60,354 nucleotides of DNA from an uncultured Acidobacteriota bacterium. Lineage in GTDB: Bacteria > Acidobacteriota > Vicinamibacteria > Fen-336 > JAGNNV01. How positions within the stretch are numbered: the first letter of the stretch is position 1; each line of letters begins with the position of its first letter. The notes under the pieces were generated by a model. The model was not told where the DNA came from. It did not search any database and saw nothing but the letters and a program-made list of their open reading frames with translations. The DNA lies in contig CAYNHK010000004.1 of the NCBI GenBank assembly GCA_964396875.1, positions 1 through 60,354 of the forward strand, in the 5' to 3' direction. The translations under genes were made by a program, and so were the position numbers. Shown piece after piece: positions 1 to 60,354 of the stretch.

Positions 1-20
1 CGGCCGGAGCGCGGGGGTTT

Positions 21-47
21 GGGGGGCTGAGCACTTTGCGGCCCCCC
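21..47 (-). terminator. GC-rich stem-loop just downstream of the MFS transporter stop (putative intrinsic terminator, no clear U-tract)
   Basis: GGGGGGC (21-27) pairs with GCCCCCC (41-47) around a 13-nt loop. It lies 3 nt past the minus-strand stop at 51-53. It is flanked only by TTT/AA, so no convincing U-tract. Confidence 0.4.
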
Positions 48-50
48 AAC

Positions 51-1454
51 TCAGAAATGAAACGGCGTGTCGATCTTGTGGTCCTTCGTCTCGTGGATGT
101 AGATGCCGCCCACCACGAGGGTGAGCACGCAGACAAGGATCGGATAGATCAACCCGGTGTAGATCGCTCCCGATCCGAAGACGGCGGCCGACCATGCTGA
201 CGTGGTCGCCGCCGTGGCGATGAGGGGAAGGAAGCCTCCGAACCACCCGTTTCCGAGGTGGTACGGCAGCGACATCGAGGTGTAGCGGATCGATGTCGGG
301 AACAACTCGACCAGGAACGCCGCGACCGGGCCGTAGACCATGGCCACGTAGACCATCTGCACGAAGATGATGAGGATGAGGCCGATCATAGCGGTGCTTG
401 GAAGGGTCGTCACCGATGCGACGAGGTCGGGGTTCGCGAGGCGCTTCATCCCTGCGTAGAGCGGGACGTACGTCAACGCGGCCAGCGCGCATCCCGCGAG
501 CATGATCCGCTTGCGTCCGATCCGGTCGGACAGCCAGCCGAAATAAAGGATGAAGGGTGTGCCAAGGACGAGTGCGGTGGACACGATCGTGTACGCGAGC
601 GTCCAGTGCAGATTCAGAGGCTTCTGGAGGAAGGTAAGCGCGTAGAACTGGCCGGTGTACCAGACCACACCCTGGCCGGCCGTCGCGCCGAACAGAGCGA
701 TCATCACGAGCCGCCGGTTCTTCGCGTGCACGAAGCTTTCGACGAGCGGATTCTTCGAAACCCGTCCTTCACTCTTGAGCCGCGCGAAGAGCGGCGACTC
801 GCTCATCTTGAGACGGATGTAGAGGGACACCGCGAGCAGGAAGAACGAGGCCAGGAACGGAATGCGCCACCCGAAGTCCCTGAACTCCTCGACCGAGAAG
901 ACGGTCCGGCACCAGCCGATGACGCCGAGAGAGAGGAAGAAACCGAGCGTGGCGGTGGTCTGGATGAAGCTCGTGTAGAAGCCGCGCTTGTTGTCGGGCA
1001 CGTGCTCGGCCACATAGGTCGCGGCGCCGCCGTATTCGCCCCCAAGGGCGAGGCCCTGCGCCAATCGCAGGGTCACGAGCAGAATGGGGGCCAGAATTCC
1101 CACACTCGCGTACGTGGGCAGGAAACCGATGAGCGCGGTCGAAAGGCCCATGGTGACCATGGTGACGAGAAACGTGTATTTCCGGCCGACCAGGTCGCCG
1201 ACGCGGCCGAAGACGATCGCGCCGAGGGGCCTCACGCCGAATCCTGCTCCGAACGTCGCGAGGCTGGCGAGGAGCGCGGCCCGATCGTTGCCCGGCGGGA
1301 AGAAGAGATCGCCGAAGAAGATGGCGAGGGAGCCGTAGAGGTAGAAGTCGTACCACTCGAAGAGCGTGCCCACACTCGCGGCCAGGATGGCCCGCCACAG
1401 ACCTTTCTCGTCCGCCGGCTCCGCGGCGGTCTCCGGCGCCACCGCGCTGTTCAT
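51..1454 (-). CDS. MFS transporter, metabolite:H+ symporter (MHS/ProP-like) family
   Basis: 467-aa ORF with the N-terminal signature GTLFEWYDFYLYGSLA, the loop motif GRVGDLVGRK and about 12 hydrophobic segments. ATGA start/stop overlap with the upstream gene at 1451-1454. Confidence 0.9.
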   Translation of the reverse strand: MNSAVAPETAAEPADEKGLWRAILAASVGTLFEWYDFYLYGSLAIFFGDLFFPPGNDRAALLASLATFGAGFGVRPLGAIVFGRVGDLVGRKYTFLVTMVTMGLSTALIGFLPTYASVGILAPILLVTLRLAQGLALGGEYGGAATYVAEHVPDNKRGFYTSFIQTTATLGFFLSLGVIGWCRTVFSVEEFRDFGWRIPFLASFFLLAVSLYIRLKMSESPLFARLKSEGRVSKNPLVESFVHAKNRRLVMIALFGATAGQGVVWYTGQFYALTFLQKPLNLHWTLAYTIVSTALVLGTPFILYFGWLSDRIGRKRIMLAGCALAALTYVPLYAGMKRLANPDLVASVTTLPSTAMIGLILIIFVQMVYVAMVYGPVAAFLVELFPTSIRYTSMSLPYHLGNGWFGGFLPLIATAATTSAWSAAVFGSGAIYTGLIYPILVCVLTLVVGGIYIHETKDHKIDTPFHF

Positions 1455-1831
1455 CGCAGGGCCAGGGGAATGACGAGCTTCAGACCCGACAGCACATCCG
1501 AGAAGGCCATGACCTTCACGTCGACCAGACCCGCCTGCGGACCGAAATGCCGAATGTCGTCTTCACGAAGCTCCTTCCGGCCTTTCGGCCATACCGCCCA
1601 GATCATGCCGTTTGGGACGATACGTTTTTTCGCTTCGAGAAGGAGGGGAAGATCCGACAACGCGTCCAGGCGGACCACGACCATCTCGTAGGGCCCGGGG
1701 CCAGGTCGAGCCGTCACCTTGGCGCCTGCTTCCTTCAACTCGGCCAGAAACGCCGGATCCTTCACACCCACCACCGCGACGCGCAGGCCGGGTTTCACCC
1801 CGAGTTTCTCGGTGCGGGTGCGGCCCGACAT
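1451..1831 (-). CDS. DUF3052-like small protein
   Basis: Only the last 126 codons of the 486-aa ORF 1451-2911 look like protein (MSGRTRTEKLGVKPGLRVAVVG...WPKGRKELREDDIR...). ATG at 1829-1831 overlaps the upstream stop as TGATG. The N-terminal extension is Arg/Pro-rich shadow sequence inside the DHH gene. Confidence 0.75.
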   Translation of the reverse strand: MSGRTRTEKLGVKPGLRVAVVGVKDPAFLAELKEAGAKVTARPGPGPYEMVVVRLDALSDLPLLLEAKKRIVPNGMIWAVWPKGRKELREDDIRHFGPQAGLVDVKVMAFSDVLSGLKLVIPLALR

Positions 1832-3087
1832 CAGATCAGACCTTGAATCTCTTCGGGGTTCTGGAACTTCAGTTCGGTGAGAGCGGAGAGGAGCGAGCGG
1901 GCGCAGCCCCGGCAGTGATCGAGTTCGGGATAACCCACCGGATGGTCGAGGAAGGTGAGGTGAAACGCGGCATCCTCGGCGGTGTTGTGCCCGGCGCATG
2001 CTCCGCCCTCGACCCGGTGAGGCGGACGCCGCTCGTACTTGAAACCCGACAGACCCGGGAAGGTCTTGTCGAGCAGATGTTCGACCACCCGGATGATGCG
2101 GTCTTTGTCGTAACCGAGAAGCCGGGAGTCGGCGCGGACGGAGACTTCGGTGCCGCGATCGGTCCAGGCGACCGCGATGCCGAGCGACGTGCCCTCGACC
2201 CGCAGCAGGTCGCTCGCGATCTCGGCGATGACGTCGCGGTGTTCGTCGGGCACGCGGCCGATGGGAGCGATCTTCACCGCGCCCTGGCTCATCATCCACT
2301 GCGTGGAGATGGACTTGTACATGTACCACTCGGAGGGAACGCGGTAATCGCGCAACTCGCTGAGCAGGTCGCGCGCCTCTTCGTCCCGCGTGAGCTTTTC
2401 GAACATCCGGAAGTCGAGCGCGGTCGCGCCGTGGAGGAGGGCGCTCGTGTCCGTGTAGATGCCGAGCGCGGCGGCGGCGCGGCCTTTGGGCCCGATGTCG
2501 TCCCACACGCCAAAAGCGAGGCCGATCGAGGCCATGAACGCGGAGGTCGATCCCACGGGAAGGCCCACATAGGCGTGCCGAATCGAGCGAACGCCCTTCT
2601 CCTGGCTCTGCCGCTCCACCTCCTCGAGCCCGGTGTGATGGTCGGCCACGAAGAAGAAGTCGCGTTCCGGCTTGACCCCCGTGGTGTTGCGCGCACCGAG
2701 GGGGGGGGAGGCGTCGACCATGCAGGCAAGGCCGTCTTCGATGCGACCTTCGTTTGGATGGAAGTACTCGATATTGCACACCCTCGCCATCTGGACGTTC
2801 TGCGGATGTCCGAGCGCTCCGGTCAGGATGTGGACCTCTTTCGCGCCGAGTTTCTTGAGGATCGCCGACAACATGATGGCGCTGCCGAAAGCGTCCGGGT
2901 CGCCTGTCCATTGGGTGAAGATGTTGGCGCCTCGTTCCCGGATCAACGGCGCGGAACGCTTGAGGCCCGCATAGGCCGAGTAGGCGAGACGGAGCAGCTC
3001 GAAGTGGTTCCGGGTGAAGCGCTTTCCAAAAGGAGCACCGAACTTCGAGATGACCCGCGCGATTCCGGGCAGCCTTCCGGGGTTCAC
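1831..3087 (-). CDS. DHH-family phosphoesterase (NrnA/RecJ-like fold)
   Basis: DHH motif in FFFVADHHTG, with Gly/His-rich DHHA1-like C-terminal part (VEGGACAGHNTAED). The ORF extends to 3318 but would overlap fadJ. A GTG at 3085-3087 is my best start, with TTG at 3172-3174 as an alternative. Start is uncertain. Confidence 0.7.
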   Translation of the reverse strand: MNPGRLPGIARVISKFGAPFGKRFTRNHFELLRLAYSAYAGLKRSAPLIRERGANIFTQWTGDPDAFGSAIMLSAILKKLGAKEVHILTGALGHPQNVQMARVCNIEYFHPNEGRIEDGLACMVDASPPLGARNTTGVKPERDFFFVADHHTGLEEVERQSQEKGVRSIRHAYVGLPVGSTSAFMASIGLAFGVWDDIGPKGRAAAALGIYTDTSALLHGATALDFRMFEKLTRDEEARDLLSELRDYRVPSEWYMYKSISTQWMMSQGAVKIAPIGRVPDEHRDVIAEIASDLLRVEGTSLGIAVAWTDRGTEVSVRADSRLLGYDKDRIIRVVEHLLDKTFPGLSGFKYERRPPHRVEGGACAGHNTAEDAAFHLTFLDHPVGYPELDHCRGCARSLLSALTELKFQNPEEIQGLI

Positions 3088-3170
3088 GAGCGACCGCAGC
3101 CGCGCGGACCCCTCCTTCGGCGGCCGGCCCCCGTTGCCGTTGCCGCTACCCGCGCCGGGAGGCTGTGAGT

Positions 3171-5273
3171 TCAATAGAACTTGCGGCCGGAAGCCGCGTA
3201 TTCGCCCAGGATGGGTGCTGGATCGAAGCGCGCCCCATGCTGGCCCTGCAGCCGCTTGAGGGTTTCGAGCACAGCGCCCGCTCCCAGCTTGTCGATGGCA
3301 CGGAAGGGTCCGCCCCACCAGGGCGGGAAGCCGAGGCCGAAGATCGCCCCCACATCGCCGTCAACGGGCTTGCGCAGGATGCCTTCCTGAAGGCAGTAGG
3401 CGGACTCGTTCAGGAAGGCGTGGAACAGGCGTTCCTGAATCACTTTGGGGTCCATCGTCTTCTGCCCCGCGCCGCTCGGCATCAGGGTGTAGACCGACGC
3501 GTCGACCTCCTTCGACTTCGAACCTTCGGTGTACTTGTAGAAGCCCTTCGCGTTCTTCCGGCCGAGCCGACCGTCAGCGATCAGCTTTGCCATCGAGCCC
3601 GGCGGATCCATGCGGGCGCCAAAAGCATGGTGGAGGATCTTCTGGACTTTGGCCCCCACGTCGATGCCCACTTCATCGAGAAGCGTGATCGGTCCGACCG
3701 GGAAACCGAAATCCTTCATGGCCTTGTCGATGGCCTCGACCGCGACACCCTCTTCGAGCAGATGCGCCGCCTCGTTCATGTACGGCGAAAGAGCGCGAGT
3801 GGTGAAGAAGCCCGGACCGTCGCCGACCACGATGACATGTTTGCCGATGCGGCGGCCGAACGCGACCGCGACCTCGGTGGCGCGGCGCGCAGTGTCCTTC
3901 GTCTCGATGATCTCGAGCAGCGGCATCTTGTGGACGGGCGAGAAGAAGTGCATGCCGAGGACGAGGTCCTTGCGCTTCGCATTCGCCGCGATATCCGTGA
4001 TGGGCAGCGATGACGTATTCGACGCGAACACGCACGTCTCGGAGGTGGCTTCCTCGGTCTCCTTGAGAACCTGACGTTTCACGTTCAGGTCCTCGAAAAC
4101 CGCTTCGATCACGAGCTCAGCCTGTTTGAAGCCGCTGTAGTCGGTGGTGACCGACACCCGGTCCATCTTCTGTTCGACCTCGCGAGCGGTGAGACTCCCC
4201 CGCTTGCGCCGCTCGGCCCAGATGCTCCGGACGTAGCCGAGGCCACGGCTGGTGCTCGCATCGTCGCGGTCCTTCATCCGGGCGCGCATGCCGGAGTCGG
4301 CGGCAATTCCGGCGATTCCCGCGCCCATCAGACCGGCCCCGAGGATGCAGATCTTCGAGATCTCGGGCGGCGGGTCAGGAAGCGGCACCGCTTTCTTGAT
4401 GTCCTGGGTGGCGAAAAAGACGTTGACCAGTGCGCGAGACACCTCGCCCACGAGCAGTTCGCCGAAGGCCTGTTTCTCGAGGTCGAGACCGGCGGCAAGA
4501 GAAGTCGCCGTGCCGTCCTTGATGACTTCGATGGCGCGAAGCGGCGCTGGATAGTGGCCGCCCGTCTTCGCCATGACCGTGGAACGCGCTTTCGAGAAGA
4601 TGATCGGCCTCGCCAATTTCTCCATCACCGTGATGCCCGGTCGCTGCGGCGTTTTTCCGCCGGCGATGGAGAGAGCGAGCGCCGCGGCGCGATCCTCGAG
4701 AATCGAACGAGGGACGACTTCGTCCACAAGACCGGCGCGGAGCGCCTTGCTCGCCTTGAGATTGCGCGCGCTCAGAATCATGTCGAGACCGAGAGCAAGG
4801 CCGACGAGGCGGGGCAGGCGCTGCGTTCCGCCCATGCCGGGGACGAGTCCGAGCTGAACTTCGGGCAGGCCGATCGCGGTCTTCGGATCGTCGCTCGCGA
4901 CGCGTCCCGCGCAGGCCAGGGAAAGTTCGGTTCCCCCACCCAGGCAGATACCGTTGATAGCGGCGACAAACGGAATCCTCGAGCCCTCGATACGGTTGAG
5001 CAGCGCATGGCCCTTGCCCGCCAGAGCCGCCGCCTCGGCCGCCGTGGTCACCGCGACGAACTGCTTGATGTCGGCGCCCGCGATGAAGCCTTCGGGCTTG
5101 CCGCTCACGATGACGACGCCGCGGAGGGTGGCATCTTTCTCGATCTGCGAGAAGACCATCTCGAACTCGTCGAGGAGGCCAAGGGAGAGAACGTTGAGCT
5201 TCTCCGAGGCCACGTCGAGAGATACGACAAGAACGCCATCGTCGCGACGACGGGTGGTGAGGCTCCCGGTCAT
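3171..5273 (-). CDS. fadJ: Fatty-acid oxidation complex alpha subunit: enoyl-CoA hydratase + 3-hydroxyacyl-CoA dehydrogenase
   Basis: N-terminal crotonase region (GKPEGFIAGADIKQF) and a Rossmann motif ILGAGLMGAGIAG in the dehydrogenase half. Start taken at MTGSLTTRRRDDGVLVV (ATG 5271-5273), which overlaps the upstream stop as ATGA. The 91-codon extension in the ORF track was rejected. Confidence 0.92.
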   Translation of the reverse strand: MTGSLTTRRRDDGVLVVSLDVASEKLNVLSLGLLDEFEMVFSQIEKDATLRGVVIVSGKPEGFIAGADIKQFVAVTTAAEAAALAGKGHALLNRIEGSRIPFVAAINGICLGGGTELSLACAGRVASDDPKTAIGLPEVQLGLVPGMGGTQRLPRLVGLALGLDMILSARNLKASKALRAGLVDEVVPRSILEDRAAALALSIAGGKTPQRPGITVMEKLARPIIFSKARSTVMAKTGGHYPAPLRAIEVIKDGTATSLAAGLDLEKQAFGELLVGEVSRALVNVFFATQDIKKAVPLPDPPPEISKICILGAGLMGAGIAGIAADSGMRARMKDRDDASTSRGLGYVRSIWAERRKRGSLTAREVEQKMDRVSVTTDYSGFKQAELVIEAVFEDLNVKRQVLKETEEATSETCVFASNTSSLPITDIAANAKRKDLVLGMHFFSPVHKMPLLEIIETKDTARRATEVAVAFGRRIGKHVIVVGDGPGFFTTRALSPYMNEAAHLLEEGVAVEAIDKAMKDFGFPVGPITLLDEVGIDVGAKVQKILHHAFGARMDPPGSMAKLIADGRLGRKNAKGFYKYTEGSKSKEVDASVYTLMPSGAGQKTMDPKVIQERLFHAFLNESAYCLQEGILRKPVDGDVGAIFGLGFPPWWGGPFRAIDKLGAGAVLETLKRLQGQHGARFDPAPILGEYAASGRKFY

Positions 5274-6418
5274 TGAATCACTCCTGTGTCGCGCAAGGTG
5301 TCGATGCGCGCTTTCGAAAGGCCCAGCGAACGTAGAACGTCCCGCGTGTGTTCGCCGTGCCGGGGGGCCCGGGGGCGTTTGCGGCCGGTGATCGCAGGCA
5401 GGAACGTGGGTGAGAGGAATGTACCTCTCGCGGTCTTCTGGGGCGCAAAGCCCTGCCGAGCGCGGATCTGCGGGTCGGCCAGGACCTCGGTCATGTTCTG
5501 AACCGGGGTCACGCAGGCATCGAGAGGCTCGAGGAGGGCCAGCCACTCGGCACGGGCCTTCGACTTGAAAGCCCGCTCCAGATCAGCGGACATTGCCGGT
5601 TGCTTCTTCCTCGACCACTGGGTGCGGGCGTGATCGGGGAAACCGAGCGCCTCGCAGATCGATCGCCAGAACTGCGGCTCGAGGGCGCCAAGCGCGATCC
5701 TCCGACCATCGGCGCAATCGTAGGTTCGATAACACGCGTGGGTCCCCCACAGTTCGTCGTGTTCCACATCGGGCGCGGAGAGCGAACGGACAAGAGGCGC
5801 CGAGATGAGAGCGAGGGCTCCATCCATGATCGAGAGGTCGATGACGCCACCCTTGTAGCCGCGGCGACCATGGTCCTTGAGTTTCGCGAGGATCGCGACG
5901 AGGGTCAGCAAACCCGCGGCGGTGTCGGCGGCAAGGCCGGGGGACATCGAGGCTCCGCCGCTGAGCAGGCCCACTTCTCCCATGATGTTGAGATCGTGGG
6001 TAGCGCGGCGGGATCTCGGGCCGGTCGCGCCATACCCTGAAAGGCTGACGAAGAGGAGTTTCGGGGTGGTGCGGCGAAGCCGGGCCGCGTCGAGCCCGAG
6101 TCGGTGCATCACTCCGGGCCGGAAGCTCTCGACCAGGACGTCGCTCTTCGCGGCCATGGCTTTCACGATGGCGATGCCCTCCTTCGACTTCAGGTCCAGG
6201 GCGACGCTGCGCTTGCCCCGGTTGAGCCAGGCATGGAGCGCGCTGTCCGAACCGTCGCTCACCGCGGGGGCCATGCCCCGGGTGGGATCGCCGATTTCCC
6301 TCTCCTCGATCTTCACAACCGTGGCCCCGAGGTCCGCGAGGGCGGCGGTGACGTAAGGACCGGGAAGATGTCTCGAGAGGTCGAGAACGCGGAGACCGGT
6401 GAGAGGGAGCGCTTTCAT
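5270..6418 (-). CDS. Family III CoA-transferase (CaiB/BaiF; alpha-methylacyl-CoA racemase-like)
   Basis: N-terminus MKALPLTGLRVLDLSRHLPGPYVTAALADLGATVVKIE is the typical family III CoA-transferase/AMACR signature. Start at ATG 6416-6418. Confidence 0.85.
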   Translation of the reverse strand: MKALPLTGLRVLDLSRHLPGPYVTAALADLGATVVKIEEREIGDPTRGMAPAVSDGSDSALHAWLNRGKRSVALDLKSKEGIAIVKAMAAKSDVLVESFRPGVMHRLGLDAARLRRTTPKLLFVSLSGYGATGPRSRRATHDLNIMGEVGLLSGGASMSPGLAADTAAGLLTLVAILAKLKDHGRRGYKGGVIDLSIMDGALALISAPLVRSLSAPDVEHDELWGTHACYRTYDCADGRRIALGALEPQFWRSICEALGFPDHARTQWSRKKQPAMSADLERAFKSKARAEWLALLEPLDACVTPVQNMTEVLADPQIRARQGFAPQKTARGTFLSPTFLPAITGRKRPRAPRHGEHTRDVLRSLGLSKARIDTLRDTGVIQ

Positions 6419-6476
6419 CAGCGCGGGACGGCCGCTCCGCGCGAAGGGATGTCGGTCGTTGTCGAGGACACGCTGC

Positions 6477-7757
6477 TCAGCGTTCGAGAACCATCGCGAA
6501 ACCCATGCCGCCCTGGGCACACACCGAGATCAAGCCGAACTTCGAGTTCCGACGGGTCATCTCGTGACCGAGCGTGCCGGTGATGCGCGCGCCCGTGGCG
6601 CCGAAAGGATGACCGATCGCGATCGAACTCCCGCACACGTTGAGCCTCGAACGGTCCACCACACCCACGCGGCCGCTACGCCCCAGACGCTCCTTCGCGA
6701 ACGTTTCGCTCTCGAGCGCCTGTATGTTCGACGCGACCTGAGCGCCGAAAGCTTCGTGCATCTCGATGAGATCCATGTCGGCGAGGGTCAGACCCGCACG
6801 GTCGAGCGCCATGGGAATCGCAAACGCCGGGCCCATCAGAAGCTGCCAGGCCGGATCCACCGCAGCCACCGCCCACGACTTGATGTAGGCGAGGGGCGTG
6901 TATCCGAGCGACTTCGCCCGATCTTCGGACATGAGAAGCACCGAGGCCGCGCCGTCGGTCAGAGGCGAGGCGTTGCCCGCGGTGACCGAGCCGAAACGGC
7001 GATCGAACACCGGCTTCAGCTTCGAAAGCGCTTCCATCGACGTGTCCGCGCGGATGAGACCGTCGGTGGTCGCGGTCGTCCCGTATTTCGGAGCGACGTG
7101 CACCGGGGCGATCTCCTTGCCGAGACGGCCGTCGTCGCGCGCTTTGGCGGCGTTCTGATGCGAACGGAATGCGATCTCGTCCTGTTCGGCGCGCGAGATG
7201 CCGTTGTCCTTCGCCATCTGCTCGGCCGACTGCCCCATTGAAAGTCCGGTCGAAGGTTCGGCGATCGCCGGGGTTTCGGGAATGAAATCCTTCGGGCGCA
7301 CGCGGGTGAAGGCGGCGAGCTGGGCGCCCATGCCTCTGGCCTTCGAAGCAGCCATGAGCGCGCTCGTCATGCCTTTCGAATGGAGGATCGGAACCGATGA
7401 GAGGGACTCCGCTCCCCCCGCGATACCCACATCGACGTGGCCCAGGAGAATCGCGGAGGCGACATCGGCGATCGCCTGGTTCGAGGAGGCGCACGCGCGG
7501 TTGATGGTGTGCGCCGGCACACCCTTGGGAAGGAGCGCGCCAAGGCCGGTCTCACGGGCGAGGTTCGGGGCCTTGATCGAAGGGACCACCTGTCCCATGA
7601 CCAGAGTGCCGATGAGCTTTGGATCGACTTCGCTCCGCTCGATCAGCTCACGGACCGCGACTTTCGCCAGGTCGAGCGCAGTGAGATCCTTGAAGACCTC
7701 GCCGGACTTGGCAAAAGGAGTGCGGCAGGACGCGACGAGGGCTACACGACCGGGCAT
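6477..7757 (-). CDS. fadI: 3-ketoacyl-CoA thiolase, FadI-type
   Basis: Thiolase active-site region NRACASSNQA and C-terminal GHPFGATGAR...CAQGGMG. The FadI-specific insert (KARGMGAQLAAFTRVRPKDFIPETPAIAEPSTGLSMGQSAEQMAK) aligns with E. coli FadI from memory. Confidence 0.93.
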   Translation of the reverse strand: MPGRVALVASCRTPFAKSGEVFKDLTALDLAKVAVRELIERSEVDPKLIGTLVMGQVVPSIKAPNLARETGLGALLPKGVPAHTINRACASSNQAIADVASAILLGHVDVGIAGGAESLSSVPILHSKGMTSALMAASKARGMGAQLAAFTRVRPKDFIPETPAIAEPSTGLSMGQSAEQMAKDNGISRAEQDEIAFRSHQNAAKARDDGRLGKEIAPVHVAPKYGTTATTDGLIRADTSMEALSKLKPVFDRRFGSVTAGNASPLTDGAASVLLMSEDRAKSLGYTPLAYIKSWAVAAVDPAWQLLMGPAFAIPMALDRAGLTLADMDLIEMHEAFGAQVASNIQALESETFAKERLGRSGRVGVVDRSRLNVCGSSIAIGHPFGATGARITGTLGHEMTRRNSKFGLISVCAQGGMGFAMVLER

Positions 7758-7784
7758 GGATTGTGAGGCGGAGTCTACAGCCGC

Positions 7785-8063
7785 TTACTTGGCGGACCCG
7801 CCGCTCGGTGGCTCGGGGGTGACATCGATGATCGGGCCGACCGCGGACGGCGGCTGCGGTTTCGGCGCCGCCCCGAACAACATTCCGAGGGCGCCGATCA
7901 GAAACATGATGTCGTCGAGCCAGCCCACCACTGGAGCAACATCGGGAATCGCGTCGAACGGCATGAGGACGTAGACGATGGCGCCCACGACCAGGACCTT
8001 GGGAAGGCTCGAAACCTTCGGGTTGCGCATGAGCGCGACGATGGTCTTGAGGCGCGCCAGCAT
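7785..8063 (-). CDS. DUF1232 (YkvA-like) small membrane protein
   Basis: 92 aa containing YVLMPFDAIPDVAPVVGWLDDIMF, the DUF1232 signature. It starts 4 nt downstream of the secretin stop. Confidence 0.7.
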   Translation of the reverse strand: MLARLKTIVALMRNPKVSSLPKVLVVGAIVYVLMPFDAIPDVAPVVGWLDDIMFLIGALGMLFGAAPKPQPPSAVGPIIDVTPEPPSGGSAK

Positions 8064-8066
8064 GGG

Positions 8067-9872
8067 TTATCGCTCCGGGGTCGGCGTGGGAGCGGGAACC
8101 GGGGGCCGGATGGGTTCGGGACGCAGACCCGGCGTGGGGAACACTGCCGGACCCTGCGGCGGAGTCACCGGCTGGGCGGCGGGCGGTACCTCGAAGAGCA
8201 GGGGTGACGTGTCGGAACCCACGGAGAAGGACTTGAGGTCGGCTTCGGTGAACTCGGGTTTGAAGAGGATCCGCGGCGAGATCGTCATGATGATGTCGGT
8301 CTCCTGCGCCTCTTTCTTGTTGCGGCCGAAGATGCGCCCCAGCAGAGGGATGTCGGAGAGTCCGGGAATGCCGGAGAGGGAGCTGCTTTCACGGTCGGTG
8401 ATGAGTCCGGCGAGGATGCTGGTCTCGCCGTCGCGCAGGCGAAGGACCGAGGTCACCGTGCGGTTGCTGAAAGTCGGGAGATCGTTGTAGCCGGCAGGGC
8501 CCAGCGAGGAGATCTCGAGCTTCAGTTCGAGCGTGATGTCGCTGTCGTGATGGACACGGGGCTTGATGTCGATGTTGACGCCCACGTTCTTGTACTCGAA
8601 GGAGGTGATGGGCTGCTGGGCCACGCCGCCGGTGGCGATCGCCGAGAACGTGGTCACGGGCACCGGAACCTGATCGCCGAAACGCGCGGTGGCGGTCTGG
8701 CCCTCGGTCACCCTGAGCTGCGGATTGGCGAGCAGGCGCGACGAGCCGTCGGTCCGGAGGAGCCGGTAGACAATGCCGGGCAGGCCGGAAACGATGATGT
8801 TGCTTCTCTTGTAAGGCTGGCTGCCTTCGAGGGTGATCACCTTCGAAACGTCCGGGAAAGCGCCGCCAACCACGCCGGGGTCCACCTGGCTCGCCAGACC
8901 GATGCCGTTCACCGAATTGATCTCGATGCCATAGTCGAGGAGCTTCTGGCGGTTGACTTCCAGGATCTCGACCTCCACCACCACCTCGCCGTGGCGCTTG
9001 TCGAGCGCGTCAATGATCCGTTCCGCGGCGGCGACCCGCTCCGGTGTGTCGTTGATGGTGAGGGCATTGCCGCTTCCAAGCGGAGCCACGCGGCGCGCCC
9101 CGAGGGAGATGCGCAGGACATCCACGACCTCCTTGAGATCCGCGGTGGAGAGAAAGAACGTCTTCACGATCTGGTCTTCGTAGTCGCGGCGCTTGGCCGG
9201 AGTATCGGGGATGACCTGGATGAGCTTGGGGCCGATCACGCGGGTGAAGGTCCGGCTGCTCATGGCGAGGGCCTTCAGGGCCTGCTCGAAGGGAGAGTCC
9301 TTGAGCTCGAGGGTCACCGGCCCCGAAGCCGGAGTCGATTCGAACACGAAGTTCACACCCACCACGAGGCCGAGAGTCTTGTAGGCCTCCTGCACATCGG
9401 CGCCCTCGAACTTGAAGCTCATCGGCGTGTCGAGCGCGGGCTCGATCTCGAGGCCGGGCAGGGTGCGTTCCCGCGCCGACTGCTTGATCGCGGCCACCGT
9501 TTTCGGCATGAGGCCGGAGGCGCGGCTCTTGCGCACCTCGTCCATCTCCGCGATCAGCCCGGGCTGCGAGCCATCGAGATCGAGGGCGAGCTGGTACTCC
9601 TCGAGCGCGTCCTTGAAAAGCCCCCGCGCGGCCATCCGGCGGCCCTGGGTGATGTGAGCCTCGGCGGAGCGCTTGCGCGCCCGCTGCAGAGCGAGCCGCG
9701 CATCGAGTGACTCTGGCTTCTCCGTGACCGCTTTCGAGTATTCGAGCGTCGCACGGTCCCAGTCGCCGAGGCGCTCGGCCTTCTCGCCGGCGCGGAACGC
9801 CGCCGAGGTGGCGCAGCCGAGGGTAGCAGCCAGAACGGCGCTCAGACCGAACAGTGTCGTGCGTCTCATCAT
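8067..9872 (-). CDS. Secretin-family outer-membrane channel (type II/III secretion system protein family), lipoprotein, TPR-like N-terminus, Pro-rich C-tail
   Basis: Lipobox AATLGC at the N-terminus, followed by a helical TPR-like segment. Secretin core motifs LLANPQLRVTEGQTA...SGIPGLSDIPLLGRIFG...TDIIMTISPRIL. The C-terminal 45 aa are Pro-rich. Confidence 0.88.
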   Translation of the reverse strand: MMRRTTLFGLSAVLAATLGCATSAAFRAGEKAERLGDWDRATLEYSKAVTEKPESLDARLALQRARKRSAEAHITQGRRMAARGLFKDALEEYQLALDLDGSQPGLIAEMDEVRKSRASGLMPKTVAAIKQSARERTLPGLEIEPALDTPMSFKFEGADVQEAYKTLGLVVGVNFVFESTPASGPVTLELKDSPFEQALKALAMSSRTFTRVIGPKLIQVIPDTPAKRRDYEDQIVKTFFLSTADLKEVVDVLRISLGARRVAPLGSGNALTINDTPERVAAAERIIDALDKRHGEVVVEVEILEVNRQKLLDYGIEINSVNGIGLASQVDPGVVGGAFPDVSKVITLEGSQPYKRSNIIVSGLPGIVYRLLRTDGSSRLLANPQLRVTEGQTATARFGDQVPVPVTTFSAIATGGVAQQPITSFEYKNVGVNIDIKPRVHHDSDITLELKLEISSLGPAGYNDLPTFSNRTVTSVLRLRDGETSILAGLITDRESSSLSGIPGLSDIPLLGRIFGRNKKEAQETDIIMTISPRILFKPEFTEADLKSFSVGSDTSPLLFEVPPAAQPVTPPQGPAVFPTPGLRPEPIRPPVPAPTPTPER

Positions 9873-10513
9873 GAAATCACCTCAACGCCCCGGGGGACGT
9901 CGAACCGGAACTCCGCATCTTTGAGACCCACATTCTCCTTGAAACCGTCGAAAACAAGGCGACTGGTCGATCCTTCGGCGTCCCGGATCTCGAGGGCGAG
10001 GAGGCGCAGCGAGGCGTCAACGACCACCGCGATGCGCGTGACGTCCGCGTCTTTCTCGCCAGCCTTGGGAACGAGGATCAGCTTGCGGCCGAGCGGGTCG
10101 GCCTCTTCGCCCACGCAATCGAAGTGGTCGAGCAGTTTCCCCTCGGCCAGGATGCGCGCGGTGGCGCGTCGATCGCCCCGCTGGTTCTGAACCATCACCT
10201 GTTTGTCGCGCGGGACATAGAAATAGTAGCTGTCGCCGTCGGCCACGAAGAGCTTCTTTTCGGGCGCCGCGTACTCGAACAGCATTCGGGAGGGCCGCTT
10301 GACCTTGACCGTGCCGGTCTCGGTGATCGCGCGGCCAAGCGCGCCCGAGCGGTAGGTCTGCGTGAACTTCGCAGTGAAGTCGCGGATCTTGAGACTCCGG
10401 GCATCGAAACTCGCGAGCAGCGCCTGAGCGTCCTGGGGCACAGGCGACGCCTTTGCCGGACCGGCCTGCATGGGAACCACCAGCGACACGGCCAGAATCA
10501 GGGTCAGACTCAC
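9869..10513 (-). CDS. LolA-like outer-membrane lipoprotein carrier family protein
   Basis: LolA-like pattern (FTAKFTQTYRSGALGRAITETGTVKVKRPSRMLFEY...KLFVADGDSYYFYVPRDKQV). I prefer the GTG start at 10511-10513, which gives the signal peptide VSLTLILAVSLVVPMQAGPAKA and has GAAGG just upstream. The stop overlaps the secretin ATG as ATGA. Confidence 0.75.
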   Translation of the reverse strand: MSLTLILAVSLVVPMQAGPAKASPVPQDAQALLASFDARSLKIRDFTAKFTQTYRSGALGRAITETGTVKVKRPSRMLFEYAAPEKKLFVADGDSYYFYVPRDKQVMVQNQRGDRRATARILAEGKLLDHFDCVGEEADPLGRKLILVPKAGEKDADVTRIAVVVDASLRLLALEIRDAEGSTSRLVFDGFKENVGLKDAEFRFDVPRGVEVIS

Positions 10514-10528
10514 GCCTTCGATGATAGA

Positions 10529-10554
10529 CGAGCCCCTCGATCGAGCCCCTCGAT
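10529..10554. repeat. Perfect tandem duplication of a 13-bp unit (CGAGCCCCTCGAT x2) in a 58-bp divergent intergenic region
   Basis: Read directly: 10529-10541 equals 10542-10554. The second copy is part of the palindrome ATCGAG-CCC-CTCGAT. The pair is bracketed by GATAGA(C)/(GAT)AGAC. Confidence 0.8.
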
Positions 10555-10571
10555 AGACTGGGCGCCGTCCA

Positions 10572-10946
10572 ATGAACCGTCCCCTGATCGCGGCCGCGCT
10601 CCTCGTCCTCCTCATCTCGGGGGCCCATTCGTACCTGGGCGAGCGCTACATCCTCATGCGCCTGTTCCGGCGCTCGGACCTTCCCAAACTCTTCGGCAGC
10701 GACGAGTTCACGCGGAAGACGCTGCGTTTCGCGTGGCACATCACGAGTCTGGCGTGGCTCGGACTCGCGGGCGTGATGATTCTGATGGCCTCACCGGGAG
10801 GCGTGACCTCCGCCGGCCTGAGTCGCGTAATCTCCCTGACCTTCGGCCTCTCCGGCATCGTGGCCCTCGTGGGCTCGCGCGGCCGTCACCTTTCGTGGAT
10901 CGTGTTCTTCGCGATCGCGGGACTCGTCTGGGCCGGGCCCCGGTAA
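10572..10946 (+). CDS. Small integral membrane protein, unknown function (about 4 TM)
   Basis: 124 aa with four hydrophobic stretches and GC3-rich codons. No motif recognised. Confidence 0.6.
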   Translation: MNRPLIAAALLVLLISGAHSYLGERYILMRLFRRSDLPKLFGSDEFTRKTLRFAWHITSLAWLGLAGVMILMASPGGVTSAGLSRVISLTFGLSGIVALVGSRGRHLSWIVFFAIAGLVWAGPR

Positions 10947-10961
10947 AACTAAGGAGTCCTG

Positions 10962-11429
10962 ATGGCTTTTCGAGCGCCCGTTCTTCTGCTTCTCGCCGCA
11001 ACCTTGAGCGCACGTTCAACCTGGGCAGCCACCGATGTCGAAGCCCTCCGGGCCCTCCATGAGAAGGTCATGGTGGCGCATCGCCAGAGCAATGTCGAGC
11101 TTCTGCTCGATGACGAGTCGGCGGACTACATCGTGGCGAGTCGTGGAGAGATATCAAGGCCCACGATCACGGAGCGGAGAGAGCGGCTCGGGCCTTACCT
11201 TCGGCGAACCTCCTTCGCGGAGTACAAGGACGCGGTTGAGCCGGTGATCACCGTGTCAAAGGACGGAACACTCGGTTGGGTGGTCGTGCAGGTCCAGGCG
11301 CGCGGCGTTCAAACCGGCGCCGATGGGAAGAAGGAGCCCATCGCGTTCGCGAGCGCCTGGATCGAACTCTACGAAAAGCGGAGTGGCCGTTGGTATCGCA
11401 CCGGGAACGTCTCGAACTTCCAGGAGTAG
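10962..11429 (+). CDS. Secreted NTF2-like (SnoaL/DUF4440-like) protein
   Basis: Signal peptide MAFRAPVLLLLAATLSARSTWA. The body has an NTF2-like pattern (ALHEKVMVAHRQSNVELLLD...WVVVQVQARG...SAWIELYEKRSGRWY). Confidence 0.6.
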   Translation: MAFRAPVLLLLAATLSARSTWAATDVEALRALHEKVMVAHRQSNVELLLDDESADYIVASRGEISRPTITERRERLGPYLRRTSFAEYKDAVEPVITVSKDGTLGWVVVQVQARGVQTGADGKKEPIAFASAWIELYEKRSGRWYRTGNVSNFQE

Positions 11430-11437
11430 GCGTGCCC

Positions 11438-13414
11438 CTACCGGCGATCGCCAGTTGCCTTTGCCACGGCCTTGTCGCAGGAAACGCACTTGTGGTTGTT
11501 CTTGGCGCCCATGCTTTCGAGTAGAGCGATCGTGGCCGGGAAGGGCTCGACGCGCTGAACCGGAGCGTTCGCCATGTCCACGGTCGTGCGGCCCTCGCGG
11601 CTCACCGCCATCACGTCGGCGCCCTTCGAGACGAGGTACTTGATCATCTCGTTGTCGCCACGCGCGGCGGCGTGGTGGAGCGCGGTGTTTCCCTCGTGAT
11701 CGGCGACGTTCACGTCGGCGTGAAGTTCTTCAACGAGATATTTGACCGCCGCCAGCATGCCGCCGGGTGCAAACCGATGTGAGTTCGCGGCGAACCCTTC
11801 GCCGTAACCGACGCCCGCCGCGGCCTGGAGCGCGGTGATCGCGGGGCCGCCGGTGGGAACGGGCGGAAGACCCGACACGTCCTTCGTGTCGCGTTGGCCA
11901 TCACCGGTGCGGGGACGCCCCGCGGCCTTCATCGTGCGAATGTTGGGATCGGCTCCGTGAGCGACCAGAAGCTTCATGGCGTCGACGTCCGAGGCGTAGG
12001 CGGCGCGCCAGAACGCGGTGGCGCCGGTTTCATCGACGCCGGAGAGATCGAAGTTGTAGCCCGAGTACCAGACCTTCTTCTTGAGCCGCGCGTCCACGAC
12101 CGCGCCCTTCTCGAGGAGCGCCTTCATCAGATCGAGGTAACTCGCCTTCTGCTGCATGTGCGCGCGGGGCTGGGGATAAAGGGCCTTGGGAGCCCACTGG
12201 ACATTGACCGCGGCGTAGAGCGGCGTGACGCCATTGTCGCTGGCGAGCCGGGGATCGGCGCCGCGCTCGAGGAGATAGAGGGCGAGGTCGAACTGGCCGT
12301 TGATGGTCGCCATGAGAAGCGGGCTCGTCTGGTCGCCCGCGCTCACGAAGTTGATATCGGCGCCCGCGTCGAGAAGAGCCTTCACGGTGGCGGCCTGACC
12401 CTGGCGCACCGCGAGATGGAGCGGTGTCATGCCACCCGTCGCCGCCACCATCTCGTTGTAGAAGTAGGGGCGATCGACACCCGCTACCTGAGGCTTCTTG
12501 GGCGCAGGCGAGGCCGCGGGCGACGGCGGGGGGGTTGCGGGCGACGGCACAGGCGCCGCTGCAGGGGTTGACTTCGATTCGGCCTTCGCCGTCTTCTGCC
12601 TCTTCTCGGACTTTTGGGGTGCTGCGGAAGCGGCGGGGGTCGATGCGCTCAGGGTCGTAGCGCCGCCGAGACCCGCGGCTTTCGCAGCCTGGGTCGCGGC
12701 ATCCACGGGAGGAACCGCAGCGTCGTCAGTTTTGCCTTCTTCGCCGGGCTTCGGCGTGGTCGGCGTGCCGCCCGCAACCGCGGCCGCGAACGCCTCCTGC
12801 GCCTCGCGCGTGAACGCATTCACGTCGACCACCTTCGTCGTGGTCTTCACATCCGCGCCATGGCCGATGAGGTACTTCACGACGTCGGTCCGGCCGCCCA
12901 CCGCCGCGAACATCAGCGCGGTCTGACCCATCGCCTTCTCTCTGGCGGCCAGGTCGGCGCCCTTCTCGACGAGCGCCTTCACGGCGGCAACGTTCCCCGA
13001 AGCCGCGGCGAACATCAGCGCCGATGTGCCGTTTGTGGTCGATTGATTCGCGTCCGCCCCGCCCTTGAGAAGGGTTTCGATCATCGCGGCGTCGCCGGCC
13101 TTCGCGGCCAGGAGCAGCGGCGTGTAGCCGCCGAGTCGTGTCGTGGCCTTGAGGTTCGCCCCCGCGTAGATGAGGACTTGCGCGAGTTCGGTATCGCCGT
13201 CGATCGCCACCTGGTGCACCGCGGTGAGACCGTCGCCCATCGCCGCGTTCACGTCGGCGCCGCTCTTGAGCAGCGCGCGCAGTCCGGCCTTGTCCTTCGC
13301 GGCGACCGCCTGGAGAACGCTCGTGGGGCCCTCGAAAGACCAGCCCGGGACCGCCACCGCGAGGGCGATCACCGCCGCGGTGTTCCTGCTCATTGCCGAC
13401 AAGGTGAATCTCAT
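11438..13414 (-). CDS. Exported ankyrin-repeat protein with a central Pro/Ala/Thr-rich linker
   Basis: Signal peptide, then repeated ANK consensus (G.TALM.AA..G...VVKYLI..GADVN and TPLHLAVRQGQAATVKALLDAGADIN). A roughly 100-aa low-complexity linker separates two ANK blocks. Confidence 0.85.
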   Translation of the reverse strand: MRFTLSAMSRNTAAVIALAVAVPGWSFEGPTSVLQAVAAKDKAGLRALLKSGADVNAAMGDGLTAVHQVAIDGDTELAQVLIYAGANLKATTRLGGYTPLLLAAKAGDAAMIETLLKGGADANQSTTNGTSALMFAAASGNVAAVKALVEKGADLAAREKAMGQTALMFAAVGGRTDVVKYLIGHGADVKTTTKVVDVNAFTREAQEAFAAAVAGGTPTTPKPGEEGKTDDAAVPPVDAATQAAKAAGLGGATTLSASTPAASAAPQKSEKRQKTAKAESKSTPAAAPVPSPATPPPSPAASPAPKKPQVAGVDRPYFYNEMVAATGGMTPLHLAVRQGQAATVKALLDAGADINFVSAGDQTSPLLMATINGQFDLALYLLERGADPRLASDNGVTPLYAAVNVQWAPKALYPQPRAHMQQKASYLDLMKALLEKGAVVDARLKKKVWYSGYNFDLSGVDETGATAFWRAAYASDVDAMKLLVAHGADPNIRTMKAAGRPRTGDGQRDTKDVSGLPPVPTGGPAITALQAAAGVGYGEGFAANSHRFAPGGMLAAVKYLVEELHADVNVADHEGNTALHHAAARGDNEMIKYLVSKGADVMAVSREGRTTVDMANAPVQRVEPFPATIALLESMGAKNNHKCVSCDKAVAKATGDRR

Positions 13415-13427
13415 GGTAGGCGCGGGT

Positions 13428-14822
13428 TCAGGCCTTCGACGTGACCGCGTTGAGATCGAATGTGCCCGTGCTGTCCCCGAACGCCTTCATGTCGTCAAGG
13501 CCAAGGGTGTGCAGCATTGAGAGCATCACGTTCGCCATCGGCGTTTCGTCCTGCGCCTTGAGATGCAGGCCGCCCTTGAGCTTCCCGCCCGCGTGGCCGG
13601 CCAGAAGCAGGGGACAACGCTTGTGGTTGTGCAGGTTGGAGTTCCCCATCGGCGAACCGTAGAGGACCATGGTGTTGTCGAGCAGGGTGCCCTCGCCGTC
13701 CGGGGTGTTCTTGAGCTTGTCCAGGAAGTACGGAAGCATGCTGACGTGATACTTGTTGATCTTCGCGAAGTCGACGATCTTGTCTTCCTTGTCCTGGTGG
13801 TGCGAGCAGGGATGGAAGGCCTGGTTGTTGCCGCTCTCGGGGTAGGTGCGGGACGAGCCATCGCGGGCGAGCTTGAAGGAGAACACCCGGGTGACGTCGG
13901 AGGCGAAAGCCACAGCCTGCAGATCGAACATCAGGCGGACGTGCTCCTTGAACGAATCGGGAACGCCGATGGGCGCTTCGGGCATCTCGCGGACTTCCCC
14001 GCTCGTATTGAACTTCTCGACCCGCTGAATCCGGCGCTCGATCTCCCGGATGTTGTCGAGGTAGTCCGACAGCCGCGCGCGGTCAGTTGCGCCGAGGTTC
14101 TTCTTGAGGCGGGACGCTTCGACGGTGATCCAGTCGAGGATGCTCTTGTCGGCCCGTCGTTGAGCCGACCGTTCCTCGGCGGTGGCGCCCACGCCGAACA
14201 GCTGATCAAACGCGGCACGCGGGTCGCGGATCATCGGAAGCGGCTTCTCCGGTGCGGCCCAGCTGATGGTGTCGGTGTAGACGCACGCGTAGCCATAGGC
14301 GCAACCACCGGCCTGATCGACGTTCTCGATCGCGAGTTGCATCGAGGGAATGGCCGTCTCGTGCCCGACCCGCTGGGCATAGAACTGATCGAGCGAAGTT
14401 CCGACAAAGACATCCGAACCCTGCGTCTGCTTGGGATGCATCTGGGTGAGGAAGGTGGCGCTCGAACGGAAGTGGTCGCCGCCGATCTCCGGTGGATGGA
14501 AGGCCTCGGCGTTCTTCACGTCGGTGTTGCTCACGATCGTGATGTGATCCCGGTAGGACTCGAGGGGTGAGAGGACCGACGGAGTCAGGTCGAAGTCGCG
14601 GCCCACCTGAGCGGGAGACCAGAGGTTCTTCTCGATGCCGATGGCGGTGCTGCCGGCAGCGCCGTGGACCATTTCGATCGCAGAGAGCCGGATCTTCCCG
14701 AGTCCGGTCTTCGCGAACGCGGTGCGCGCCGGGATCATGGCATCGAGGAAGGGGAGCGCGATCGTGGCCCCCACGCCTCTAAGAGCGGTGCGGCGGGAGA
14801 TGTGCGTCCTGGTGATGAACAT
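13428..14822 (-). CDS. DUF1552 domain protein with Tat-type signal
   Basis: N-terminus ISRRTALRGVGATIALPFLDAM is the typical DUF1552 start. 464 aa, 14 nt downstream of the DUF1592 gene. Confidence 0.88.
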   Translation of the reverse strand: MFITRTHISRRTALRGVGATIALPFLDAMIPARTAFAKTGLGKIRLSAIEMVHGAAGSTAIGIEKNLWSPAQVGRDFDLTPSVLSPLESYRDHITIVSNTDVKNAEAFHPPEIGGDHFRSSATFLTQMHPKQTQGSDVFVGTSLDQFYAQRVGHETAIPSMQLAIENVDQAGGCAYGYACVYTDTISWAAPEKPLPMIRDPRAAFDQLFGVGATAEERSAQRRADKSILDWITVEASRLKKNLGATDRARLSDYLDNIREIERRIQRVEKFNTSGEVREMPEAPIGVPDSFKEHVRLMFDLQAVAFASDVTRVFSFKLARDGSSRTYPESGNNQAFHPCSHHQDKEDKIVDFAKINKYHVSMLPYFLDKLKNTPDGEGTLLDNTMVLYGSPMGNSNLHNHKRCPLLLAGHAGGKLKGGLHLKAQDETPMANVMLSMLHTLGLDDMKAFGDSTGTFDLNAVTSKA

Positions 14823-14836
14823 GAGCGTGTGTGCTC

Positions 14837-17269
14837 CTATGGGAACGTCCTGGTGTACTGCGACGGCGTCGCCTGGGCCTGGCCCATCGTGAAGGGCGCG
14901 CTCTTCGCGATGCCCAGCACGATCGAAGACAGGCGAAAACCGTCCTTCGAAGCGTCGCGAACAATCGCCCTGATCGTCGGGCCATCGGTCGCTTCGACGC
15001 GCCGGCCAAGCGCGTATGTCATGAGGTATTCCGTGAAACCGCGAACCACCGCCTCGGAATGGTCGAGCAGCGCCTTGCGCAGATCGTCGGGCCCGTTGAG
15101 GGGAGTGCCGTCATAGAGGCGCCCGCCCGCGTCGACGAGGATGCCGCTGTCTTTGATCCTCCACCGGCCGTCGACATCGTAGTTCTCGAGAGCGAGACCG
15201 ATCGGGTCGATGACCCGGTGACAGGAATTGCAGGCCGGGTTCTTGCGATGTTCTTCAAGGCGCTCGCGAACCGTCATGAGCTTGCCGCCGCCGTTCGTGA
15301 TCTTCGTGTCCTCGAGCGCGGGGACATTGGGCGGGGGCGGAGGTGGGGCCGAATGGAGGAGAACTTCGAGCACCCACTTGCCGCGCTGCACCGGTGAGGT
15401 CCGGTCTGCGACCGACGTGAGGGCCAGGATGCTGCCCTGTCCGAGGAGGCCGCGGCGCGGGAAGGAGCTGATGTCGACCCGGCGGAAACGATCGCCGCTC
15501 ACGTTCGGAATTCCGTAGTGCCGGGCCACGCGTTCGTTGACGAACGTGTAGTCGGCGGTCAGAAGATCGAGGACACTGCGGTCCTCGCGGACAATGCTGT
15601 CGAAGAGAAGCTGGGTCTCCCGGCGGAGCCCTTCGGCAAGAGTCGCGTCGTAGAAGGGATAAAGGAGCGCATCGGGCCGGATCTTGTCGAGGTCCTGCAG
15701 CCTCAACCATTGCGACGCGAAGCGCGTGGAGAGCGCCTCGGCGCGCGGATCGAGCAGCATCCGCCTCACCTGCTTCTCGAGTCCCAGTGGGCTTCCAAGA
15801 AGCCCAGCCTTCGCGGCTTTGAGCAGTGCCTCGTCCGGGCCAGCACCCCACAGGAAGAACGAAAGACGCGACGCCAGCTCGAGGTCGCCGATCCGGTACG
15901 TCTCCCCCGCTTTCACGATGGCCGGTGTGGACTCGATCCTGAACAGGAACTTGGGGCTCGCGAGGATCGCTTGAAGCGCCATCTTGACGCCCGCCTCGAA
16001 GTCGTCTTTCGCTCGGCCCTGCTCATAGAGCTTCATGAGGCCGGCGGTGTCCTGCGCGTCGACGTTTCCGCGATAGGCGGCGGCGCTCAGTCGGCGGATG
16101 ATCTCGCGAGCGCAGCTGGTCTCTTCGGCGGGTTCGGTGGGCCGGCAGGAGAAGACGCGACGCCGGCTCGGCGTATCGGAAACGCCGGTCACACGCAGCG
16201 GGCCGGTGATCGCGAAGTCGCGCAGATGCGGAAGCGCCGTGACGCCATAGCCGCTGCCGATCTGCGTATCGGCGAGGGTGTAGTCGATGGGGGTGAGGAG
16301 GTCGTCGACCGGGGCTTCGAACTTCTGGATGAAAGCCGCGGACACGCGGTGCGGACCCGCGGTGACGTGCACGCGCAGGGTCTGGAGGTTCATGCCGTTG
16401 GGGTCGGCCTCGCTCATCCGCGTGTTGATGGGCAGCAGGGAAACCCGCGCGCCGTCGATCGAAACTTCGATCTGTTCGCCTTTGACCGTGCTGCCGAAAA
16501 GCTGCCCGGTCGGGATCGAGTGCAGCATCATGCGGAAGCTGTAATCACCGTCCGCAGGAAAATTGTGGATCACCGAGAGGCCGCCACGAGTGCCGAAGGG
16601 AGCGCCCGGCACATGGTCGCTTTGAGAGGCGGTGCGGTCGATCTTGTAGGTGGTCTCGGTGGGAGACGCGTTTTTGTCGCCGATCGCGAGGGAACTCACC
16701 CGGCTCGCCGCGCGGAGATACCCTTCCATCAGGACCGGCGAGAACAGTTGGGCATCGGCCACGTTGTCGAAACCGTGGGCCATGGTGTCGGGGGGCAGGA
16801 ACGCGGTCACGTCCACGTCGATCCCCAGCAGGTCCTTGACCGAGCGAGCGTACTCCGCGCGATTCAAACGCTGGAAGGGGCGGAACCCCGGGTTCGGTCG
16901 CAGCGCGGCCGCGCGGTCGAGTCGCCCCTCGAGATACTCGACCATCACCTTCGCTTCGTCTCCCTCAGGCCGCTTGGCCCCGGGGGGCGGCATCAGGCCG
17001 GTGCGGAGTTTCTTGACGATGCGTTCGCCGAGCTCTTTGTCGGAGGTCACCTTCGTGGCATCGAACGACTCGAGCGAAACGCCGCCCGACTTCTGGCCTT
17101 CGTGGTGGCAACTCGAGCAGTAGTCGCTCACGAGTTCGTTGGTGTACGCCCCCGCGGGGGTCGGCGTGGGCTTCGCGGCAGGGCCTTTCGCGCGCGGACC
17201 CTGGGCGTCGGCCGGGGCGGCCTGGATCGCGAAAGCGGCGGCGAGAATCGCCGGACCAAACCTGTTCAT
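14837..17269 (-). CDS. DUF1592/DUF1588/DUF1585-family protein with PSCyt-like CXXCH motifs
   Basis: Start taken at MNRFGPAILAAAFAIQA (ATG 17267-17269). CXXCH motifs at CSSCH (nt 17105-17119) and CNSCH near the C-terminus. This architecture typically pairs with DUF1552. Confidence 0.88.
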   Translation of the reverse strand: MNRFGPAILAAAFAIQAAPADAQGPRAKGPAAKPTPTPAGAYTNELVSDYCSSCHHEGQKSGGVSLESFDATKVTSDKELGERIVKKLRTGLMPPPGAKRPEGDEAKVMVEYLEGRLDRAAALRPNPGFRPFQRLNRAEYARSVKDLLGIDVDVTAFLPPDTMAHGFDNVADAQLFSPVLMEGYLRAASRVSSLAIGDKNASPTETTYKIDRTASQSDHVPGAPFGTRGGLSVIHNFPADGDYSFRMMLHSIPTGQLFGSTVKGEQIEVSIDGARVSLLPINTRMSEADPNGMNLQTLRVHVTAGPHRVSAAFIQKFEAPVDDLLTPIDYTLADTQIGSGYGVTALPHLRDFAITGPLRVTGVSDTPSRRRVFSCRPTEPAEETSCAREIIRRLSAAAYRGNVDAQDTAGLMKLYEQGRAKDDFEAGVKMALQAILASPKFLFRIESTPAIVKAGETYRIGDLELASRLSFFLWGAGPDEALLKAAKAGLLGSPLGLEKQVRRMLLDPRAEALSTRFASQWLRLQDLDKIRPDALLYPFYDATLAEGLRRETQLLFDSIVREDRSVLDLLTADYTFVNERVARHYGIPNVSGDRFRRVDISSFPRRGLLGQGSILALTSVADRTSPVQRGKWVLEVLLHSAPPPPPPNVPALEDTKITNGGGKLMTVRERLEEHRKNPACNSCHRVIDPIGLALENYDVDGRWRIKDSGILVDAGGRLYDGTPLNGPDDLRKALLDHSEAVVRGFTEYLMTYALGRRVEATDGPTIRAIVRDASKDGFRLSSIVLGIAKSAPFTMGQAQATPSQYTRTFP

Positions 17270-17395
17270 GACGCTGTGCTTGCCTCTTCTTTCGTCGCCC
17301 AGCGTGCGTGGGCTTCGTGGGGCCAAAAGCGGTGGACCCATGGTGCGGGCAGTATAGGGGCCGGTTTCGCGCGGGGGGCTTTCGAGGCCCGCAGT

Positions 17396-17941
17396 TCAAC
17401 GTTCGATCGGCGCAGGTGGTTTAGGCGGGTCTCCCATGAGCTGACGGACCAGGCTCGACTCCCGGGAGTAGAAGCCCGCAGTATGGAAGGAATCGCGGAA
17501 CTTGTAGTGCGAGTAGTCGAGGTGATGGAGGACTTCGTGGAGGAGAGTGCGGAGGAAGGTCTTGAAAGCGACGACCTTTCCAAGCGCCGCCGTCCGCATC
17601 CAGACCTTGATCTGGGGTTTCCGCCCCGGACTCACCGTGTAGAGCCCGTGGAGCTCGCTGCCCTTCCGGCGCGGGCGCTCGGCCAGAACCAGGACGCTCA
17701 CCTCGGGCACGCGCATGAGTCGGGTCAAGGCGAGAACCAGGGCTTCGGCCGCCGCGGAAACGGCCCGGTGATCGTCTTTGAGGAGCGCTTCCTTGAGGAT
17801 GGGCAGGAGGGGCCGGACCAGCTCCGCGTTCGGCAGCGCCACCTCGCGAATGGCGTCACTCGCGAGATAGATCTTCTTCGCGGGCGCGGAAAGACGATTG
17901 AAGTAGGAGAAGGGCATCCTCGCGGATTGTAGGTGCGACAA
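17396..17941 (-). CDS. Hypothetical protein with an HExxH motif (possible Zn-metallopeptidase-like fold)
   Basis: 181 aa containing LLHEVLHHLD, 29 nt downstream of upp on the same strand. An alternative start is at M9 (17917). Family not recognised. Confidence 0.5.
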   Translation of the reverse strand: MSHLQSARMPFSYFNRLSAPAKKIYLASDAIREVALPNAELVRPLLPILKEALLKDDHRAVSAAAEALVLALTRLMRVPEVSVLVLAERPRRKGSELHGLYTVSPGRKPQIKVWMRTAALGKVVAFKTFLRTLLHEVLHHLDYSHYKFRDSFHTAGFYSRESSLVRQLMGDPPKPPAPIER

Positions 17942-17970
17942 GCAGCTTCGCTGCTGGTGTGCCGCCTCGA

Positions 17971-18603
17971 CTACTTCGTTCCGAAGAGCCGATCTCCCGC
18001 GTCCCCGAGACCGGGAAGGATGTAGCCGTGGTCGTTGAGCCTCTCATCGACCGCGGCCGTGATGATCGGAACATCGGGGTGCGCCGCCGCGAGGTTCGCG
18101 ATTCCCTCCGGACAGGCGAGCAGGCACACGAGGCGGAGAGAGCCGGGCTTCGCCCGCTTCAGTCGGTCGAGGGCCGCGATCGCGGAGTTTCCGGTGGCGA
18201 GCATGGGGTCGCAGACAAAGACGTCACGGTCTTCGAGTTGCTGCGGAACCTTGAAGTAGTACTCGATGGCGTTCAGGGTCTTCGGATCGCGGTAAAGGCC
18301 GACGTGACCCACCCGGGCGGAGGGGACGAGCTGCAGCATGCCGTCGACCAGCCCCTGACCCGCGCGCATGATCGCGATGAGAACGAGCTTCTTGCCTTCG
18401 AGCGTCGGCGCCTTCATCTCCATGAGCGGGGTCTGGATTGTCTCTTCCGTGAGCTTCAGGTTGCGCATCGCTTCATAACCGAGCAGCAGGGCGATCTCGG
18501 AAAGGAGGGCGCGGAACTGCGCGGTGCTCGTCTCCTTGCGGCGCATAAGGGTCAGCTTGTGCTTGACCAGCGGGTGGTCGACGACGGTGAGATGGGGATG
18601 CAT
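17971..18603 (-). CDS. upp: Uracil phosphoribosyltransferase
   Basis: 210 aa with a full-length Upp pattern ([14 protein letters not shown]...RAGQGLVDG...[12 protein letters not shown]...[17 protein letters not shown]). Confidence 0.95.
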
Positions 18604-18700
18604 GACGCCGACGATAAACCCGACCGGAGCGGCCGTTGAAGCGATTCAACCGCTTGAACAGCACGCAGGTTTCTGGTAGCCGCCGGAGCTCTCGGGCGCT

Positions 18701-19156
18701 ATGTTCGTTCTCATGAAACACTCCAATCGATTCTCGGCGGTCGTGTTCATGCTCTTGCTTTATGGATGTGGTGGAGGCGGGTCGACTGCAGCAACGCCGA
18801 GCCCGGGTCCCCAGACCACGACCTTCATGGGAAGCGCCAGGACGACTGCAACCGGGGGATGCGCAGCGCTCAATCCGGCGCACATCATCAGCGCGGGCGA
18901 TGGAACCATGACCGTGACTCTCACGCAGTCGAGCGCGCCGCGCATGCAGCTTCAGGTGTGCTCGACAAGCGAAGCCGATCACCGCAACTGCACAGTTCCC
19001 CCTTTTGTTCTGCTCCCGGTTGGCCAAAGCGTCAGCGCCACCGTAAAGGGCGGGCGCTCGCAGTCGGTGACTCTGTTCACCGAAGGCTGCGGTGCCCCGA
19101 CCGCGCCCCCGACCGACCCCATCACCTACTCAGTCTCGGTCGTTCACCCCGGCTAG
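18701..19156 (+). CDS. Small lipoprotein, unknown function
   Basis: Lipobox LLLYGC followed by a Gly/Ser/Thr/Pro linker. Four further Cys in a beta-rich body. Start could be M5 (18713). Confidence 0.6.
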   Translation: MFVLMKHSNRFSAVVFMLLLYGCGGGGSTAATPSPGPQTTTFMGSARTTATGGCAALNPAHIISAGDGTMTVTLTQSSAPRMQLQVCSTSEADHRNCTVPPFVLLPVGQSVSATVKGGRSQSVTLFTEGCGAPTAPPTDPITYSVSVVHPG

Positions 19157-20941
19157 TCAGACCTCGAGTCCGACCGCGCGCATGAGGCCCAGGGCGTTGC
19201 CCCTCTGTACCGGGCCGGGTTTGATCTTGTAGTCGAAGGCCATGCGCTCCCCTTCGAGGTGATCCTCGAAGTGGACGTTTAGAGCGCGCGGGGCGAGGCT
19301 CACCGCAATCTCGGCCAGGGCGAGGTCATGCGATGTCACAAGACCCACCGCCCGCCGATCGAGCAGGGAGCGGACCACCGCCTCGGCGCCCACGCGTCTC
19401 TCCGCCGAGTTGGTGCCGTCGAAGATCTCGTCGAGAAGGAAGAGCAGCGGCGTCTCTCCGTTCGCGATGTCGAGGATCTGGCGGACGCGTTTGATCTCGG
19501 CGTAGAAACGCGACTCGCCATCTTGAAGGGAGTCCTGAATCCGGATCGACGCTCCCACCGCGAGGGGCGAGAGACGGAGGGAGGTGGCGCGCACCGGGGC
19601 TCCCGCAAGGGCGAGGACCGTGTTGATCCCGACCGTTCGCAGGAAGGTGCTCTTCCCCGACATGTTCGAGCCGGTGATCACCAACATCTGCCGCGAAGTG
19701 TCGAGACGCACGTCGTTGCGCACCGCGCGAGTCACGGGCAGAAGGGCGTGGCCGATACCGACACCGTCGAAAAGCGGGCCATCGTGTGCGAAGGTCGGAA
19801 AGGGATCGTCGGGATTCTCGAACGCATAGGCGCCTACGCTGACGAGCGCCTCGATCTCCCCGAGGGCCTGCAACCAGACGATCACGTCATGGCCGTGTCG
19901 ACGGCGCCAGCCCTCGATTGCCGCCGAGAGCTGCAGGTCCCAGAGCAGGAAAAAGGAGATGACGGCGAAGAACACGTTGCTCTTCGATTCGTGGACCTCG
20001 AGCCAGCGGCCGAGTTGCGCGATCGGACGCGACGGGGGTTCGCCATGCGCGGTGAGGGCCGCGTGAAGGTACGCCAGACGGGGCGCTTCGAAGCGCTCCG
20101 CGGCGAGCCGGTCGAAAATCTCGGTGAGGGTCTGAAGGTCGTGCACGGGACGGCCGATGCCGCTCAGGACCTGGGCGCTGAACGCACGGGCCTTCCACAT
20201 GCAGATCGCCACCGCGATCGTGGCGATCTGAAAAGGCGCGGCCTCCCAGAACCCAAGAGCCCAGCCGAGGAGGGTGACGACGACACTTCCCGAAAGCGCG
20301 AATGCGACCATCCTCAGGGTCTGCGGCACTTCTACGGGAGGCGCCGCGGCCCACCGCGACAGGGCGGTCGAATCCACCGCGCGCTGCGCCTCCGCCCCGA
20401 GAACCGCGAGGTCTTCGCGCAAATCGAGCCTCGGGCCAATCTCCCTGACCGCGGCCTGTCTCTCAATGAGGCCGGCGATGGGCGAAGGGTGAAGCAGCCA
20501 CGCCGCGAGTTGCTCCTGGCCGGCATGGGTCCGGGCGGTGCACATCCGCTCGTACAGGGAACCCCGACCGAACAGATCGAGATCGATGGCGTTGGGGTGC
20601 GCGGGGTCGAGGAAACGAAGCCCCTGATCGCCGCGCCCAATCCAGTCGCCCCGGGTACGGGCGAGCGAGGTCTCGTGGAACGAGACGCGCCGGCGCGCAC
20701 GGGAGAGGCGGCGGGAGAGCCGCTCGTGAACAATGACGAGGGCGACGAAAGTGATCGCCGCGATGATCAGCCCCACCACGGCGGTCGGGCGAGAGCCGGT
20801 GACCACGAGGGCCACGAAGGCGATCGCGGCCACGATCCCGCGGGCGAGCGACAGCTTGCGATCCCGCTGCTCGAGGACAGCAAGCTCCGCCCGACGCGAC
20901 GCGACGCGGGTCTCGTAGGCGGTCTGGGGATCGAGCGTCAC
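19157..20941 (-). CDS. MutS-related protein (membrane-anchored, ATPase domain V only)
   Basis: Walker A GSNMSGKST, Walker B LLFLLDEIFDGTN, and SHD...A signature. The N-terminal half has several hydrophobic helices and no mismatch-binding domain. Confidence 0.85.
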   Translation of the reverse strand: MTLDPQTAYETRVASRRAELAVLEQRDRKLSLARGIVAAIAFVALVVTGSRPTAVVGLIIAAITFVALVIVHERLSRRLSRARRRVSFHETSLARTRGDWIGRGDQGLRFLDPAHPNAIDLDLFGRGSLYERMCTARTHAGQEQLAAWLLHPSPIAGLIERQAAVREIGPRLDLREDLAVLGAEAQRAVDSTALSRWAAAPPVEVPQTLRMVAFALSGSVVVTLLGWALGFWEAAPFQIATIAVAICMWKARAFSAQVLSGIGRPVHDLQTLTEIFDRLAAERFEAPRLAYLHAALTAHGEPPSRPIAQLGRWLEVHESKSNVFFAVISFFLLWDLQLSAAIEGWRRRHGHDVIVWLQALGEIEALVSVGAYAFENPDDPFPTFAHDGPLFDGVGIGHALLPVTRAVRNDVRLDTSRQMLVITGSNMSGKSTFLRTVGINTVLALAGAPVRATSLRLSPLAVGASIRIQDSLQDGESRFYAEIKRVRQILDIANGETPLLFLLDEIFDGTNSAERRVGAEAVVRSLLDRRAVGLVTSHDLALAEIAVSLAPRALNVHFEDHLEGERMAFDYKIKPGPVQRGNALGLMRAVGLEV

Positions 20942-20960
20942 GCCTGATGATGCTACCGCG

Positions 20961-20987
20961 CTGGCCTCACCGCGCCCGTGAGGCCAG
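20961..20987 (-). terminator. Perfect 10-bp stem / 7-nt loop hairpin downstream of the TonB-dependent receptor gene
   Basis: CTGGCCTCAC (20961-20970) and GTGAGGCCAG (20978-20987) are exact reverse complements. It lies 15 nt after the stop at 21002-21004. No U-tract follows. Confidence 0.5.
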
Positions 20988-21001
20988 CCCGTCCGTTCCG
21001 G

Positions 21002-23947
21002 CTAGAACGACAGTCGCGCGCCGACTCGGAGAATCCTCGGACTGATGACCTCCTCTGCGCGACCCAGGCTCGCAGCTCCGGCATTCCGCGCGCGCGCAAG
21101 CACGAGGCTGCTGTTGAAGACGTTGAAGAGTTCAACCGAGGGGGTCAACGTGGCCCTGCCGATCTTGGAATTGCGGGCGAGCCGCAGATCGACGTTCCAC
21201 AGATCCTCGTACCTCTCATCGTCCACCGCACCCGAGAGGACCCGGGTCGAGCCGTCCAGGCCCAGCGGGCTAAGGGTGATGTTCTTCGGATACACACCGC
21301 CCTGGCGGCCGAAGATCGCCGTCGAGATGCTGATCTTGGCGGGCAGTGTCGCCAGCACATCCGCGTAGACCTGCCACTTGTAGGACGAGTAGAAGCTCGC
21401 CTTTCCGGAGCCACCCGAGAGGAGGGAGACCGGACCGCCGTCGATCAGCGCTCCGGTGTCAAGGCGAGTGGGGTTGCCGAAGAAGTTCACCCGGTTCGAA
21501 TCCGCGTAGTCCTCAGTCCAGTCATTCCAGGAAAGCGCCAGGTTGGCCATCCATCCGTGGGACATCCTCTTCTTGGCCGTGGCCTCGAAGCCGCTGAAGC
21601 GGCGACTGTAACCGGAGTAGTTGGTGCGATAACGGCCCGAGCCGCCCGCGCTCACCAGCGCGGGTGGAGGGGTGTAACGCTGGATCGTATAACCCCTGGC
21701 CGTGACGTCCGTTCCGCGAATGTACTGGCCAGGCTGAACGATCGGGCATGTCTGACCGACTTCGCACGCCCCCGCCCGGAAGGGCGTGTACTGAAGGTTG
21801 TCGGACTTTCGGTAAGTGTAAGCCGCGCCAACCGCGAAGTCCGACGTGATTTCCTTGTCGATGCCCAGAACGAATTCGTGATCCCGCTGATTCTTCAGAT
21901 CCGGGTCGATCCGGCCGGGGGCGATGCCGGTCCGGTTGCTGGGATCGATGTTGTAGGCGTACAAAACCCCGCCTCGGATATCGACCTCATTCGGCGTCAC
22001 AACTCGATCCCCGTTTGAGTCGTTCCAGCCGTAAGCCAGATACCCTCCCGGCACGCCCGCCGCGTTCACGATGCCATAGCTCAACTGGGCGGCGTAGCTC
22101 GCATAGGAGCCGCGAACGACCGTCTTTCGAGCCTGATCGAGTGCGTACGACGCGCCCAGGCGCGGTGAGACGTTGGTCCAGTTCACCAGATCGTCGGAGC
22201 CCGCATAGTTCACCGCGGGAGCTTCGGACGGGAAGGATCGGTTGGCCGGAATCGCTGCCGCGAGATTCCTGGCACTCTGCACGTCAAGCCGCGCGCCCAG
22301 GTTCAGGCTGAGGCGATCCCGCGAAAGCACATCGCCGACATACGCCGAGACATACCGGCCCTGATTGTGCGGCTGCGCATCGCGGTGGACGTAGGCGGCA
22401 TACGGTCCGCCCGCTACGATTCCCGCGAGCTGATTGCCGTTGTAGTGAGTTGTGTCATTCGTGGTCGCGACGCGGTAGCCGAACCCGAACTTCAGCTCGT
22501 TGTTTCCACCCAGGGCGGAGAAGAAGTAGCTCCCATCGAGATTTGCGGTCTTTTGCGGCCTGCGGCCGATGTAGGTCCGAAACGACCCCGTGGCCGTGCT
22601 GTTGTCGAGGTTGAGGGTGTAGCCCTGGGTGTCCCCACCGCGTGCGTTGAGGCTGAAGCCGGTGTCGTAGTACGCGGCTTTGGCCGACATGAAGAAGCTC
22701 GCCGAGAAAGTGTGGTTCACCTCTGCTTTCCACAGGCCGCGTGGAAGTCCCCCATCCGTCCCCGCCGTCCCCTGGTTCCAGAGGAAGGCATCGGACTCAC
22801 TCAGGCCCGTGCCCACCCCGCGGCCGAACTTCTCCTTGGACCCGACGAAGTAGAAGGCGCTGACCATCGTGTTGGCCGAGGCCTGCCAGTTCAACTTTGC
22901 ATTGTAGGAAGGAAGGAGAGTGGCGTCCTCGGTGCCGTTGAGACGGCACAACTTGATGTCCTGCTTGCCGTACGTCACATAGAACCACAGCTTGTCCTTG
23001 AGAACAGGTCCGCCCAGATCGAAACCAAAGTCCTTGATGTTGTCGACGTGATCACCCTTGTCGCGCGTCTCACCGGGCGCCGGAGCGCAGTAACCCGTGC
23101 CCCCGGCCAGGCGATTTGCCGAGCCGCCTTTGTTGATGTCCGCGAGGAGCTCCGGCGTGATGTTGGACGAGCTGTACTTGTCATCGGTGCGCATGTAACG
23201 CGCGCCGCCATGGAACGTGTTCGTGCCACGCCGGGTCACCAGGTTGATTCCGAACCCGCCCGTAGCCATGTTCAGATCTCCGCCGCCCGTGGTGACGTTG
23301 ATCTCCTGGAAGGCATCGAAATCGAAATAGTCCGGCGAGGATCCCGTGGCGGACATGTCGGTGATCACCAGACCATCAAGCGTCCAGACGCGGTCGGTTG
23401 CCGCCGATCCCTTCCCGGCCACATTCGCCTGCTGCCCGTTCTCGTTGCCGGCGATGTTGACCCGGTCGATCAGGGCGCCCGGAACATTCCGCATGATGCC
23501 CCAGGGATCGCGGGAGTTCGGCACGTCCTTGAGCTGCTCATTGCTGATGGTCAGGCCGGTGCCCCGCTTCTTTACGTCGACAAGCGGCGCCTCACCCGAC
23601 ACCTCGACGAGGTCGGTGAGCGCGCCGACCTTCAGACTGAGGGACAGATCCACATTCTGACCGGTCACGATCTGCACGCGACGACTGGCCCCGGCAAAGC
23701 CCTGGAGGGTCACGGACACGGTGTAGGCGCCGTAGTCCAGGTTGAGGAAGCGGAATTCTCCTCCCGGCCCGGTGACGGTCGCTCGGCTGCCCGCCTCTCC
23801 GGCGAGGGACACGTTCGCGCCCGGGAGAACGGCCCCGGACTCATCCGCAACTTTTCCGTAAATATTCCCGGTCGCAATCTGGGCGTGTGTAACACTCCCA
23901 AGAGCGAGCAGCGCGACGGCCAGTAGTACATGTCTCTTCATGGTCAT
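21002..23947 (-). CDS. TonB-dependent receptor with N-terminal carboxypeptidase-regulatory-like domain (Oar-like)
   Basis: Signal peptide, then GNIYGKVADESGAVLPGANVSL...GEFRFLNLDYGAYTVSV (CarboxypepD_reg). A long beta-barrel ends in a terminal F. The second ATG at 23941 has better spacing from a GAGGA Shine-Dalgarno and may be the true start. Confidence 0.9.
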   Translation of the reverse strand: MTMKRHVLLAVALLALGSVTHAQIATGNIYGKVADESGAVLPGANVSLAGEAGSRATVTGPGGEFRFLNLDYGAYTVSVTLQGFAGASRRVQIVTGQNVDLSLSLKVGALTDLVEVSGEAPLVDVKKRGTGLTISNEQLKDVPNSRDPWGIMRNVPGALIDRVNIAGNENGQQANVAGKGSAATDRVWTLDGLVITDMSATGSSPDYFDFDAFQEINVTTGGGDLNMATGGFGINLVTRRGTNTFHGGARYMRTDDKYSSSNITPELLADINKGGSANRLAGGTGYCAPAPGETRDKGDHVDNIKDFGFDLGGPVLKDKLWFYVTYGKQDIKLCRLNGTEDATLLPSYNAKLNWQASANTMVSAFYFVGSKEKFGRGVGTGLSESDAFLWNQGTAGTDGGLPRGLWKAEVNHTFSASFFMSAKAAYYDTGFSLNARGGDTQGYTLNLDNSTATGSFRTYIGRRPQKTANLDGSYFFSALGGNNELKFGFGYRVATTNDTTHYNGNQLAGIVAGGPYAAYVHRDAQPHNQGRYVSAYVGDVLSRDRLSLNLGARLDVQSARNLAAAIPANRSFPSEAPAVNYAGSDDLVNWTNVSPRLGASYALDQARKTVVRGSYASYAAQLSYGIVNAAGVPGGYLAYGWNDSNGDRVVTPNEVDIRGGVLYAYNIDPSNRTGIAPGRIDPDLKNQRDHEFVLGIDKEITSDFAVGAAYTYRKSDNLQYTPFRAGACEVGQTCPIVQPGQYIRGTDVTARGYTIQRYTPPPALVSAGGSGRYRTNYSGYSRRFSGFEATAKKRMSHGWMANLALSWNDWTEDYADSNRVNFFGNPTRLDTGALIDGGPVSLLSGGSGKASFYSSYKWQVYADVLATLPAKISISTAIFGRQGGVYPKNITLSPLGLDGSTRVLSGAVDDERYEDLWNVDLRLARNSKIGRATLTPSVELFNVFNSSLVLARARNAGAASLGRAEEVISPRILRVGARLSF

Positions 23948-24264
23948 TCCTCAGTTGGGGTGGATAACGCCTCTAGCCGAGGCGAGTGATGGCCGTTCGG
24001 CCGGTGAGTGGGAAGGGGAGGGCGTGCCATTCGGCGGGATCGGCCGCGGAGGATGCCGAATCGCTTCAGCTTTTCCTGCAGCGTGCTCGGAAGCACGCCG
24101 AGGGCTATGGCGGCGCGTTTCTGGCTGCCATCCGCGGCGGCCAGCGCGACGAGGAGGAGGCTCTTCTCAAACCGTTCCAGAATCTCTCGGAGTGCCAGAT
24201 CACCCCGCTCGGGTGAGCGGGACGGTCCGGCAAGCGTGAGCATGAATTCGCCTGGGTCGTTCAT
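23944..24264 (-). CDS. Stand-alone Fis-type (HTH_8) DNA-binding protein
   Basis: GSQKRAAIALGVLPSTLQEKLKRFGI is a Fis/NtrC-type HTH. ATG at 24262-24264 is preceded by AAGAGG with 7-nt spacing. The stop overlaps or abuts the receptor start (ATGA at 23944-23947). Confidence 0.65.
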   Translation of the reverse strand: MNDPGEFMLTLAGPSRSPERGDLALREILERFEKSLLLVALAAADGSQKRAAIALGVLPSTLQEKLKRFGILRGRSRRMARPPLPTHRPNGHHSPRLEALSTPTEE

Positions 24265-24568
24265 CGATAAGCCTCTTGGCGCACGAAAGTACTTGGGCGT
24301 CGATCGTGCGGAAAGACCCACTCTTGCCGGATGCCATCGGCCCACTCCGGCGACGGCATGCGGGCGCCCGTCACATCTCGCGATCAACGAGTGGAGACTC
24401 GAGGCTTAAAGGCGCGGTGTTCGATTCCGGGATCTGGCGTGTCGGTTACAGGACAACGGTTCGACATGCCGCAGCCATAAGTGCCTTCCCCAGGCCTCTT
24501 GACGGCCATGGCACGGCCTTTGTAGAACCCGCTCAAGTGGGTACCAAACAGGGAGCGATTTCTCCAAG

Positions 24569-26059
24569 ATGAACAGCCGCCCAAAGAACGAGCTGGCGTT
24601 GTCAGTCGATCCTGGTGGCGACGTGCCGCTCTACCGGCAGATCTACGAAGAGATCAGGATCGCGATCCTTGCCGGACGGATCGGCCCCGGAGAAACCGTC
24701 CCTTCGACGCGTGAGCTCGCGCTGTCCCTCGACGTTTCGCGAACCACCGCCAAACTTGCCTACGACCTCCTGCTGAGCGAGGGTTACATCGAGGGACATA
24801 TCGGCTCCGGTACGAGGGTCTGCGATCTGCTTCCGGAAGAGACATCACGGGTCAGGCAGAAGTCATCGCCGCAAAGGCCCGGCCCCGCCCCCCTTCGCCC
24901 GACGCTCTCGGCGACCGGCCGCGCCCTGGTGGGAATGAAGAACGAACCCGATCACAACGGCCTCAGATTCAGGTTCCACTACTGCCGCCCGGATGTCGGC
25001 GCATTTCCGTACGTCCAGTGGCGACGGCTCCAACTCGACGGTCTGCGGGGTCAGGACCACGACCTGTTCAACTACCAGCAGGACGGCATGGGCTACCGGC
25101 CGCTTCGCCTGGCCCTTGCGAAATACCTTGGCCGTTCACGCGCGGTCCGGTGCGACGCGGATCAGATCGTGATCGTCAACGGCACTCAACAAGCACTGGC
25201 GCTCCTGGCCAGCGTTCTGCTCGATCCCGGAGACACCGTGGCCCTCGAGAATCCGGGCTACTCCGGGGCGCTCGACATCGCGCGCCAGCATCGCGCGCGG
25301 GTGTTCGATGTGCCAGTGGGAGCGGAGGGCATTCGCATCGAGGCCCTGCCGCGGAGCGGCGCCCGATTCCTCTACGTCACTCCGTCACATCAGTTCCCCA
25401 CCGGCGTGGTCCTGCCGCTGGCCCGCCGCCTCGAACTACTGCGCTGGGCCGCCGCCACCGGCACGCTCATCATGGAGGACGACTATGACAGCGAATTCCG
25501 CTTCGGGTCGAGGCCGGTGCCGGCGCTGCAGGGACTCGATGAGGCGGGCTCGGTGGCCTACCTCGGCACGTTTTCAAAGACCATGTTCCCCTCCATCAGA
25601 ATCGGATACGTGGTGCTGCCGCGCTCCCTGGTTCAAGCGGTGGAGCGCGCGAAGTGGACGCTTGACCGTCACGTGGCCGCGCTCGATCAGCGCGCCCTCA
25701 CTTCCTTCCTGGAAACCGGTCTGTACGAAAGGCATCTGCGGCGGATGCGAAAGATCTACGCTCGGCGGCGCAGTGTGCTGCTGACGGCGCTTGGAGCGGA
25801 ATTCGGCCGAGCGGTGGAGGTTCTCGGAGACCCCGCGGGCCTTCATCTCATGATCCGCCTGAAGACCCGGCTGAGCGATGACGAGGTCGTGGCCCGCGCC
25901 GCGGCCCAGGGAATCGGGATCGTCAGCGCAGCGATCTACTACGCCGGGGAAGCGCCCGGCGGCGAATTCGTGCTCGGCTACGGACAGGTGTCGGAGACCG
26001 AAATCGTAGAGGGGGTGAAACGGCTCGCGAGGACCATCGGTCAAGCCAGGGCTGCGTGA
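24569..26059 (+). CDS. MocR/PdxR-type regulator: GntR HTH fused to a PLP aminotransferase-like domain
   Basis: N-terminal PLYRQIYEEIRIAILAGRIGPGETVPSTRELALSLDVSRTT (GntR wHTH). C-terminal fold-type I aminotransferase pattern (YVTPSHQFPTG, FSKTMFPSIRIGY). Confidence 0.9.
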   Translation: MNSRPKNELALSVDPGGDVPLYRQIYEEIRIAILAGRIGPGETVPSTRELALSLDVSRTTAKLAYDLLLSEGYIEGHIGSGTRVCDLLPEETSRVRQKSSPQRPGPAPLRPTLSATGRALVGMKNEPDHNGLRFRFHYCRPDVGAFPYVQWRRLQLDGLRGQDHDLFNYQQDGMGYRPLRLALAKYLGRSRAVRCDADQIVIVNGTQQALALLASVLLDPGDTVALENPGYSGALDIARQHRARVFDVPVGAEGIRIEALPRSGARFLYVTPSHQFPTGVVLPLARRLELLRWAAATGTLIMEDDYDSEFRFGSRPVPALQGLDEAGSVAYLGTFSKTMFPSIRIGYVVLPRSLVQAVERAKWTLDRHVAALDQRALTSFLETGLYERHLRRMRKIYARRRSVLLTALGAEFGRAVEVLGDPAGLHLMIRLKTRLSDDEVVARAAAQGIGIVSAAIYYAGEAPGGEFVLGYGQVSETEIVEGVKRLARTIGQARAA

Positions 26060-27003
26060 CCCCGACCTGGATCCTGTGCCTCATGGCGGCGAATGCCAGT
26101 CTCGCCCCTCCGCGGGAGCAAAATGTCCTGATCCCATCACGCGACGGGCGACAGATCGCGGGAACACTGACTCTCCCCGCGGCGGGCCGTCCTCCTTTCC
26201 CGGTGGCGATCTCGCTCACCGGGTCGGGCGCTCACCATCGCGACGGCAACCGTGCGCCTGAGCACCCGTATCGGCCGTTTCTGGAGATCGCCCACGCGCT
26301 TTCGGATAAAGGGATCGCCATGCTGCGCATGGACGACCGCGGTGTCGGCGCATCCACGGGCGACGCGAACGCGACGACCGGTGACGATGTGGCGGACGAC
26401 GTCAGGGTCGCCATCGCCTGGCTTCGCGAAAGGAAGGAGACGGACGCGGCGCGCGTTGCGCTCATTGGCCACAGCTTCGGAGGCGCCGTGGCTCCGATGG
26501 TGGCGAGAGACGATGCCCGAATCGCGGCACTCGTGCTCATGGCCGCGCCCGCCCGGAGTTTCCGCGAGACGATGCAGTACCAGCATCGCCGCCGCATCGA
26601 AGCCGATCCGGAGGTGGCGCCCGAGGATCGCAAGGCCGTGCTGGCTCGAGCCATGGCCCGGCAGGAACAAAACGTCGCCGGCAGCGAGGAGTTGTGGAGA
26701 CCCTGGCTCCAGAACAGGGACCCGCTGCCCACGGTCCGGCGCGTTTTGTGCCCCGTGCTCATTCTCCACGGAACCTCCGACCAGGCGGTGCCTCCGGCGG
26801 ATGCGCTTGCCTTGTTCGCGACGCTCCGCGAGGCCTCGAACCACCGGGTCACCCTGAAGATCCTGGAATCGATGAACCACCACTTCAATATTGATCCAGT
26901 GGGAGCGACCAACCGCTACGACCAGTTACCGAGCCAGAATCTGGCCCCCGAGTTTCTGAAGACGCTCTCGACCTGGCTGGCCGAAAGTCTGGCGAAGCCC
27001 TGA
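26056..27003 (+). CDS. Alpha/beta hydrolase (S9/dienelactone-hydrolase-like)
   Basis: Nucleophile elbow GHSFGG, followed by LILHGTSDQ and a C-terminal His region. The GTG start overlaps the MocR stop as GTGA. An alternative ATG is at 26083. Confidence 0.8.
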   Translation: MTPTWILCLMAANASLAPPREQNVLIPSRDGRQIAGTLTLPAAGRPPFPVAISLTGSGAHHRDGNRAPEHPYRPFLEIAHALSDKGIAMLRMDDRGVGASTGDANATTGDDVADDVRVAIAWLRERKETDAARVALIGHSFGGAVAPMVARDDARIAALVLMAAPARSFRETMQYQHRRRIEADPEVAPEDRKAVLARAMARQEQNVAGSEELWRPWLQNRDPLPTVRRVLCPVLILHGTSDQAVPPADALALFATLREASNHRVTLKILESMNHHFNIDPVGATNRYDQLPSQNLAPEFLKTLSTWLAESLAKP

Positions 27004-27301
27004 CCGCGGCTCGGAACACTTCTTTGCCATTCTGAATCGCGAGCTCAACGCTGCGCCTATGGCGGATGTCTTCGACGGGATCACGGCGCAGCACGACCAG
27101 GTCCGCGCGCTTTCCCGGCTCAACCGTGCCGATGTCGCCCAGGATGCCAAGCGACTCCGCGCCGTTCCTCGTCGCGATGCGAAGGACCGACACGGGAGGG
27201 ATTCCCGCGTCCTTGAGCAGCTCGAGTTCCCGATGGAAGCCGACGCCGGGAATGACCCAGGGGTGCGCAATCCAGAGTTGCAGGAGCGCGACCCCGGCAC
27301 G
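26885..27301 (-). pseudogene. 5'-truncated amidohydrolase remnant (C-terminal ~100 codons only)
   Basis: My hand translation from 27301 downward reads RAGVALLQLWIAHPWVIPGVGFHRELELLKDAGIPPVSVLRIATRNGAESLGILGDIGTVEPGKRADLVVLRRDPVEDIRH...IQNGKEVF. That is the conserved C-terminal end of metal-dependent amidohydrolases. The frame is closed upstream by TGA at 27302-27304. The only start is a GTG at 27193. Confidence 0.6.
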
Positions 27302-27646
27302 TCACCCATTCCGTCGAGCGCGTGCCCAGGCGATGGCGCCGGCAGCCATCGCGACAAAGACCAGCGAGATCCAGCCGAAAGGCTGAACCCCGGCGGCAAA
27401 GAGCCCGAGGGTCGCAAGCGCGTTGCAGCCCGTGAGAACCCATGCCGACACCACGCCCAGGGTTCGGTGAAACACCAGGCAGCTGGCGAGCGCCTGCAGA
27501 AGTCCGAACACGCGCACCAGCGCATGGCCCATTCCGAGATGCGCGAATATCCGAAGGTCGGCCTCGCCCCCGGCGATCTTGTAAACGCCGCTGGCCACGC
27601 CGAAGACGGTGATGAGAACGGTGGAAATGGTTACAGCAATTCGCAT
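27302..27646 (-). CDS. Small integral membrane protein (about 4 TM, DoxX-like?)
   Basis: Start at MRIAVTISTVLITVFG (ATG 27644-27646). 114 aa, four hydrophobic helices. Family assignment is tentative. Confidence 0.5.
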   Translation of the reverse strand: MRIAVTISTVLITVFGVASGVYKIAGGEADLRIFAHLGMGHALVRVFGLLQALASCLVFHRTLGVVSAWVLTGCNALATLGLFAAGVQPFGWISLVFVAMAAGAIAWARARRNG

Positions 27647-27830
27647 CGCCAAATGGTAACCAGCCCGAAGAGGCGCACATAGACCCACTCGCTGGGGCGG
27701 CTCCAGGCCCACTTTCTTCGCACTTCCGACAAGCCGGCGAGGCCGTGCCGAATCGTTCTCAGTGGGTCGGTCTCAAACAGCGAAAGTGGGCCTTTCGTTC
27801 GGTTGGGGACCTCGGTACCTTCGCGACGCA

Positions 27831-30293
27831 ATGGAAGCGCTCATCTCCGATGTTCGAGTGGCCGTTCGCGGCTTCCGCCGCCGGCCGGGTTTGAACCTCG
27901 TCTCAACCCTCACCCTCGCGCTCGGAATCGGAGGCGTCACGGGGGCGTTCAGTGTGGTGGACACCGTCCTGTTGAAGCCCCTTCCCTACTCCGATCCGGA
28001 CCGGCTCGCAGTGGTCAGGGTCGAGCTTCCGAAACTGGGCCGCTTTGGCGCCCGAGCTTCGGGGCCCGAGATCGCGGCGATCTGGGACCATGCGCGGTCT
28101 TTTGAGAAGGTGGGTTCGCTGTGGGCTCGGCCAGGCGTCCTGCGAGGTGGCGACGGCCCGGCGAGCGAGCTCGAGGCTGGATGGATAACCCCAGGCTTCA
28201 TGGAATCGCTGGGCGTGGCTCCCCACCTCGGCCGGCTCCCCACTCGCGAGGAGCTGATTTCGGAAAAGCCCGACGTGATTGTCCTCGGGTTCGAACTGTG
28301 GCAGCAGCGCTATGCGGCGGACCCCGGCATCCTCGGAAAGCGCATCAGCTTCGACGGCGAATCGTGGACCGTGATCGGCGTGATGGGGCCGGGACTGCGC
28401 ATGCTTTTCCCCCCCGACGAGGGCGTACCGGAGAAACTCGCGGCCTGGCTGCCTTGGGGCGGCAACGCGTACCGCGAGATGTCGCGCGGATTTCGCGTGT
28501 TCACCACGGTGGCGCGCCTCGCGCCCGGCGTCTCGATCGATTCGGCCGCGGCGGATCTGCGAAGGGTCGCCGAGGGGGTGCGCTCTCAAAGCAACGAGTA
28601 CGCAGCCTCGGGTTTCGGGTTTCGCGTCGAATCACTGGCAGAAGGCGCCGTCGCCCACGTGCGAACCGTGCTTCTGGTTCTCGCCGTCGTCGTGGCCTTC
28701 GTCTTGCTTGTCGCCTGCGCCAACATCACGAACTTGAGCCTGGCCCAGGCGGCCGAACTTGGTCCGGACTTCGCCGTGCGCGCAGCACTGGGAGCGAGCA
28801 GACGCCGACTGTGGCGCCAGATTCTCACTGGGAGCATCATCCTCGGAAGCGTGGGCGCGGCTATCGGCCTGGGGCTGGCCGGCGCGGCCCTGGAGTTCTT
28901 GAAGTCGATCGAGCCGGGACGCCTCCCCCGAATTGAAGAAATTGACCTCGACCGCCGCGCGGTCGCGATGGCCGCCACCGCGTCGTTTCTCGCCGCCCTG
29001 ATTTCCGGTGGAATCGCGGCCGCCCGCTCGATCGGCCTTACCATTCCCTCTTCCCTTCACCTTGAGGTTCGCGGCGCCACCCGTCCGCGCTCGTTCCTCC
29101 GCGGCCCACTCGTCGTGAGTCAGATCGCGGTGTCCCTTGTGCTCCTGGTCGGTGCGGGCCTCATACTGCGCAGCGCGGTGCACCTCGCCCAGGTGGACCC
29201 CGGTTTCGACCCCCGCAATGTGTTGACCCTCCGCCTTTCCCTTCCGGACGTGGATTACAGCTACCGGGAACAGGGCGCGAAGATCGCCGACTTCTACCGG
29301 CGTCTCGATGCGAGCATCGGGAGTCTGCCGGGAGTCGAGCAGGTCGGGGCCACGCTCAACCCGCCCCTCTCAGGCCTGCCGATCCGAACCAGACCGTTTA
29401 CCTTTCGATCCGCGGCGGGCGAGGGTGAATGGGGCAGCATGGTCGCCCGCTACAGCACGGTCACTCCAGGGTGGTTCAAGGCAGCTCGCGTGCGCCTCAC
29501 TGCCGGCAGATTCCTGGAACCCGCCGACGACCGGAATCATCCTCTCGCCGTCGTCGTGAACACCACGCTGGCCCGCCGGGCCTGGCCCGGCGACGCCGCG
29601 ATTGGCCAGCCCATCCGGGTTGAGGTCTTTCGGGACGGCACGTTCGGGCCGGCCTGGGGTGAAGTCGTGGGCGTGGTCGAGCCGGTGAAGATGAGCGGGC
29701 TCGAGATCGAAGATGGCGATCAGTTGTACCTCGCCCACGCCCAGGCCCCGCAACGCACCATGTTTCTCACGGTTCGGACATCCGTCCCGCCGCTGTCCCT
29801 CGTGTCGAGCGTGCAGGCCCGGGTGGAGTCGATCGAGAAGGATTTGCCGGTTTTCGATGTTCGCCTCGCGGAGGAGCACGTCGCACACGCTATGGCGCTC
29901 ACCCGCTTCGCCCTTTGGACCTTGGCCGCCTTCGCGGGACTTGCGGCGGCCCTGGCTTCAGCCGGCGTCTACTCCGTCATGTCCTTCATGGTGGGCCAGA
30001 AGCGGCGCGAGTTCGGCATCCGGCTCGCCCTCGGCGCAACCCCGCGAACCATCCGTGGGCAGGTCCTCCAGCAGGGCGCTGGCCTCATCTGCGTCGGCGT
30101 GGCGCTCGGACTCCTGGGCGCGCTGGCGCTTTCGCGGGGGCTCTCGAGTCTGCTCTTCGGGGTCACCTCCAACGACCCGGCGACATTCCTGGTCGTTGCC
30201 GCACTGCTATCGGCGGCGGGGCTTCTGGCCTGCTCGATCCCCGCCCGTCGCGCCGCGAGCGTCGATCCAATCGAAGTTCTTCGCAATGAGTGA
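27831..30293 (+). CDS. ADOP-family duplicated orphan permease (MacB/FtsX-type, no ATPase domain)
   Basis: Start at MEALISDVRVAVRGFRRRPGLNLVSTLTLALGIGGVTGAFSVVDTVLLKPLPYSDPDRL (the ADOP N-terminal signature). Two FtsX-type 4-TM modules, each with a large periplasmic domain. Confidence 0.9.
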   Translation: MEALISDVRVAVRGFRRRPGLNLVSTLTLALGIGGVTGAFSVVDTVLLKPLPYSDPDRLAVVRVELPKLGRFGARASGPEIAAIWDHARSFEKVGSLWARPGVLRGGDGPASELEAGWITPGFMESLGVAPHLGRLPTREELISEKPDVIVLGFELWQQRYAADPGILGKRISFDGESWTVIGVMGPGLRMLFPPDEGVPEKLAAWLPWGGNAYREMSRGFRVFTTVARLAPGVSIDSAAADLRRVAEGVRSQSNEYAASGFGFRVESLAEGAVAHVRTVLLVLAVVVAFVLLVACANITNLSLAQAAELGPDFAVRAALGASRRRLWRQILTGSIILGSVGAAIGLGLAGAALEFLKSIEPGRLPRIEEIDLDRRAVAMAATASFLAALISGGIAAARSIGLTIPSSLHLEVRGATRPRSFLRGPLVVSQIAVSLVLLVGAGLILRSAVHLAQVDPGFDPRNVLTLRLSLPDVDYSYREQGAKIADFYRRLDASIGSLPGVEQVGATLNPPLSGLPIRTRPFTFRSAAGEGEWGSMVARYSTVTPGWFKAARVRLTAGRFLEPADDRNHPLAVVVNTTLARRAWPGDAAIGQPIRVEVFRDGTFGPAWGEVVGVVEPVKMSGLEIEDGDQLYLAHAQAPQRTMFLTVRTSVPPLSLVSSVQARVESIEKDLPVFDVRLAEEHVAHAMALTRFALWTLAAFAGLAAALASAGVYSVMSFMVGQKRREFGIRLALGATPRTIRGQVLQQGAGLICVGVALGLLGALALSRGLSSLLFGVTSNDPATFLVVAALLSAAGLLACSIPARRAASVDPIEVLRNE

Positions 30294-30438
30294 CAAACTT
30301 TCGTACCGCGGCGTTCATCTCCGGCAACTGGCGCCACTTCTCCACCCTTCCTGTCTCCTGCGCATCGCACAGTGGGTTCGGCGAGAAGGGCGGAAGTGGG
30401 GCTTTCGTGAGGACCATGGACCCCACTAGCGTCGATAC

Positions 30439-30996
30439 GTGATGTCCACGCTGACGACCCTCGCTTCCCGGGCTTGTTGCACCCTCGTCCTTACGGGTTT
30501 GGCGGGGATGGCCGTCGCGAGCGCTGCCGCCGAGCCTGGCGCGCCGGGCCCCTCCGCGGAGATTCCCGCCGGATGTGACAACGCCCTTTCCCGGGAGTTC
30601 GACTTCTGGCTGGGCGAGTGGCGGGTCATCGCGGGCGGCAAGATGGTCGCCACCAGCCGCATTGAGAGCATTCTCGGCGGGTGCGTGATCCTCGAAAGCT
30701 ACGAAGACCCCTCAGGGTATCGCGGACAGAGCTTCAACTTCTATGACACCCACCTGAAGAAGTGGCGCCAGACCTGGGTGGATACCTCGGGCAGCGTGAG
30801 CGAGTTCTCAGGAACCGTTCGCGACGGGGCGATGCGGTACGAAGGAGAAACCCATCGACAAGGTCGGCGGATTCTCCGGAGGATGACGGTCTCCAACCAG
30901 GGCCGCGATCGCGTTCGGCAGTTTTCTGAACACTCGACGGACGAAGGAAAGACCTGGGCGATCGCCTACGACTTCGTCTACCTCCGGACGAAATGA
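30439..30996 (+). CDS. Secreted hypothetical protein (~185 aa)
   Basis: Signal peptide ...LTGLAGMAVASAAA, then FDFWLGEWRV and a beta-rich body. The stop overlaps the next ATG as ATGA (30993-30996). Confidence 0.6.
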   Translation: MMSTLTTLASRACCTLVLTGLAGMAVASAAAEPGAPGPSAEIPAGCDNALSREFDFWLGEWRVIAGGKMVATSRIESILGGCVILESYEDPSGYRGQSFNFYDTHLKKWRQTWVDTSGSVSEFSGTVRDGAMRYEGETHRQGRRILRRMTVSNQGRDRVRQFSEHSTDEGKTWAIAYDFVYLRTK

Positions 30997-32747
30997 ACCC
31001 CAAGAATCAAAGGAACCCAGAGCCGGCCATGTTTGAAGCCCCGACCCATCGCCTCACTCGCGCCGCCTTCGCCGCGAGCTTCGCCTTCTCACTCCTCGCC
31101 ACCGACGCCGCCCTCGCTCAACCCCCGCAGACCACTCCGCCCGAGGTGGCGGCGGCGCAGCGGCAATTCCAGGCGGAGGACTTCAGGGGCGTCATCGCCA
31201 CGCTCGAGCCCTACTTCGCCAAGAATCCGTCGAGCGTAGCGGGCTGGCAGATTCTCGGCGACTCCTACCGACGCACGGGCAATCTCGACAAAGCTCTCGA
31301 GGCTCACCTCAAGGACTCCCAATCGCGTCCGGGCCGGCTCCGCGGGTCGTTCAACGCCGCGGTCATCCACATTCTGAAAGGAGACAAGGAGAGCGCACTT
31401 CGGCTCCTGCGGGTCCTGCGCGAAAGCGGCAGCTACGACATGGATCTCGTCGCGGGGAACCCGGATCTGGCGCCCCTCAAGGCGGATCCGCGATACAAGG
31501 ACCTGTTCTTTCAGCCTCGCGATTTCGCCGAGCCCTTCGTCGAACCCGTCCACATCGTCCACGAGTGGAGAGGTGAGAACAAGGGCGACATGTTCGGCTG
31601 GATCGCCCGGAGGCTGGGCGATGTCGATGGCGATGGCATCTCCGATGTCGTGACTTCGGCGGCAAGCTTCAGTATCGCGGGGCAGGGTGCGGGGAAGGTC
31701 TACGTGTACTCAGGCAAGACGGGAAAACTCCTGTGGTCGAAGACGGGCGAAAAAGGCGAGAGCCTGGGCGCCGGTCTCGAGAGCGCGGGCGACGTGAACG
31801 GCGACGGCGTGGGCGACGTGATCGCCGGCTCGCCCATGAGCGGCAAGGCGTATGTCTTCGAGGGACGAACCGGCCGACTGATCTGGGCGCTCAGCGCCGG
31901 GGAGGCCGGAGCACGATTTGGCCGAGGAACATCCTTCGCGGGTGATCTGGACGGTGATGGTTGCGGAGACATCATCGTGGGCGCGCCCGGCGCTGCCGGC
32001 TCGACCACGGATCCCGGTCACGCTTACACCTTCTCGGGCAAGACGGGCAAGCTCCTCACCACACTCAAGGGAGAGAGCGCAGGCGACGGCTTTGGCAGCA
32101 TCGTCGCGGGAAGCCGGGACCCACGGCATCCATTTCTGGTCGTGGGTGCGCCGGCCGCCGGTCCGGTCAACACCGGAAGGGCTTACGTCTACCGCGGGAT
32201 GGATCAGCCCGCGAAGTTCGTGATCGACAACGAGGACGGCGGCGTGGCCCTCGGTTTCATGTTCGTGTCGGTGGTCGGTGACACCAACAAGGACGGGACT
32301 CCCGACATCTACGCATCCGACTGGTCGAGCGGCACCGGAGGCCCGTCCACCGGCCGCGTCTTCGTGCACTCCGGAGTTGACGGAAGGCGGCTCCTCACGT
32401 TGGCCGGAGAGGGCCCGGGCGATGGCTTCGGGGTCGGCTCCGCCGACGTGGGGGACGTCAACGCGGATGGTCACGACGATCTGCTCCTCGGCGCCTGGCA
32501 GCACCGGTCAGCCGCTCAGTCGGGTGGGCGGCTCCATGTACTCTCCGGGCGCGACGGATCGCTCCTGCGCAGGATCACCGGCAAGATTCCGGGCGAAACG
32601 CTCGGGTTCGATGCTGCGGGAGTCGGTGACGTCACCGGAGACGGCATCCCCGATTATCTGGTGACGTCGGCCTACAGCCAGGTGAACGGTTTCCAGTCCG
32701 GCCGTGTTTTTGTCCTGTCCGGCGCCGCGCCCACATCCTCGAGGTGA
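30993..32747 (+). CDS. Exported TPR + FG-GAP (integrin-alpha-like beta-propeller) repeat protein
   Basis: Signal peptide, then a TPR-like helical segment. After that come repeated Ca-binding FG-GAP motifs: GDVDGDGISDVV, GDVNGDGVGDVIAGSP, GDLDGDGCGDIIVGAP, GDTNKDGTPDIY, GDVNADGHDDLLLGA, GDVTGDGIPDYLV. Confidence 0.85.
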   Translation: MNPKNQRNPEPAMFEAPTHRLTRAAFAASFAFSLLATDAALAQPPQTTPPEVAAAQRQFQAEDFRGVIATLEPYFAKNPSSVAGWQILGDSYRRTGNLDKALEAHLKDSQSRPGRLRGSFNAAVIHILKGDKESALRLLRVLRESGSYDMDLVAGNPDLAPLKADPRYKDLFFQPRDFAEPFVEPVHIVHEWRGENKGDMFGWIARRLGDVDGDGISDVVTSAASFSIAGQGAGKVYVYSGKTGKLLWSKTGEKGESLGAGLESAGDVNGDGVGDVIAGSPMSGKAYVFEGRTGRLIWALSAGEAGARFGRGTSFAGDLDGDGCGDIIVGAPGAAGSTTDPGHAYTFSGKTGKLLTTLKGESAGDGFGSIVAGSRDPRHPFLVVGAPAAGPVNTGRAYVYRGMDQPAKFVIDNEDGGVALGFMFVSVVGDTNKDGTPDIYASDWSSGTGGPSTGRVFVHSGVDGRRLLTLAGEGPGDGFGVGSADVGDVNADGHDDLLLGAWQHRSAAQSGGRLHVLSGRDGSLLRRITGKIPGETLGFDAAGVGDVTGDGIPDYLVTSAYSQVNGFQSGRVFVLSGAAPTSSR

Positions 32748-32750
32748 CCG

Positions 32751-35162
32751 ATGTTTGACGATCTCCTTCGCGCGTTCCGGTCGGTCTCGATCACCCCCCA
32801 ACTGAGCGCCGCGGTGATCCTGAGCCTGGGCCTCGGCATCGGCATGAATACCGCCGTGTTCAGTGTGGTCAACACAGTGCTGCTGCAGCCCCTGCCCTAT
32901 ACCGACCCCGACGAACTGCTCGTGGTTCGGGCCGCCTTGACCAACGATGGGGTCGAGAACACACTGCTGTCCGGAGCGATCTTCAGGGAGCTTAGGCAGT
33001 CGCTGGGTCAGGTGCACGAGGTCGCCGCAATCGCCGCGGTTCGGCAGAACTTCACCGGCGCCGGCCTTCCGTCCCAGGTCCAGGTCGGCTGGACTTCGAA
33101 CAACTTCCTGTCCCTGCTCGGAGCCCGCCCGGCCCTCGGACGGAACTTCGCTCTCGACGAGCCGCCTGGCCGCGTTCTGGTGAGCGACCATTTCTGGCAC
33201 CGCCAATTCGGCGCGGACCCGAACGTGGTGGGCCGCCGCGTGTTCCTCGACGGCTTCTCGTACGAAATTGTAGGGGTGATGCCCCGGGACTTCCGGCTCG
33301 AGTTGCCTCGAATGCCGACCGAGGTGGATGTCTGGAAAGCGCCGGATGCGTGGTGGCAGAACGGGGATATCTGGAACTCCACAGACCTGAGCGGCGGTGT
33401 GCTGCGACTCGTGGCCCGGCTGAAAACAGGCGCGACCCTCGAAGGCGCCCGCGCGGAGCTTGCGGGCATCGGGTCCCGCTTGCGAAACGACTCGGCCGAA
33501 CTCAATCGGGCGGGCCTCGAGCTGAGTTTCGATCCCCTTCATGACGCGCTGGTGTCGCGCGTACGCCCCGGTCTATGGCTTTTGCTGGGCGCGGCCGGCG
33601 CGGTTCTTCTCGTGGCCTGCGCGAACGTGATGAACCTGCAACTGGTCCGCGCGCAGCGGCGAAGCCGGGAGATTGCCCTTCGTCTTGCGATGGGCGCCTC
33701 GAGGGGACAGGTGGTTCGGATGCTCCTTCTCGAGGCCGCGGTTCTGTCGGCGGCGGGCGCTTTGGTTGGACTCCTTCTCGGCTGGGGATCCCTGCGCGTT
33801 CTCCAGACCGTGATGCCGCCCGATCTTCCGCGGGCCGGCGCGGTGGGTCTCGACGCCTTCGTGTTGTTGTTCGCGGGGGCGTTGGGCCTTGGAACCGCCC
33901 TGATCTTTGGTCTCGCTCCCTCGCTCAAAGCCACACGAACCGATCCCGCCCGGGAACTTCATGGCGGGCGCGCGACCAGCGGACCTGGCCGGCAGTGGGC
34001 GAGCGGCGCGTTGATCTCCGTTCAGATCGCGCTGAGCCTGGTGCTTCTTCTCGGCCTTGGCCTGCTGGGTCGAAGCCTCGAACGAATCTACGAAGAGCCT
34101 CTCGGCTTCACGCGCGACCGGCTGCTCACTTTCACGGTCTCTCTTCCCGGAGCCAGATACGAACGCCCGCTTGGAACCGATCGTTTTCTCGTCCGGCTCG
34201 AGGCCGCGATCGAGGCGGTGCCGGGGGCTCGCGGGGCAGCTTCGATCTGGCCGCTGCCGTTTTCGCGAAAGCGCTGGAGCGGCAACTACGAGGGCGGAAT
34301 CGTGAACGCGGACCGGAAGGGCACGGCCGACTACCGTCTGGTGACACCGCATCTGTTCAAGACCATCGAGGCGCCACTCGTGGAAGGGCGTTCGTTCGAA
34401 CCTTCCGATTCCCGCCACACCGTCGTGGTCAGCCGCAGTGTGGCCGAACGGGCGTTCCCCAATGAAAGCGCCCTCGGCCGGCGACTGCGCGCCACGCCCT
34501 GGGGCAGGACCGCCGAAGAGTTCGAGATCGTCGGCGTTGTCGACGATCAGCGGCACCGTTCGCGGCGTGAGGCGCCCACGGACGCGCTCTACTTCGATTC
34601 GCGCGGATGGTCCTGGACCGACTGGGAGATCGGCATGGTGGTGCGCGCCGAGGGAGATCCGATGACTCTCGTCGAGCCCATCCGGCGCGAACTGGCGAGA
34701 CTCGATCCTGAGGTCCCCATGGCCGATGTCCAACCGATGGACGACCTCGTCGCTCGAGACGTCGCGAGCCAGCGCTTCGCCTTGAGCCTCCTCACCGCTT
34801 TCGCGGTGATCGCCCTGGTCCTCGCCCTGATCGGGGTCTACGGTGTCGTTTCGTGGAACGTCGCGCAGCGCACCCGCGAGATCGGCATTCGCCTGGCGCT
34901 TGGAGCAGACGAGCGGAGAATCGTCGCCGGCGTCGTGAGGCGTGGCGCGAAAGCGGCCGCGCTGGGAGCCGTCATCGGGCTTGCCGCGAGCGCCGCCACG
35001 GCTCGGGGCCTCGCGAGCCTGCTCTATGGTGTTTCGCCGTACGATCCCGCGGTCTTCCTCGGCGGCTTGCTCGTGCTTTACACAACCGCGCTCGTGGCCG
35101 CGTATGTTCCCGCCCGTCGGGCCGCGGCGGTGGACGCCACCCGCACGTTGCGAGCGGAATGA
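32751..35162 (+). CDS. ADOP-family duplicated orphan permease (second copy)
   Basis: Same architecture as 27831-30293 (FSVVNTVLLQPLPYTDPDELLV; two FtsX modules). Starts 3 nt after the FG-GAP stop. Confidence 0.9.
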   Translation: MFDDLLRAFRSVSITPQLSAAVILSLGLGIGMNTAVFSVVNTVLLQPLPYTDPDELLVVRAALTNDGVENTLLSGAIFRELRQSLGQVHEVAAIAAVRQNFTGAGLPSQVQVGWTSNNFLSLLGARPALGRNFALDEPPGRVLVSDHFWHRQFGADPNVVGRRVFLDGFSYEIVGVMPRDFRLELPRMPTEVDVWKAPDAWWQNGDIWNSTDLSGGVLRLVARLKTGATLEGARAELAGIGSRLRNDSAELNRAGLELSFDPLHDALVSRVRPGLWLLLGAAGAVLLVACANVMNLQLVRAQRRSREIALRLAMGASRGQVVRMLLLEAAVLSAAGALVGLLLGWGSLRVLQTVMPPDLPRAGAVGLDAFVLLFAGALGLGTALIFGLAPSLKATRTDPARELHGGRATSGPGRQWASGALISVQIALSLVLLLGLGLLGRSLERIYEEPLGFTRDRLLTFTVSLPGARYERPLGTDRFLVRLEAAIEAVPGARGAASIWPLPFSRKRWSGNYEGGIVNADRKGTADYRLVTPHLFKTIEAPLVEGRSFEPSDSRHTVVVSRSVAERAFPNESALGRRLRATPWGRTAEEFEIVGVVDDQRHRSRREAPTDALYFDSRGWSWTDWEIGMVVRAEGDPMTLVEPIRRELARLDPEVPMADVQPMDDLVARDVASQRFALSLLTAFAVIALVLALIGVYGVVSWNVAQRTREIGIRLALGADERRIVAGVVRRGAKAAALGAVIGLAASAATARGLASLLYGVSPYDPAVFLGGLLVLYTTALVAAYVPARRAAAVDATRTLRAE

Positions 35163-35181
35163 AGAGACGAAAGGACGACCT

Positions 35182-36087
35182 CTGAGAATCCCATCGGTCG
35201 AAGTTCGGAAGCGGGCCTTGCTCGCTGCATTGACGGGGCTGATGGCGGCCGCGGCGGACGCCCCGCTTTCGGCCGCGCCACCCCAGGGCCCCGCGCTCTT
35301 CTTGCCGGGAAGGGGGTCGCGGGATCTCCTGCTCGCCGGAGCCACGTTCTCGCCCGATGAACGATCCGTCTACTTCACGAGGTACTCCGCGTTCACGGTC
35401 GAGGCCGTGAAGACGATCCTTGTCTCCCATCGGACCGGAGACGAGTGGTCGGATCCTGTGCCGGTGTCTTTCTCCGGTCGATGGTCCGACACGACACCGT
35501 TCGTTTCGCCCGACGGACGGCGGCTCTACTTCGCGTCGAACCGGCCGGTCAAGGGTGAGACGAAGGAAGACTTCGACATCTGGTTCGTCGAGAGAAACGG
35601 AGACGGATGGAGCGAACCCCGCCATGTCGGGGCGATCAACGGTCCGGCGAACGAAACGTCACCCGCCCTCACCGCTTCAGGGGTTCTCTACTTCTGTTCG
35701 TGGCGAGAGGAGGGGAGCCTGGGGCTCGGAGACCTCTGGCGCGCGGAGCCCGTGGCCGGCGGATTCGGCTCGCCCCGTAATCTCGGGCCGACCATCAATG
35801 GGCCCAGCGGCGAGTGGGGCGTGACCGTGAGTCCGGACGAGCAGCTCATCGTGTTCGAGTCGTCCGGCCGACCGGAGGGGCTCTCGGGCGCTGGTGACCT
35901 TTACATGAGCCAAAGGGTCAATGGGACGTGGGCACCGGCGGTCCATCTGAAGGCGCCGATCAATTCGGCCGGGAGCGACCTAGCTCCACGGGTTTCGCCT
36001 GACGGTCGGGAGTTGTATTTCGCCAGTACTCGGAGCGGTCATCTGCAAATGTGGCGCGTCCCGCTGCCCGTGAGCCTGGAACGCTGA
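35182..36087 (+). CDS. PD40/TolB-like beta-propeller repeat protein, exported
   Basis: Repeats FSPDERSVYF, VSPDGRRLYFASNR, VSPDEQLIVF, VSPDGRELYFASTR. The signal-like segment VEVRKRALLAALTGLMAAAADA requires a start at or before 35200. CTG at 35182 sits 6 nt after AAGGA. The start codon is uncertain (ATG 35104, TTG 35218 and ATG 35242 are alternatives). Confidence 0.72.
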   Translation: MRIPSVEVRKRALLAALTGLMAAAADAPLSAAPPQGPALFLPGRGSRDLLLAGATFSPDERSVYFTRYSAFTVEAVKTILVSHRTGDEWSDPVPVSFSGRWSDTTPFVSPDGRRLYFASNRPVKGETKEDFDIWFVERNGDGWSEPRHVGAINGPANETSPALTASGVLYFCSWREEGSLGLGDLWRAEPVAGGFGSPRNLGPTINGPSGEWGVTVSPDEQLIVFESSGRPEGLSGAGDLYMSQRVNGTWAPAVHLKAPINSAGSDLAPRVSPDGRELYFASTRSGHLQMWRVPLPVSLER

Positions 36088-36094
36088 TCACCCT

Positions 36095-37876
36095 TCAGGG
36101 ACTGAGACACAGACCCACGCGGTGGCCAAACCCCGTGCCTTCCGCCGCGAACCCCGCGCCGCTTCTCAAAACGCGCGAGGCCGGGGCCGGCATCGCGTCC
36201 CAGCCCAATCGCGTGGCGAGGCGGCGATGCGCGTCATCGTAGGTCAGGCTCAGCATCGTCGAACCTCGCTGGGAGTCACGGGCGGGCAGGCGGATGTTCA
36301 ATCGCCACTGGCCGTCAACCGTCGCGACATCGATCGTCTCCGGCCTGGAGCCGAAAACCGCGGAAAGATCGGCCGCGGGCCACTCGCGACGCCAGATGAG
36401 TCCCGAGCCCTTCGGATGTCGCGGGCAGCCGGTGACGCGCCTGTCGCCTCCACCCCAGATGAAGTGGGGAGACGCTGGGTCGCCGCCGCAGGCCGCAGTC
36501 CACAGGTCGGGGCCACCTGGTTTGGAAAGCACCCCCTGCAGCGCCTGGGCCCACTCGGCGTCTGTGAGATCGCCTGCCATTTCTTTTTCGTTCCTGGCCG
36601 CATCCGGTCGCAACCAGCGGGGCACCGGCCCCTCGCCCACAAACCATGCGCAATGGGTCGAATCGCAGACGTCGGCTTCCGGGTGACGCGCGCCGCGCTG
36701 GAGGTATCGCAGGGCCGCGGACCCAAGTTGCGTCCGCAGGACACCCGCGGTCGTCCCAAGTTCGGCCTTCAGAACACCATTCGCGTAGTCGCGCGCGCTC
36801 ATGGTCGCCACGAGACGAATGGGCCCTGCCTGATCCACGACCGCGATCGCCCCGCGAATACGCCTCTCGAACTCAGGATTCTCCGCGGTGATCCGCCACA
36901 GGCCCGCTGAGAAGCGATCTCCAGGCACGGCGTTTACGGAGCCGCCGGGGCCGATAAATCCGCGCGACGAATCGGCGGGACCCGTGCCGATGTTCTGAAG
37001 GCGGACTTCATCGAGCCGCAATTCGTCGAGCATTCGAACGAGCACAGGGTCTTCGAGACCGCGCTTCTTCTCGCGCGGCCTCACCCGTGACGAGGCGCCC
37101 GTGGGCACGGATCGTCGGCCCACGCCGGTTCGAATCTTCGCGATCTCGTCTCCCGCCCGGATGGCCGCTTCACGCCCGGTGCCGCGTCGAAGCAGCCCCA
37201 GAAACGCGAAGCCGCCATCATCAACGGCCATCACGAAACCCGAGGTCCGAAGGGGCGCGCCATCGAGGGCGGGCACGGTTCCGGTCTTGGCCATGAAGCC
37301 AAAGAGCCGAAGGCCGGATGCCGTTCCGAAAAACGCCGACTCCTTCATGCCCTCGATCAACTCTCGACGGACGTCTTCGCGGCTTGTCCAGGGAGAGCGA
37401 ACGAGTTCGGCGTAGCTCGCGAGCAGCCGCTCGGGCGCGATAGTCACGGCCGCGGGCCCCGGCAGACCGATGGCCTCGGCCTCGCTCATCTCGCCCGCCC
37501 AGGAAAAGCCCGCGTCGAGGAACGATTCCCTTCTCGCTCCCGCGGGAGTGTCGCGCGCGATCTGCAGGAAGTAGGAGTTGCACGACTCGCGGATTGCGCC
37601 GCGCAGGTCGAGAGAGCCGTGGCCGCCGGGGCGCCAGCAGCCCGAAGTCCTCGTGCACATGATCCGGGGCGTCGCTTCCCGCGCATGCGCGGAAGCCCAC
37701 GCTCGCATCAGGAAGGGCTTCTGGAGCGAACCCACGGCGAGGCGCGCTTCTTTGGGAGTCCCAACGATCTGAATCTGTCCACGATTGCGGACCCACGCAT
37801 CGAAGTCGGCGGCCGACAGGGGCCCGGCAGCAAGCGCGCTCAGTATCAGCGCGGCAATCGGGGCCCGGCGCGCCAA
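36095..37876 (-). CDS. Fusion protein: compact penicillin-binding/class-D-beta-lactamase-like domain + SpoIID/LytB-like domain
   Basis: Signal peptide MARRAPIAALILSALAAGPLSA. SxxK = SLQK (aa 50-53, nt 37718-37729), SxN = SCN (aa 98-100), KTG (aa 197-199). The C-terminal half carries SARDYANGVLKAELG...DVCDSTHCAWFVG, like the SpoIID signature. TTG start immediately follows the upstream TAG. Confidence 0.8.
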   Translation of the reverse strand: MARRAPIAALILSALAAGPLSAADFDAWVRNRGQIQIVGTPKEARLAVGSLQKPFLMRAWASAHAREATPRIMCTRTSGCWRPGGHGSLDLRGAIRESCNSYFLQIARDTPAGARRESFLDAGFSWAGEMSEAEAIGLPGPAAVTIAPERLLASYAELVRSPWTSREDVRRELIEGMKESAFFGTASGLRLFGFMAKTGTVPALDGAPLRTSGFVMAVDDGGFAFLGLLRRGTGREAAIRAGDEIAKIRTGVGRRSVPTGASSRVRPREKKRGLEDPVLVRMLDELRLDEVRLQNIGTGPADSSRGFIGPGGSVNAVPGDRFSAGLWRITAENPEFERRIRGAIAVVDQAGPIRLVATMSARDYANGVLKAELGTTAGVLRTQLGSAALRYLQRGARHPEADVCDSTHCAWFVGEGPVPRWLRPDAARNEKEMAGDLTDAEWAQALQGVLSKPGGPDLWTAACGGDPASPHFIWGGGDRRVTGCPRHPKGSGLIWRREWPAADLSAVFGSRPETIDVATVDGQWRLNIRLPARDSQRGSTMLSLTYDDAHRRLATRLGWDAMPAPASRVLRSGAGFAAEGTGFGHRVGLCLSP

Positions 37877-39505
37877 CTACTTCGCCGCGGGTGTGCCGGC
37901 AGGCGCGGGTGTGGGAGGCGGCGCAACCGCGCCGAAGACAATGCGCTCTTTGAAGGACGAGCCGGTCACGCGACGCTCCACCTCGAGTGTGCGCACCGAG
38001 GGCATCCAGCCAAGAAGGCCCAGAACCCGATCGGAGAGAGGTCTCACGTTGTCGGACGAGCGTGGACCTTCGATGCGCGCCCAGCGCTTCCCCTCTTCGC
38101 GCGCGGCCGCGAGATTGAGCTTCGCGAACCGAACCACCTCACTGCTCCACGAGACCGCGGGAGCGGAACGAAGTTCGGCGGCGCTCGGACCGAGCCAGAC
38201 GAAATCGCCCATGCGCCTCCAGGCGAGTACAGGCAGACCCGGCCCCATCAGGTATTGACGTGTTTCCCCCGTGGCCGAAGGCGGCGAAAGACGCGCGCCG
38301 CGGCGGTCAAGGGTTGCCTCGAGAAGCGCGCCGAGTTCCGCATCCTTCTCCTTGGGCCACGGAAGGGCAAGGAGACGCGCCTTCGAGCGGTTGACGAGGT
38401 AGCCGAAGCCTTCGACCGGCTGGGACGCGAGAAGCGCTACCCACGCGTCGAGTTCCGCGGCCTCGGTCACAAGCCCCCCGCCCGAAACCGCGGGCACTTC
38501 GACGTTGATCGCGTAACGGTCCTCAGCACTCGCCGCCCTGGACGCGGGAAGCGGTGCGACGGCCACCTGCGGGCGATCGCTCGGGACCGGCAATGGCTCG
38601 CTCACTCCTCGGCGCAGTTCGAGAAGGAACCGGGACGCGTCACCGATCCAGCCGCTCGCCACCGCGTCCTTCGCATCGAAGATCGCACCGCGTTTCGATG
38701 CCACGGCCGCCTCCCCCTCGCGCACCTCGACCAGCCGTCCAGACTCGAGACGAAGCGCGGCACTGAGTTTCCCGCGCGACTCGCCCGCCTCCGCGAGTGA
38801 TCCAAACAGGAAATCGCGCTTGAAATAGAGATCGTTCCGAAGCGCTTCGAGGTCGAGTTCGAGGCTCGCCAGCCCTTCGAGCTTCGGCGCGAAGCGCTCC
38901 CCCGCAGCCACGGCGCCGAGGGCGAGTTTCATGGCTCGTTCGGAAGTAGCGATGATCAGAAGTCCGGAGTCGCGCGCCCACGCCAGGCCCATGCGGGTTT
39001 CGCCGTCGGCGCCTTCATCGGCGGCGCCGGTGCGCACGAGGTGATACGTCTTGCCCTGATCGATTCGCGACGTGCCCGCCTCGAAGATATCGGGCAGCGC
39101 GGCAAGCGGAGTTTCGACCACGAGAACCATCTCCATGTGACCGATGTTGAGCACGGCCAGCGCCGCCGCCGTTGCCTGCAGGTCGAGGATCGTCTGGAAC
39201 GACAGCGCCGTCTCTCCGCGGAACCGCGACCACTGATCCTGGAGCTTCGCGCCCACCTGACTCTGGTTGAAACCCCGCGCGACACCGTCATCCTCGGGAA
39301 GGGTTCCGTGAAGAGCTTTCCGGAAACCGCCGCCGAGCGCGGCATCGAAGGCAGGCACGTCGGGGATCGAGAGGCGGATCATCGACGCGGGAAGAGGCAG
39401 TCCCTGCTCAGGCGTCGGTTGCGCCCAGGCAAGAGCTGCGATCAGGCTCAGACCAAACGTCAACGCGAGGGTAAAGCGCGGACGACGAGCGGGGATCATC
39501 ATCAT
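37877..39505 (-). CDS. Exported hypothetical protein, 542 aa, no recognised domain
   Basis: Signal peptide MMMIPARRPRFTLALTFGLSLIAALAWA, balanced composition, Pro/Ala-rich C-terminal tail. ATGA overlap with the upstream gene at 39502-39505. Confidence 0.65.
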   Translation of the reverse strand: MMMIPARRPRFTLALTFGLSLIAALAWAQPTPEQGLPLPASMIRLSIPDVPAFDAALGGGFRKALHGTLPEDDGVARGFNQSQVGAKLQDQWSRFRGETALSFQTILDLQATAAALAVLNIGHMEMVLVVETPLAALPDIFEAGTSRIDQGKTYHLVRTGAADEGADGETRMGLAWARDSGLLIIATSERAMKLALGAVAAGERFAPKLEGLASLELDLEALRNDLYFKRDFLFGSLAEAGESRGKLSAALRLESGRLVEVREGEAAVASKRGAIFDAKDAVASGWIGDASRFLLELRRGVSEPLPVPSDRPQVAVAPLPASRAASAEDRYAINVEVPAVSGGGLVTEAAELDAWVALLASQPVEGFGYLVNRSKARLLALPWPKEKDAELGALLEATLDRRGARLSPPSATGETRQYLMGPGLPVLAWRRMGDFVWLGPSAAELRSAPAVSWSSEVVRFAKLNLAAAREEGKRWARIEGPRSSDNVRPLSDRVLGLLGWMPSVRTLEVERRVTGSSFKERIVFGAVAPPPTPAPAGTPAAK

Positions 39506-42500
39506 CTGGCCACCTGCCGCGAAAGATCAGCCTGGACGATCTGCGAGATGAGACCAAAAGTGAGATCGCGGGGCCGATAGAGCAGGGAGCGACCACCGAC
39601 GACCCGGTGCGAAACCGTGGGCGGCTCGACCGTCGCGGAGGAAAGTTCGGCACGCAGGGCCCGAGCCTCCGACCATCTTCGATCGGCGAGAAGGTCGAGG
39701 GCGCGCCCGACTTCCGCACGGTCGCCATTGCCCGCGGCGATTCTCGCGATATCGGCGAGGGCCGCATCGATGTCGGAGGCCTTGAAACGCCGGCGGGTCA
39801 AATCCAGGGCCGCCGACTCCGCGGAGAGGAAGCCGGCCAACGTTCGCGCGGCTCGCGGCGAAGCCACGAGCGACCTCGCGGCGCGAAGGCGCAGGAACGT
39901 CTCGTCGCCGCCGACATCTATGAAACCCAGATCCTCCACATCGCGAAGTGCGCGCGCGGCGAGGAAGGCGAGCTGCGGAGCCATCGCGGTGGGACGCCGG
40001 AGCGCGGCTCGCGCGGAGAGGATGTCGAACGGGTGATCCCTGAGGCGCGCCTGAAGCGACGCGCCGATGGTCTCGGGGCTCTCGCGCCAGAAACGGAGGG
40101 CCTGTTTCCATGCGTCCGGACCGGCGCCGCCCGCATCGATCGACCGACGCCAGAAGTCGAAGGCGCGGATCTCCTCAGCGCGCGCGAAGAGAACCTTCTC
40201 CCGTGCGCCGGCCATGTAGACAGCAGCGTCCCGTCTGCGGCCGACGCGGTTCAACCAGTCGGCGCGCTTCTCCACCTCGGCGAACGCCGACCAGAAGGGC
40301 CGCGCCTGCGCGATCCATGGCCCCGCCAGTTCGGGTGCGTACCGAACGAGATGACTCACAACGTCCGCATGCTGGTAGCCGGCCACATCGCCGCGGCGAT
40401 AGGCCTTTCGCAGCCGTTCGCCAATCCCGGCCTTCGCGGAGGGGTCGGCGATCTCGAGACGCATTCCCCAGAACTCGAGGAGGTGCGGCTGGTCCTCGAT
40501 CGTCTGATCGAGGGCGGCCTGCACGTCGGCTTCGATCAGGCCGAGTTTCCGGGCGGCCACGAAAGGCTCTCGGAGCGTGCGAAGCCACAGGGTCCCGGGC
40601 CCGGGGTCCGCGGCATCCTCCGCATCTCCGCCGCTCCAGTCCGTCCGGACGCTTTCCACATCTCCCTCAGTGTCCAGTGTGTCGGCACCCGCTATCGCGG
40701 AGATGGGCCTGAACGTGAGAGCGGGCGGAGTTTGCATCGAGGTCAGCGCCGCTTTGAAGAGGGCCACCGCGAGGGCGTCCTCTCCTCGAGCGAGGCGGAC
40801 GCGGATCATCAGCACCCGTCGCGCGTCAGCGTCCCCAACCTCCAAAGGAATGGCATCGAGAGCGGCGGTGTCGGGAAGGCTGTCGATGGCAACGATCGCG
40901 CGGGTGCGATCGGCGGAGGGAACGGTCTCCGCCCACGAAGCGGCGACGGGCCAGAAGTCGCCGAGCCGAGCAAGACCCGCGTGTGGAAGCGGGGCGGATT
41001 CGGTGGCCCACAACTCGGCGAGCCAGACGCGAAGTTCGGCCGCTTCGAGCATGGCCGCCTTGTCGCCCCACCTCGCGCCAAGCGCCGCACGGAATCCAAC
41101 CATGTCTTCGGTCCGGAAGCGGCGACCTGCTTCGGCGCCGGCCGTGTCGTAGATCGAGGCGAGCAATGCGGGCAGGACCGGGACCGCGGGGTCAAGCAGG
41201 GACAGGGGCGCGGGCAGGCCGAGATCCTCCGCCATCGACGCATACGCGCGCAGCGTGTCCTCGTTCAGACGATTCTGATCCGCAACGAGGCGTCGCTTGA
41301 GATCGTCGACAGCCTCGGCCTTGCGTCCGGCATCCACGAGCAGGCGCAGACGGAAGCGCAGCAGTTCGGGATCGGTGGTGCGCAGGCCGAGACTCTCGAT
41401 CCGGGCCAGGGCCTCGGCGGGACCCTTGAGCGCCAGGGCCAGACGCGCGGTGAGAAGAGCCCGTTCGGTTTCGCCGCCTGATTCAGGCCACTCTGCGGGC
41501 ACGTCGATGGCGGATGGATCGTTGGCCCGATAACGCGCGTAGGCCTGAAGGGCGAACCAGGCGAGGCCGGGGCGTTCACCCCACAAAGCTCCGGGGAAAC
41601 GCAGGGTGTCGATGCCGCGGCCCGCCACGCGATCGTCACCGGTCTCGATCACGTTGCCGGTCACGTCCGTCCGCGGTTTGAACATCGGCCACGTGAACTT
41701 CGGATCCGCGCCGAGTATGTCCTTGAGGACACTCGGCCCGAGCAGCTTCGTCGCGAAGTCGTTTTGGGCAGTGAAAACGGCAGTGTCGCTCAGGAGCGCG
41801 CCCAGCGACAACGATGTCTCGTTGACCGTGTTGCGGCGACCGATCAGGACCGGATCCTCGAGATTCGCGGCGTTGGTCACCGGCCGCTCCCAGAACGACA
41901 ACCACGCGATGCGCGACTCCGGCTTCAGTTCGCTCAGCAGGAACGAGACCTCCCAACCGCGGGCGCCGATCGCGCGGAAACGCTCCCACACACGGCGATC
42001 CTCGAAGATCGCCGAGAGGCCCGCCATGAGTTCGGGCTCAGTTCGCAACCCGCGCGCGAACGTCTCCATCGCAGCCCTGGAATCAAGCCACGTTGTCCAT
42101 CCTTCGCGAGGGCTCTCGGCGGTGATGACCGAAGGGCCACGGGCGATACCGATCAGCGCGGTCAGCCGGGGGCCGAGGAACTTCGCGAGGTCGGAAGCGC
42201 GATCGAACCGCACGAGATGCGACGCCCAAAGCGCATCGAAGTCCGGACCGCGGACCCGATATTCGCTCCCGCTGCCGTCGGCCTTGTTCACACTCACGAG
42301 GACCTGATCGGCGGCCTCGTTCAGGAAATCGGCAGGCGTCTCCTGGGTCCACGGACCGCTCACTTGTCGCGCGAAGCGCTGAGCGATCCGATACCGGAGG
42401 GGAGCCTCGAGGCGCGACCGCTCGATGAAGCTCCACCACTTGTTGAGAAAGGCCTCATCCGCGCGGGACGAGGGGAAGGTCTTTTCGAGGAGCCAGTTCA

Positions 42501-45500
42501 GGACCTGCTCGCGATTCTCGATTCGGCCGTACTGACCGAGAACGTCGCCCGCGGATCCCAGTCGATCTGCGTTCTCGAGATCGACGTTGAGCAGCGGCAT
42601 GAAAGTGTCGTTGAGCAGAGCGAGTTGGAATGCCTCTTCGAAGGAGAGGCTCGAAGCCTCGACTTCTTCGGGCGAACCCTGAGGAGAGAGGAAGCGCCAG
42701 GCGAGGCGGGGCTGACCCTGACGCCACAACCTTCGCGCGGCATCCGCGGTGCGATTCCCCAGATCCTCCTCGGTGGGCTCGGTCTTCTCGAAGGCCTCAA
42801 GAGCCGCACGCTCCACCGCCACCGCCTTCACGAGATCTCCGCCTCGAATGTACAGCTCGCTTCGCCGCCCCGCGACGTAGGGATCGTCGGGCCGCTGAAC
42901 GTTCCAGCCCTCGAGGAAGTCGGCGGCTTCGACGAATCGGGCATCGCGCTCCATCAGTTCGACCGCTTCGTCCCAGAGCACCTGGCGCTCGGGCCGGATG
43001 CGGGCCGCGGTTTGAGCCATCTCGATACCGCCCGGGAGATTGTCGGTGGCGACCCTGAGTTCGCGCGCGGCCACCGCCCATCGCACGTCGCGCGGCGAGC
43101 GCTGGTGCTGCCGCTCGAAGAACGAGACGAGGGTCTCGGGCTGCCCCGACTTGCGCGCGGTTCGGGCGGCTTCCTTGAGCCAGTCGCGCTGGGTGCTGCG
43201 ATTGAGCGCCTCGATCCACGTCGAAACCGAGGTCGCGTAGACCTTCTCGACCGCAGCGGCCCGCGCCACCTCCGCGAAGACCTGGGCCCGGAGTTCGGGT
43301 CTGAACTTCGCGGCCTCCGTCGTCGCGAAGGCTACCGCGGCAAAGGAAGGGTCCTGCTGAAAACGAAGCCTCGCCTGGAGGGAGATGGCGCCCAGCCGCT
43401 CGTCGTCGGTGAGGGACGCCGTGTTCAGAAGCCGATCGAGGGCTTTGGAGGCCCGTGGGAGATCCTTCTCGCCGAGCGATTCCGAAATCAGCCGCGTGAG
43501 GAGAGGGACGAGGTGACCGGAGGCGGCACGCACGGTCGCATCTTCGAGCGCCTGCCTCGCCTCATCGGCGCGGCCGTTGCGTCGCAGAAACTGGACGCGA
43601 TCTTCGATGACGCCGAGGCTCCAGGGGTATTTCGCGATGAGTCCGCCCCACGATGCGCGGGCGGGCTCGAAACCGCGGGTCCTTTCTATGAAGGAGGCGC
43701 GGGCCACAAGAGCCTGGATCTTCGAAGCACTCTCCGGCATCCCATCGATTCGTCCGCCGAGGGTGACCCACAAGGCGTCCGCCTCGGCCTGACGGCCAGC
43801 ACTCGCGAGGCGTTGGGCCAGGTCGATTTCGAGGCGCAGACGCTCCTCGACCGTCGGCGCCAGCTCGGCCCGGCGGGCCACGATGCCCGTGAAGAAGCGA
43901 TCCCGCGCGTCGTTGGCGCCCCAGGCAGGGGACGAATACGCGTGAGCCGCACTTTCGAGGGCGCTCAGAAACCGGTCCGTGGTCGCCGTGGGCGTCATCG
44001 CCGCCGCGCGGGCCAAAAGCGCCTCCGCCACCTTCGCGATTCCCGCGTGTTCGTTGCCTCGCGCAGCGAGCCGCTTCGCCTCTCTTTCTTCTCGGCCCAC
44101 CGGATCGTTCGGCTGATCCATCGCGTCGATCCAGTCGTCCGCGTCCCAATCGAGGCCGGGCGTGGGGGTATGGATCGAGCCGAGTGGCCAGAACGCGAGC
44201 AATGTCTTCTCATCGTCGGCGTGGCCCGGCTTGAGCGATTCGATCGCGACGAGGACGCGGCTGAGCACGCGCTCCCGGCCCATCCACTGAGCGAGGCGTC
44301 GGAGCGAACGCTGGTCATTTTCAAAACCGGAGCAGTAGCAGTCGTCGCTCTCGCCTTCGGGCCGAACCGCATCGAGATACTCGCGGATCGCGCCATCGAT
44401 GTCCTTCACTTCCTCGCGGAGCACACCGGCCTCGAACGCCAGCATCGTCGGCCGATCGAGGGCCTTGCGCCCGGCCTCGATGGTGTCGAGCGCCTCCTTC
44501 ATATGGCCGTAGTCCCAGAGAAGCGTGGCGGTTTCGCGAATTCGCTCTTCCTGACGCGGGTCTCGATCGAGCAGGGCCTTCCAGATCGTGAGCGCCATCT
44601 CCGGTCGGCCCGTTTCCTGGTACAGCTCACCCAGTTCCGTGATCAGCGGATTCGGGTCGATCAACGCGGGGACCGCTCGGTCGACGACGGCCTTCGCCGG
44701 CGCTTCGTGGGAAAGGTCGAGGCCGGCGAGTGACCGGTGGATCTGCAGCGCCTGGCGTGCGGCCGGCTCGTCGCCGGGGTAGGCGGCGGAAAGCCGTGAG
44801 GCGGCGTCTGCCGCCTTCTCGAAGAGCGAAAGACGCGAATAACCCTCCACAAGAATGATGTCGTCCACCGGGGTCCGCGCGGCGGCGCGCTCGAGAGCGG
44901 CGAGCTTCGCTTCGATCGCGTTGTCCTTCATGAGACCGGCGAAGTACGCCTCGCGCACCGAAGGGTCGACCGCGAAGATCGCCCAGCGGCGCTCGGCGAG
45001 CAGGGAGTCCTCGACCACCGCGGCCTGTCGTGCGTTGGTGGCGCGTGCGCTCGACCGCGCCCACGCGGAGGCGGTGATCAAGCGGCCCTCGGCGGCGTGG
45101 AGGACGGCCGGACTGTGCGGGAAACGTTCGAGGGCCTTGAGCACAACCCAATCGCCCCAGGGAACGAGACGCGTGCGGGTCCCGACCCTCGGCTGTTCGG
45201 GGATCTCGAGGCGGATGCTGGTGTCCGAGGAGCGTTCGAACATCGCGGCGCCGCGGAACGTGGCGGCGATCCGTTCGGCCAGCGCGCGCAGTTCGATCTG
45301 CCGCTTCTGACGGGTGAGGACGCGGGCCAGGCGGTTCCACCACGAAGCGTCTTCGAACCGCGAAAGGGCGGCTTCATAGCGCGGGGCCAGTTCGTCGTCG
45401 AGATTCCATGCGTCGAGGCGCGACGCGAGCTGAAGCCACAAGGCCTCGGCGTTTGGGAGGCGATCCATTTCGCCGAGCAGAAGTCCTATGGAACTGCGGT

Positions 45501-47205
45501 GCGTCTTGTCGCGCTCCTCGAGCCGGCTGATCGCCTCGTCCAGAAGCGGCTGGTATCCACGCTGCCCCGCTTCCCGGCCGTCGTCGCCCTCGGCGAAATC
45601 ACCAGCGGAAAAACGTCGGACCGAGTCGCCGCCGTATTCAGCGATCGCGGGCTCGGAGCCATCTTCGGCAAGGCCGCGGAGTTGCGCCTTGTAGAGACGA
45701 ATCTCCTCGGCAAGCGTCCCCCGCGTCTGGCGCAGGGCGAGCAAGCCCAATCTCTGCGCACGCCGCCTGGCCATCGCGGACCCGGTGGCCTCGATCTCCT
45801 TGAGCAGGGCCAGCGCCTCTTTCCCCTCGCCGCGATCGACGTGGCGCTGCATGACATCCACCTTGAGATCGGGGATCTCCGGGTTGGTGGCGTTGCGTCT
45901 CGCGAGTTCGGCGAGCAGGGCCCGCGCGGCTCCGAACGTGCGCTCCGGTATCGACTCGGCTTCAAGCCGGCTCAGCGCCTCACCCCAGTCCTGACCGGTG
46001 AGAAGAAGAGACAAGCCGCCGGTCCAGAAGCCCGGCGTCGGATCCATCCGCGCCACCCAGCGATAGTCGGCGTCCGAGTAGTTTCCCCAGGCGAGGGGAC
46101 GGCCGCCCGCGCGCAAGGCGAGACGGATCAGTTCGGCGAGATCGGCTTCAGCGGCTTTGGGATCCGCAAACGTAGCCGCGGCGAGCCGCGCGCGGAACGC
46201 TTCGGGAACCGCGTCGATCTCGGAGTAGAGCGATGAGACCAGAGCCCAGCCCGCGCGATCGAGGTCTTTCTGGTACCGGCGATCGATCTGTTGGAGCAGA
46301 GCGAGGCATGCATCGCCCCGCTGCTGGCCTTTGAAATAGGTGAAGAGACGCGCGAGCGCAGGGACGTCGAAACGCGAGTTCAGGGTCTGACGCCACTCCT
46401 CCGGACGCGACTTGGCCGCCTGGTCGATCGCACTCACGTAAGCCCCGGCCAGAAGGCGTCCGCGGCGGGGATTGCGGTCAATCGCCGTCTCGAGATCGTT
46501 CAGAACCTCGGAGGCTCGAAGCTGCGCCACGCGAAGTCGGGCGCGAAGGACCAGCGCAGGTTCTTCCGGTGTGTTCTTGGGGAGATTCGCGAGGCCCTTG
46601 TCCGCTTCTTCGAGGTTGTCTCCAGAGATATCGTTGTCCACCCAGGTGTAGGCGGTGGCCCAATCGGTGGAGTTGAGTTCCAGGGCCGCGCGCTGCATCT
46701 CGCGCCGGTCACGAAGCGAGGGCTGCTGCCCCGCCCACTCGACGCGCAGGTTCGCGAGATCGCGTTGAGCCGCGCCTTTGAGGCCGGGGATGGCCTTGTC
46801 CGCGAATTCGAAAGCGCGACCGTGGGCGCCGTAAGACCACGCCCAGCGGGCGGCTTCTTCGAAACCCGCACCCGGCGCATCCGTGGCCGACGCAGACACG
46901 GCGGCAGCCCATCGCTCGATGGTGGCGAGCGCCTTCTCACGCTGACCAAGGTCCATCTGCGCCTGCGCGAGATGACGCAGAGCGTCCGTTTCGGTCCGGG
47001 CTTCGAGGAGTGTCGCGAGTTCAGCGGTGGGTGTCTTGTAGTGAACGCGATGGGAGTCGACCAGAGAGAAGCGCGTGGCGATCTCGTACAACCAGTCGAC
47101 CTCGGTGAGATCCTCCCAAGAGATCATTGGCTTCGGCGCGGCGCCGAGGAACACCGCGCCAGCCAGGCTCAAGGCGCCCACGCGAACGAGTACGCGCGGC
47201 TTCAC
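39502..47205 (-). CDS. Giant (2567 aa) exported all-alpha, TPR/HEAT-like helical protein, unknown function
   Basis: Uninterrupted 7.7-kb ORF. GTG start is preceded by GGAGG at 7-nt spacing and overlaps the upstream stop as GTGA. Signal peptide MKPRVLVRVGALSLAGAVFLGAAP. Ala/Leu/Arg/Glu-rich helical composition throughout, with no catalytic motif seen. Confidence 0.8.
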   Translation of the reverse strand: MKPRVLVRVGALSLAGAVFLGAAPKPMISWEDLTEVDWLYEIATRFSLVDSHRVHYKTPTAELATLLEARTETDALRHLAQAQMDLGQREKALATIERWAAAVSASATDAPGAGFEEAARWAWSYGAHGRAFEFADKAIPGLKGAAQRDLANLRVEWAGQQPSLRDRREMQRAALELNSTDWATAYTWVDNDISGDNLEEADKGLANLPKNTPEEPALVLRARLRVAQLRASEVLNDLETAIDRNPRRGRLLAGAYVSAIDQAAKSRPEEWRQTLNSRFDVPALARLFTYFKGQQRGDACLALLQQIDRRYQKDLDRAGWALVSSLYSEIDAVPEAFRARLAAATFADPKAAEADLAELIRLALRAGGRPLAWGNYSDADYRWVARMDPTPGFWTGGLSLLLTGQDWGEALSRLEAESIPERTFGAARALLAELARRNATNPEIPDLKVDVMQRHVDRGEGKEALALLKEIEATGSAMARRRAQRLGLLALRQTRGTLAEEIRLYKAQLRGLAEDGSEPAIAEYGGDSVRRFSAGDFAEGDDGREAGQRGYQPLLDEAISRLEERDKTHRSSIGLLLGEMDRLPNAEALWLQLASRLDAWNLDDELAPRYEAALSRFEDASWWNRLARVLTRQKRQIELRALAERIAATFRGAAMFERSSDTSIRLEIPEQPRVGTRTRLVPWGDWVVLKALERFPHSPAVLHAAEGRLITASAWARSSARATNARQAAVVEDSLLAERRWAIFAVDPSVREAYFAGLMKDNAIEAKLAALERAAARTPVDDIILVEGYSRLSLFEKAADAASRLSAAYPGDEPAARQALQIHRSLAGLDLSHEAPAKAVVDRAVPALIDPNPLITELGELYQETGRPEMALTIWKALLDRDPRQEERIRETATLLWDYGHMKEALDTIEAGRKALDRPTMLAFEAGVLREEVKDIDGAIREYLDAVRPEGESDDCYCSGFENDQRSLRRLAQWMGRERVLSRVLVAIESLKPGHADDEKTLLAFWPLGSIHTPTPGLDWDADDWIDAMDQPNDPVGREEREAKRLAARGNEHAGIAKVAEALLARAAAMTPTATTDRFLSALESAAHAYSSPAWGANDARDRFFTGIVARRAELAPTVEERLRLEIDLAQRLASAGRQAEADALWVTLGGRIDGMPESASKIQALVARASFIERTRGFEPARASWGGLIAKYPWSLGVIEDRVQFLRRNGRADEARQALEDATVRAASGHLVPLLTRLISESLGEKDLPRASKALDRLLNTASLTDDERLGAISLQARLRFQQDPSFAAVAFATTEAAKFRPELRAQVFAEVARAAAVEKVYATSVSTWIEALNRSTQRDWLKEAARTARKSGQPETLVSFFERQHQRSPRDVRWAVAARELRVATDNLPGGIEMAQTAARIRPERQVLWDEAVELMERDARFVEAADFLEGWNVQRPDDPYVAGRRSELYIRGGDLVKAVAVERAALEAFEKTEPTEEDLGNRTADAARRLWRQGQPRLAWRFLSPQGSPEEVEASSLSFEEAFQLALLNDTFMPLLNVDLENADRLGSAGDVLGQYGRIENREQVLNWLLEKTFPSSRADEAFLNKWWSFIERSRLEAPLRYRIAQRFARQVSGPWTQETPADFLNEAADQVLVSVNKADGSGSEYRVRGPDFDALWASHLVRFDRASDLAKFLGPRLTALIGIARGPSVITAESPREGWTTWLDSRAAMETFARGLRTEPELMAGLSAIFEDRRVWERFRAIGARGWEVSFLLSELKPESRIAWLSFWERPVTNAANLEDPVLIGRRNTVNETSLSLGALLSDTAVFTAQNDFATKLLGPSVLKDILGADPKFTWPMFKPRTDVTGNVIETGDDRVAGRGIDTLRFPGALWGERPGLAWFALQAYARYRANDPSAIDVPAEWPESGGETERALLTARLALALKGPAEALARIESLGLRTTDPELLRFRLRLLVDAGRKAEAVDDLKRRLVADQNRLNEDTLRAYASMAEDLGLPAPLSLLDPAVPVLPALLASIYDTAGAEAGRRFRTEDMVGFRAALGARWGDKAAMLEAAELRVWLAELWATESAPLPHAGLARLGDFWPVAASWAETVPSADRTRAIVAIDSLPDTAALDAIPLEVGDADARRVLMIRVRLARGEDALAVALFKAALTSMQTPPALTFRPISAIAGADTLDTEGDVESVRTDWSGGDAEDAADPGPGTLWLRTLREPFVAARKLGLIEADVQAALDQTIEDQPHLLEFWGMRLEIADPSAKAGIGERLRKAYRRGDVAGYQHADVVSHLVRYAPELAGPWIAQARPFWSAFAEVEKRADWLNRVGRRRDAAVYMAGAREKVLFARAEEIRAFDFWRRSIDAGGAGPDAWKQALRFWRESPETIGASLQARLRDHPFDILSARAALRRPTAMAPQLAFLAARALRDVEDLGFIDVGGDETFLRLRAARSLVASPRAARTLAGFLSAESAALDLTRRRFKASDIDAALADIARIAAGNGDRAEVGRALDLLADRRWSEARALRAELSSATVEPPTVSHRVVGGRSLLYRPRDLTFGLISQIVQADLSRQVAR

Positions 47206-49601
47206 CGGCGCACCTCCACCTTCGTCCGACCAAACCCCACGTTCTTGGCCAGATCGACGGCCTCGAAAACGACATCCTGCACTCCCGCCACGGAGGCGGG
47301 AAGCCGCACGCGGCCGGTGGAAGCGTTCGCGGCCTTGTCCCAGCGCAACGGCACCGGCGGCAGGTTGCCGACCCGAGCCGAGAGGAAGATGACGTCGTCA
47401 TCGGTGGACGCGGTCAGGACGATCTCATCGCCCACGCGCGCCAACTTCTGCACCTTCGGCGTCACCTGCGGGGCACGGCCATCGATCACGAAGGTTTTCG
47501 ACTCGGTCGCGGTGTAGCCACTTCGATCGCGCATCACGATCTGAACGCTGTAGCGCCCGTCCTTCAGCGACTCAGGAACCAGGAACCGTCCTTCAAAGAC
47601 ATTCGATTGGGGACGCTTCACGAGGGGCAGCTTCAAACCGAACGGGAAAAGAGCGGTCGCCATGACCGTGCCTTCATCACACTCGACGCGCAGCACAGGG
47701 TCACCGGGCTGGATACGTCGAGGGCGGAGGAGCGAGCGTGGCGCGGCAAGAAAGGCCGTGTAGGGAGTGACGAACTTGTAGCGGCGCGAGAGTTCGATGA
47801 TCTCGTCGACCCATTCGCGTTTCTCTCCCTCGGCTTCAATCCGACGGAGCAAATCATCGACCCGCGCGCGCGCCCAGCGTCTTGGAAGGTCGCGAGCCTC
47901 GAGGGCCTTCGCGGGCAGGGCGGCGGTGAGCGTGCTGGAATCGCGGGGCAGGATTCCCGAAGCAAGCGCGAAACGCACTTCGTTCGCAGGTCTTGAATAG
48001 CGGCCGATGAAACCGGACAGCGACTGAGCAGCAGGCGGCTGCACCAGCACGGGGTAGATATCCCTGAGGCCGGGATCGCCTGAGGTCACTCGGAGTGCGC
48101 CCTCGTTCAGTGCTGCGGACCTTGGCGCGGCCGACGCCCGGGCGGGGCCGAGGAGCCGGTCGAAGAAGAGGTCCGTCTCGGGCTCGGACGAGAGTGCGGT
48201 CACGACTCCCTCCGCGGCTCCACGCAACGCAGCGCCGACGTCAGGCGTCGCGACGCTGACATAAAGAGGCGTCCTCCTGCGCGCAGCATTGAGGTCGCTT
48301 GAGTTCGGCATCGCAACGCCATCAGTGAAAAGAACCAGCCGGCCCTTGTCTCCATCCCCGACGAGCTTTTGGGCCGCACGCAGGGCGTCGAGAATGTTGG
48401 TGCCCGGCGACAGCGCGCGATTGCGGAGCCGTTCGAGGGATGTGGTCTTCGCGAGATCGATGGCGTTCGCCATCGAAGGCGGCGCATCGACAGTGGAATC
48501 GAAAGGGACGAGGGCGAACTTGTCCGCGGGAGTCAGCGCGCCGAACAGCCGAACGAGGCGCTGATACGACATCTCGAGACCGGAAAAGCGATGCGACAAC
48601 GAAGTGTCGAAGAGCACGGCCACCGAAAGGGCGCCGCGTTTGGCCGATGTCGCCGGGTTGGCAGCGCCCGGCGTCGCGGGTGCGTTGACCGCAGGCGGAA
48701 GCACTTCCATCAGAAAGAAGCCGTCCTTCTCGAGGGGAATGTCTGCGGGCCGCTCCCAGGGGGCGAGGGCCAGGCCATCGGGCATCCGGCCGTCGGGATT
48801 GCGGAAGGCCGAGAGTTTGAGCGGCGTCTCATCGCGCAACTTGAAGCGAACGATCAGATCGCGATCGAGCTTCACGTTCGTGCCCTCGAAGGCAACACCG
48901 TCCGCCGAGGGCGTGAGAGGGAGGCCATTCGCGGTCGCTTCATGGACAAGTCCGTTCAGCCCGACCCGGATGCGAAGCGTGCGAGCCACGAGGGGCTCGC
49001 CGTCGATCGGCGCCAGGGCCATCCGGAACTCACCCTTGAGGCCAACGATGTTGACCTCCTGCTGAAACTGCAGTTCGAGCCGCTTGGTCGCCTTCGCGGG
49101 AATGGGAGCGACCTTCACCGAGAAGGGCGCGGACCCCGAGCGCGACGTCGGGGCCGGACCATCACCCGGCTCGCGGTCTTCCTCCTCGCCCTGCTGAAGA
49201 AGGCCGGGATCGATGCGTTGCGTGGTCAGCGCCTCGTAGATGGCCCGGGCCCGACGTTTCTCCAGAATCACGCCGGGAATGCGAACGAGACCATCCCACA
49301 CCGCGAAGTCGCCGATCGCCGCGGAAGGCGCAAGCGCGAAACGGTACGTGCCTTCCTGAATCTCGGCGGTGTGGTTCTCGAAGATCTGGCGCACGTTCAC
49401 GCGGGCGTAGCCGCGCGCGACAGACGCGTCGATCGTCATATCGCGCAGGGAGAGAACGGTCGCGTCCTGACGACCGGTGCTCGTGGGGACCAGGAGACCG
49501 GACTGGGCGCGCGCCGAACCGGCCGAAGCGATGAGCGCAGCGCCGAACAGCAGTCTTCCGACCTGCTGTTCTACGGCTGAACGTCGCGCTCGACCGACCA
49601 T
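47202..49601 (-). CDS. Exported VIT + von Willebrand factor A domain protein
   Basis: Signal peptide, then a VIT-like segment (VARGYARVNVRQIFENHTAEIQEGTYRFALAPSAAIGDFAVWDGLVRIPGVILEKRRARAIYE). The VWA domain has a complete MIDAS: DTSLS (aa 332-336, nt 48594-48608), GTN, FTDG. Beta-rich C-terminus. Confidence 0.85.
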   Translation of the reverse strand: MVGRARRSAVEQQVGRLLFGAALIASAGSARAQSGLLVPTSTGRQDATVLSLRDMTIDASVARGYARVNVRQIFENHTAEIQEGTYRFALAPSAAIGDFAVWDGLVRIPGVILEKRRARAIYEALTTQRIDPGLLQQGEEEDREPGDGPAPTSRSGSAPFSVKVAPIPAKATKRLELQFQQEVNIVGLKGEFRMALAPIDGEPLVARTLRIRVGLNGLVHEATANGLPLTPSADGVAFEGTNVKLDRDLIVRFKLRDETPLKLSAFRNPDGRMPDGLALAPWERPADIPLEKDGFFLMEVLPPAVNAPATPGAANPATSAKRGALSVAVLFDTSLSHRFSGLEMSYQRLVRLFGALTPADKFALVPFDSTVDAPPSMANAIDLAKTTSLERLRNRALSPGTNILDALRAAQKLVGDGDKGRLVLFTDGVAMPNSSDLNAARRRTPLYVSVATPDVGAALRGAAEGVVTALSSEPETDLFFDRLLGPARASAAPRSAALNEGALRVTSGDPGLRDIYPVLVQPPAAQSLSGFIGRYSRPANEVRFALASGILPRDSSTLTAALPAKALEARDLPRRWARARVDDLLRRIEAEGEKREWVDEIIELSRRYKFVTPYTAFLAAPRSLLRPRRIQPGDPVLRVECDEGTVMATALFPFGLKLPLVKRPQSNVFEGRFLVPESLKDGRYSVQIVMRDRSGYTATESKTFVIDGRAPQVTPKVQKLARVGDEIVLTASTDDDVIFLSARVGNLPPVPLRWDKAANASTGRVRLPASVAGVQDVVFEAVDLAKNVGFGRTKVEVRR

Positions 49602-51454
49602 CGTGTCAACCCCTCGTCCGTCCCGATGTAGAGAAAGCCGTCCTTCACGAAAAGCGCCGTCACGCGCGGCGACGGCAGCGATAGCTTAAGCCGTTCGAAC
49701 CGCGTTCCATCCATCGAAAGTCGGTAGAGACCCGTGCCGTCGGTTCCGGCGTAAACCCGACCGCTCGCGGACACCAGACAGCCGGTGTTGATCTTCAGAC
49801 CCTGGGTCTCAGCGAATGGTCGCCAGTCGCCAGGATCGGACATCGCGCCCACGCGCCGGGTGAGTCCGCCACCATAGGTGCCGATGAGAACACCGTCTTC
49901 CACAGGCAGGATCGCTGTGACCCACGGGTGAGGCAACCTGCCTTCTCCCGAAGCCACGCGCCATCGCACCTTCAGATCTTCGACGTAGCCGAGCCCCGAG
50001 GGAGTTCCTACGAGCAGACCCATCCCGACGGAAGCAAGGGCGGTGGCCTGATTTCCGGGAAGGCCGTGAAAGGCGGAGAGGAGCTTGCGCTCGGGCAGGA
50101 GCACACCTTCGCCGAAACCAATGGCGACGCCGCCGCGTGTCTGGGCGAGGGAGAACGCAGCTCCCGAGCCCTCGACCCGCATCACACGTGCCCCGTCGAA
50201 CCGGAAGGCGCCGCGCAGACTGGCGACATGGAGAGCGCCGCCGGCATCCAGCAGGCCATTCACGGCCCAGACCGCCGAGGCCGGATCGGGCAGAGATCGA
50301 AGCATCATGGGCTCTTCGGATCTGGCGAGAGCGCTGGCATCAGTCGATCGCGCCGCCGGGACAAGTTCGGCGAGACCGCCGTCGAAGAAGCCCGCGACGA
50401 TGCGCCCGCGATACTCGGTGAGGGCGCCGACATGAGCACTTCCAAAGCTCTCCTGCTGGCGTCGCCTCGAAGCCAATCGCCACGCGCCGTTCGCTCTCTC
50501 GACAAGGTCGTTCGAGGCATCCGCCATAAGTCGGTCCCCCACTGTGAAGACGCGTCTCACCTCAGCGGGAAGCCGCTCGACCTGAACGCGACCGGCGGCG
50601 TCGAAGCGCCGCACCGAGGTGTCGGGAGGATCGGATGTCGCGAAAAGCTGGTCGCCGAGAACCGCGATCGAACCCACGGCCGCGCCATTCGGCACGGCCC
50701 GCATCACCCCGTCCACATCCTCCGCGAAGAGACCGATGGGCGTGACCGCGTGGACTCGCCCATCGAAAACGGCGACGGCGTCGATCCAGGGCGTGTCGAG
50801 GCCCTCGATGCTTTTCGGCTTCGTTACACCTCCCTGAGTCACGAAAAGTCCCGTCTCCCCGCCGCTCAGCACGCGTCCGGCATCCGAGACCGCGATCGCA
50901 CGAATCGGAAACTGATGCAGCCGAGCCATCGTCCGCTCGGCGAAACCGATGCGGAACAGACCTTCCCGCGCGCCGATCCAGAGTTCGCCGGCAGGCGTCT
51001 CCGCCAGAGTTCGAACGTGCAGCGTCCCAAATCCGGTCCTGATCTCGGACCACGCGCCGTCCCGATAGACGAACAGGCCCTCCTGGCCCAGGCCCACCGC
51101 GAGGTCTCTCCGCCAGGCGGAGAGGGCGGTCGCCCGTCGAGTGGGCAGGGGCAGAGACATGTCGATAGGCGCGAGCCCGTTGTCGCTCGGATCGCGGGAT
51201 GTCTCCAGCCGCACGACGCCCGAAGCACCCGCCAGGTACAGCCCTTCCGGCAGTGCGACCACCGCCTCGACATCCTGGCCGCCCCAGAAAGGAAGCGGCG
51301 AACGCTCCGGCACGGGCACGAATTCGACGGGTTGCTCCCGGGCCGCAGGGGCCTCCAATGCCCTTTCCACACGCCGATTCAAGAAGAACCCGATAGCGGC
51401 CACGGACGTCAGGGCGATCGCGAATCCGATCCGCAAGAGTTTCCCGCGAGGCAT
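49571..51454 (-). CDS. Membrane-anchored beta-propeller protein (two-component-regulator-propeller/Reg_prop-like repeats), no output domain
   Basis: A single N-terminal TM (LLRIGFAIALTSVAAIGFFL) followed by repeated G.LW.G...GLF/GLY motifs (ELWIGAREGLFRI, LLVGTPSGLGYV, VLIGTYGGGLTR, FLYIGTDEGLTRW). The 3' end overlaps the next gene by 31 nt. Confidence 0.72.
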   Translation of the reverse strand: MPRGKLLRIGFAIALTSVAAIGFFLNRRVERALEAPAAREQPVEFVPVPERSPLPFWGGQDVEAVVALPEGLYLAGASGVVRLETSRDPSDNGLAPIDMSLPLPTRRATALSAWRRDLAVGLGQEGLFVYRDGAWSEIRTGFGTLHVRTLAETPAGELWIGAREGLFRIGFAERTMARLHQFPIRAIAVSDAGRVLSGGETGLFVTQGGVTKPKSIEGLDTPWIDAVAVFDGRVHAVTPIGLFAEDVDGVMRAVPNGAAVGSIAVLGDQLFATSDPPDTSVRRFDAAGRVQVERLPAEVRRVFTVGDRLMADASNDLVERANGAWRLASRRRQQESFGSAHVGALTEYRGRIVAGFFDGGLAELVPAARSTDASALARSEEPMMLRSLPDPASAVWAVNGLLDAGGALHVASLRGAFRFDGARVMRVEGSGAAFSLAQTRGGVAIGFGEGVLLPERKLLSAFHGLPGNQATALASVGMGLLVGTPSGLGYVEDLKVRWRVASGEGRLPHPWVTAILPVEDGVLIGTYGGGLTRRVGAMSDPGDWRPFAETQGLKINTGCLVSASGRVYAGTDGTGLYRLSMDGTRFERLKLSLPSPRVTALFVKDGFLYIGTDEGLTRWSVERDVQP

Positions 51455-51482
51455 GGGGGCGAGAGGGTAGCATCGCGCTCAC

Positions 51483-53345
51483 GTGAGCGAGCAGATCGCG
51501 CCCGACGCCAACCCGCAGACCTTCGGCCGCAGATTCGGCACGGGACTTCTCGCCGCCGTGGCTCTGACCGTCCTCTTCGCCTCACTCCTCGGCGTGGCCG
51601 GGCGCTTCCGACAGCCCATCATCGTGGACATCGGGCCATCGACAGGGCGATACGGCTCCGGCTTCGAAGACAGCGAGGAGACGCCGCCCACAACCTCGCG
51701 TTGGACTCGGCACAGCGCTGCGCTCGACATACCGCTGAATGTCGCCAGTGGCCCGGTGCGTTTCTCGGTTCGCGCGGCCCGCTACCTGGACGATCCGACG
51801 CTGGTGAGCGTGGCTGTGAATGGAAAAGCGTTCACATCGTTCGAGCAGCCGCGCGGCCGCCAGCGGATCCAGGAAATCGAAGCGCCGCTGCCCGAAGGAC
51901 CGCTCAACCTCGAACTCACCAGCGAGGACCCCAGACTCGGAATGGCGCTCGACTGGATCCGCGTCGACGGCGCCCGCTGGAGCGTTCCCGTTGGCGAATG
52001 GACAGTGTGGGTGGTCCCCGTCGGGATCTTCGGCGCGCTGCTGCTCGGCGGCGCCTCGCTTCCCCTTGCCGGAGGGGCGACGACGTTGTTCCTGGTGGGA
52101 CTCGCCGGCTTTGCGGCCATCGACCCGTTTGGTTTCGTCCACAGCATGCGGGATGTCGCCGCGCCGACGATCGGGTTCTCAATCCTCGCCGCCCTCATCT
52201 TCCGGGGCCAGACCGCGGCGGTTCTCGCCATCACCGCCACTCTGCTCGTCAAGGGCGCCTTCCTCTTCCACCCGAGCTACTTCTACAACGACGTCCGCCA
52301 GAACGATCGTTATGTCGGCGCCCTGCGCAGTTACGAGGGGTCATTGATGGAACGATCAAGGCAGGCTCAGGTCGACCTGGGCGTCGGCTATCCGCGGATT
52401 GTCGCCGGGAAGAAGTACGCCTTCCCCTACTCTCCCGTCTTCTACCTTCCCTTCACCGCGCTGCCTCCCGACCGCGACATCGTGGTGCGGGCGATCAAAC
52501 ACGTGGCGTTGTTCGCGACCGCCGCCGAGGTGGCGCTCGCGTTCGTGCTGGCCCGGCTCCTTGTGCCTTCCGCGGCCGTGGCGGCGGCCTGGTTCACTTT
52601 CGCCTTTCCGATACTCACCAGCCGCATGTTGTACGCGATGTGGTCGACCCTCGCCGGGCACGCCCTGGATCTGCTCGTCGTGGTCCTGGCCGTGCGGGCC
52701 ATCCAGCGGCCCAAAGACTGGGGAGCTGTCGCGATGGTCTTCGCCGCGACCCTGGCGACTTTCCTGACTTACGTTTCAAGTCTCTTCAACACCAGCGCCT
52801 TCCTCCTTGCTCTGGCGCTCCTGGCGGTTTCGATCCGGTGGCGCGTCGTCGCGTTGTGGCTCGTCGCGGCGGTCGTCGTTGTGTTCGGGATGTACGGAGA
52901 TTTCACGCTCGCGTTCGTGCGCGAGATCGTGCCCGCGGTTGTCTCGGGGTCCGGCCAGACCACGACGGCCGCGCCAAATCAAGCCGGTTCACCGCTCGAG
53001 GCCTTCGCGCGGATCGTCCTGTTCGCGGGTTACGGCTTCCCGCTGTTCGCGCTTGCCGGTCTCCTCCTCATCGCTCGTCGGCACGACCCGGCCGCGATCA
53101 TCATGAAGGCGTATGCCCTGGCCTTCGTTTCGCTGGTGCTCCTTCGCGCCCTCTCCTTCGGTCTCTTCAAAGACCTCAAGGAAATCGAGTTCGCGGGACC
53201 CGCTTTCGCGATCCTGGCCGCGGTGGCCGTGGATCGAATCGACTCGGGCCTGGGTCGCCGGTTTGTCGCCCTGGGTCTCATCGCCACCGGTGTGTGGATG
53301 CAGTTCGGGCACTTCGAGAGGTGGTCGAGGCTCGTTCTTGGATAG
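51483..53345 (+). CDS. Polytopic membrane protein (~14-16 TM) with an N-terminal periplasmic domain; possible GT-C-fold glycosyltransferase
   Basis: GTG start. One TM, then a ~130-aa soluble beta-rich segment, then a dense run of hydrophobic helices. The context (epimerase + polyprenyl-P GT2) fits a GT-C enzyme, but no diagnostic motif was recognised. Confidence 0.6.
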   Translation: MSEQIAPDANPQTFGRRFGTGLLAAVALTVLFASLLGVAGRFRQPIIVDIGPSTGRYGSGFEDSEETPPTTSRWTRHSAALDIPLNVASGPVRFSVRAARYLDDPTLVSVAVNGKAFTSFEQPRGRQRIQEIEAPLPEGPLNLELTSEDPRLGMALDWIRVDGARWSVPVGEWTVWVVPVGIFGALLLGGASLPLAGGATTLFLVGLAGFAAIDPFGFVHSMRDVAAPTIGFSILAALIFRGQTAAVLAITATLLVKGAFLFHPSYFYNDVRQNDRYVGALRSYEGSLMERSRQAQVDLGVGYPRIVAGKKYAFPYSPVFYLPFTALPPDRDIVVRAIKHVALFATAAEVALAFVLARLLVPSAAVAAAWFTFAFPILTSRMLYAMWSTLAGHALDLLVVVLAVRAIQRPKDWGAVAMVFAATLATFLTYVSSLFNTSAFLLALALLAVSIRWRVVALWLVAAVVVVFGMYGDFTLAFVREIVPAVVSGSGQTTTAAPNQAGSPLEAFARIVLFAGYGFPLFALAGLLLIARRHDPAAIIMKAYALAFVSLVLLRALSFGLFKDLKEIEFAGPAFAILAAVAVDRIDSGLGRRFVALGLIATGVWMQFGHFERWSRLVLG

Positions 53346-53357
53346 AGTTCCCCCGCC

Positions 53358-54317
53358 ATGCCCGCGGTTCACATCGAAAACGCCACATTCGCCGTCACCG
53401 GAGGCTGCGGCTTCATCGGCGCGACCGTCGTCCGGCAGCTCCTCGACCAGGGGGCGGGGCGGATCGTGGTTCTCGACTCCCTCAAGGCCGGTCGGCGCGA
53501 GCGGCTTCCCGATGATGCTCGTCTCGTGGTCGTCGAAACCACGCTCGGGGATGTTCCCGTGGAAACGCTGGCCCGGCAATTCAAGGGCATCGACGGCGTC
53601 TTCCACCTGGCGGCGGAAAAACACCGGCCTTCCCTCGACTCTCCTCGCGAACTCGTCCTCACCAACGTGCTCGGAACGAACGATGTCATCGAAGCTGCCA
53701 GGGTCGCGGGAATTCACAAGCTCGTCTTCTCGTCGTCGCTCTACGCCTACGGCCGGATGTCGGGCGCCCCGATGGTCGAAACCGAGCCGTGCCATCCGCA
53801 CACCCTTTACGGCACTACCAAACTCGCGGGCGAGAACCTGGTCGAGGCCGCGTATCGCCGCGGTGACTTCGCCACGGTCTCCCTGCGCTACTTCTTCGTA
53901 TACGGGCCGAGGCAGTACGTGGGCACGGGTTACAAGAGTGTGGTGGTCTCGAACTTCGAACGGCTGCGGCGGAACGAACCTCCGATCATCCACGGCGATG
54001 GCGAACAGGCGCTTGACTACTCCCACGTGGACGACATCGCAAGAGCGACCATCCTCGCCATGTCGCGCGAAGCGAACGGCAAGGTTCTGAACGTGGGCTC
54101 GGGTCGGGCGCTCTCTGTGAATGAGCTGACCGCTGCCATGATGGAGGCGGCAGGCGCGCGATTCGAGCCGATCTTCGACGAGGCCGACAACACGGCGGGC
54201 AGCTGCCGGGTGGCGAACACGGGTCACGCCGAGAGCATGCTCGGTTTCCGCTCCCACATCCCCCTCGAAGAAGGCCTCAGATCCACATGGGAGTGGATCC
54301 GCACGCAGCCTTCGTGA
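53358..54317 (+). CDS. NAD-dependent sugar epimerase/dehydratase (extended SDR)
   Basis: Rossmann motif TGGCGFIG and catalytic YGTTK. 319 aa. Confidence 0.9.
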   Translation: MPAVHIENATFAVTGGCGFIGATVVRQLLDQGAGRIVVLDSLKAGRRERLPDDARLVVVETTLGDVPVETLARQFKGIDGVFHLAAEKHRPSLDSPRELVLTNVLGTNDVIEAARVAGIHKLVFSSSLYAYGRMSGAPMVETEPCHPHTLYGTTKLAGENLVEAAYRRGDFATVSLRYFFVYGPRQYVGTGYKSVVVSNFERLRRNEPPIIHGDGEQALDYSHVDDIARATILAMSREANGKVLNVGSGRALSVNELTAAMMEAAGARFEPIFDEADNTAGSCRVANTGHAESMLGFRSHIPLEEGLRSTWEWIRTQPS

Positions 54318-56512
54318 GTTCGGTCGAGCTCTCGGTCGTCGTCCCCTGCTACAACGAAGCGGGAAACCTGCCCGAACTGGTGGCCCGGCTGCGGAGCGTC
54401 TTCGACAAGAGGAAGGTCCGGGGGGAGATCGTCCTCGTGAACGACGGCAGCCGTGACGAGACCGGCAGCGTCATCGACGCCCTCGCGAAAACCCATCCCG
54501 AGGTGGTTCCCGTCCACCACGAAACGAACCGCGGTCTGGCCGCAGGCTGGGACTCGGGCGTCGCGAAAGCCACCGGCACCTACGTCTGTCTCATCGACGC
54601 GGACCTTCAGTATCAGCCCGAGGACGTGGGCCGGCTGCATCGGGAGTTGCTGCACACCCGCGTCGACATGGTCCAGGGATCGCGAAGCCTGATCGGGCGG
54701 CAGAGGGATTCGCGCTACCACCTCTCTCGCGGTCTCAACACGCTTCTCAACACGATGTTCGGGATGCGACTTCGCGACAACAAGTCGGGCTTCGTGATCG
54801 CCCGGCGAGAGACGCTCGCCGACATCCTTCATCGTCGGCTGAAATACGCTTACTTCCAGACCTTCATCGCGGTTTCCGCGCACGCGAAGGGCTACTCGAT
54901 CCGTGAGATCGAAACCGTGTTCGAGAACCGCCTGGTCGGCCAGAGCTTCATCCCGAGCTTTCCACTTCGCCTGATCGCTCGCGTCCTCACCGATCTCGCC
55001 AAAGGCTTCGTCGAATTCCGTCTCGCGCCCAAGCAGGAGAGCCTCGTCGCGGACTTTCTCTCCCGTCACCCGCCCTCCCGGACCGATCCCGAGATCTCGT
55101 GGTCGAGACGGCTGCGGCGCGCTGTCTACTTCCGGACGATGCCCCTGCATGCGTGGCTGCTGACCCGCCGCACCGAGCTTTACTACCGTGAACTGAAGCG
55201 CAGCCAGTGGCTGTCTCTCACGCAGATGCGCCTCCTTCAGGAGGAGAAGCTCCGGCGGCTGATCCGGCACGCCTATCACCACGTGGGCTATTACCGCGAG
55301 AGGATGGATGCGCTCGGCCTCAAGCCCGAAGACATCATGGGCCTCGCGGACATGGCGAAGCTTCCGCTCCTCGGCAAGGCGGATGTGCGCGAGAACCTCC
55401 ATTTCGACCTTCTCTCCGACAACCACGACAACGATCGCATCCTCCGCATCGCCACCTCGGGCTCAACCGGCGAGCCTTTCGTCTGCTACGCCGATCAGCA
55501 TCAGCTGGAAATCCGACTGGCCTCGACACTGCGCGCAATGGAGTGGACGGGCTGGCAGTTCGGGGACCGACAGGCGCGACTATGGCATCAGACCCTCGGT
55601 ATGAGCCGGTCCCAGGTCGCCAGAGAGCGCTTCGATGCGTGGCTCCTGCGCAGACTGTTCGTGCCCGCGTTCGAGATGTCCGAGGGCGCCATGGCCGCGT
55701 TCCTCGGTCGCCTGGCCGCGTTCGATCCGGTTCTGATCGACGGCTACGCGGAATCGTTCAATTACCTCGCGGGACACCTGGGCTCGGCGAAGAGCCGGCC
55801 CGGCCTCCGCCCGCGCGGCATCATCTCCTCCGCTCAGGCGCTGCCCGAGGAAAGTCGGCGGATCATCGAGGAGGCCTTCGGGGCGCGAGTGTTCGACAAA
55901 TACGGCAGCCGCGAGTTCTCCGGAATCGCCTACGAATGCGACGCGCACGAAGGCCATCACGTGATGGCCGAGAGCTACATCGTGGAGATCCTGAAGGACG
56001 GGCGTCCGGCCGCCCCCGGGGAGGTGGGCGAGGTGGTCATCACCGACCTCAACAACCTCTGCCTGCCTTTCATCCGTTACCGGGTCGGCGACCTGGCCGA
56101 GGCAATGGACGAGACGAAAGCGTGTCCTTGCGGCCGCGGCCTGCCCCGCGTTGGGCGCATCGAAGGTCGCGTCCAGTCGTTGGTGATCGGCGCGCATGGC
56201 CGCGTGATGCCCGGCACGTTCTTCTCGCACCTCTTCAAGGACTACGACTACCTCGTCCGCCAGTACCAGGTGGTGCAGGAGGAACGCGGCGCCATCGTCC
56301 TCAAGGTCGTCAAGGGCAGCCGATTCGCGCCTGACCTGTTCGAGCGGGAGATCCTCTCCGTGCTGCGCCAGTACCTCGGTGAGGAAACACGTATCGACGT
56401 TCAGTTCGTAGACCTCATCCCCCTCGTGCGGACCGGCAAGAGACAGGCGGTGATCTCGAAGCTGAGTCTCGATTTCCAGAAACTCCAGTATCCCGATACT
56501 CCCAAACCATGA
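54287..56512 (+). CDS. Fusion: GT2 polyprenyl-phosphate glycosyltransferase (DPM1/ArnC-like) + CapK/PaaK-like adenylate-forming enzyme
   Basis: N-terminal part: LSVVVPCYNEAGNL...VNDGSRDET...DADLQYQPED (DAD at nt 54596-54604). C-terminal part: phenylacetate-CoA-ligase/CapK pattern with the AMP motif TSGSTGEP (nt 55454-55477). The start may be GTG at 54314, which overlaps the epimerase stop as GTGA. Confidence 0.82.
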   Translation: MGVDPHAAFVSSVELSVVVPCYNEAGNLPELVARLRSVFDKRKVRGEIVLVNDGSRDETGSVIDALAKTHPEVVPVHHETNRGLAAGWDSGVAKATGTYVCLIDADLQYQPEDVGRLHRELLHTRVDMVQGSRSLIGRQRDSRYHLSRGLNTLLNTMFGMRLRDNKSGFVIARRETLADILHRRLKYAYFQTFIAVSAHAKGYSIREIETVFENRLVGQSFIPSFPLRLIARVLTDLAKGFVEFRLAPKQESLVADFLSRHPPSRTDPEISWSRRLRRAVYFRTMPLHAWLLTRRTELYYRELKRSQWLSLTQMRLLQEEKLRRLIRHAYHHVGYYRERMDALGLKPEDIMGLADMAKLPLLGKADVRENLHFDLLSDNHDNDRILRIATSGSTGEPFVCYADQHQLEIRLASTLRAMEWTGWQFGDRQARLWHQTLGMSRSQVARERFDAWLLRRLFVPAFEMSEGAMAAFLGRLAAFDPVLIDGYAESFNYLAGHLGSAKSRPGLRPRGIISSAQALPEESRRIIEEAFGARVFDKYGSREFSGIAYECDAHEGHHVMAESYIVEILKDGRPAAPGEVGEVVITDLNNLCLPFIRYRVGDLAEAMDETKACPCGRGLPRVGRIEGRVQSLVIGAHGRVMPGTFFSHLFKDYDYLVRQYQVVQEERGAIVLKVVKGSRFAPDLFEREILSVLRQYLGEETRIDVQFVDLIPLVRTGKRQAVISKLSLDFQKLQYPDTPKP

Positions 56513-56542
56513 GCACGTAGCGCTCGATCTGAGGCACAAACG

Positions 56543-57907
56543 ATGAAGCTGGCAAAGACGATTCTTGGACTTTCCCTGGCCGCGGCCATGGCGCCGCCCG
56601 CCCCCGCGGCGACCGCTGTGATCATGCCGGCGAAACTTCCCTCCCTGCGCGAGCAGGACGCGATCCGCCAGGAGTGGCTGAAGCTCCGGCTGGAACGTGT
56701 GCTTCCAACACTGATGCGGCGGCACGGCGTTTCGATGTGGCTGGTGATCAATCGGGAGTACAACGAAGACCCGGTGTTCCGATCGCTGATCTCGCCTTCG
56801 GTGATGTACGCCCGTCGGCGGACGATCCTGGTCTTCTTCGACCGGGGTGGCGACAAGGGGATCGAACGCCTCGCCCTGGGCGGCGGCACGAACGGGGGTC
56901 TTTACGAGATGTACCGCGATCCGGACAACGCCGGCCGCGAGATCATGGGCGATTCGCAGTGGCAGACGCTGCGCAAGGTCATCGAGCAGAGGAAGCCGAG
57001 CACGATCGCGATCAACGTCTCTCATACGCACGCCTTCTCTGACGGCCTGTCTGCAGGCGAACGGGAGCAGCTCGAATCGGCGCTTGGCCCATGGACCTCG
57101 AAACTGGTGCGCGCGGAGAACCTGCCGCTCGAGTACATCTCCGTGCGTCTGCCGGAGATGGAGCCCCATTACGTCGCGATGATGAAGACCGTCCACGCTC
57201 TCATCGCTCGCGCTTTCTCGAACGAGGTCATCACTCCGGCGAAGACCACGACGAAAGACGTCGAGTGGTGGCTGCGCCAGACCGTCAACGACATGGGCCT
57301 TGGCGAGTGGTTCCCTCCGACCGTCTCCGTACAGCGACCGGAGCGGCAGGCGACAGAGTTCGCGGCGACAGCGCGTCCCGCGGCCGAGGTAATTCAGCGG
57401 GGTGACCACCTCCACGTCGACTTCGGTATCTACGCGATGGGCCTCGCTACCGATACCCAGCACGTGGGCTATGTGCTCAAGGAGGGCGAGAAGGATGTGC
57501 CCGCCGGGCTTCAAAAAGCGCTCGCCAACTCGAATCGCATGCAGGACATCGCGTTTGAAGAGATGCGGCCGGGCCGAAGCGGCAACGAAGTCCTCGCCTC
57601 GATGCTCGCGCAGATGAAGAAGGAAGGCATCGAAGGCACGATGTACACGCATCCGGTCAACGATTACGGCCACGGCGCCGGTCCGCTCATCGGCCTCTGG
57701 GACCGCCAGGAGGGCGTGCCTGGCCGCGGTGATGTGCTCCTCCTCCCGAGCACCTGGTTCTCGATCGAGCTGCAGGCCACCACTGCCGTACCGGAATGGG
57801 GCGGACAGCGGGTGCGCTCCGCGCAGGAGGAGGACGCGATCCTCGGCCCGGAAGGAAAGATGCGCTGGGTGTTGAGCCGCCAGACGAAGTACCACCTCGT
57901 CAAGTAA
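56543..57907 (+). CDS. Exported M24-family metallopeptidase (Xaa-Pro aminopeptidase/creatinase-like)
   Basis: Signal peptide MKLAKTILGLSLAAAMA. A pita-bread-type metal-ligand spacing is suggested by HLHVDFG...ATDTQH...HPVNDYGHG...SIELQ...QEED. Confidence 0.8.
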   Translation: MKLAKTILGLSLAAAMAPPAPAATAVIMPAKLPSLREQDAIRQEWLKLRLERVLPTLMRRHGVSMWLVINREYNEDPVFRSLISPSVMYARRRTILVFFDRGGDKGIERLALGGGTNGGLYEMYRDPDNAGREIMGDSQWQTLRKVIEQRKPSTIAINVSHTHAFSDGLSAGEREQLESALGPWTSKLVRAENLPLEYISVRLPEMEPHYVAMMKTVHALIARAFSNEVITPAKTTTKDVEWWLRQTVNDMGLGEWFPPTVSVQRPERQATEFAATARPAAEVIQRGDHLHVDFGIYAMGLATDTQHVGYVLKEGEKDVPAGLQKALANSNRMQDIAFEEMRPGRSGNEVLASMLAQMKKEGIEGTMYTHPVNDYGHGAGPLIGLWDRQEGVPGRGDVLLLPSTWFSIELQATTAVPEWGGQRVRSAQEEDAILGPEGKMRWVLSRQTKYHLVK

Positions 57908-57940
57908 GCGCGGGAGGACGGAGAAGGCAAACAAGGCACC

Positions 57941-59122
57941 ATGGGAGAGCCTCCGGACCCGCAGAGCGCGCGAGCGATCCGCGGTTTCGTCGCGCCTCGC
58001 ACTCTCCTCAACGAAGTGCAGAACACGGCGCCCTGGTTGCCTGCTCCCCGCGAGGCGCCTTCGGGCGACGTGCGGGCGATGGCGGGCGGGCCGCTTGGAT
58101 TCCTGAGCATCCTCGCGGGGTTCCGCCAGAAAGGAGCCGCCGAACAGGCCCTGGCGAACGATCGGACCCTCGACTATTTCGGTCTCTGCCTCGCTTGTCA
58201 TCACGCCACCGTCGCGACATTCGTGCCTACGGATGTCGACACGAAGATCCGGGGTCTCCTTTGGCGCCTGATCAAGGACCCGGCCCAACTCGACCCGGTG
58301 ATCGAACTGACCGAGGCCTTTTGCTCCTGGGATGTCGGGTCGGTTTCGCGTCGCACGGTGGCCGCGGAAGGCCTGGGCCTTTTTGCCGGCCATCACGGCG
58401 AGCGACTCTCCGTTCTGGTCGCGGCTCTCGGCCGAGCGATTCATCTGGGACGGACCGACCTTGAAGGTCGGCTGCGCGGTCACATCGTGGCCGAACTCGA
58501 ACGCGAGTCCTTGGGACTGAATGTTCTGCTTCAGGCAAGGAACGAACTCGACGTGCTCCGAATGGCCGCGGTCATGACACACAACGCCGGCGATATCGAT
58601 CAATCGATCTCGTTCTGGCCCCAGTCTCCCGCGCATACCTCCGCGGCTTCGGACATCAAGCGCCTCGCCCACGAAAATGTCCGCCCCTGGGGCGGCAGCT
58701 TTGCCCTGGCCGCGCGTATCTACAAGGCGACACTCGCACCCGAAGGCCACCGGAACTACCCACTTCGACCCGTCAAGTGCCTGCGTCAGTCCTTCGATTT
58801 CCTGATCGAGACCGCGCCGTTTCTCGACGACTGGGGTGAGAGGGTCGCGCGCGATCCGCGGCTTGAAGACGCCGACCGCAGTGAGGTTCTCGAAGCCCTT
58901 GTGATCGGGTCGCGCAAGATCGATGGCCAACGCGGATATCAACGGGCCGTCGCGGGAATGCTCCAGGGCCTCGGCAACCGAACGGAAAGTGTCGTGGCAA
59001 AGATGTCGGCGCGGGCCCGGAGCGAGTTCAAGTCGGCGGACCTTCGAAAGTCGGTGGCGGTGCCCCGCGTGTCTTTCGAGTCGTCGATGAAATCGATGCT
59101 CCGCAAGGTCCTGGATTCCTGA
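57941..59122 (+). CDS. Hypothetical cytoplasmic protein, 393 aa, no recognised domain
   Basis: No signal peptide, balanced mostly helical composition, GC3-rich codons. Contains CLACHH and several conserved-looking His residues. Family not recognised. Confidence 0.55.
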   Translation: MGEPPDPQSARAIRGFVAPRTLLNEVQNTAPWLPAPREAPSGDVRAMAGGPLGFLSILAGFRQKGAAEQALANDRTLDYFGLCLACHHATVATFVPTDVDTKIRGLLWRLIKDPAQLDPVIELTEAFCSWDVGSVSRRTVAAEGLGLFAGHHGERLSVLVAALGRAIHLGRTDLEGRLRGHIVAELERESLGLNVLLQARNELDVLRMAAVMTHNAGDIDQSISFWPQSPAHTSAASDIKRLAHENVRPWGGSFALAARIYKATLAPEGHRNYPLRPVKCLRQSFDFLIETAPFLDDWGERVARDPRLEDADRSEVLEALVIGSRKIDGQRGYQRAVAGMLQGLGNRTESVVAKMSARARSEFKSADLRKSVAVPRVSFESSMKSMLRKVLDS

Positions 59123-59158
59123 CCCCCTCGGACGAACCCTGTCGCCTGTGATATATCT

Positions 59159-59180
59159 TTAATGAGAGCCTATTCATTAA
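59159..59180. promoter_or_regulatory. Perfect inverted repeat TTAATGA-N8-TCATTAA in an AT-rich island upstream of the acyl-CoA dehydrogenase gene (putative repressor operator)
   Basis: Read directly: 59159-59165 TTAATGA and 59174-59180 TCATTAA. It lies 28 nt upstream of the GTG start at 59208. The surrounding 59150-59190 stretch is by far the most AT-rich in the window (GATATATCTTTAATGA...). Confidence 0.55.
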
Positions 59181-59207
59181 TAGACATTCCGAGAGGCAGG
59201 GACTCCC

Positions 59208-60354
59208 GTGACCGATACAAGAACGCAAGCGAAGGACGCCGGCAAGAACGTCAGCGAGCTTGAAGCCCGCCAGGTCGCGGAGGCCGCACGCGAGACGCAG
59301 TGGAAGCACCCGAGCTTCGTCAAGGAACTCTTTCTGGGCAACTTCCGGCTCGACCTCATCCATCCGTATCCGCTCACCGGCGACGAACGTCCCGAGTTCC
59401 GCGAGTTCTACGAGAAGTTCAAGACATTCCTGAAGAACGAAGTCGATCCCGCGGAGATCGACCGGACCGGCGAGTATCCCGAGCATGTGCTCGATGGCCT
59501 GAGGAAGCTCGGAGCCTTCGGCATGAAGGTTCCGAAGGAGTATGGCGGCCTCGGTTTCACCAACGTCGAGTACAACCGGGTCATGAAGCTGCTCGGCACG
59601 TACTGCGGCAATGTGGGCGCCCTGCTCTCCGCGCATCAGTCGATCGGCGTCCCCCAGCCTCTCAAGCTCTTCGGCACGCCCGAACAGAAGAAGAAGTACC
59701 TTCCCCGCTGCGCCAGGGGCGAGATCTCGGCCTTCGCCTTGACCGAACTCGGCGTCGGCTCCGACCCCGCGCGCGTCACGACCACCGCGGTCAAGACCGA
59801 AGACGGCTCGGCGTACATCCTCAACGGCACCAAGCTGTGGACCACGAACGGGACGCTCGCGAAGCTGCTCGTCGTGATGGCCTCCGACCCGAAGACCCAT
59901 AAGATTTCCGCGTTCATCGTGGAGACCGAGTGGAAGGGCGTCAGCGTCCTCAACCGGTGCCGATTCATGGGTTTGAAGGCGCTCTCGAACGCGGTCATCA
60001 ACTTCGAGAATGTTCGCGTTCCCGTGGAGAACCTCGTCGGGGGCGAAGGTCGAGGTCTCAAGATCGCGCTCACCACACTGAATGACGGGCGGCTCTCTAT
60101 CCCGAACATCTCCGCCGGCACCGCCAAAGCGGCGCTCGAAACCGTTCGCGTCTGGGCGGCCTCGCGCGTTCAATGGGGGCGGCCGGTCGGGCGTCACGAA
60201 GCGGTCGGTCACAAGATCGCGGACATGGCGGCCACCGGCTTCGCAATGGAAGCGCTCGTCGAACTCGCGACCCAGATGTCCGATCGCGGGGGCGCGGATA
60301 TCCGCCTCGAGGCGGCTGCGGCCAAGGAGTGGAACAGCGCGCGCGGCTGGGAGA
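59208..60354 (+). CDS. Acyl-CoA dehydrogenase (long-chain/ACAD9-like), 3' end outside the window
   Basis: Hand translation from GTG 59208 gives [10 protein letters not shown]...[14 protein letters not shown]...LSAHQSIG...[18 protein letters not shown]...[11 protein letters not shown]...[17 protein letters not shown], typical ACAD motifs. The frame is open to the window end. Confidence 0.9.

Follow-up and report, generated by a model that had tools for sequence, protein, structure and literature searches.

In systems of the TIGR03788 type (sortase-dependent VIT-VWA proteins of marine Proteobacteria), the gene of the VIT-VWA protein is accompanied by one for a dedicated transpeptidase directed at the wall. 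Periplasmic TPR proteins and a VWA adhesin are found in the Myxococcus Glt gliding complex, other TPR proteins (LpoA, CpoB and NlpI) organise peptidoglycan enzymes, and specialised lytic transglycosylases do the local wall cutting for other large envelope machines. The known sites of the inter-alpha-inhibitor heavy chains (ITIH) are GDPH/DPHFII and include a His. In these heavy chains, the C-terminal Asp is ester-linked to the C6-OH of GalNAc or GlcNAc (PMC4661386). The bacterial alpha-2-macroglobulin (A2M) and Pseudomonas Mag systems are multi-gene operons of exported proteins, with a very large protein, inner-membrane anchoring and a peptidoglycan-directed partner (PMC5764988); the Mag complex itself has been described (PMC5764988, PMC3735191). 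VWA and TPR are also combined in the recently proposed TolQR-coupled vWA proteins (PMC12204202).

Here we analysed a stretch of 60,354 nucleotides (the window) from an uncultured Acidobacteriota bacterium, which carries a block of five minus-strand genes, P1 to P5. The first-pass annotation had held that the block matches no named system, and searches of Pfam, NCBIfam, PADLOC, PDB sequences and folds, and the literature indeed gave none, nor did profile searches place it in a characterised pathway. Defence systems were excluded by these searches, PADLOC included. Every sizeable ORF of the window was checked, and nothing attached to the block encodes MoxR, DUF58, a sortase, a kinase or an ATPase, as had been claimed.

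Gene order, coupling and distribution

The five ORFs and all four junctions (Table 1) match exactly the earlier listing of co-directional genes joined by overlaps or a zero gap. A start codon allowing a 4-nt stop/start overlap is present at P2/P3 in 46 of 51 loci and at P3/P4 in 35 of 44, and these overlaps are kept even at 40-45% protein identity. With the starts chosen here, P1 and P2 overlap by 31 or 28 nt in 9 of 43 loci, including close Vicinamibacteria, and the junction spans -14 to +2 in the remainder. At P4/P5, 23 of 42 other loci could have a 4-nt overlap; in most of the rest 0-42 nt separate the two genes, and inserted genes occur in a few. Matches to internal promoters or terminators were no more frequent than chance. 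Each product has one N-terminal hydrophobic segment, in line with the signal peptide or single membrane anchor first assigned to it, and P4 has an additional borderline 19-residue hydrophobic window at residue 112. The N-terminal signals of all five proteins are kept in the orthologues of both clades. The P1-P5 genes therefore form a single conserved, tightly coupled unit encoding exported proteins.

Table 1. Features of the five-gene cassette, in nucleotide positions of the window
Feature	Position	Strand	Description
P1	49571..51454	minus	627 aa; N-terminal membrane anchor, then Reg_prop-type beta-propeller repeats
P1 anchor	51374-51430	minus	aa 9-27; sole hydrophobic segment
P1/P2 junction	49571..49601	minus	31-nt overlap, ATG...TAG read on minus strand
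P2	47202..49601	minus	799-aa secreted ITIH-like protein; signal peptide ARA/QS
P2 VIT	49068-49448	minus	Pfam VIT 1.1e-16
P2 VWA	48102-48620	minus	Pfam VWA_2 1.7e-5, below Pfam's cut-off
P2 MIDAS DTSLS	48594-48608	minus	intact in window protein
P2 invariant linker, end G633-D634-P635	47697-47705	minus	invariant
P2 C-terminal Ig/cadherin-like modules (two)	47205-47696	minus	tail profile match
P2/P3 junction	47202..47205	minus	stop/start overlap GTGA
P3	39502..47205	minus	2,567 aa; long Ala/Leu/Arg/Glu-rich TPR-like region
P3 N-terminal signal or anchor	47128-47205	minus	
P3/P4 junction	39502..39505	minus	stop/start overlap ATGA
P4	37877..39505	minus	542-aa secreted alpha/beta protein, unnamed family
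P4 signal peptide AWA/QP	39416-39505	minus	
P4/P5 junction	37874..37879	minus	TAGTTG: TAG, then TTG start without gap
P5	36095..37876	minus	593-aa secreted two-domain enzyme (predicted)
P5 N-terminal class-B PBP-type transpeptidase domain	37127-37804	minus	
P5 motif SLQK	37718-37729	minus	SxxK
P5 motif SCN	37577-37585	minus	SxN
P5 motif KTGT	37277-37288	minus	KTG(T)
P5 C-terminal SpoIID-like domain	36098-36799	minus	
P5 motif YANGVLKAEL	36758-36787	minus	SpoIID-type Glu motif, Glu372
P5 motif CDSTHCAWF	36641-36667	minus	
P5 motif GHRVG	36113-36127	minus	

The block was found again, junction overlaps included, in 64 other species-level genomes of Vicinamibacteria and Holophagae, in the same orientation and with the order P1-P2-P3-P4-P5 identical at each locus having enough flank (64 genomes). 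All 43 loci whose sequence extends far enough have P1 upstream of P2. Downstream, P5 is found in 42 of the 45 loci of the Vicinamibacteria/Holophagae clade and is missing in three. No conserved sixth gene was found, any other flanking gene family being common to at most six loci. The block is thus present in many Acidobacteriota of soil and sludge.

Blastocatellia (Pyrinomonadaceae) carry a diverged four-gene form, P1-P4, and P5 was not found within 10 kb of the cassette in any of the five Blastocatellia loci examined. Therefore, P1-P4 are the core and the PBP/SpoIID gene P5 is a lineage-specific addition; the five-gene unit first proposed holds for Vicinamibacteria and Holophagae, with P5 outside the universal core. 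In Vicinamibacteria, and at a single Blastocatellia locus, the cassette adjoins sugar-nucleotide and glycosyltransferase genes, neighbours that are not conserved across clades.

Domains of the five products

Domain identities are established for P1, P2 and P5. P1 is the membrane-anchored propeller that the first-pass annotation had described (Pfam Reg_prop 1.5e-8), with a short cytoplasmic tail and no cytoplasmic domain. A profile of 19 orthologues matched the periplasmic sensor domains of Bacteroides hybrid two-component systems in the PDB (BT4663, 4a2l, 3.8e-15; 3v9f, 5.6e-14) and PorZ (5m11, 1e-3), with which P1 shares Reg_prop beta-propeller repeats. At the sequence level, P1 thus resembles glycan-sensor beta-propellers, and it may bind glycans. 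In contrast to the hybrid sensors, it lacks kinase, receiver and DNA-binding modules and therefore cannot signal in their manner.

P2 carries the VIT and VWA domains previously assigned to it. Its PDB profile matches are ITIH4 (2.5e-13) and ITIH1 (2.1e-6), and it shares with ITIH1-4 the succession of VIT, VWA with MIDAS and a conserved post-VWA segment, all three of which match ITIH1 or ITIH4, the linker weakly to both. We count as a further likeness the invariant Asp-Pro that closes the ITIH-like part: G633-D634-P635, at the border with the C-terminal Ig modules, is unchanged throughout the three classes, whose overall identity is 34%. Unlike ITIH1-4, P2 is bacterial, has a Sec signal and ends in two Ig/cadherin-like modules (2e-3 to the cadherin-like modules of SraP); no bikunin or TSG-6 partner is present here, and cleavage and ester linkage are hypothetical in P2. 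The alignment further revealed that the MIDAS Thr and Asp ligands are gone in most Holophagae orthologues. Consequently, the MIDAS adhesion domain claimed earlier stands as an intact motif of the window protein and fails as a reading of the whole family. The best NCBIfam match, and nearest family, is TIGR03788 (1.5e-22), at 79.8 bits against a cut-off of 551, and neither P2 nor its aligned orthologues have an LPXTG or PEP-CTERM tail, as the first-pass annotation had noted; a sortase or PEP-CTERM target was rejected for these reasons.

P3 is the signature component of the cassette. It aligns with its orthologues collinearly and almost gap-free, at 42-92% identity over the full length. Such gap-free conservation along all 2,567 residues would fit a structured, contact-rich scaffold better than an adhesin built of repeats. 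Pfam gave only sub-threshold TPR/ARM matches and PDB profile searches found no relative, and the TPR matches are clearer in the Blastocatellia homologues (22-27% identity). We infer that P3 is a TPR-like solenoid acting as a scaffold. Its earlier designation as a helical giant is borne out in length, while "helical" draws on composition and the weak TPR matches only.

P4, listed at first as a protein of unknown type, has no match in Pfam or NCBIfam; its homologues show scattered sub-threshold Pfam matches, each in at most 3 of 47. The family is rare, with 86 representatives in 1.84 billion proteins. The AF2 model (pLDDT 76.6, pTM 0.73) has one significant fold match, Treponema pallidum TP0453 (3k8h; E 9e-4, TM 0.43 on the target, 12% identity), an outer-membrane-associated protein and proposed lipid carrier (PMC5421087). 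Both have an alpha/beta/alpha sandwich, but P4 is twice as long, is not a lipoprotein and has no detectable sequence similarity. The model weakly suggests a TP0453-like fold, and P4 may contact membrane or lipid.

All P5 motifs are invariant in two sets of orthologues, of 20 and 41 sequences. The N-terminal domain matches PBP2/MrdA in PDB profiles (1.8e-7), and Foldseek with the AF2 model (pLDDT 81.8) returned the transpeptidase domains of SpoVD, PBP3 and PBP2 as best matches (E 4e-10). Pfam gives a weak transpeptidase match in the window protein and the Transpeptidase family in 39 of 41 homologues. This domain shares with PBP2/MrdA, PBP3 and SpoVD the fold and the SxxK, SxN and KTG motifs, and has a PBP2-like block (CW..GHG...SCN.YF). 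It differs from class B PBPs in being compact (about 225 aa), without membrane anchor, pedestal or dimerisation domain, in having no SEDS partner gene nearby and in its fusion to a SpoIID-like domain. Standing alone, it could instead be a carboxypeptidase, an endopeptidase or a mere binding module.

SpoIID is the second most frequent Pfam match among the homologues (28 of 41, best 6.5e-5) and lies below the reporting thresholds in the window protein. The C-terminal profile had a single PDB match, SpoIID 4rwr, spanning the catalytic-Glu motif and GHGVG; the Y..GV..AE motif, the D.T..C..F/Y block and GHG/RVG align with B. anthracis SpoIID, although the domain is very divergent from SpoIID/LytB (E 0.12). 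Motifs, homologues and model thus support the domain calls first made for P5, a predicted PBP-type transpeptidase fused to a divergent SpoIID-like domain. SpoIIDMP was rejected: the partners SpoIIP and SpoIIM are absent, and the host is not a spore former.

Possible functions of the cassette

Our best guess, offered tentatively, is that the cassette encodes a wall-attached scaffold in the periplasm. The first-pass annotation had proposed a wall scaffold or remodelling complex; the conserved exported unit and the wall-type domains of P5 agree with it, but remodelling leans on an accessory protein. Since P5 is missing near the cassette in some loci, the core works without an adjacent wall enzyme, and since P5 is accessory, the function of P1-P4 need not be peptidoglycan remodelling. 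The pairing of P2 with P5 recalls that of TIGR03788-type systems, but the transpeptidase is PBP-type rather than a sortase and is absent in Blastocatellia.

It is unlikely, in our estimate, that P2 is instead cleaved at Gly-Asp-Pro like an inter-alpha-inhibitor heavy chain. The new C-terminal Asp would then form an ester with a sugar hydroxyl, either of peptidoglycan or of a surface polysaccharide, cross-linking or stabilising an envelope or biofilm matrix, with P1 binding the glycan and P3 organising the reaction. The ITIH likeness across VIT, VWA and linker, the placement and invariance of G633-D634-P635 and the adjoining sugar genes favour this. However, the motif lacks the His of the known sites, an invariant Asp-Pro could be purely structural, a TSG-6-like transferase is absent and the sugar genes vary between clades.

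By analogy with A2M and PBP1c or with MagABCDEF, the cassette might be a periplasmic defence and repair kit, in which the giant protein, together with the others exported alongside it, would protect the periplasm from incoming enzymes, and damage would be repaired by the wall enzyme. The layout is generally alike: one exported protein is very large, its exported partners are several and small, there is anchoring at the inner membrane, and one protein of the operon is directed at peptidoglycan. We nevertheless consider this quite improbable: searches of Pfam, NCBIfam and PDB gave no sign of a macroglobulin or thioester domain in P3, nothing matched the Mag or Yfa families, and P5, lacking a glycosyltransferase domain, is not bifunctional in the way of PBP1c. 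An A2M system was rejected outright, with no protein family in common.

TolQ, TolR, ExbB and ExbD-like genes are absent from the scanned window ORFs and conserved flanks, and P2 begins with a cleavable signal peptide where the TolQR-coupled transducers have a TM helix bearing the motor-binding motif. We thus see little prospect of a trans-envelope link for surface movement or force transmission, its motor encoded elsewhere in the genome, even though VWA and TPR proteins are paired in Glt and TolQR-coupled systems, P1 and P3 are inner-membrane-anchored and P4 has a likeness to a protein associated with the outer membrane. A variant Bat/MoxR-type VWA-TPR aerotolerance operon was rejected as hardly credible: here, one operon does combine VWA and TPR proteins carrying envelope signals, but MoxR AAA+ ATPase and DUF58 are absent from the window and the conserved flanks of more than 45 loci, and Bat systems have no VIT, giant protein, propeller or P4.

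Under the wall-attached scaffold model, the module would be expressed as a single transcriptional and translational unit, with its products probably assembling in the periplasm in fixed proportions. The core would comprise four proteins: P1, a propeller anchored in the inner membrane and akin to those with which Bacteroides sensors bind glycans; P2, the secreted ITIH-like VIT-VWA-Ig protein; the solenoid P3 as the scaffold; and the alpha/beta protein P4, which may touch membrane or lipid. In Vicinamibacteria and Holophagae, the window included, the module would have acquired its own peptidoglycan enzyme, P5, joining a PBP-type acyl-serine transpeptidase domain to a SpoIID-like domain that cleaves glycan strands. 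We hypothesize that P5 would locally cut and re-link the sacculus, so that the large scaffold is inserted into or held on it. The cassette may thus represent a lineage-specific envelope module of the Acidobacteriota, of unproven function, a reading to which we give somewhat less than even chances.

Layout and genomic setting of the cassette

The cassette consists of five co-directional genes encoding, in order of transcription, an anchored propeller of 627 aa (P1), a VIT-VWA protein of 799 aa (P2), a giant of 2,567 aa (P3), an exported protein of 542 aa (P4) and a PBP-type/SpoIID-like fusion of 593 aa (P5); P1 to P4 are referred to here as the core. The five open reading frames and four junctions described in the first-pass annotation were recovered with the same coordinates and junction strings.

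Coordinates of the five cassette genes and of the junctions between them
Feature	Position	Strand	Junction
P1 ORF	49571-51454	minus	
P2 ORF	47202-49601	minus	
P3 ORF	39502-47205	minus	
P4 ORF	37877-39505	minus	
P5 ORF	36095-37876	minus	
P1/P2 junction	49571-49601	minus	31-nt overlap
P2/P3 junction	47202-47205	minus	GTGA
P3/P4 junction	39502-39505	minus	ATGA
P4/P5 junction	37874-37879	minus	TAG, then TTG without a gap

The frames of P1 to P5 carry the same third-position GC bias as the other genes of the window. Open reading frames of up to 1,195 aa run antisense to the cassette, for example at 41764-44733 and 49928-53515 on the plus strand. Their third-position GC bias falls below the level of the coding frames, which marks these long frames as artefacts of high GC rather than genes.

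Each of the five products has a single hydrophobic segment, located at its N-terminus, and P4 has an additional borderline hydrophobic window at residue 112. Cleavage sites of the Ala-x-Ala type are present in P2, P4 and P5, the anchor of P1 is flanked by charges, and the signal or anchor of P3 is followed by Pro. Promoter- and terminator-like sites inside the block did not exceed the count in shuffled sequence, which, as weak evidence, is compatible with a single transcript. Across the loci examined in other genomes, start codons that would create a 4-nt stop/start overlap are available at three junctions, namely P2/P3 (46 of 51 loci), P3/P4 (35 of 44) and P4/P5 (23 of 42); the P1/P2 spacing lies mostly between -31 and +2. 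As these overlaps persist at 40-45% protein identity, they argue for selected co-translation. P1 to P5 form a conserved, coupled unit, and all of its products are exported.

Three plus-strand genes (51483-56512) diverge from P1 across a 28-bp gap. The product of the first is 620 aa long, has about 10 TM segments and matches nothing in Pfam; the next two genes encode an NAD-dependent epimerase and a fusion of a GT2 glycosyltransferase with an AMP-binding-like region. This cluster is of the envelope-glycan type, and we rejected its genes as cassette members because their synteny with the cassette is confined to (close) Vicinamibacteria. At the other end, a gene for a PD40 (TolB-like) beta-propeller (34942-36087, plus strand) converges on P5, the two stop codons being 7 bp apart. 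At 30930-32747 on the plus strand, an FG-GAP repeat protein that also has a TPR region is encoded between two plus-strand permease genes of the MacB/FtsX type (27660-30293 and 32748-35162). The minus strand at 11438-17395 carries a 'planctomycete-type' pair, consisting of a DUF1592/1588/1587/1585/1595 protein with a cytochrome-c-like motif and a DUF1552 protein, which is adjoined by a 682-aa ankyrin-repeat protein. Finally, the gene for a secretin whose N-terminus carries a TPR motif shares an overlap with a LolA-like gene (8067-10645, minus strand). This secretin is the window's only secretion-type component, lies about 26 kb from the cassette and is not syntenic with it elsewhere.

Distribution and gene order in three Acidobacteriota classes

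To survey related loci, we scanned an alignment of the giant P3 against one genome per species and determined gene content by tblastn with the five window proteins. The scan yielded 64 loci, every one from a metagenome-assembled genome. Apart from a few odd ones, the labels of these genomes are Vicinamibacteria, Holophagae (Holophagaceae, Holophaga, Geothrix) or Acidobacteriota without further specification. The first-pass annotation had proposed co-occurrence in other genomes as a check, and the five-gene block does recur: wherever the contig was long enough, the order P1-P2-P3-P4-P5 and the strand were constant. P1 lay upstream of P2 in all 43 of 43 loci, and in 42 of 45 P5 followed P4 at a distance of no more than 3 kb. 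The nearest P4 homologue is 94% identical, and the named P4 matches come from Vicinamibacteria and Holophagaceae; by these homologues, the host belongs to the Acidobacteriota class Vicinamibacteria. The related loci share no conserved additional flank gene. Because clustering of the flank ORFs found no further family common to more than six loci, the cassette has no hidden sixth member.

We also searched a P4 profile against 1.84 billion representative proteins. Only 86 matches were obtained. About ten are full-length representatives of the core and many are fragments; a second tier (E 1e-9 to 1e-4) consists of proteins mostly 500-640 aa long, which align only to P4 residues about 65-265. The second-tier clade is Pyrinomonadaceae/Blastocatellia, with 235 protein clusters. 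Five of these P4-like proteins were analyzed in their genomic context, and the gene order was identical in all: a VIT-VWA protein of ~780-850 aa, a TPR giant of ~2,400 aa and then the P4-like protein, preceded by a Reg_prop propeller of ~620 aa in all four loci that reach upstream of the VIT-VWA gene. Aligned to the window proteins, their P2 shows full-length identity of 32-34% (E about 1e-100) and their P3 is collinear, at 22-27% identity; this similarity marks the second-tier loci as true relatives. One remote P4 match (P0301, locus L070) was set aside, as it does not lie in a cassette. In one Blastocatellia MAG (L073, GCA_016713405.1) the giant is split into ORFs of 1,557, 555 and 266 aa, and genes for a UDP-glucose dehydrogenase and an epimerase lie downstream; the GC content of this locus is 34%, against 54-74% in the other loci measured and about 67% in the window.

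No P5 homologue was found within 10 kb of the second-tier loci. Since these Blastocatellia relatives keep the P1-P4 order without a nearby P5, P1 to P4 represent an old core common to three Acidobacteriota classes, and P5 an addition in the branch of Vicinamibacteria and Holophagae. Within that branch, P5 is also missing nearby in three high-GC loci. Two loci without P5, L029 and L050, exceed 72% GC, and both have an M1 aminopeptidase gene shortly downstream of the cassette (11006-13753 in L029, after one small DUF4019 gene; 13890-15632 in L050, after ~4 kb and two other ORFs). In L002/L036, two opposite-strand genes (DUF4440/SnoaL-like and DUF2071; 11544-12883) lie between P4 and P5. As P5 is kept there despite the two inserted genes, it is less tightly linked to the core than the core genes are to one another.

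Domains of the cassette proteins

P1 matches Pfam Reg_prop (1.5e-8), and a 19-sequence profile of it matches 4a2l (3.8e-15) and 3v9f (5.6e-14), which are periplasmic sensor propellers of Bacteroides hybrid two-component systems, and also PorZ. P1 shares the periplasmic Reg_prop propeller of these sensors but lacks their cytoplasmic HisKA, HATPase, receiver and AraC modules: the propeller forms the end of the protein, and only ~8 residues precede the anchor. Without a cytoplasmic signalling part, P1 was rejected as a two-component sensor.

P2 contains a VIT domain (Pfam, 1.1e-16) followed by a VWA region that matches ITIH4 (2.5e-13) and ITIH1 (2.1e-6), the same order as in proteins resembling the inter-alpha-trypsin inhibitor heavy chain (ITIH). 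The VIT domain likewise resembles ITIH4/ITIH1, the segment after the VWA region does so weakly, and the tail resembles Ig/cadherin-like adhesin modules. The Blastocatellia orthologues match Pfam VWA, VWA_2 and VWA_3, none of these matches being marked weak or faint. All MIDAS residues are present in the window protein (DTSLS 332-336, T401, D427), as they are in Blastocatellia, while most Holophagae orthologues carry Thr to Ala and Asp to Ser changes. All clades share, with hardly any change, the stretch YKFVTPYTAFLAAPRSLLRPRRIQPGDPVLRV, which contains G633-D634-P635 (47697-47705, minus strand). This tripeptide is invariant in the three classes, within a near-invariant stretch of 32 residues, and lies where the ITIH-like part gives way to the Ig-like C-terminal modules; it may be a processing site.

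As had been stated at first pass, P2 shows no sortase, LPXTG or PEP-CTERM signature. Its score against TIGR03788 (marine proteobacterial sortase targets) is 79.8 bits, compared with a curated cut-off of 551; it lacks the C-terminal LPXTG-type signal and TM segment of sortase targets, ending in GFGRTKVEVRR with no hydrophobic tail, and no sortase is encoded in the window. The sortase-target reading was therefore rejected. The PEP-CTERM reading was rejected as well, since scores against the PEP-CTERM/MSEP-CTERM models are below the cut-offs (19 bits versus 200 for TIGR02921; 15.6 versus 150 for TIGR04286) and the matches span the VIT region only, with no sorting tail.

Pfam gave only sub-threshold TPR/ARM matches, both for P3 itself and across 13 giants. 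The P3 alignment across classes is gapless and full length, and every part of the 7.7-kb gene is under purifying selection. PDB sequence-profile searches with P3 and P4 returned designed TPR proteins or noise only. There was no usable Pfam match among 47 P4 homologues or 10 remote P4-like proteins, and P4 belongs to no described family. In the fold search, its structural model (pLDDT 76.6) significantly matched a single protein, TP0453 (E 9e-4), which is associated with the outer membrane and proposed to be a lipid carrier (PMC5421087).

P5 has kept the catalytic residues of two folds that act on peptidoglycan, the second of them a putative SpoIID fold. In its N-terminal domain, the motifs SLQK (S50-K53), SCN (S98-N100) and KTGT (K197-T200) are invariant, a PBP2-like block matches MrdA (1.8e-7), and the model (pLDDT 81.8) matches class B PBP transpeptidase domains in Foldseek (4e-10), so the original PBP-like assignment was right. 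The domain has the SxxK/SxN/KTG motifs of class B PBPs within the transpeptidase fold but lacks their membrane anchor and pedestal, as it begins ~25 residues in, right after the signal peptide; P5 and its homologues have no PBP_dimer match in Pfam. Nor is there, among the scanned window ORFs, an FtsW/RodA gene for the SEDS glycosyltransferase partner of class B PBPs. Whole-chain Foldseek results were dominated by the PBP domain, and the C-terminal half was assessed by profile search. Here Y..GV..AEL, CD.THC..F, GHR.G and E372 are invariant, and the sole PDB match is SpoIID (4rwr, E 0.12), with the catalytic-Glu and GHGVG motifs aligned. Pfam SpoIID matched 28 of 41 P5 homologues (best 6.5e-5), the window protein being unreported at E<=1. 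The SpoIID assignment of the first-pass annotation is thus supported by the homologues and the motif alignment, although not beyond doubt. A SpoIIDMP engulfment machine was rejected, since its partners, the SpoIIP amidase and SpoIIM, are missing from both the window and the conserved flanks.

A possible envelope assembly and its alternatives

We tentatively propose, with somewhat less than even confidence, that the five products would form a periplasmic complex, held to the inner membrane by P1 and perhaps P3, with P3 as its scaffold. The role of P5, in this lineage, would be to cleave glycan strands locally and to trim stem peptides or link them anew, allowing the assembly to sit in or on the sacculus. 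The proposal is based on the conserved, coupled unit, the export of all products and the retained catalytic residues of P5. Its main weakness is that the Blastocatellia core exists without P5. The earlier idea of a cell-wall-associated scaffold or remodelling complex is partly borne out in the same way: P5 keeps its catalytic motifs, and the core lacks P5 in Blastocatellia.

Among the alternatives, an ITIH-like system could tether glycans through the invariant Asp-Pro site of P2, for which ITIH chemistry offers the comparison (PMC4661386). In a bolder version, which we consider improbable, the cassette would represent a way, unknown so far, in which Acidobacteriota build their diderm envelope: P2 would be processed at Asp-Pro and ester-linked through its new C-terminal Asp, so that a giant periplasmic solenoid becomes covalently tethered to envelope glycans by an ITIH-like chain, and in Vicinamibacteria and Holophagae P5 would be the dedicated enzyme that opens the sacculus around the solenoid and closes it again. 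A further alternative is a defence and repair kit resembling alpha-2-macroglobulin (A2M; compared in PMC5764988). The large protein of A2M-PBP1c systems and of Mag, the Pseudomonas A2M-containing complex, has MG and thioester domains. These are absent from P3, and Pfam, NCBIfam and PDB searches found no A2M-type domain in P3 and 13 orthologues; membership of those systems was rejected. A trans-envelope link driven by a motor encoded elsewhere would recall the TolQR-coupled vWA force transducers (PMC12204202). Those have adjacent TolQ/TolR-like motors and a TM helix, whereas the scanned ORFs contain no MotA/TolQ/ExbB/ExbD family gene and P2 has a cleavable signal peptide instead, and we rejected membership of that family. 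A Bat-type operon was dismissed because, as first noted from the sequence, a Pfam scan of all sizeable window ORFs finds neither the MoxR-type AAA+ ATPase nor DUF58 of Bat/MoxR operons, and because P2, which carries a VIT domain and whose cleavable signal peptide is its sole hydrophobic segment, is unlike the membrane-anchored, VIT-less BatA/BatB proteins. Phage defence was likewise rejected, as PADLOC gave no match at E<=0.01 for the five proteins and the divergent neighbour.

Each named system considered fails at least one testable defining feature, and the initial statement that the operon matches no named system has held for every candidate compared. We found no description of the cassette in the searched literature, the coverage of which is incomplete, so that absence is not proven. 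We rate the cassette as a whole as categorically new and its individual domains (VIT, VWA, Reg_prop, TPR, PBP, SpoIID) as ordinary; the pairing of a PBP-type with a SpoIID-type domain in P5 is new.

Acidobacteriota are among the most abundant bacteria of soil and wastewater, and to our knowledge their cell envelope is almost unstudied. The cassette is a real, strongly conserved and undescribed envelope gene cassette. Two of its proteins, including the 2,567-residue giant, fall outside any described family. This, the fixed gene order in three classes and the purifying selection across the P3 gene point to an important, still undescribed envelope structure in Acidobacteriota. For structural biology, the cassette offers a concrete way in to a proposed periplasmic scaffold of very large size, and P2 may offer a bacterial test case for ITIH-like chemistry. 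If the bolder reading were true, it would represent a bacterial counterpart of heavy-chain-to-glycan transfer, which we know so far only from the animal extracellular matrix.

Follow-up and report, generated by a model that had tools for sequence, protein, structure and literature searches.

A five-gene operon and its last gene

The window, i.e., the whole stretch of DNA analysed here (60,354 nucleotides from an uncultured Acidobacteriota bacterium), contains five co-directional genes that abut or overlap one another from 51454 to 36095 (Table 1). The last of them, recognized as the terminal gene of the operon already in an earlier note on this DNA, encodes a small PBP-type transpeptidase domain joined to a SpoIID-type domain, and, converging with it, a PD40 propeller gene stops 7 nt away. 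VIT, VWA, TPR, and Reg_prop are the only domains recognized in the operon proteins. The five-gene operon is kept in loci L047 and L048, and a four-gene core of it in L001 and L002. In split loci, where the two halves are encoded separately, a gene of about 570-600 aa sits at the position of the 542-aa gene, with weak HMM or BLASTP similarity to it in two loci.

Table 1 Features of the fusion gene and its operon, in positions of the window
Feature	Residues	Position	Strand	Basis
Whole gene, mini-PBP/SpoIID fusion, TTG start, TGA stop	593 aa	36095..37876	-	ORF list and homologues
Sec-type signal peptide (predicted)	1-22	37811..37876	-	read from sequence; equivalents in orthologues
Minimal PBP transpeptidase-fold domain (predicted)	24-250	37127..37807	-	AF2, Foldseek, PDB profile match, PF00905 in relatives
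SxxK motif, S50-L-Q-K53	50-53	37718..37729	-	S and K in 116/116 aligned homologues
SxN motif, S98-C99-N100	98-100	37577..37585	-	117/117 aligned homologues
KTGT motif, K197-T200	197-200	37277..37288	-	118/118 homologues
Linker, Arg/Pro/Ser-rich	251-275	37052..37126	-	pLDDT 36-62; variable, gapped in homologue alignment
Beta-rich N-subdomain of SpoIID half	276-358	36803..37051	-	AF2 strands; alignment
SpoIID/LytB-type catalytic region (predicted)	359-593	36098..36802	-	BLASTP, hhalign
Glu372, SpoIID catalytic-glutamate position, motif Y-x-x-G-V-x-x-x-E	372	36761..36763	-	118/118 homologues
H398-x5-C404-x3-H408-C409, zinc-site-type motif	398-409	36650..36685	-	conservation, 118 homologues
G-H-R-V-G-L-C, counterpart of SpoIID GHGVG(L/M/F)(C/S)	584-590	36107..36127	-	alignments
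Exported partner, no known domain	542 aa	37877..39505	-	synteny in all fused loci
Giant helical/TPR protein	2567 aa	39502..47205	-	cassette member
VIT + VWA protein	799 aa	47202..49601	-	operon member
Reg_prop propeller protein, first operon gene	627 aa	49571..51454	-	kept in L047, L048

The TTG codon at which the gene had been proposed to begin is taken here as the true start, since it follows without a gap on the TAG stop of the 542-aa gene upstream, is the sole in-frame start that yields a complete signal peptide, (M)ARRAPIAALILSALAAGPLSA followed by ADFDAW, and is matched by an ATG at the same place in the orthologues, the signal peptides of which likewise end immediately before DDFDAW. 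As read from the sequence, the signal peptide has an ARR n-region, a hydrophobic core, and a cleavage-type site between LSA and A, and no lipobox Cys is present within residues 1-22. The suggestion that the polypeptide is exported is thus borne out by a predicted Sec-type signal peptide with equivalents in the orthologues, and the gene product is most likely a soluble, Sec-exported periplasmic protein. All of the motif residues described below are kept wherever they are aligned in 118 full-length homologues with identities down to about 40%, so the motifs are not there by chance; ORF 36095-37876 is a real gene.

The two halves of the protein

The three motifs of an acyl-serine transferase that had been noticed within the first ~200 residues, SLQK, SCN, and KTG, are found at residues 50-53, 98-100, and 197-200, and their spacing of 48 and 99 residues does resemble that of class-D β-lactamase or BlaR domains, as had been remarked. 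Among the 118 homologues, S50, K53, S98, C99, and N100 are kept wherever they are aligned and K197, T198, and G199 are invariant; the conservation of the catalytic Ser/Lys pair in orthologues, on which the earlier note had made its reading depend, is therefore found. The SxN motif sits inside a PBP2-like stretch, CW..GHG..L..A..SCN.YF. The N-domain was modeled by AF2 with pLDDT mostly >90, and a Foldseek search against the PDB returned PBP transpeptidase-domain structures, mostly class-B PBPs, for all of the top 50 matches (best match, E 2e-9, probability 1.00); a profile search of the PDB gives PBP2 with E 2.6e-7.

Please note that family-level and intermediate-sequence searches were required to detect both domains. 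With the single sequence, PF00905 scored 15 bits, under its gathering cutoff of 22.1, and nothing beyond weak PBP2 matches around the SxN motif, and no SpoIID, came out of Pfam, NCBIfam, and PDB searches. At the family level, PF00905 matches 31 of the 35 members at E<=1 (best 1.5e-6), and an unfused, stand-alone mini-PBP homologue of the cassette scores 84 bits on PF00905 and 5e-17 by BLASTP against our protein. By its sequence and predicted fold, the N-domain is a stripped-down class-B-type PBP transpeptidase domain. It has in common with class B PBPs (PBP2/MrdA, PBP3/FtsI) the fold, the three active-site motifs, and the local PBP2-like sequence, but it is about 225 residues long instead of ~330, begins right after the signal peptide at residue 24 with no match to PF03717 (pedestal/PBP dimer), and, as neither a transmembrane anchor nor a pedestal/dimerisation domain is present, it cannot be the usual SEDS-coupled synthase. 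The linker that follows is about 25 residues long and of low AF2 confidence; it is in frame and its length is conserved among the homologues.

The C-terminal half, residues 276-593, is on the alignment evidence a divergent SpoIID/LytB domain. The SpoIID-like signature first seen in the letters, YANGVLKAELG (residues 364-374) and CDSTHCAWFVG (residues 404-414), is supported by both BLASTP and hhalign: we found a match of 7e-16 over 256 residues (335-590) to a SpoIID that itself scores 57.8 bits on PF08486, and the C-domain aligns with cassette-linked stand-alone SpoIIDs over 288 columns (99.9%, E 7.5e-35), whereas only the final 87 columns (91.7%) align with ~750-aa canonical acidobacterial SpoIIDs. 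The cassette-linked SpoIIDs are the informative intermediates for this domain. The beta-rich subdomain can be aligned with the beta region at the N-terminus of stand-alone SpoIIDs, and with YfaQ. PF08486 does not match our protein at E<=1, nor did a PF08486 six-frame search of its own genome pick it up, and 25 of the 35 relatives are matched (best 6.5e-5). In the Foldseek search of the PDB with the AF2 model of the C-domain (pLDDT 80.5, pTM 0.77), no SpoIID was among the top 50 matches and none reached E 0.001, the top matches being small beta-sandwiches. HMM searches, whose failure for one of the two domains would by the earlier note have refuted its reading, thus support both, at the family and profile-profile level only.

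E372 aligns with the Glu of ...GVVASEM... in Bacillus anthracis SpoIID (4rwr), and in Clostridioides difficile SpoIID E101 is catalytic and H134, C140, H145, and C146 are the Zn ligands (PMC6221140). H398, C404, and C409 are invariant in our family and H408 is present in 116/118 homologues; the spacing is 6/4/1 compared with 6/5/1 in C. difficile, i.e., one spacing is off by one residue, and we consider these essentially invariant residues a putative C. difficile-type zinc site. Conserved cysteines are numerous in the protein. With the SpoIIDs of Bacillus and Clostridioides (PDB 4rwr, 5i1t, 5txu), which are sporulation lytic transglycosylases, our protein shares Y-x-x-G-V-x-x-x-E, the CD(S/T)THC zinc-type loop, CGG, and GH.VG; unlike them it is fused to a PBP domain, is not membrane-anchored, has no link to sporulation, and is tail-less. 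In 83/118 homologues the protein ends 3 aa past GHRVGLC, and the ~30-40-residue SpoIID tail (CQxGAxxMAxxG...ILxHYFP) is absent from our protein; a tail of 30-41 aa was found in all of the stand-alone/canonical SpoIIDs examined. This C-terminal truncation and the change of GHG to GHR are fixed in the fused clade and might abolish or alter the SpoIID activity. Characterized SpoIID acts on glycan strands only after an amidase has removed their peptides (PMC6221140), and no SpoIIP-type amidase partner or amidase gene was seen in the cassette.

Origin of the fusion and its relatives

In five genomes (G057, G041, G031, G075, and G147), unfused mini-PBP and SpoIID genes adjoin in the same cassette, and the gene order of such split loci in other Acidobacteriota is giant TPR protein, ~570-aa protein, mini-PBP, SpoIID. 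The trees of the N-domain and the C-domain show the same groupings, fused or split. The gene is a fusion of two neighbouring cassette genes, and the two halves are shown to co-evolve.

The coupling of these two modules in one polypeptide had been called unusual, which it is not in the sense of being without precedent: there are precedents in Escherichia coli YfaQ and in Pfam-recognizable Transpeptidase+SpoIID proteins of myxobacteria and Acidobacteriota. A 2025 preprint describes YfaQ (b2226, "tandem DUF2300", COG5445) as a transpeptidase-like part joined to a SpoIID-like one; E. coli cells without yfaQ are wider, and the deletion clusters with peptidoglycan and envelope mutants (bioRxiv 10.1101/2025.02.11.637708). 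From gene order, size, and COG, we infer that MagE (PA4488) of Pseudomonas aeruginosa, in the same operon position, is its equivalent; deletion of MagE changes the processing of MagD and MagE has been proposed as a chaperone-like factor (PMC5764988), and the mag operon protects P. aeruginosa from peptidoglycan-targeting T6SS effectors (PMC12663445). By hhalign, our family and the YfaQ family are co-linear over 320 columns (96.2%, E 2.8e-9). Both proteins are exported, are about 550-600 aa long, run in the order transpeptidase-like, beta-rich, SpoIID-like, and are encoded beside a giant periplasmic protein. The three PBP motifs are intact in our protein, whereas those of YfaQ read SLWK, SCG, and KTW, the second and third being degenerate; our protein keeps the zinc-type H..C..HC motif, which YfaQ does not have; and YfaQ has a third, C-terminal HExxH module, which our protein is without. 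None of the five operon proteins, ours included, contains HExxH; YfaQ and the long fusions described next do, as does the gene that follows the Archangium fusion. PF10062 (DUF2300), on which YfaQ scores 302 bits, matches 0/35 of our family members at E<=1.

Also related are the 666-aa protein of Archangium gephyra (WP_053067189.1), which our N- and C-domain HMMs match at 8.8e-17 and 6.8e-24, and acidobacterial forms of 770-860 aa annotated as "SpoIID/LytB domain-containing protein". In both, the two domains follow one another as in our protein, and the SxxK/SCN/KTG and SpoIID motifs are intact; they keep the full SpoIID tail and carry, or precede, an RHExxH module. The proteins of our clade are by comparison shorter and tail-less, and neither Pfam model scores them above its threshold. 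The Archangium fusion takes the place of YfaQ in a MagC-A2M-YfaP operon. Judged by sequence, our protein is a motif-intact, trimmed YfaQ/MagE relative in a giant-TPR cassette, and the domain pair itself is already known.

The giant protein beside the module is a type II alpha-2-macroglobulin (A2M) in the Mag/Yfa operons, that of YfaQ included, and here is a TPR giant (2000-2600 aa in the cassettes), without A2M, with VIT-VWA and propeller partners. The idea of a disguised Mag/Yfa operon was considered and rejected, the YfaQ-like gene being the sole gene in common. The gene set of type II alpha-2-macroglobulin, DUF1175/MagC, DUF2138, and DUF2135 was not found in our operon, nor were A2M or MG domains in the giant TPR protein; no similarity was seen between the 542-aa protein and YfaA (BLASTP, hhalign) or the 533-aa first gene of the Archangium operon, or between the VIT-VWA protein and the YfaP-like protein.

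Possible functions

Two readings that would remove the fusion or its PBP identity carry very little weight with us. An assembly or frameshift artefact joining two genes might be imagined from the unfused versions in other genomes, but the same 560-640-aa single ORF is present in >100 independent assemblies and in 14/17 genomes of the genus, also in closed or near-closed contigs, and the in-frame linker of conserved length argues against it as well, so that this reading is next to inconceivable. The N-domain as a class-D-like β-lactamase or a BlaR/MecR-type β-lactam sensor is very improbable, even though the motif spacing given above and the domain size of ~225 aa would fit. The class-D motifs are numbered S70/S118/K216. 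In our protein the second motif is SxN (SCN) rather than SxV and the local sequence is PBP2-like, β-lactamase and BlaR structures are absent from the top 50 fold matches, neither a transmembrane nor a zinc-protease transducer is present, and SpoIID and genes of the cell envelope accompany the domain in every case. We therefore reject the class-D/BlaR identity by the SxN motif, the PBP2-like sequence and folds, and the missing transducer; the sensor-like module of the earlier note is better described as a trimmed class-B PBP (PBP2/PBP3-like).

Somewhat more weight goes to readings in which one or both halves have lost their activity. The protein may have no catalytic role and act as a subunit for peptidoglycan binding or assembly, its two folds only docking the giant protein on the wall or chaperoning it as proposed for MagE, the deletion of which alters MagD processing; the degenerate motifs 2 and 3 of YfaQ, its named relative, and the missing SpoIID tail would agree with this. 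The catalytic-type residues of both domains, however, are kept in 118 homologues with identities down to 40%, a strictness that is hard to explain without catalysis, and the unfused cassette versions score well on both Pfam families; we regard such a subunit as unlikely. Alternatively, the PBP half alone would be enzymatic, and the tail-less SpoIID half, its lytic activity lost, would be a glycan-strand recognition module that targets a DD-peptidase. In favor of this reading are the lost C-terminal tail and the replacement of GHG by GHR, both fixed in the fused clade, and the fold search of the modeled C-domain, in which no SpoIID was matched, but hardly any homologue departs from Glu372 or the Zn-type ligands (H408, 116/118) and GHRVGLC itself is strictly conserved, which leaves it improbable in our judgement.

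The reading we favor, and consider probable to a modest degree, is a cassette-dedicated periplasmic two-activity peptidoglycan-remodelling enzyme, in which both enzymatic activities, their substrate, and a connection with the giant protein are our interpretation. In this model, Ser50, with Lys53, Ser98, Asn100, and Lys197, would form an acyl-enzyme with D-Ala-D-Ala stem peptides, and 4-3 cross-links would then be formed or opened by the N-domain, for which sequence does not tell transpeptidase, endopeptidase, and carboxypeptidase apart. The flexible linker of about 25 residues would tether the N-domain to the SpoIID-type lytic transglycosylase domain, in which Glu372, beside the Cys/His zinc-type loop, would cut glycan strands, so that both halves jointly would be a local cut-and-recross-link tool for peptidoglycan. 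The fusion enzyme may serve the giant TPR protein and its partners or work beside them, as YfaQ/MagE accompanies type II alpha-2-macroglobulins.

We also put forward, tentatively and as a rather doubtful extension, that mini-PBP plus SpoIID is a portable "cut-and-patch" module for different giant periplasmic proteins, that the acidobacterial cassette is a non-macroglobulin analogue of the Mag damage response, and that the tail-less fusion is an active wall-repair or wall-opening enzyme. Bacterial alpha-2-macroglobulin operons, of which YfaQ/MagE is one subunit, have been connected with the integrity of the envelope and with the ability to withstand T6SS effectors that target peptidoglycan. In the acidobacterial family, the YfaQ-type module is cut to its two core domains with all catalytic residues intact; free of the motif degeneration seen in YfaQ, our protein offers itself as a clean biochemical candidate. 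In this family the two co-evolving genes of the PBP/SpoIID pair have repeatedly been fused and separated, and the family shows that the module is not macroglobulin-specific, which constrains models of what the module does.

Target gene and operon

The target gene is real with the TTG start that the earlier note had assigned to it: it encodes 593 residues, its start codon comes immediately after the TAG that ends the 542-aa gene upstream, and same-genus orthologues have ATG at the equivalent position. The signal peptide, (M)ARRAPIAALILSALAAGPLSA|ADFDAW, is lost with any alternative in-frame start, and those of the orthologues end immediately before DDFDAW. Each of the five motifs named in that note was located in the sequence, and the gene is, as also claimed, terminal in its operon, which has five co-directional genes that abut or overlap. 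Downstream of the target, the end of a convergent PD40 gene lies 7 nt away; this PD40 gene and an ADOP-kind permease are probably neighbours unrelated to the operon.

Features of the target, its operon and the compared loci (L, compared locus; G, searched genome; G000, the window's own)
Feature	Position	Strand	Description
Target ORF	36095-37876	-	593 residues
SLQK	aa 50-53
SCN	aa 98-100
KTG	aa 197-199
YANGVLKAELG	aa 364-374
CDSTHCAWFVG	aa 404-414
Operon gene 1			Reg_prop propeller, 627 aa
Operon gene 2			VIT+VWA protein, 799 aa
Operon gene 3			TPR/helical giant, 2567 aa
Operon gene 4			unknown, 542 aa
Window cassette	36095-51454	-
Permease	32751-35162	+	MacB/FtsX-type, duplicated, ADOP kind; convergent to operon end
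PD40 protein	34942-36087	+	beta-propeller; convergent to operon end
Giant in L002 (distant relative)	698-8475		three overlapping ORFs (198, 574, 2109 aa), each matching the window's giant
Gap in L048 (G421:C1, same order)	4490-5436		about 950 nt between 542-aa-family gene and fusion's longest ORF (721 aa)
L049 (Archangium gephyra, GCA_003387095.1 QUMU01000011.1)	1958-12683		myxobacterial Mag-type operon: 533-aa unknown, MagC, 1568-aa A2M with TED domain, YfaP-like, Transpeptidase+SpoIID fusion, 233-aa RHEVAH-motif protein
YfaQ (L003)	10149-11798	-	HEYLH (HExxH, zinc-peptidase-type) at aa 520-524, C-terminal 'DUF2300' part
L011 (G000:C156)	8934-9197	-	canonical SpoIID-family protein, ~760-820-aa ORF, full tail; 89.5 bits on PF08486
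G402:C111 (window's genus)	1800-2417		second, partial copy of C half; two in-frame TGA codons

Identity of the two halves

Taken alone, the target is sub-threshold on PF00905 (15 bits, cutoff 22.1), with E 5.8e-7 on TIGR03423 and E 0.065 on PDB 8yjx; its single-sequence matches, to PBP2/MrdA, are sub-threshold and centred on the SxN motif. About 250 homologues were found, chiefly in metagenome bins of Vicinamibacteria and other Acidobacteriota. With the profile of our 35-sequence family alignment (A1), the PBP2 match in the PDB improves to 2.6e-7, and aa 39-207, containing all three motifs, align with 4ztk, a 316-aa FtsI-like transpeptidase domain; PF00905 is matched by 31 of the 35 members. 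The AF2 model (mean pLDDT 80, above 90 across most of aa 30-250) retrieved only PBP transpeptidase domains as its best 50 Foldseek matches in the PDB (lowest E 2e-9), with no beta-lactamase or BlaR structure among them. S50, K53, S98, C99, N100, K197, T198 and G199 are kept wherever aligned among 118 full-length homologues, which settles favourably the conservation of the catalytic Ser and Lys raised earlier. The N half is a PBP2/PBP3-type transpeptidase domain in trimmed form; its second motif is SxN, and it has neither membrane anchor nor pedestal. The class-D-like motif spacing described in the earlier note stands; a beta-lactamase or BlaR identity was rejected on the best 50 Foldseek matches and on SxN as motif 2.

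The C half has no match to the Pfam SpoIID model in the target sequence itself; PF08486 is matched by 25 of 35 relatives (best 6.5e-5), and the C-half profile finds B. anthracis SpoIID 4rwr at E 0.014, in an alignment that matches E372 to the Glu of ...GVVASEM... and GHRVGL to GHGVGM. The SpoIID assignment was decided by intermediates. A 392-aa protein of genome G057 scores 57.8 bits on PF08486, and plain BLASTP pairs it with aa 335-590 of the target (7e-16); profile-profile comparison with 15 SpoIID proteins or domains, most scoring above the PF08486 cutoff, gave 99.9% probability (E 7.5e-35, 288 columns) from the beta-rich N-subdomain through the GH(G/R)VGLC motif. E372 is invariant and H398, C404, H408 and C409 essentially invariant in the 118 homologues; the latter four form a putative zinc site of the type shown experimentally in C. 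difficile SpoIID (H134, C140, H145, C146; catalytic E101; PMC6221140). The support for SpoIID in this half is at sequence level; Foldseek with its separate AF2 model (pLDDT 80.5, pTM 0.77) retrieved no SpoIID structure. The C half stops three residues past GHRVGLC in 83 of the 118 homologues, whereas all stand-alone or canonical SpoIIDs examined continue into a 30-41-residue CQxGAxxMAxxG...ILxHYFP tail, which the target lacks. The window's genome also encodes a canonical SpoIID (L011), so the fusion is not its sole SpoIID-type gene. The partial C-half copy in G402 is possibly a pseudogene fragment.

A conserved cassette and repeated fusion

The core of giant TPR protein, ~550-aa orphan, mini-PBP and SpoIID is a conserved acidobacterial cassette, found in the window and at L041, L042, L043, L045, L046, L047, L048, L001 and L002. 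The five-gene operon with the fusion is kept in L047 and L048 and the four-gene core in L001 and L002; the fused-gene clade has VIT-VWA and Reg_prop propeller genes added upstream. The split giant of L002 reflects either frameshifts, assembly errors or a broken gene, and the gap in L048 could mark an extended N terminus or a small gene inserted there.

Of 17 genomes from the window's genus, 14 carry the full-length fusion according to searches across about 440 genomes of the phylum; beyond the genus it turned up in a few further genera of the order and in a single other family, and separate N-only and C-only homologues were found elsewhere. In G057, G041, G031, G075 and G147 the halves are adjacent co-directional genes, mini-PBP (about 230-310 aa) then SpoIID. 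Ahead of them come a TPR giant (>1200-1800 aa) and a ~570-750-aa protein that matches no Pfam family. In G057 and G041 the ~570-aa gene has weak similarity to the 542-aa gene of the window; in the other three loci the two were equated by position and size only. N-half and C-half trees give identical groupings, fused or split, and both place a 526-aa fusion beside the split pairs of G075 and G147; these matching trees show the pair co-evolving as a unit, with more than one fusion event. Searched exhaustively with a profile, 1.84 billion cluster representatives yielded 72 clusters at E<=1e-30, of which about 20 are full-length members of the compact family; many stand-alone mini-PBPs and longer fusions also came up. 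One protein from this search, P0501 (662 aa), has TPR repeats (aa ~160-230) fused straight to a mini-PBP domain (aa 445-661), a second, independent tie of TPR scaffolds to this family.

Relation to YfaQ and MagE, and a possible role

A link to E. coli YfaQ, first suspected from operon logic, was then tested by hhalign, where A1 scored 80% against YfaQ and 96.2% (E 2.8e-9, 320 co-linear columns) against 22 aligned YfaQ-family sequences; on PF08486, YfaQ reaches 27 bits. A 2025 preprint describes YfaQ as transpeptidase-like plus SpoIID-like, and its deletion gives wider cells and phenotypic ties to peptidoglycan and envelope mutants (bioRxiv 10.1101/2025.02.11.637708). Longer relatives (669-854 aa) in Archangium, Cystobacter, Blastocatellia and Luteitalea, named 'SpoIID/LytB domain-containing protein' by NCBI, score above the Pfam cutoffs of PF00905 and PF08486 alike. 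That of Archangium gephyra, with SVLK/SCN/KTG intact and a full SpoIID tail, occupies the exact YfaQ position in a MagC - A2M - YfaP-like operon, where YfaQ's HExxH module is a separate gene, the one for the RHEVAH protein. The 770-854-aa acidobacterial fusions carry RHExxH at the place equivalent to YfaQ's HEYLH. P. aeruginosa MagE (PA4488; COG5445, 61.7 kDa, signal peptide) holds the YfaQ position in magABCDEF, and we infer its equivalence to YfaQ from gene order, size and COG; its deletion changes MagD processing (PMC5764988), and the mag operon guards against peptidoglycan-targeting T6SS effectors (PMC12663445). The PBP-like and SpoIID domain content proposed earlier largely held, and the coupling has precedents in YfaQ and the Archangium-type fusions.

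The target differs from these relatives. SCG and KTW are invariant and H..C..HC absent in the YfaQ family, whereas the target keeps three intact PBP motifs and the zinc-type motif; (R)HExxH occurs in YfaQ, in the long fusions and in the gene that follows the Archangium one, but in none of the five operon proteins, the target included, and DUF2300 is matched by none of the 35 A1 members. Resemblance of the cassette to Yfa/Mag beyond the target was rejected, with no similarity in the TPR giant, VIT-VWA, propeller or 542-aa proteins.

After Sec export the target would probably be soluble in the periplasm. Class B PBPs are coupled to SEDS polymerases through the pedestal; without one, the PBP half would be confined to existing or nascent peptidoglycan, forming an acyl-enzyme with D-Ala-D-Ala stem peptides as a cross-linker, endopeptidase or carboxypeptidase, which sequence cannot tell apart. 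Cleavage of glycan strands would fall to the SpoIID half. SpoIID as characterised requires peptide-free strands (PMC6221140) and the cassette encodes no amidase, so the substrate may differ or housekeeping amidases may be needed. The seemingly flexible linker (pLDDT <62; full-length pTM 0.46) could allow both sites to work at neighbouring positions. The constant tie to a giant periplasmic protein, TPR here and macroglobulin in Mag/Yfa, suggests that the module may open and reseal the wall locally, or repair wall damage, for giant-protein machinery. The target represents a new variant of the transpeptidase-SpoIID module of YfaQ/MagE type, trimmed, with its motifs intact and in a genomic partnership that is also new, and it offers a good entry point to the biochemistry of this class.

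Follow-up and report, generated by a model that had tools for sequence, protein, structure and literature searches.

An undescribed cell-envelope gene cassette built around a giant exported helical protein in Acidobacteriota

Several well-known proteins are built as long superhelices of helical hairpins. In eukaryotes TTC21B, SKI3, Ctr9 and Naa15 consist of hundreds to more than 1000 residues of such hairpins and hold partner proteins, and the exported TPR-type proteins PelB, BcsC, PgaA, AlgK, LpoA, NlpI, CpoB and PflB (the last from the Campylobacter motor) arrange enzymes in the periplasm or reach across it. Periplasmic propellers of the kind found in hybrid two-component sensors (HTCS) and in PorZ bind glycans. 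Acidobacteriota, whose cell biology has hardly been studied, rank among the most abundant bacteria in soil. In the window, by which we mean the whole stretch of 60,354 nucleotides analysed here, we find an undescribed cell-envelope cluster of four to five genes with a giant gene at its centre (Table 1). The genes encode, in order, a membrane-anchored propeller, a VIT+VWA protein, the giant protein, an exported protein of ∼500 aa and usually a fifth protein. A first-pass annotation of this DNA had described the giant gene without its strand and without the conserved cassette, which is the most informative thing about it. A full-text literature search found nothing on the giant-protein family or the cassette, and a paper on "giant" morphogenetic PBPs proved to be unrelated.

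Table 1. Features of the cassette, with positions in the window.
Feature	Positions	Strand	Description
Cassette gene 1 (627 aa)	49571..51454	minus	TM anchor at aa 5-27, then predicted periplasmic "Reg_prop" beta-propeller(s)
Cassette gene 2 (799 aa)	47202..49601	minus	Signal peptide, VIT, VWA with DxSxS, highly conserved C-terminal region
Shine-Dalgarno GGAGG	47213..47217	minus	Read directly from the sequence; 7 nt before the GTG start
Giant gene	39502..47205	minus	2567 aa (2,567 codons); exported alpha-solenoid with no family assignment
Signal peptide, giant protein	47128..47205	minus	aa 1 to ~26; only hydrophobic segment, conserved layout
Conserved non-helical insert, giant protein	46003..46107 (aa 367-401)	minus	Low pLDDT; model residues 338-372
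Variable acidic/Gly-rich disordered linker, giant protein	45556..45669 (aa 513-550)	minus	Gap-rich columns with no consensus
TPR sequence signal, giant protein	44494..44730 (aa 826-904)	minus	Profile against designed TPRs in PDB; weak in Pfam
Second variable acidic disordered loop, giant protein	40615..40713 (aa 2165-2197)	minus	Variable alignment columns
Cassette gene 4 (542 aa)	37877..39505	minus	Exported protein, by predicted signal peptide ending ...ALAWA/QP
Cassette gene 5 (593 aa)	36095..37876	minus	Predicted exported peptidoglycan-type enzyme, YfaQ/MagE homologue
PBP/transpeptidase-like domain, gene 5	37127..37804 (aa ~25-250)	minus	SxxK, SxN and KTG motifs
SpoIID-like domain, gene 5	36098..36829 (aa ~350-593)	minus	Sub-threshold Pfam matches and YfaQ alignment

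The giant gene is a genuine single gene, strongly conserved and under purifying selection, with no fusion. The single uninterrupted 7.7-kb reading frame, good Shine-Dalgarno sequence and GTG start reported by the first-pass annotation are all confirmed. The GTG, at 47205-47203, overlaps the TGA stop codon of the upstream gene 2 (GTGA), and the computed chance of meeting no stop over the whole frame at 67% GC is ∼1e-26. Compared with a 91%-identical orthologue the gene has a dN/dS of 0.117, with values of 0.07–0.18 in each 320-codon block. Conservation of length had been proposed as a check on the reading frame, and it holds: full-length orthologues of 41–91% identity measure 2490–2607 aa, more distant ones 2325–2678 aa, and more than 120 uninterrupted full-length orthologue clusters conserve this length, with none split or frameshifted among the orthologues found. 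An exhaustive phmmer search with the C-terminal 1200 aa as query returned only orthologues and fragments (126 representatives). A scan for sigma-70 promoters and terminators gave results no better than shuffled sequences, and no Rfam family was found in or around the cassette. The same 67% GC DNA also holds a long spurious ORF of 989 aa in antisense at 41764-44733.

Could the long frame nonetheless be an artefact, either because GC-rich DNA left it open by chance or because separate genes were fused? Spurious frames such as the antisense ORF do occur here, and in locus L011 the VIT gene seems to be fused to the giant gene. The L011 fusion was rejected, as a run of N in the scaffold explains its appearance. 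The stop-codon statistics, the dN/dS of 0.12, the length-conserved orthologue clusters and the confident AF2 models all speak against an artefact, an explanation that has virtually no chance of being correct and that the present results already refute.

The signal peptide claimed in the first-pass annotation is likewise supported. The protein has one hydrophobic segment (aa 4-24), and 26 of 27 orthologues share a K/R-rich start, 12–16 hydrophobic residues, small residues and then a mature start of (I/V)PWE(D/E)LTE, a pattern that fits a predicted Sec signal peptide. The composition (16.2% A, 11.8% L, 11.0% R and 7.9% E) is Ala/Leu/Arg/Glu-rich, as had been stated. Also as stated, repeats are absent at the sequence level: TRF detected no tandem repeats in the DNA, self-BLAST of the protein gave no off-diagonal match at E<=10, and the best off-diagonal self-alignment of the family profile (hhalign) had E=0.088. 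The internal periodicity expected of TPR proteins was thus not seen by any of these three methods. The reported lack of catalytic motifs stands as well, with no HExxH, P-loop, GxSxG or CxxC in the protein. Homology to a known family with a defined role, which had been named as the result that would overturn the description, was found in none of Pfam, NCBIfam, PADLOC and PDB; the first three gave nothing above threshold and no PDB family matches specifically. Pfam TPR matches were sub-threshold (best TPR_7, 22.4 bits against a cut-off of 27.9), leaving no TPR assignment by sequence above a curated threshold, and the family profile matched in PDB only designed consensus TPR proteins (9gzg, E=4.6e-7; 5fzr, 5fzq and 2wqh). 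This TPR signal is confined to three short stretches, the one in Table 1, aa ∼60-135 and aa 1377-1487. To our knowledge, the giant protein is among the largest exported non-repetitive helical proteins in bacteria.

The TPR/HEAT-like character suggested by the first-pass annotation is borne out by structure prediction as an all-alpha TPR-like solenoid. We modelled the protein with AF2 as two separate 1200-aa halves, aa 30-1229 and aa 1368-2567, with aa 1230-1367 outside both. Both models are essentially all-helical, the first with ∼66 helices at a pLDDT of 82.4 and the second with ∼73 helices at a pLDDT of 87.8 and a pTM of 0.82. The first-pass annotation expected a protein of this size to be long enough to span or line the periplasm, and from its size and fold the giant protein may do so; its C-terminal half, however, is predicted to fold compactly, unlike a simple rod. 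This half is helical to its end, with only two short beta-hairpins. DSSP of the models shows a few tiny hairpins, with terminal beta-hairpins at aa 44-57 and 2533-2542, and no beta-barrel porin domain in the giant protein. The helices stack as helix-turn-helix hairpins into a solenoid or superhelix, as judged from AF2 and Foldseek, and Foldseek searches of both half-models against PDB returned only generic TPR superhelices, TTC21B/IFT-A, SKI3 and Ctr9 among them, together with a scaffold chain of the C. jejuni flagellar periplasmic apparatus (9hmf_L, E=3.9e-6). No enzyme fold was found in the giant protein by sequence scans or by Foldseek on the half-models. As part of our best explanation we tentatively suggest from these models that the giant protein may be an alpha-solenoid of roughly 150 helices whose hairpin sequences have diverged beyond repeat recognition.

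A few segments depart from the helical pattern. The insert at aa 367-401 has the consensus GRPLAWGxYNDExYRWVARxDRTPGFWTGGLS, in which R369, G374, D378, Y381, D388, T390, P391, G392, W394, T395 and G396 are invariant, and is a candidate partner- or ligand-binding site as judged from conservation and the model. The linker at aa 513-550 has low pLDDT and no secondary structure (AF2 model residues 484-521), and the loop at aa 2165-2197 has a pLDDT below 50 (AF2 model residues 798-830).

Overlapping start and stop codons connect cassette genes (the ATG of gene 4, for example, overlaps the giant gene's stop as ATGA), and the cassette is called translationally coupled. All five proteins carry an N-terminal signal or anchor. 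Gene 1 matches Pfam Reg_prop (E=1.5e-8), and its one hydrophobic segment is N-terminal. Its family profile matches the propellers of Bacteroides hybrid two-component sensors (4a2l, E=4e-18; 3v9f and 3ott) and PorZ (5m11, E=7e-5). Gene 2 matches Pfam VIT at 61.4 bits (cut-off 26.5) and VWA_2 at a borderline 25.9 bits (cut-off 27), which gives it the arrangement of VIT followed by VWA; DxSxS is there and the distal MIDAS positions are variable. Its profile matches ITIH4 (E=4e-14), the ITIH1 VWA domain (E=2e-8) and the PARP4 VIT domain. Gene 2 is the most conserved cassette member, with 49–93% identity across classes and a mean column identity of 65%. Gene 4 matches nothing in Pfam, NCBIfam, PADLOC or PDB, also when a family profile is used; a UB2H assignment was rejected as too weak, with matches in only 3 of 27 members at E>=0.004.

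Gene 5, which is present in most cassettes, is by profile comparison a remote homologue of YfaQ/MagE: hhalign of the two family profiles gave a probability of 96.1% and E=3.7e-9 over 322 aligned columns. Its SxxK (S50, K53), SxN (S98-C99-N100) and KTG (K197-T198-G199) motifs are invariant or at least 90% conserved in the family, and their order and spacing fit membership of the penicillin-binding/serine beta-lactamase-like superfamily. In agreement with this, the profile matches the class B PBP2/MrdA in PDB (8yjx, E=4.6e-7), and Pfam Transpeptidase matches 16 of 20 family members (best E=2.4e-5), the window's own gene 5 falling below the cut-off at 15 bits versus 22.1. In the SpoIID-like region YxxGVLxAE (E372), H398-x5-C404-x3-H408-C409, C463-G-G and GHRVGLC are invariant, and E372 would correspond to the catalytic Glu of SpoIID. 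Pfam SpoIID (PF08486) matches 11 of the 20 members, all below the gathering score (best E=3.3e-4); this domain has no sequence match in PDB, and the stretch of E. coli YfaQ to which it aligns scores 27 bits on SpoIID (cut-off 23). When the gene 5 profile was used to look for homologues, the best 120 matches listed were all orthologues.

The genes keep one order and strand in about 50 loci from three classes. Wherever a locus has enough flank, gene 1 is found upstream of the giant gene with order and strand unchanged; gene 4 follows the giant gene in all loci, the most distant included; and the four-gene core is retained even at 30–34% identity. In L079 and L080, the two most divergent loci examined, gene 5 is not beside the cassette, and therefore the core function cannot depend on gene 5 in cis. 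The genes flanking the cassette show no conservation across the loci compared. In Vicinamibacteria, divergently transcribed GT2 and epimerase genes adjoin the cassette, and these neighbours are not conserved outside that class. A scan that relied on two exact peptide patterns, and will have undercounted, placed the cassette in Vicinamibacteria, Holophagae and Thermoanaerobaculia and in related Acidobacteriota (UBA4820) only. It comprises ∼15 kb under strong purifying selection and is labelled "hypothetical" in every source that gives it a name.

From the fold, the export signal and the partner set we infer that the giant protein may be a non-catalytic periplasmic scaffold for a complex handling envelope glycan or peptidoglycan, an explanation we put forward as the best one and rate as somewhat less likely than not. 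The Sec-exported, non-enzymatic giant protein would act as a periplasmic assembly platform, and its helical surface together with a few conserved non-helical inserts would bind the three invariant partners: the inner-membrane-anchored propeller, whose nearest solved relatives bind glycans, the ITIH-like VIT+VWA protein and the ∼500-aa protein. In most lineages it would also position the gene 5 product, a putative bifunctional enzyme combining a PBP-type DD-peptidase with a SpoIID-type activity that cleaves glycan strands. The resulting five-protein complex would process or reshape a glycan of the envelope, peptidoglycan being the most probable one, at set positions or at set distances from the inner membrane. 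More specifically, and we regard this as unlikely, the ∼280-kDa solenoid tethered to the inner membrane by the propeller could be a ruler or track that sets the sites of cutting and remodelling of the cell wall or another envelope glycan.

The partner set can be read in other ways. It is doubtful that the cassette is instead a polysaccharide or adhesion apparatus, in which the giant protein would guide an exopolysaccharide or adhesin across the periplasm like the TPR domains of PelB, BcsC, PgaA and AlgK, with the VWA protein as adhesive component and the propeller as glycan binder. The TPR-like fold, the membrane-anchored propeller of the glycan-binding HTCS/PorZ type and the VIT+VWA product of gene 2 are compatible with such an apparatus, as are the GT2 and epimerase genes beside the cassette, but the latter are conserved in Vicinamibacteria only. 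The giant protein moreover has no beta-barrel porin domain, the cassette has no synthase, flippase or secretin, none of its five proteins has a hydrophobic C-terminal sorting-type segment as judged by eye, and gene 5 is of the peptidoglycan type. A further reading is a periplasmic guard-and-repair system functionally analogous to A2M-PBP1c and Mag/Yfa, with the giant protein shielding against or trapping incoming lytic proteins and the associated cell-wall enzyme repairing damage. Gene 5 is by profile comparison a remote homologue of YfaQ/MagE, which is the SpoIID/DUF2300 component in type II A2M operons; in both systems an operon of several genes encodes exported proteins, one of them very large and central, and ITIH-like and A2M-like proteins both belong to the protease-inhibitor systems of metazoan plasma. 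This analogy is quite unlikely to hold, since the giant protein has an all-alpha fold that lacks macroglobulin, bait and thioester domains, the cassette has no counterpart of DUF2138, DUF1175 or YfaP_C, the YfaQ-like gene is the dispensable member, and protease trapping by a solenoid has no known mechanism.

A different alternative concerns the giant protein itself. Its conserved non-helical inserts may hide a catalytic or ligand-binding site that is invisible to searches with whole 1200-residue models, in which case the protein would itself catalyse a reaction or specifically bind a ligand or glycan, with the inserts (aa 367-401, 649-682, 948-960 with a CxC, 1014-1038 and 1832-1880) as the active part and the solenoid as framework. 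Invariant Asp, Arg, Trp, Gly and Pro residues are densely clustered in these inserts, which coincide with non-helical or low-confidence parts of the models; the protein as a whole contains 2.7% Trp, with 28 invariant Trp residues. The TPR consensus itself, however, includes Trp, interfaces between proteins would be just as likely to show conserved loops, no catalytic family matches by sequence or fold, and classical motifs are absent. We consider this alternative improbable.

If the giant protein is an envelope scaffold, the cassette would represent a new mode of periplasmic organisation and of control over cell-wall enzymes, and the giant protein and its 500-aa partner would each found a new protein family, at least two in all. 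If the ruler or track reading is true, the cassette would encode a hitherto unknown type of envelope machine, a structural solution to organising the envelope that one deep branch of Acidobacteriota has and model bacteria lack. The hypothesis is testable by genetics, as the cassette is carried by a cultured organism with a closed genome, Mesoterricola silvestris (locus L001).

Compared with known systems, the giant protein shares a fold class, the long helical-hairpin superhelix, with TTC21B/IFT139 (IFT-A), SKI3, Ctr9 and Naa15, and eukaryotic TPR superhelices are its best Foldseek matches (E down to 6e-12, probability 1.0). TM-scores of 0.1–0.2 and identities of 10–13% indicate that this likeness is one of class and not of family. 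Unlike these cytosolic or nuclear eukaryotic proteins, the giant protein is exported and is twice as long. It is also two to ten times larger than the periplasmic TPR scaffolds, from which it differs in having no beta-barrel porin, lipobox or catalytic domain, and no sequence homology to them was detected. The C-terminal porin of PelB, BcsC and PgaA is absent, the C-terminal half being helical up to its end, and the partner set of VIT+VWA protein, propeller and ∼500-aa protein differs from that of the periplasmic scaffolds.

The partners show a similar mixture of shared and distinct features. Gene 2 has the VIT-then-VWA arrangement with DxSxS of ITIH1, ITIH4 and other VIT+VWA proteins; unlike ITIH it is bacterial and predicted to be periplasmic, has variable distal MIDAS residues and differs in its C-terminal region, which is highly conserved and matches nothing. 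Gene 5 resembles class B PBPs in its SxxK/SxN/KTG motifs and PBP2/MrdA similarity, and SpoIID lytic transglycosylases in a putative SpoIID-like region, where a Glu and a His/Cys cluster are conserved. In contrast to class B PBPs, its PBP-like domain is minimal (∼225 aa), with no pedestal domain or membrane anchor, and in contrast to both groups it would, according to its sequence, fuse the two predicted activities in one soluble protein. Like the type II A2M operon (Mag of P. aeruginosa, yfaP-Q-S-T-A of E. coli), the cassette is an operon of exported proteins around one giant protein, and gene 5 is of the YfaQ/MagE type (DUF2300 plus SpoIID). The giant protein has no Pfam match to the macroglobulin families MG2, A2M_BRD and A2M and its fold is all-alpha, and no counterparts of DUF2138 (YfaA/MagB), DUF1175 (YfaT/MagC) or YfaP_C were found among genes 1, 2 and 4 (profile-profile E=0.2–0.7). 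The cassette was therefore rejected as a divergent Mag/Yfa operon, with which it shares only the YfaQ-like gene. Gene 5 and YfaQ/MagE are built alike, with a PBP-like N-domain joined to a SpoIID-like one; the SCG and KTW motifs of YfaQ are degenerate, whereas gene 5 keeps the canonical SCN and KTG, and the homology predicts that YfaQ/MagE, which are poorly understood parts of A2M operons, descend from a cell-wall enzyme combining a PBP fold with a SpoIID fold.

The gene for the 2567-aa giant protein is, as the first-pass annotation had claimed, a single frame without interruption. Its GTG start codon (47205-47203, minus strand) lies exactly 7 nt from the Shine-Dalgarno sequence GGAGG (47217-47213) and overlaps the TGA stop of the upstream gene (GTGA). 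In the product, aa 4-24 form the sole hydrophobic segment, and 26 of 27 aligned orthologues share an N-terminus in which a Lys/Arg-rich start is followed by 12-16 hydrophobic residues and then by small residues, with a conserved mature N-terminus, (I/V)PWE(D/E)LTE, directly after this region. This looks like a cleavable Sec signal peptide. The composition is 16.2% Ala, 11.8% Leu, 11.0% Arg and 7.9% Glu. No tandem repeats were found in the DNA of the gene, self-BLAST of the protein gave no off-diagonal matches, profile self-alignment gave nothing significant (best E=0.088), and a search for HExxH, P-loop, GxSxG and CxxC motifs in the protein found none. The earlier description, of an exported protein of Ala/Leu/Arg/Glu-rich composition lacking sequence repeats and nucleotide-binding or protease motifs, is therefore confirmed in every element.

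At this base composition, a frame this long would stay open by chance with a probability of ~1e-26. The window does contain long spurious antisense ORFs, two of them (989 and 624 aa) opposite the giant gene; their GC1/GC3 of 0.80/0.70 mirrors the sense frame, so we rejected them as genes and regard them as codon-bias by-products in 67% GC DNA. A homologue search with the giant protein returned 195 proteins, the best 120 of which are all full-length (2490-2607 aa, 41-91% identity). When the C-terminal 1200 residues were searched exhaustively against 1.8 billion cluster representatives, only 126 proteins emerged, which are orthologues of 2325-2678 aa or fragments at contig ends and nothing else. 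Comparison with a 91%-identical orthologue (locus L002) gives a dN/dS of 0.117 for the whole gene and of 0.07-0.18 in each 320-codon block, and thus purifying selection acts along the entire gene. The sole apparent fusion, a 3248-aa VIT+VWA-giant ORF in a MAG scaffold (L011), was rejected because the two genes are joined by a run of N (~9900-10000, translated as X). The giant gene is thus genuine and did not arise as a fusion artefact.

The claim of a TPR-like all-helical protein also held. AlphaFold2 models built separately from 61-sequence alignments are helical almost throughout for both aa 30-1229 (mean pLDDT 82.4, pTM 0.64, ~66 helices) and aa 1368-2567 (mean pLDDT 87.8, pTM 0.82, ~73 helices), with beta structure limited to a few short hairpins, conserved ones lying near both termini (aa 44-57 and aa 2533-2542). 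Two loops, at aa 513-550 and aa 2165-2197, are acidic, variable and disordered. The high pTM suggests that the C-terminal half is a compact body; as a regular superhelix, ~70 hairpins could reach well past the width of the periplasm. Foldseek against the PDB matched only long TPR superhelices (TTC21B of IFT-A, SKI3, Ctr9, Naa15), along with the Campylobacter flagellar motor periplasmic scaffold, with E down to 6e-12 yet TM-scores of 0.1-0.2 and identities of 10-13%, a resemblance of fold class only. Pfam, NCBIfam and PADLOC scans gave nothing above curated thresholds, and matches to the family profile came from designed consensus TPR proteins alone and covered three short stretches. Sequence conservation runs along the full protein and peaks in a small number of inserts that are not helical.

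Five genes on one strand, with overlapping or abutting start and stop codons, make up a cassette in which the giant gene is third. Profile searches matched gene 1 to the periplasmic sensor domains of Bacteroides hybrid two-component systems (E=4e-18) and to PorZ, and gene 2 to ITIH4 (E=4e-14) and to ITIH1 (E=2e-8). Gene 4 has no match in Pfam, NCBIfam, PADLOC or the PDB, even with a 27-sequence profile. In the gene 5 family SxxK (S50, K53), SxN (S98-C99-N100) and KTG (K197-T198-G199) are invariant or nearly so; its profile finds the transpeptidase domains of class B PBP2/MrdA (E=4.6e-7), and 16 of 20 members match the Pfam Transpeptidase model. In the C-terminal half the Glu of YxxGVLxAE is invariant, and a cluster H-x5-C-x3-H-C is present together with CGG and GHRVGLC; 11 of the 20 match the SpoIID model at sub-threshold scores (best E=3.3e-4). 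Gene 5 is thus predicted to encode a minimal penicillin-binding-type domain, with its motifs intact, fused to a SpoIID-like domain.

Cassette genes, conserved inserts and other features of the window
Feature	Position	Strand	Description
Gene 1, 627 aa	49571-51454	-	N-terminal membrane anchor, Reg_prop-type propeller(s)
Gene 2, 799 aa	47202-49601	-	signal peptide, VIT domain, VWA domain
Gene 3 (giant), 2567 aa	39502-47205	-
Gene 4, 542 aa	37877-39505	-	predicted exported
Gene 5, 593 aa	36095-37876	-	predicted exported; PBP-type and SpoIID-like domains
Insert, giant protein	aa 367-401		GRPLAWGxYNDExYRWVARxDRTPGFWTGGLS; non-helical, low-confidence in AlphaFold2 model
Insert, giant protein	aa 1014-1038		PGLDWDADDWIDAMDQPNDPVGR; non-helical, from alignment
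Antisense ORF, 989 aa	41764-44733	+	opposite giant gene
Antisense ORF, 624 aa	39607-41481	+	opposite giant gene
ORF, 620 aa	51483-53345	+	no Pfam match
Epimerase	53358-54317
GT2 glycosyltransferase	54287-56512		C-terminal part AMP-binding-like
Secretin	8067-9872	-	PilQ/GspD-like, N-terminal TPR motif
Three consecutive genes	11438-17341	-	658-aa ankyrin-repeat protein (very strong Ank matches); DUF1552 (HXXSHH); DUF1592/1588/1587/1585/1595 (PSD/PSCyt)
Large permease	27762-30293	+	MacB_PCD+FtsX
FG-GAP/TPR protein	30993-32747
Large permease	32751-35162	+	MacB_PCD+FtsX

Scanning one genome per species gave 72 loci, nearly all labelled Acidobacteriota (Vicinamibacteria, Thermoanaerobaculia and Holophagae, including Holophaga and Geothrix) and a few with another phylum label or none, such as a Deltaproteobacteria MAG (L067); the cultured Mesoterricola silvestris also has the cassette. 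Order and orientation of the five genes are constant in essentially all loci with enough flank, and genes outside the cassette are not conserved between loci. Two loci with more divergent giant orthologues (30-34% identity), L079 (10001-19511) and L080 (5848-18894, labelled UBA4820), keep the propeller, VIT+VWA, giant and ~500-aa protein genes and have no PBP/SpoIID gene within 10 kb, an unrelated 345-aa ORF standing in its place in L079. Four genes thus form the invariant core, to which the fifth is a frequent addition; in a third distant locus the full set of five is present.

Divergent from gene 1, across a gap of only 28 bp, stands the 620-aa ORF, followed by the epimerase and glycosyltransferase genes, a trio conserved beside the cassette within Vicinamibacteria only. 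The secretin gene lies 30 kb from the cassette, and we saw no link between the two. Elsewhere in the window, the two large permeases have no adjacent ATPase domain and flank the FG-GAP/TPR protein; duplicated orphan permeases of this type are common in Acidobacteriota. The DUF1552 and DUF1592/1588/1587/1585/1595 pair is typical of Planctomycetes.

The giant protein carries no enzyme signature and its fold class is that of assembly platforms, while its conserved neighbours are all predicted to be exported. Judged by nearest relatives, the gene 1 propeller is likely glycan-binding and membrane-anchored, the gene 2 product may be a module for adhesion or metal-dependent binding, and that of gene 5 a cell-wall enzyme. 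From these features we tentatively propose that the giant protein would act in the periplasm as the scaffold for a complex of several proteins that handles an envelope glycan, most probably peptidoglycan. An adhesive gene 2 product would also suit an exopolysaccharide or adhesion apparatus, which we consider unlikely; the predicted gene 5 enzyme points to the cell wall. It seems very improbable to us that the conserved inserts of the giant protein hide a catalytic or ligand-binding function. Periplasmic TPR scaffolds as a concept, and the fold class itself, are already known. What is new is the giant protein family with its size and set of partners, as well as the cassette. Full-text literature searches turned up no description of family or cassette, and sources naming these proteins call them 'hypothetical' in every case.

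Type II alpha-2-macroglobulin operons include YfaQ/MagE as a component (PMC5764988). Profile-profile comparison aligned the gene 5 family with the YfaQ family over 322 columns (probability 96%, E=3.7e-9), and E. coli YfaQ scores above threshold on the SpoIID model; on this evidence the gene 5 protein is a remote homologue of E. coli YfaQ and P. aeruginosa MagE. The remaining cassette proteins show no similarity to other Mag/Yfa components, so we rejected the cassette as a Mag operon. A guard-and-repair system analogous to the alpha-2-macroglobulin systems would fit the gene 5 kinship, and we regard it as decidedly unlikely. The homology implies a degenerate PBP fold for the N-terminal 'DUF2300' region of YfaQ: its motifs read S60xxK63, S108-C-G and K195-T-W, whereas gene 5 keeps SxxK, SxN and KTG intact.

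Follow-up and report, generated by a model that had tools for sequence, protein, structure and literature searches.

The fusion gene and its surroundings

In the window, the whole 60,354-nucleotide stretch of DNA that was analyzed, one gene encodes a single polypeptide that joins a DPM1/ArnC-like glycosyltransferase (GT2) to a CapK/PaaK-like adenylating enzyme, and its ORF, domains and motifs are those that a sequence-only reading of this DNA had noted. The features of the locus, all on the + strand, are as follows.

51483..53345, +, polytopic membrane protein of GT-C fold, 620 aa, two genes upstream of the fusion (AF2 and Foldseek)
53358..54317, +, extended-SDR nucleotide-sugar 4-epimerase-like gene, overlapping the 5' end of the fusion (Pfam Epimerase, E 4.7e-47)
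54287..56512, +, fusion ORF, 741 aa, ATG start, TGA stop, uninterrupted
54320..54964, +, GT-A catalytic domain of the polyprenyl-phosphate GT2 type, residues 12–226 (PF00535, PDB, Foldseek)
54596-54610, +, GT2 motif DADLQ, residues 104–108 (invariant in the alignment)
54677-54715, +, Arg cluster R133/R138/R143 (invariant in the alignment)
54776-54793, +, GT2 motif DNKSGF (invariant in the alignment)
54923-54946, +, R215-x2-G-x-S (invariant in the alignment)
54965..55204, +, predicted juxtamembrane (JM2)-type amphipathic helix and structured helical junction, residues 227–306 (AF2 model, alignment)
55205..56491, +, CapK/PaaK-type adenylate-forming ligase domain, residues 307–735 (NCBIfam, PDB, Foldseek)
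55454-55477, +, A3 P-loop TSGSTGEP, residues 390–397 (motif)
55895-55924, +, DKYGSREFSG with A5 YGSRE, residues 539–543 (motif)
55931-55960 and 56123-56140, +, Cys/His cluster C551/H554/H558 and C613/C615 (alignment)
56039-56050, +, A7 TD, residues 586–587 (motif)
56075-56092, +, A8 RYRVGD (RYRxGD, residues 597–602; motif)
56429-56443, +, A10 lysine in RTGKR (GK at 717–718; motif)
56543..57907, +, exported M24-fold protein (Pfam Peptidase_M24, E 3e-13; signal-peptide-like N-terminus)
57941..59122, +, 393-aa protein (no Pfam match)

The 741-aa fusion is a genuine, conserved protein. All the motifs quoted earlier were located (VVPCYNE at residues 18–24, NDGSRDET at 52–59, DAD within DADLQ and TSGSTGEP), and the proposed domain architecture was recovered: Pfam placed Glycos_transf_2 (PF00535) at residues 16–171 (E 8.9e-31) and matched AMP-binding weakly at 382–586, and the NCBIfam PaaK, DVU_1553 and FlxY ligase models covered residues 296–696 (E 1e-30 to 7e-42). 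No hidden frameshift or stop was found at 55000–55200, where one might have been suspected: GC3 in the frame of the ORF was 0.74–0.90 along the whole gene, and the junction of 80 residues occupied 81 alignment columns in 37 homologues from several phyla. AF2 modeled the whole fusion as a single chain with pLDDT 85.4 and pTM 0.82. As the source genome is fragmented (459 contigs, 88% completeness), one might suspect that the fusion arose by misassembly or a spurious frameshift, or that the gene is decaying, but the identical architecture occurs in hundreds of independent assemblies, closed genomes included, the coding signal is unbroken, the catalytic residues of both halves are invariant and the single-chain model is confident; the probability of an artefact is negligible, and this explanation is already effectively refuted. 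The true start may be GTG 54314 instead of ATG 54287. This codon forms a GTGA overlap with the stop codon of the SDR gene, and the resulting 732 aa is a frequent length among fusion homologues.

Colinear proteins of about 730 aa are present in at least 183 reference species of several phyla, including Vicinamibacteria, Polyangia (among them cultured Sorangium and Polyangium), Nitrospiraceae, Verrucomicrobiota and Rokubacteria, and the architecture is found in complete genomes of cultured Sorangium strains. These colinear homologues show 55–97% identity overall, more than 120 full-length ones falling at 60–93%. Within Acidobacteriota, the fusion was detected at 55% identity or more in 4 of 301 genomes, and the next CapK-like proteins reached at most 42%; by this sequence criterion, the fusion is a distinct orthogroup of the phylum. 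Homologues are labeled in databases only as 'glycosyltransferase' or 'phenylacetate-CoA ligase', and we found no description of the GT2–CapK/PaaK architecture in full-text searches of the literature. The family is thus large, conserved and already in databases, but unstudied: the arrangement had been called uncharacterized, which the silence of the literature bears out, yet it is neither rare nor specific to one genome. The two activities are normally separate, as had been stated, each half being found elsewhere as a protein of its own.

The GT2 half and the junction

The PDB sequence matches of the GT2 half were GtrB, DPMS and ArnC. Foldseek aligned this half with ArnC (9asc) over 234 columns at 2.5 Å, and alignments of the fusion to ArnC and GtrB reached about 281 columns. 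The NCBIfam ArnC model (PRK10714) matched residues 14–222 (E 1e-19) with 70.8 bits, far from its equivalog cut-off of 529, and all other NCBIfam equivalog cut-offs were likewise missed widely. D104, D106 and Q108 were invariant in the 37 homologues, and R133, R138, R143, R215, G218 and S220 were invariant in the alignment of homologues. Judged by the spacing from DxD and a HMMER alignment to DPMS, the arginine positions would correspond to R122/R125/K132/R197 of GtrB and R128/R131/R137/R205 of ArnC. In these two enzymes, DxDxQ is the metal-binding and catalytic motif, and the arginines bind the phosphate of undecaprenyl phosphate (UndP) (PMC12698845, 10.1101/2025.01.29.634835).

The fusion shares with ArnC, GtrB and DPMS the GT-A fold, DxDxQ, an Arg cluster after β5, an Arg in the β7–JM2 loop and GT-C genomic partners. 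Two JM helices, which are amphipathic in those enzymes, are predicted at the expected places of the AF2 model (residues 142–158 and 227–246), with hydrophobic moments of 1.30 and 1.45 that are not above those of ordinary surface helices of the same protein. No TM helix was detected in the fusion: the maximum of a 19-residue Kyte–Doolittle window was 1.19 against a threshold of 1.6, and the upstream 620-aa membrane protein, used as a control, gave 99 windows above this threshold. We therefore call the fusion a TM-less variant of the polyprenyl-phosphate glycosyltransferase (Pren-P GT) class and not a typical member. Residues ~12–240 had been described as a 'classic' polyprenyl-phosphate glycosyltransferase; the motifs and the kinship with ArnC, GtrB and DPMS support the class, but 'classic' has to be dropped because the TM hairpin that ArnC and GtrB have is absent. 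In its place lies the junction, with modeled helices at residues 227–246, 253–260, 272–283 and 295–306, an invariant W290 and a fixed length essentially free of indels in the 37 homologues, followed by an adenylating domain of 440 residues. Lacking the C-terminal hairpin, the fusion also lacks the eight-helix tetramer core.

TM-less relatives of this half are found elsewhere. Standalone bacterial GT2s of about 245 aa, 45–55% identical to the GT2 half, consist of a GT-A domain and JM helices without a TM anchor and end exactly after JM2, the point at which the fusion goes on with its helical junction and ligase; one of these GT2s has a Wzx flippase and a PMT-type GT-C as its flanking neighbors. 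Human DPM1, of the eukaryote type, presumably also resembles the GT2 half in having a GT-A domain and JM helices and no TM anchor. Given that GtrB, DPMS and ArnC are the best matches, that the arginines are invariant, that JM helices are predicted and that GT-C genes are neighbors, homology, residue conservation and genomic context make the GT2 half a probable TM-less member of the DPM1/ArnC/GtrB class of polyprenyl-phosphate glycosyltransferases.

The ligase half

The ligase half belongs to the PaaK/CapK branch of the ANL superfamily, with the two-subdomain fold and intact adenylation motifs that are shared with PaaK, NatL2, AjiA1 and ClxA. The earlier assignment of the C-terminal half to this type, which cited TSGSTGEP, agrees with the NCBIfam models, the PDB sequence match (PaaK) and the Foldseek matches (BT_0428, PaaK1/2, HCL, AjiA1, NatL2 and ClxA), those to BT_0428 and PaaK1/2 having E 1e-26 to 6e-28 over about 435 columns with TM(target) of 0.63–0.67. 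The CapK_C domain (PF27533) is precomputed on fusion homologues. Motifs A3, A5, A7 and A8, together with the A10 lysine, vary little or not at all among the fusions and occur also in standalone CapK-like relatives, and an E-C...CxCGR cysteine cluster is common to both groups. From the intact motifs, we infer that the ligase half is active.

The fusion was rejected as PaaK proper, scoring 126.2 bits with TIGR02155 (cut-off 646.3) and 132.9 with NF041878 (cut-off 700), and the label 'phenylacetate-CoA ligase' on its homologues is therefore an over-annotation. Unlike PaaK, of which it is no orthologue, the fusion lacks a phenylacetate catabolic context and is joined to a GT2. In NatL2, AjiA1 and ClxA, the adenylate is joined directly to a hydroxyl or an amine, and not to CoA. 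A precedent in a glycan pathway is the CapK-like VpsH of V. cholerae, which is needed for the glycine amidation of L-GulNAcA on a bactoprenyl-linked intermediate; its chemistry is known only from genetics, in a 2026 study (PMC13463779). As described there, VpsH would resemble the ligase half in having a PaaK/CapK-like adenylating fold within a surface-glycan pathway. VpsH and CapK differ from it in being standalone proteins that take part in Wzx/Wzy assembly of repeat units, on an oligosaccharide linked through pyrophosphate, whereas the ligase of the fusion forms one chain with a monophosphate-sugar synthase.

Gene neighborhood

Among solved structures, TmGalE (4zrm) and MoeE5 (6kv9) were nearest to the SDR, whose best match was a UDP-hexose 4-epimerase. 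In the SDR, YGP is not followed by RPDM as it is in MoeE5, and nothing was found that points to uronic-acid chemistry. An SDR gene overlaps the fusion start also at L001, L002/L003, L084, L085, L086 and the P0045 locus; within 7 kb of the fusion, an SDR was found in only 36 of 83 loci. In Polyangia, a DUF362 gene and a methyltransferase adjoin the fusion in its place.

The 620-aa protein matched nothing in Pfam or NCBIfam, and none of the 142 proteins of its family is annotated. Its AF2 model (pLDDT 86.2, pTM 0.87) matched STT3, ArnT (5f15), AftA, AglB and CBM35/CBM6 in Foldseek, residues ~46–162 forming a periplasmic CBM6/35-like β-sandwich. A 614-aa member of the family occupies the same position at the P0045 locus. 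In other lineages, the GT-C gene beside the fusion is PMT_2 (L001), GT87 (L104) or, in further lineages, of the YfhO or ALG3 type, and 14 of 40 other large polytopic neighbors were GT-C. GT-C enzymes use Pren-P-sugar donors, and the modeled fold makes the 620-aa protein a probable user of the lipid-linked sugar.

Many fusion loci are part of gene clusters for O-antigen, EPS or lipid A. No recognizable flippase was found among the neighbors in the window; a Wzx-type gene directly precedes the GT-C gene at the P0045 locus, and one is nearby in L085. The conserved neighbors include no UDP-sugar dehydrogenase, aminotransferase or amine-supplying gene. Downstream of the fusion, the M24-fold gene and the 393-aa protein gene are syntenic in Vicinamibacteria (8 and 7 related loci, respectively).

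A proposed pathway and its alternatives

The reading that best accommodates the locus as a whole, and to which we give about even chances, is that the fusion is a bifunctional enzyme that makes a lipid-linked sugar donor and tailors it with a built-in ATP-dependent activity for periplasmic glycan decoration. It would act on the inner side of the cytoplasmic membrane, feeding a decoration route of the three-component type. The GT2 half would move one sugar from a nucleotide sugar, probably provided by the overlapping upstream SDR 4-epimerase, to UndP; a coupling of sugar supply to the fusion is suggested by the SDR overlap in seven loci, the glycan-cluster context and two UDP-sugar 6-dehydrogenase-family genes in the genome. 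The ligase half would then use ATP to form an acyl-adenylate and join it to a nucleophile, not necessarily using CoA, as the intact adenylation motifs and the VpsH precedent suggest. The most likely substrate of the ligase would be the lipid-linked sugar itself, and the most likely reaction the activation of a sugar carboxylate (uronic acid), with which an amine or amino acid would then form an amide. Finally, gene context and fold suggest that the tailored lipid-linked sugar would be flipped and transferred onto an envelope glycan (LPS, O-antigen or exopolysaccharide) by a GT-C, in the window the 620-aa protein. The earlier proposal that an ATP-activated carboxylate is coupled to a lipid-linked sugar fits the GT-C neighbors and VpsH and may be right; channelling between the two sites would be a further, putative feature. 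Several observations count against the bifunctional reading: all three solved Pren-P GTs have two TM helices and tetramer elements that are missing from the fusion; a flippase in the window and a conserved dehydrogenase, aminotransferase or amine-supplying gene were not found; the SDR is near the fusion in fewer than half of the loci; and the SDR could not be assigned to uronic-acid chemistry.

The ligase might instead adenylate a free small acid (an amino, hydroxy, aromatic or fatty acid) and transfer it to the lipid-linked sugar, whose hydroxyl or amino group would serve as the nucleophile to give an O- or N-acylated donor. The characterized PaaK-family enzymes (PaaK, HCL, NatL2, AjiA1 and ClxA) do activate free acids, the SDR shows nothing indicative of uronic-acid chemistry, and the Arn pathway shows that lipid loading can go together with a temporary N-acyl group on the sugar. 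We nevertheless hold this to be unlikely, since neither an aminotransferase for an amino sugar nor an acid-supplying enzyme is conserved nearby, and since VpsH, the sole CapK-like precedent in a glycan pathway, amidates the sugar's own carboxylate. VpsH also bears on the order of the steps. It works on a lipid-linked intermediate, which argues against a ligase that modifies the nucleotide sugar (e.g., UDP-uronic acid to UDP-uronamide) before the GT2 half loads the lipid; fusion would favor hand-over equally in that direction, a protein without a TM anchor could plausibly have a soluble substrate, and the Arn sugar is modified at the UDP stage, prior to ArnC. Our own observations fit either order, but we regard this one as quite unlikely.

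In another reading, the GT2 half would be no polyprenyl-phosphate transferase, and the fusion would make a glycoconjugate that is soluble or not based on an isoprenoid: a small acid bearing a sugar, a compatible solute or a precursor of a natural product, for example. The ligase would then supply or process the acceptor. The missing TM hairpin, the great breadth of the GT2 family, weak NCBIfam matches to glucosyl-3-phosphoglycerate synthase and other non-lipid GT2s, and the Polyangia loci, which often have no obvious GT-C or SDR within 7 kb, would agree with this. However, the top fold and sequence neighbors are all Pren-P GTs, the arginines for the UndP phosphate are conserved, JM helices are predicted, GT-C neighbors recur in at least five families and the loci are placed in surface-polysaccharide clusters, so that we consider such a product very unlikely.

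Relation to three-component systems

Three-component systems are a general bacterial means to decorate lipid A, O-antigens, teichoic acids and exopolysaccharides, and such decorations govern surface charge and susceptibility to antibiotics and phages. The proposed bifunctional enzyme would follow the logic of GtrA/B/C, ArnC/ArnT/ArnEF, CsbB/YfhO/GtcA and RgtE/RgtA-D, in which a Pren-P-sugar synthase is followed by a flippase and a periplasmic GT-C, and it resembles them in that the synthase is conserved and the GT-C partner variable. It differs in that the synthase has an extra ATP-dependent tailoring domain, undescribed in those systems; no three-component system described is known to use a lipid-linked donor other than a plain sugar or a sugar trimmed later. 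The Arn aminoarabinose pathway itself was rejected for this locus, as the SDR is epimerase-like without a formyltransferase domain and the conserved neighbors include neither an aminotransferase nor a deformylase; only the general logic of a GT2 followed by a GT-C is common to both, with no chemistry of the ArnA/B/D type. Tentatively, and with less than even confidence, the fusion might represent the first known ATP-dependent tailoring of a polyprenyl-monophosphate monosaccharide donor, within the donor synthase itself. Soil Acidobacteriota, Polyangia and members of several other phyla would then put an amide-capped (for example, amino-acid- or amine-linked) sugar on LPS or exopolysaccharide, by a route for tuning cell-surface charge that had not been seen before, alike in logic to aminoarabinose addition and different in chemistry.

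If the bifunctional reading is true, the ATP-driven formation of an amide or ester on a carrier-bound sugar would be a new chemical step, and sugar modifications not yet known would be expected in the envelopes of soil phyla that are abundant but little studied. It also offers a testable function for a large family labeled 'glycosyltransferase' or, wrongly, 'phenylacetate-CoA ligase', and the naturally fused GT2 partner could help define the role of CapK/VpsH-type ligases. The cultured carriers, Sorangium and Polyangium, make the question accessible to experiment.

Integrity and distribution of the fusion

The sequence-only reading had placed a single polypeptide, joining an N-terminal GT2 glycosyltransferase to a C-terminal CapK/PaaK-type ligase, at 54287-56512 on the plus strand, and one 741-codon ORF from ATG to TGA occupies that interval. 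It is the third gene of a plus-strand row whose members overlap or are separated by gaps of ~30 nt or less, in this order:

51483-53345, plus strand, 620-aa membrane protein
53358-54317, plus strand, SDR
54287-56512, plus strand, GT2-ligase fusion
56543-59122, plus strand, 3' of the fusion, exported protein of M24 fold whose N-terminus resembles a signal peptide, then a 393-aa protein of no assigned family

The motifs from which the two domains had been named were all recovered: VVPCYNE (residues 18-24), NDGSRDET (52-59), DAD within DADLQ (104-108) and TSGSTGEP (390-397). The domain description was also correct. Pfam assigned Glycos_transf_2 to residues 16-171 (E 8.9e-31) and, weakly, AMP-binding to residues 382-586, and NCBIfam matched the ArnC model at residues 14-222 (E 1e-19) and the ligase models PaaK, DVU_1553 and FlxY at residues 296-696 (E 1e-30 to 7e-42). 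All NCBIfam scores are far under the equivalog cut-offs, and the fusion is therefore orthologous to neither ArnC nor PaaK; given the missed PaaK thresholds, it is over-annotated where databases name it "phenylacetate-CoA ligase".

A hidden frameshift or stop near the junction had been a concern, and no hidden frameshift is present. GC3 in the ORF frame is steady at 0.74-0.90 over the full gene length, and the 80 junction residues (227-306) fill 81 alignment columns across 37 sequences from several phyla, so the junction length is fixed. Among 5.8 billion proteins searched, more than 120 were colinear, 720-780 aa long and 60-93% identical; PF00535 plus PF27533 (CapK_C) are precomputed on them. 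When each species was represented by one genome, relatives occurred in at least 183 species, among them Vicinamibacteria, other Acidobacteriota, many Polyangia, with cultured Sorangium and Polyangium whose genomes are closed, and single metagenome-assembled genomes (MAGs) of Nitrospiraceae, Verrucomicrobiota, Rokubacteria, Bdellovibrionota and Terriglobia. An assembly or frameshift artefact was rejected in view of the homologues in independent genomes and the continuous coding signal. The single-chain AlphaFold2 model is also confident (pLDDT 85.4, pTM 0.82), and the fusion is very probably a real bifunctional enzyme. Two short MAG contigs, L013 and L067, encode proteins 56-65% identical to it; they carry the labels Candidatus Saccharibacteria and Blastochloridaceae, which may stem from mis-binning and not name the true hosts.

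The stop codon of the SDR gene (54315-54317) falls within the 5' end of the fusion, which has two candidate starts: ATG at 54287, with a 31-nt overlap with the SDR gene, and GTG at 54314, with a GTGA start/stop overlap and a product of 732 aa, a length common among homologues. An apparent triple fusion in an acidobacterial orthologue (L101, 1396-aa open frame) was rejected as read-through in GC-rich DNA; its GT2 domain begins at residue 666 and the true upstream gene lies in another frame. A maximum-likelihood tree of the GT2 halves, in which the "standalone" class includes truncated metagenomic gene calls, did not discriminate between single and multiple origins of the fusion. No split pair, with a separate GT2 gene adjoining a separate CapK gene, of the kind that would lend Rosetta-stone support, was seen among the standalone relatives inspected: the standalone GT2 relatives and CapK-like genes lie on different contigs, and the standalone CapK nearest in sequence (42% identity) has a GT4 gene after it.

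The arrangement had been regarded as uncharacterised, and full-text literature searches turned up no paper that describes it. The sequences themselves are already public in large numbers, and the family is therefore unstudied rather than unseen.

The ligase half

Structures of the PaaK family (BT_0428, PaaK1/2, HCL, AjiA1, NatL2 and ClxA) match the C-terminal half over ~435 columns. The P-loop, motifs A5, A7 and A8 and the A10 lysine are all kept and are invariant in the family; judging from these catalytic motifs, this half is almost certainly active as an adenylate-forming enzyme. A Cys/His cluster, E-C551...H554...H558 and C613-x-C615-G-R (window 55931-55960 and 56123-56140), has its E-C ... 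C-x-C-G-R cysteines in common between fused and standalone CapK-like proteins. In one fused orthologue (L089) all three cysteines are gone, D replacing C551 and TTASGS replacing CPCGRG, and this joint loss suggests that the cluster is a dispensable structural metal site.

The fused orthogroup is sharply set apart: 4 of 301 Acidobacteriota genomes carry it at ≥55% identity, standalone CapK-like proteins in the phylum come next at 42% or less, and within these 301 genomes the fused type is missing from those sampled from the host's order. The window's genome has one CapK-like gene. Another acidobacterial genome holds five standalone CapK-like genes in ~12 kb (G046:C20:10597-22176), which hints at polysaccharide loci with multiple different ligases.

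The GT2 half

By sequence, the solved structures nearest to the N-terminal half are GtrB, DPMS and ArnC, to our knowledge the three solved polyprenyl-phosphate GT2 enzymes, and the first non-ligase matches to the predicted fold are ArnC (234 columns, 2.5 Å), GtrB and DPMS. In GtrB and ArnC, the key residues are a DxD followed by Q, undecaprenyl phosphate is held by arginines after beta5, and an additional arginine in the loop between beta7 and the second juxtamembrane helix (JM2) matters (PMC12698845; 10.1101/2025.01.29.634835). In our alignment, DADLQ, R133/R138/R143 and R215-x2-G218-x-S220 are invariant across the fusion family, and the model has predicted helices at both juxtamembrane positions. 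The TM hairpin, the C-terminal membrane anchor, is one defining structural feature of the solved enzymes, and the fusion lacks it: no 19-residue window exceeds 1.6 on the Kyte-Doolittle scale, versus 99 in the adjacent membrane protein. When residues 1-262 were used in an exhaustive profile search, the nearest relatives were of two kinds, fusions of ~700-750 aa and standalone proteins of ~240-280 aa, the latter stopping directly after JM2; this places the GT2 half in a TM-less clade, which we take to be comparable to eukaryote-type DPM1. One standalone member, in an acidobacterial genome, has a Wzx-type flippase gene on one side and a PMT-type GT-C gene on the other. The GT2 half probably supplies GT-C enzymes.

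The neighbouring membrane protein and SDR

The 620-aa protein has no Pfam or NCBIfam match and belongs to a family of about 142 members, mostly from Vicinamibacteria and none annotated. In its model (pLDDT 86.2, pTM 0.87), the membrane part matches GT-C enzymes only (STT3, ArnT, AftA and AglB), and an N-terminal TM helix is followed by a periplasmic beta-sandwich matching CBM6/CBM35 modules; several of the CBM35 structures that it matches have uronic acids bound. D214 (in DPFGF) and D270 (in YFYNDVR) are the candidate catalytic acidic residues. BLASTP against PMT_2 and other ~600-aa neighbours of the fusion detected no similarity; the GT-C nature showed solely in the predicted fold. At the P0045 locus, which carries a 65%-identical relative, a 614-aa family member takes the same position, directly after a Wzx gene. 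Elsewhere the fusion adjoins PMT_2 (L001) or GT87 (L104), and 14 of 40 further large polytopic neighbours belong to the PMT_2, GT87, YfhO, DUF6798 or ALG3 families.

The SDR is of the extended-SDR 4-epimerase type, with TmGalE as its top structural match and MoeE5 second. Assignment as a UDP-glucuronate 4-epimerase was unsupported, the RPDM after YGP of MoeE5 being missing, and the lack of an Asp-Glu pair makes a 4,6-dehydratase unlikely. The SDR gene overlaps the start of the fusion in the window, at L001, L002/L003, L084, L085 and L086 and at the P0045 locus; it lies ≤7 kb from the fusion in 36 of 83 loci. Neighbourhood counts such as this one were made with a crude ORF caller in GC-rich DNA and are supported by properly called genes at seven loci.

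A proposed pathway and its alternatives

GT-C enzymes use polyprenyl-phosphate-linked sugars as donors, and three-component decoration systems combine a constant donor synthase with a transferase that varies with the acceptor. A conserved ArnC/GtrB-type GT2 recurring beside non-orthologous GT-Cs is the signature of such a system. The fusion would work like a polyprenyl-phosphate glycosyltransferase joined to a CapK/VpsH-type ligase within it, the ligase being the new element. It differs from the Arn pathway in that formyltransferase, aminotransferase and deformylase are absent from the SDR domain and conserved neighbours.

The one functional precedent found in the literature for such a ligase is VpsH of V. 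cholerae, a PaaK/CapK-like protein required for the glycine amide on the L-GulNAcA carboxylate (PMC13463779), which is formed while this sugar sits on a bactoprenyl-linked intermediate (PMC13463779, 2026). By analogy with VpsH, the fused ligase would most likely activate a carboxylate of the newly made lipid-linked sugar and couple it to an amine. Alternatively, the ligase may work on a UDP-sugar ahead of lipid loading, or the sugar may be acylated by an activated free acid. The least secure step is uronic-acid amidation, because uronic-acid chemistry could not be assigned to the SDR and no dehydrogenase or amine-supplying gene was found as a conserved neighbour in the loci compared; the window's genome has two UDP-sugar 6-dehydrogenase-family genes. 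The acceptor of the GT2 half could also be non-isoprenoid. We give roughly even chances to the full three-step explanation, in which the GT2 half makes a lipid-linked sugar, the ligase half tailors it and the GT-C uses it.

Wider gene context

Many fusion loci lie within O-antigen/EPS clusters (Wzm/Wzt, Wzx, GT4s, NeuB) or adjoin LpxB-MsbA-KdtA. In the P0084 lineage, an SDR-fusion-methyltransferase module (L002:12897-18304) lies beside an AsmA-family gene and a few kb from LpxB, MsbA and a Kdo transferase, a setting that would be consistent with lipid A or core as the target in this lineage. Methyltransferases also adjoin the fusion in several lineages outside Polyangia. Polyangia loci, including those of Sorangium, often lack the SDR/GT-C arrangement and have instead a SAM methyltransferase 5' of the fusion and a DUF362 gene downstream; a ~480-aa DUF362 protein is encoded immediately 3' at L064:9180-10622 and at ~25 further loci of Polyangia. 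The sole link found for DUF362 is at clan level: its Pfam clan also contains the N-domain of the LarA racemase. The M24-fold and 393-aa genes also follow the fusion in 7-8 related Vicinamibacteria loci, and an M24 hydrolase in the periplasm, encoded beside a putative amide-forming enzyme, could shorten or take off the group that has been attached.
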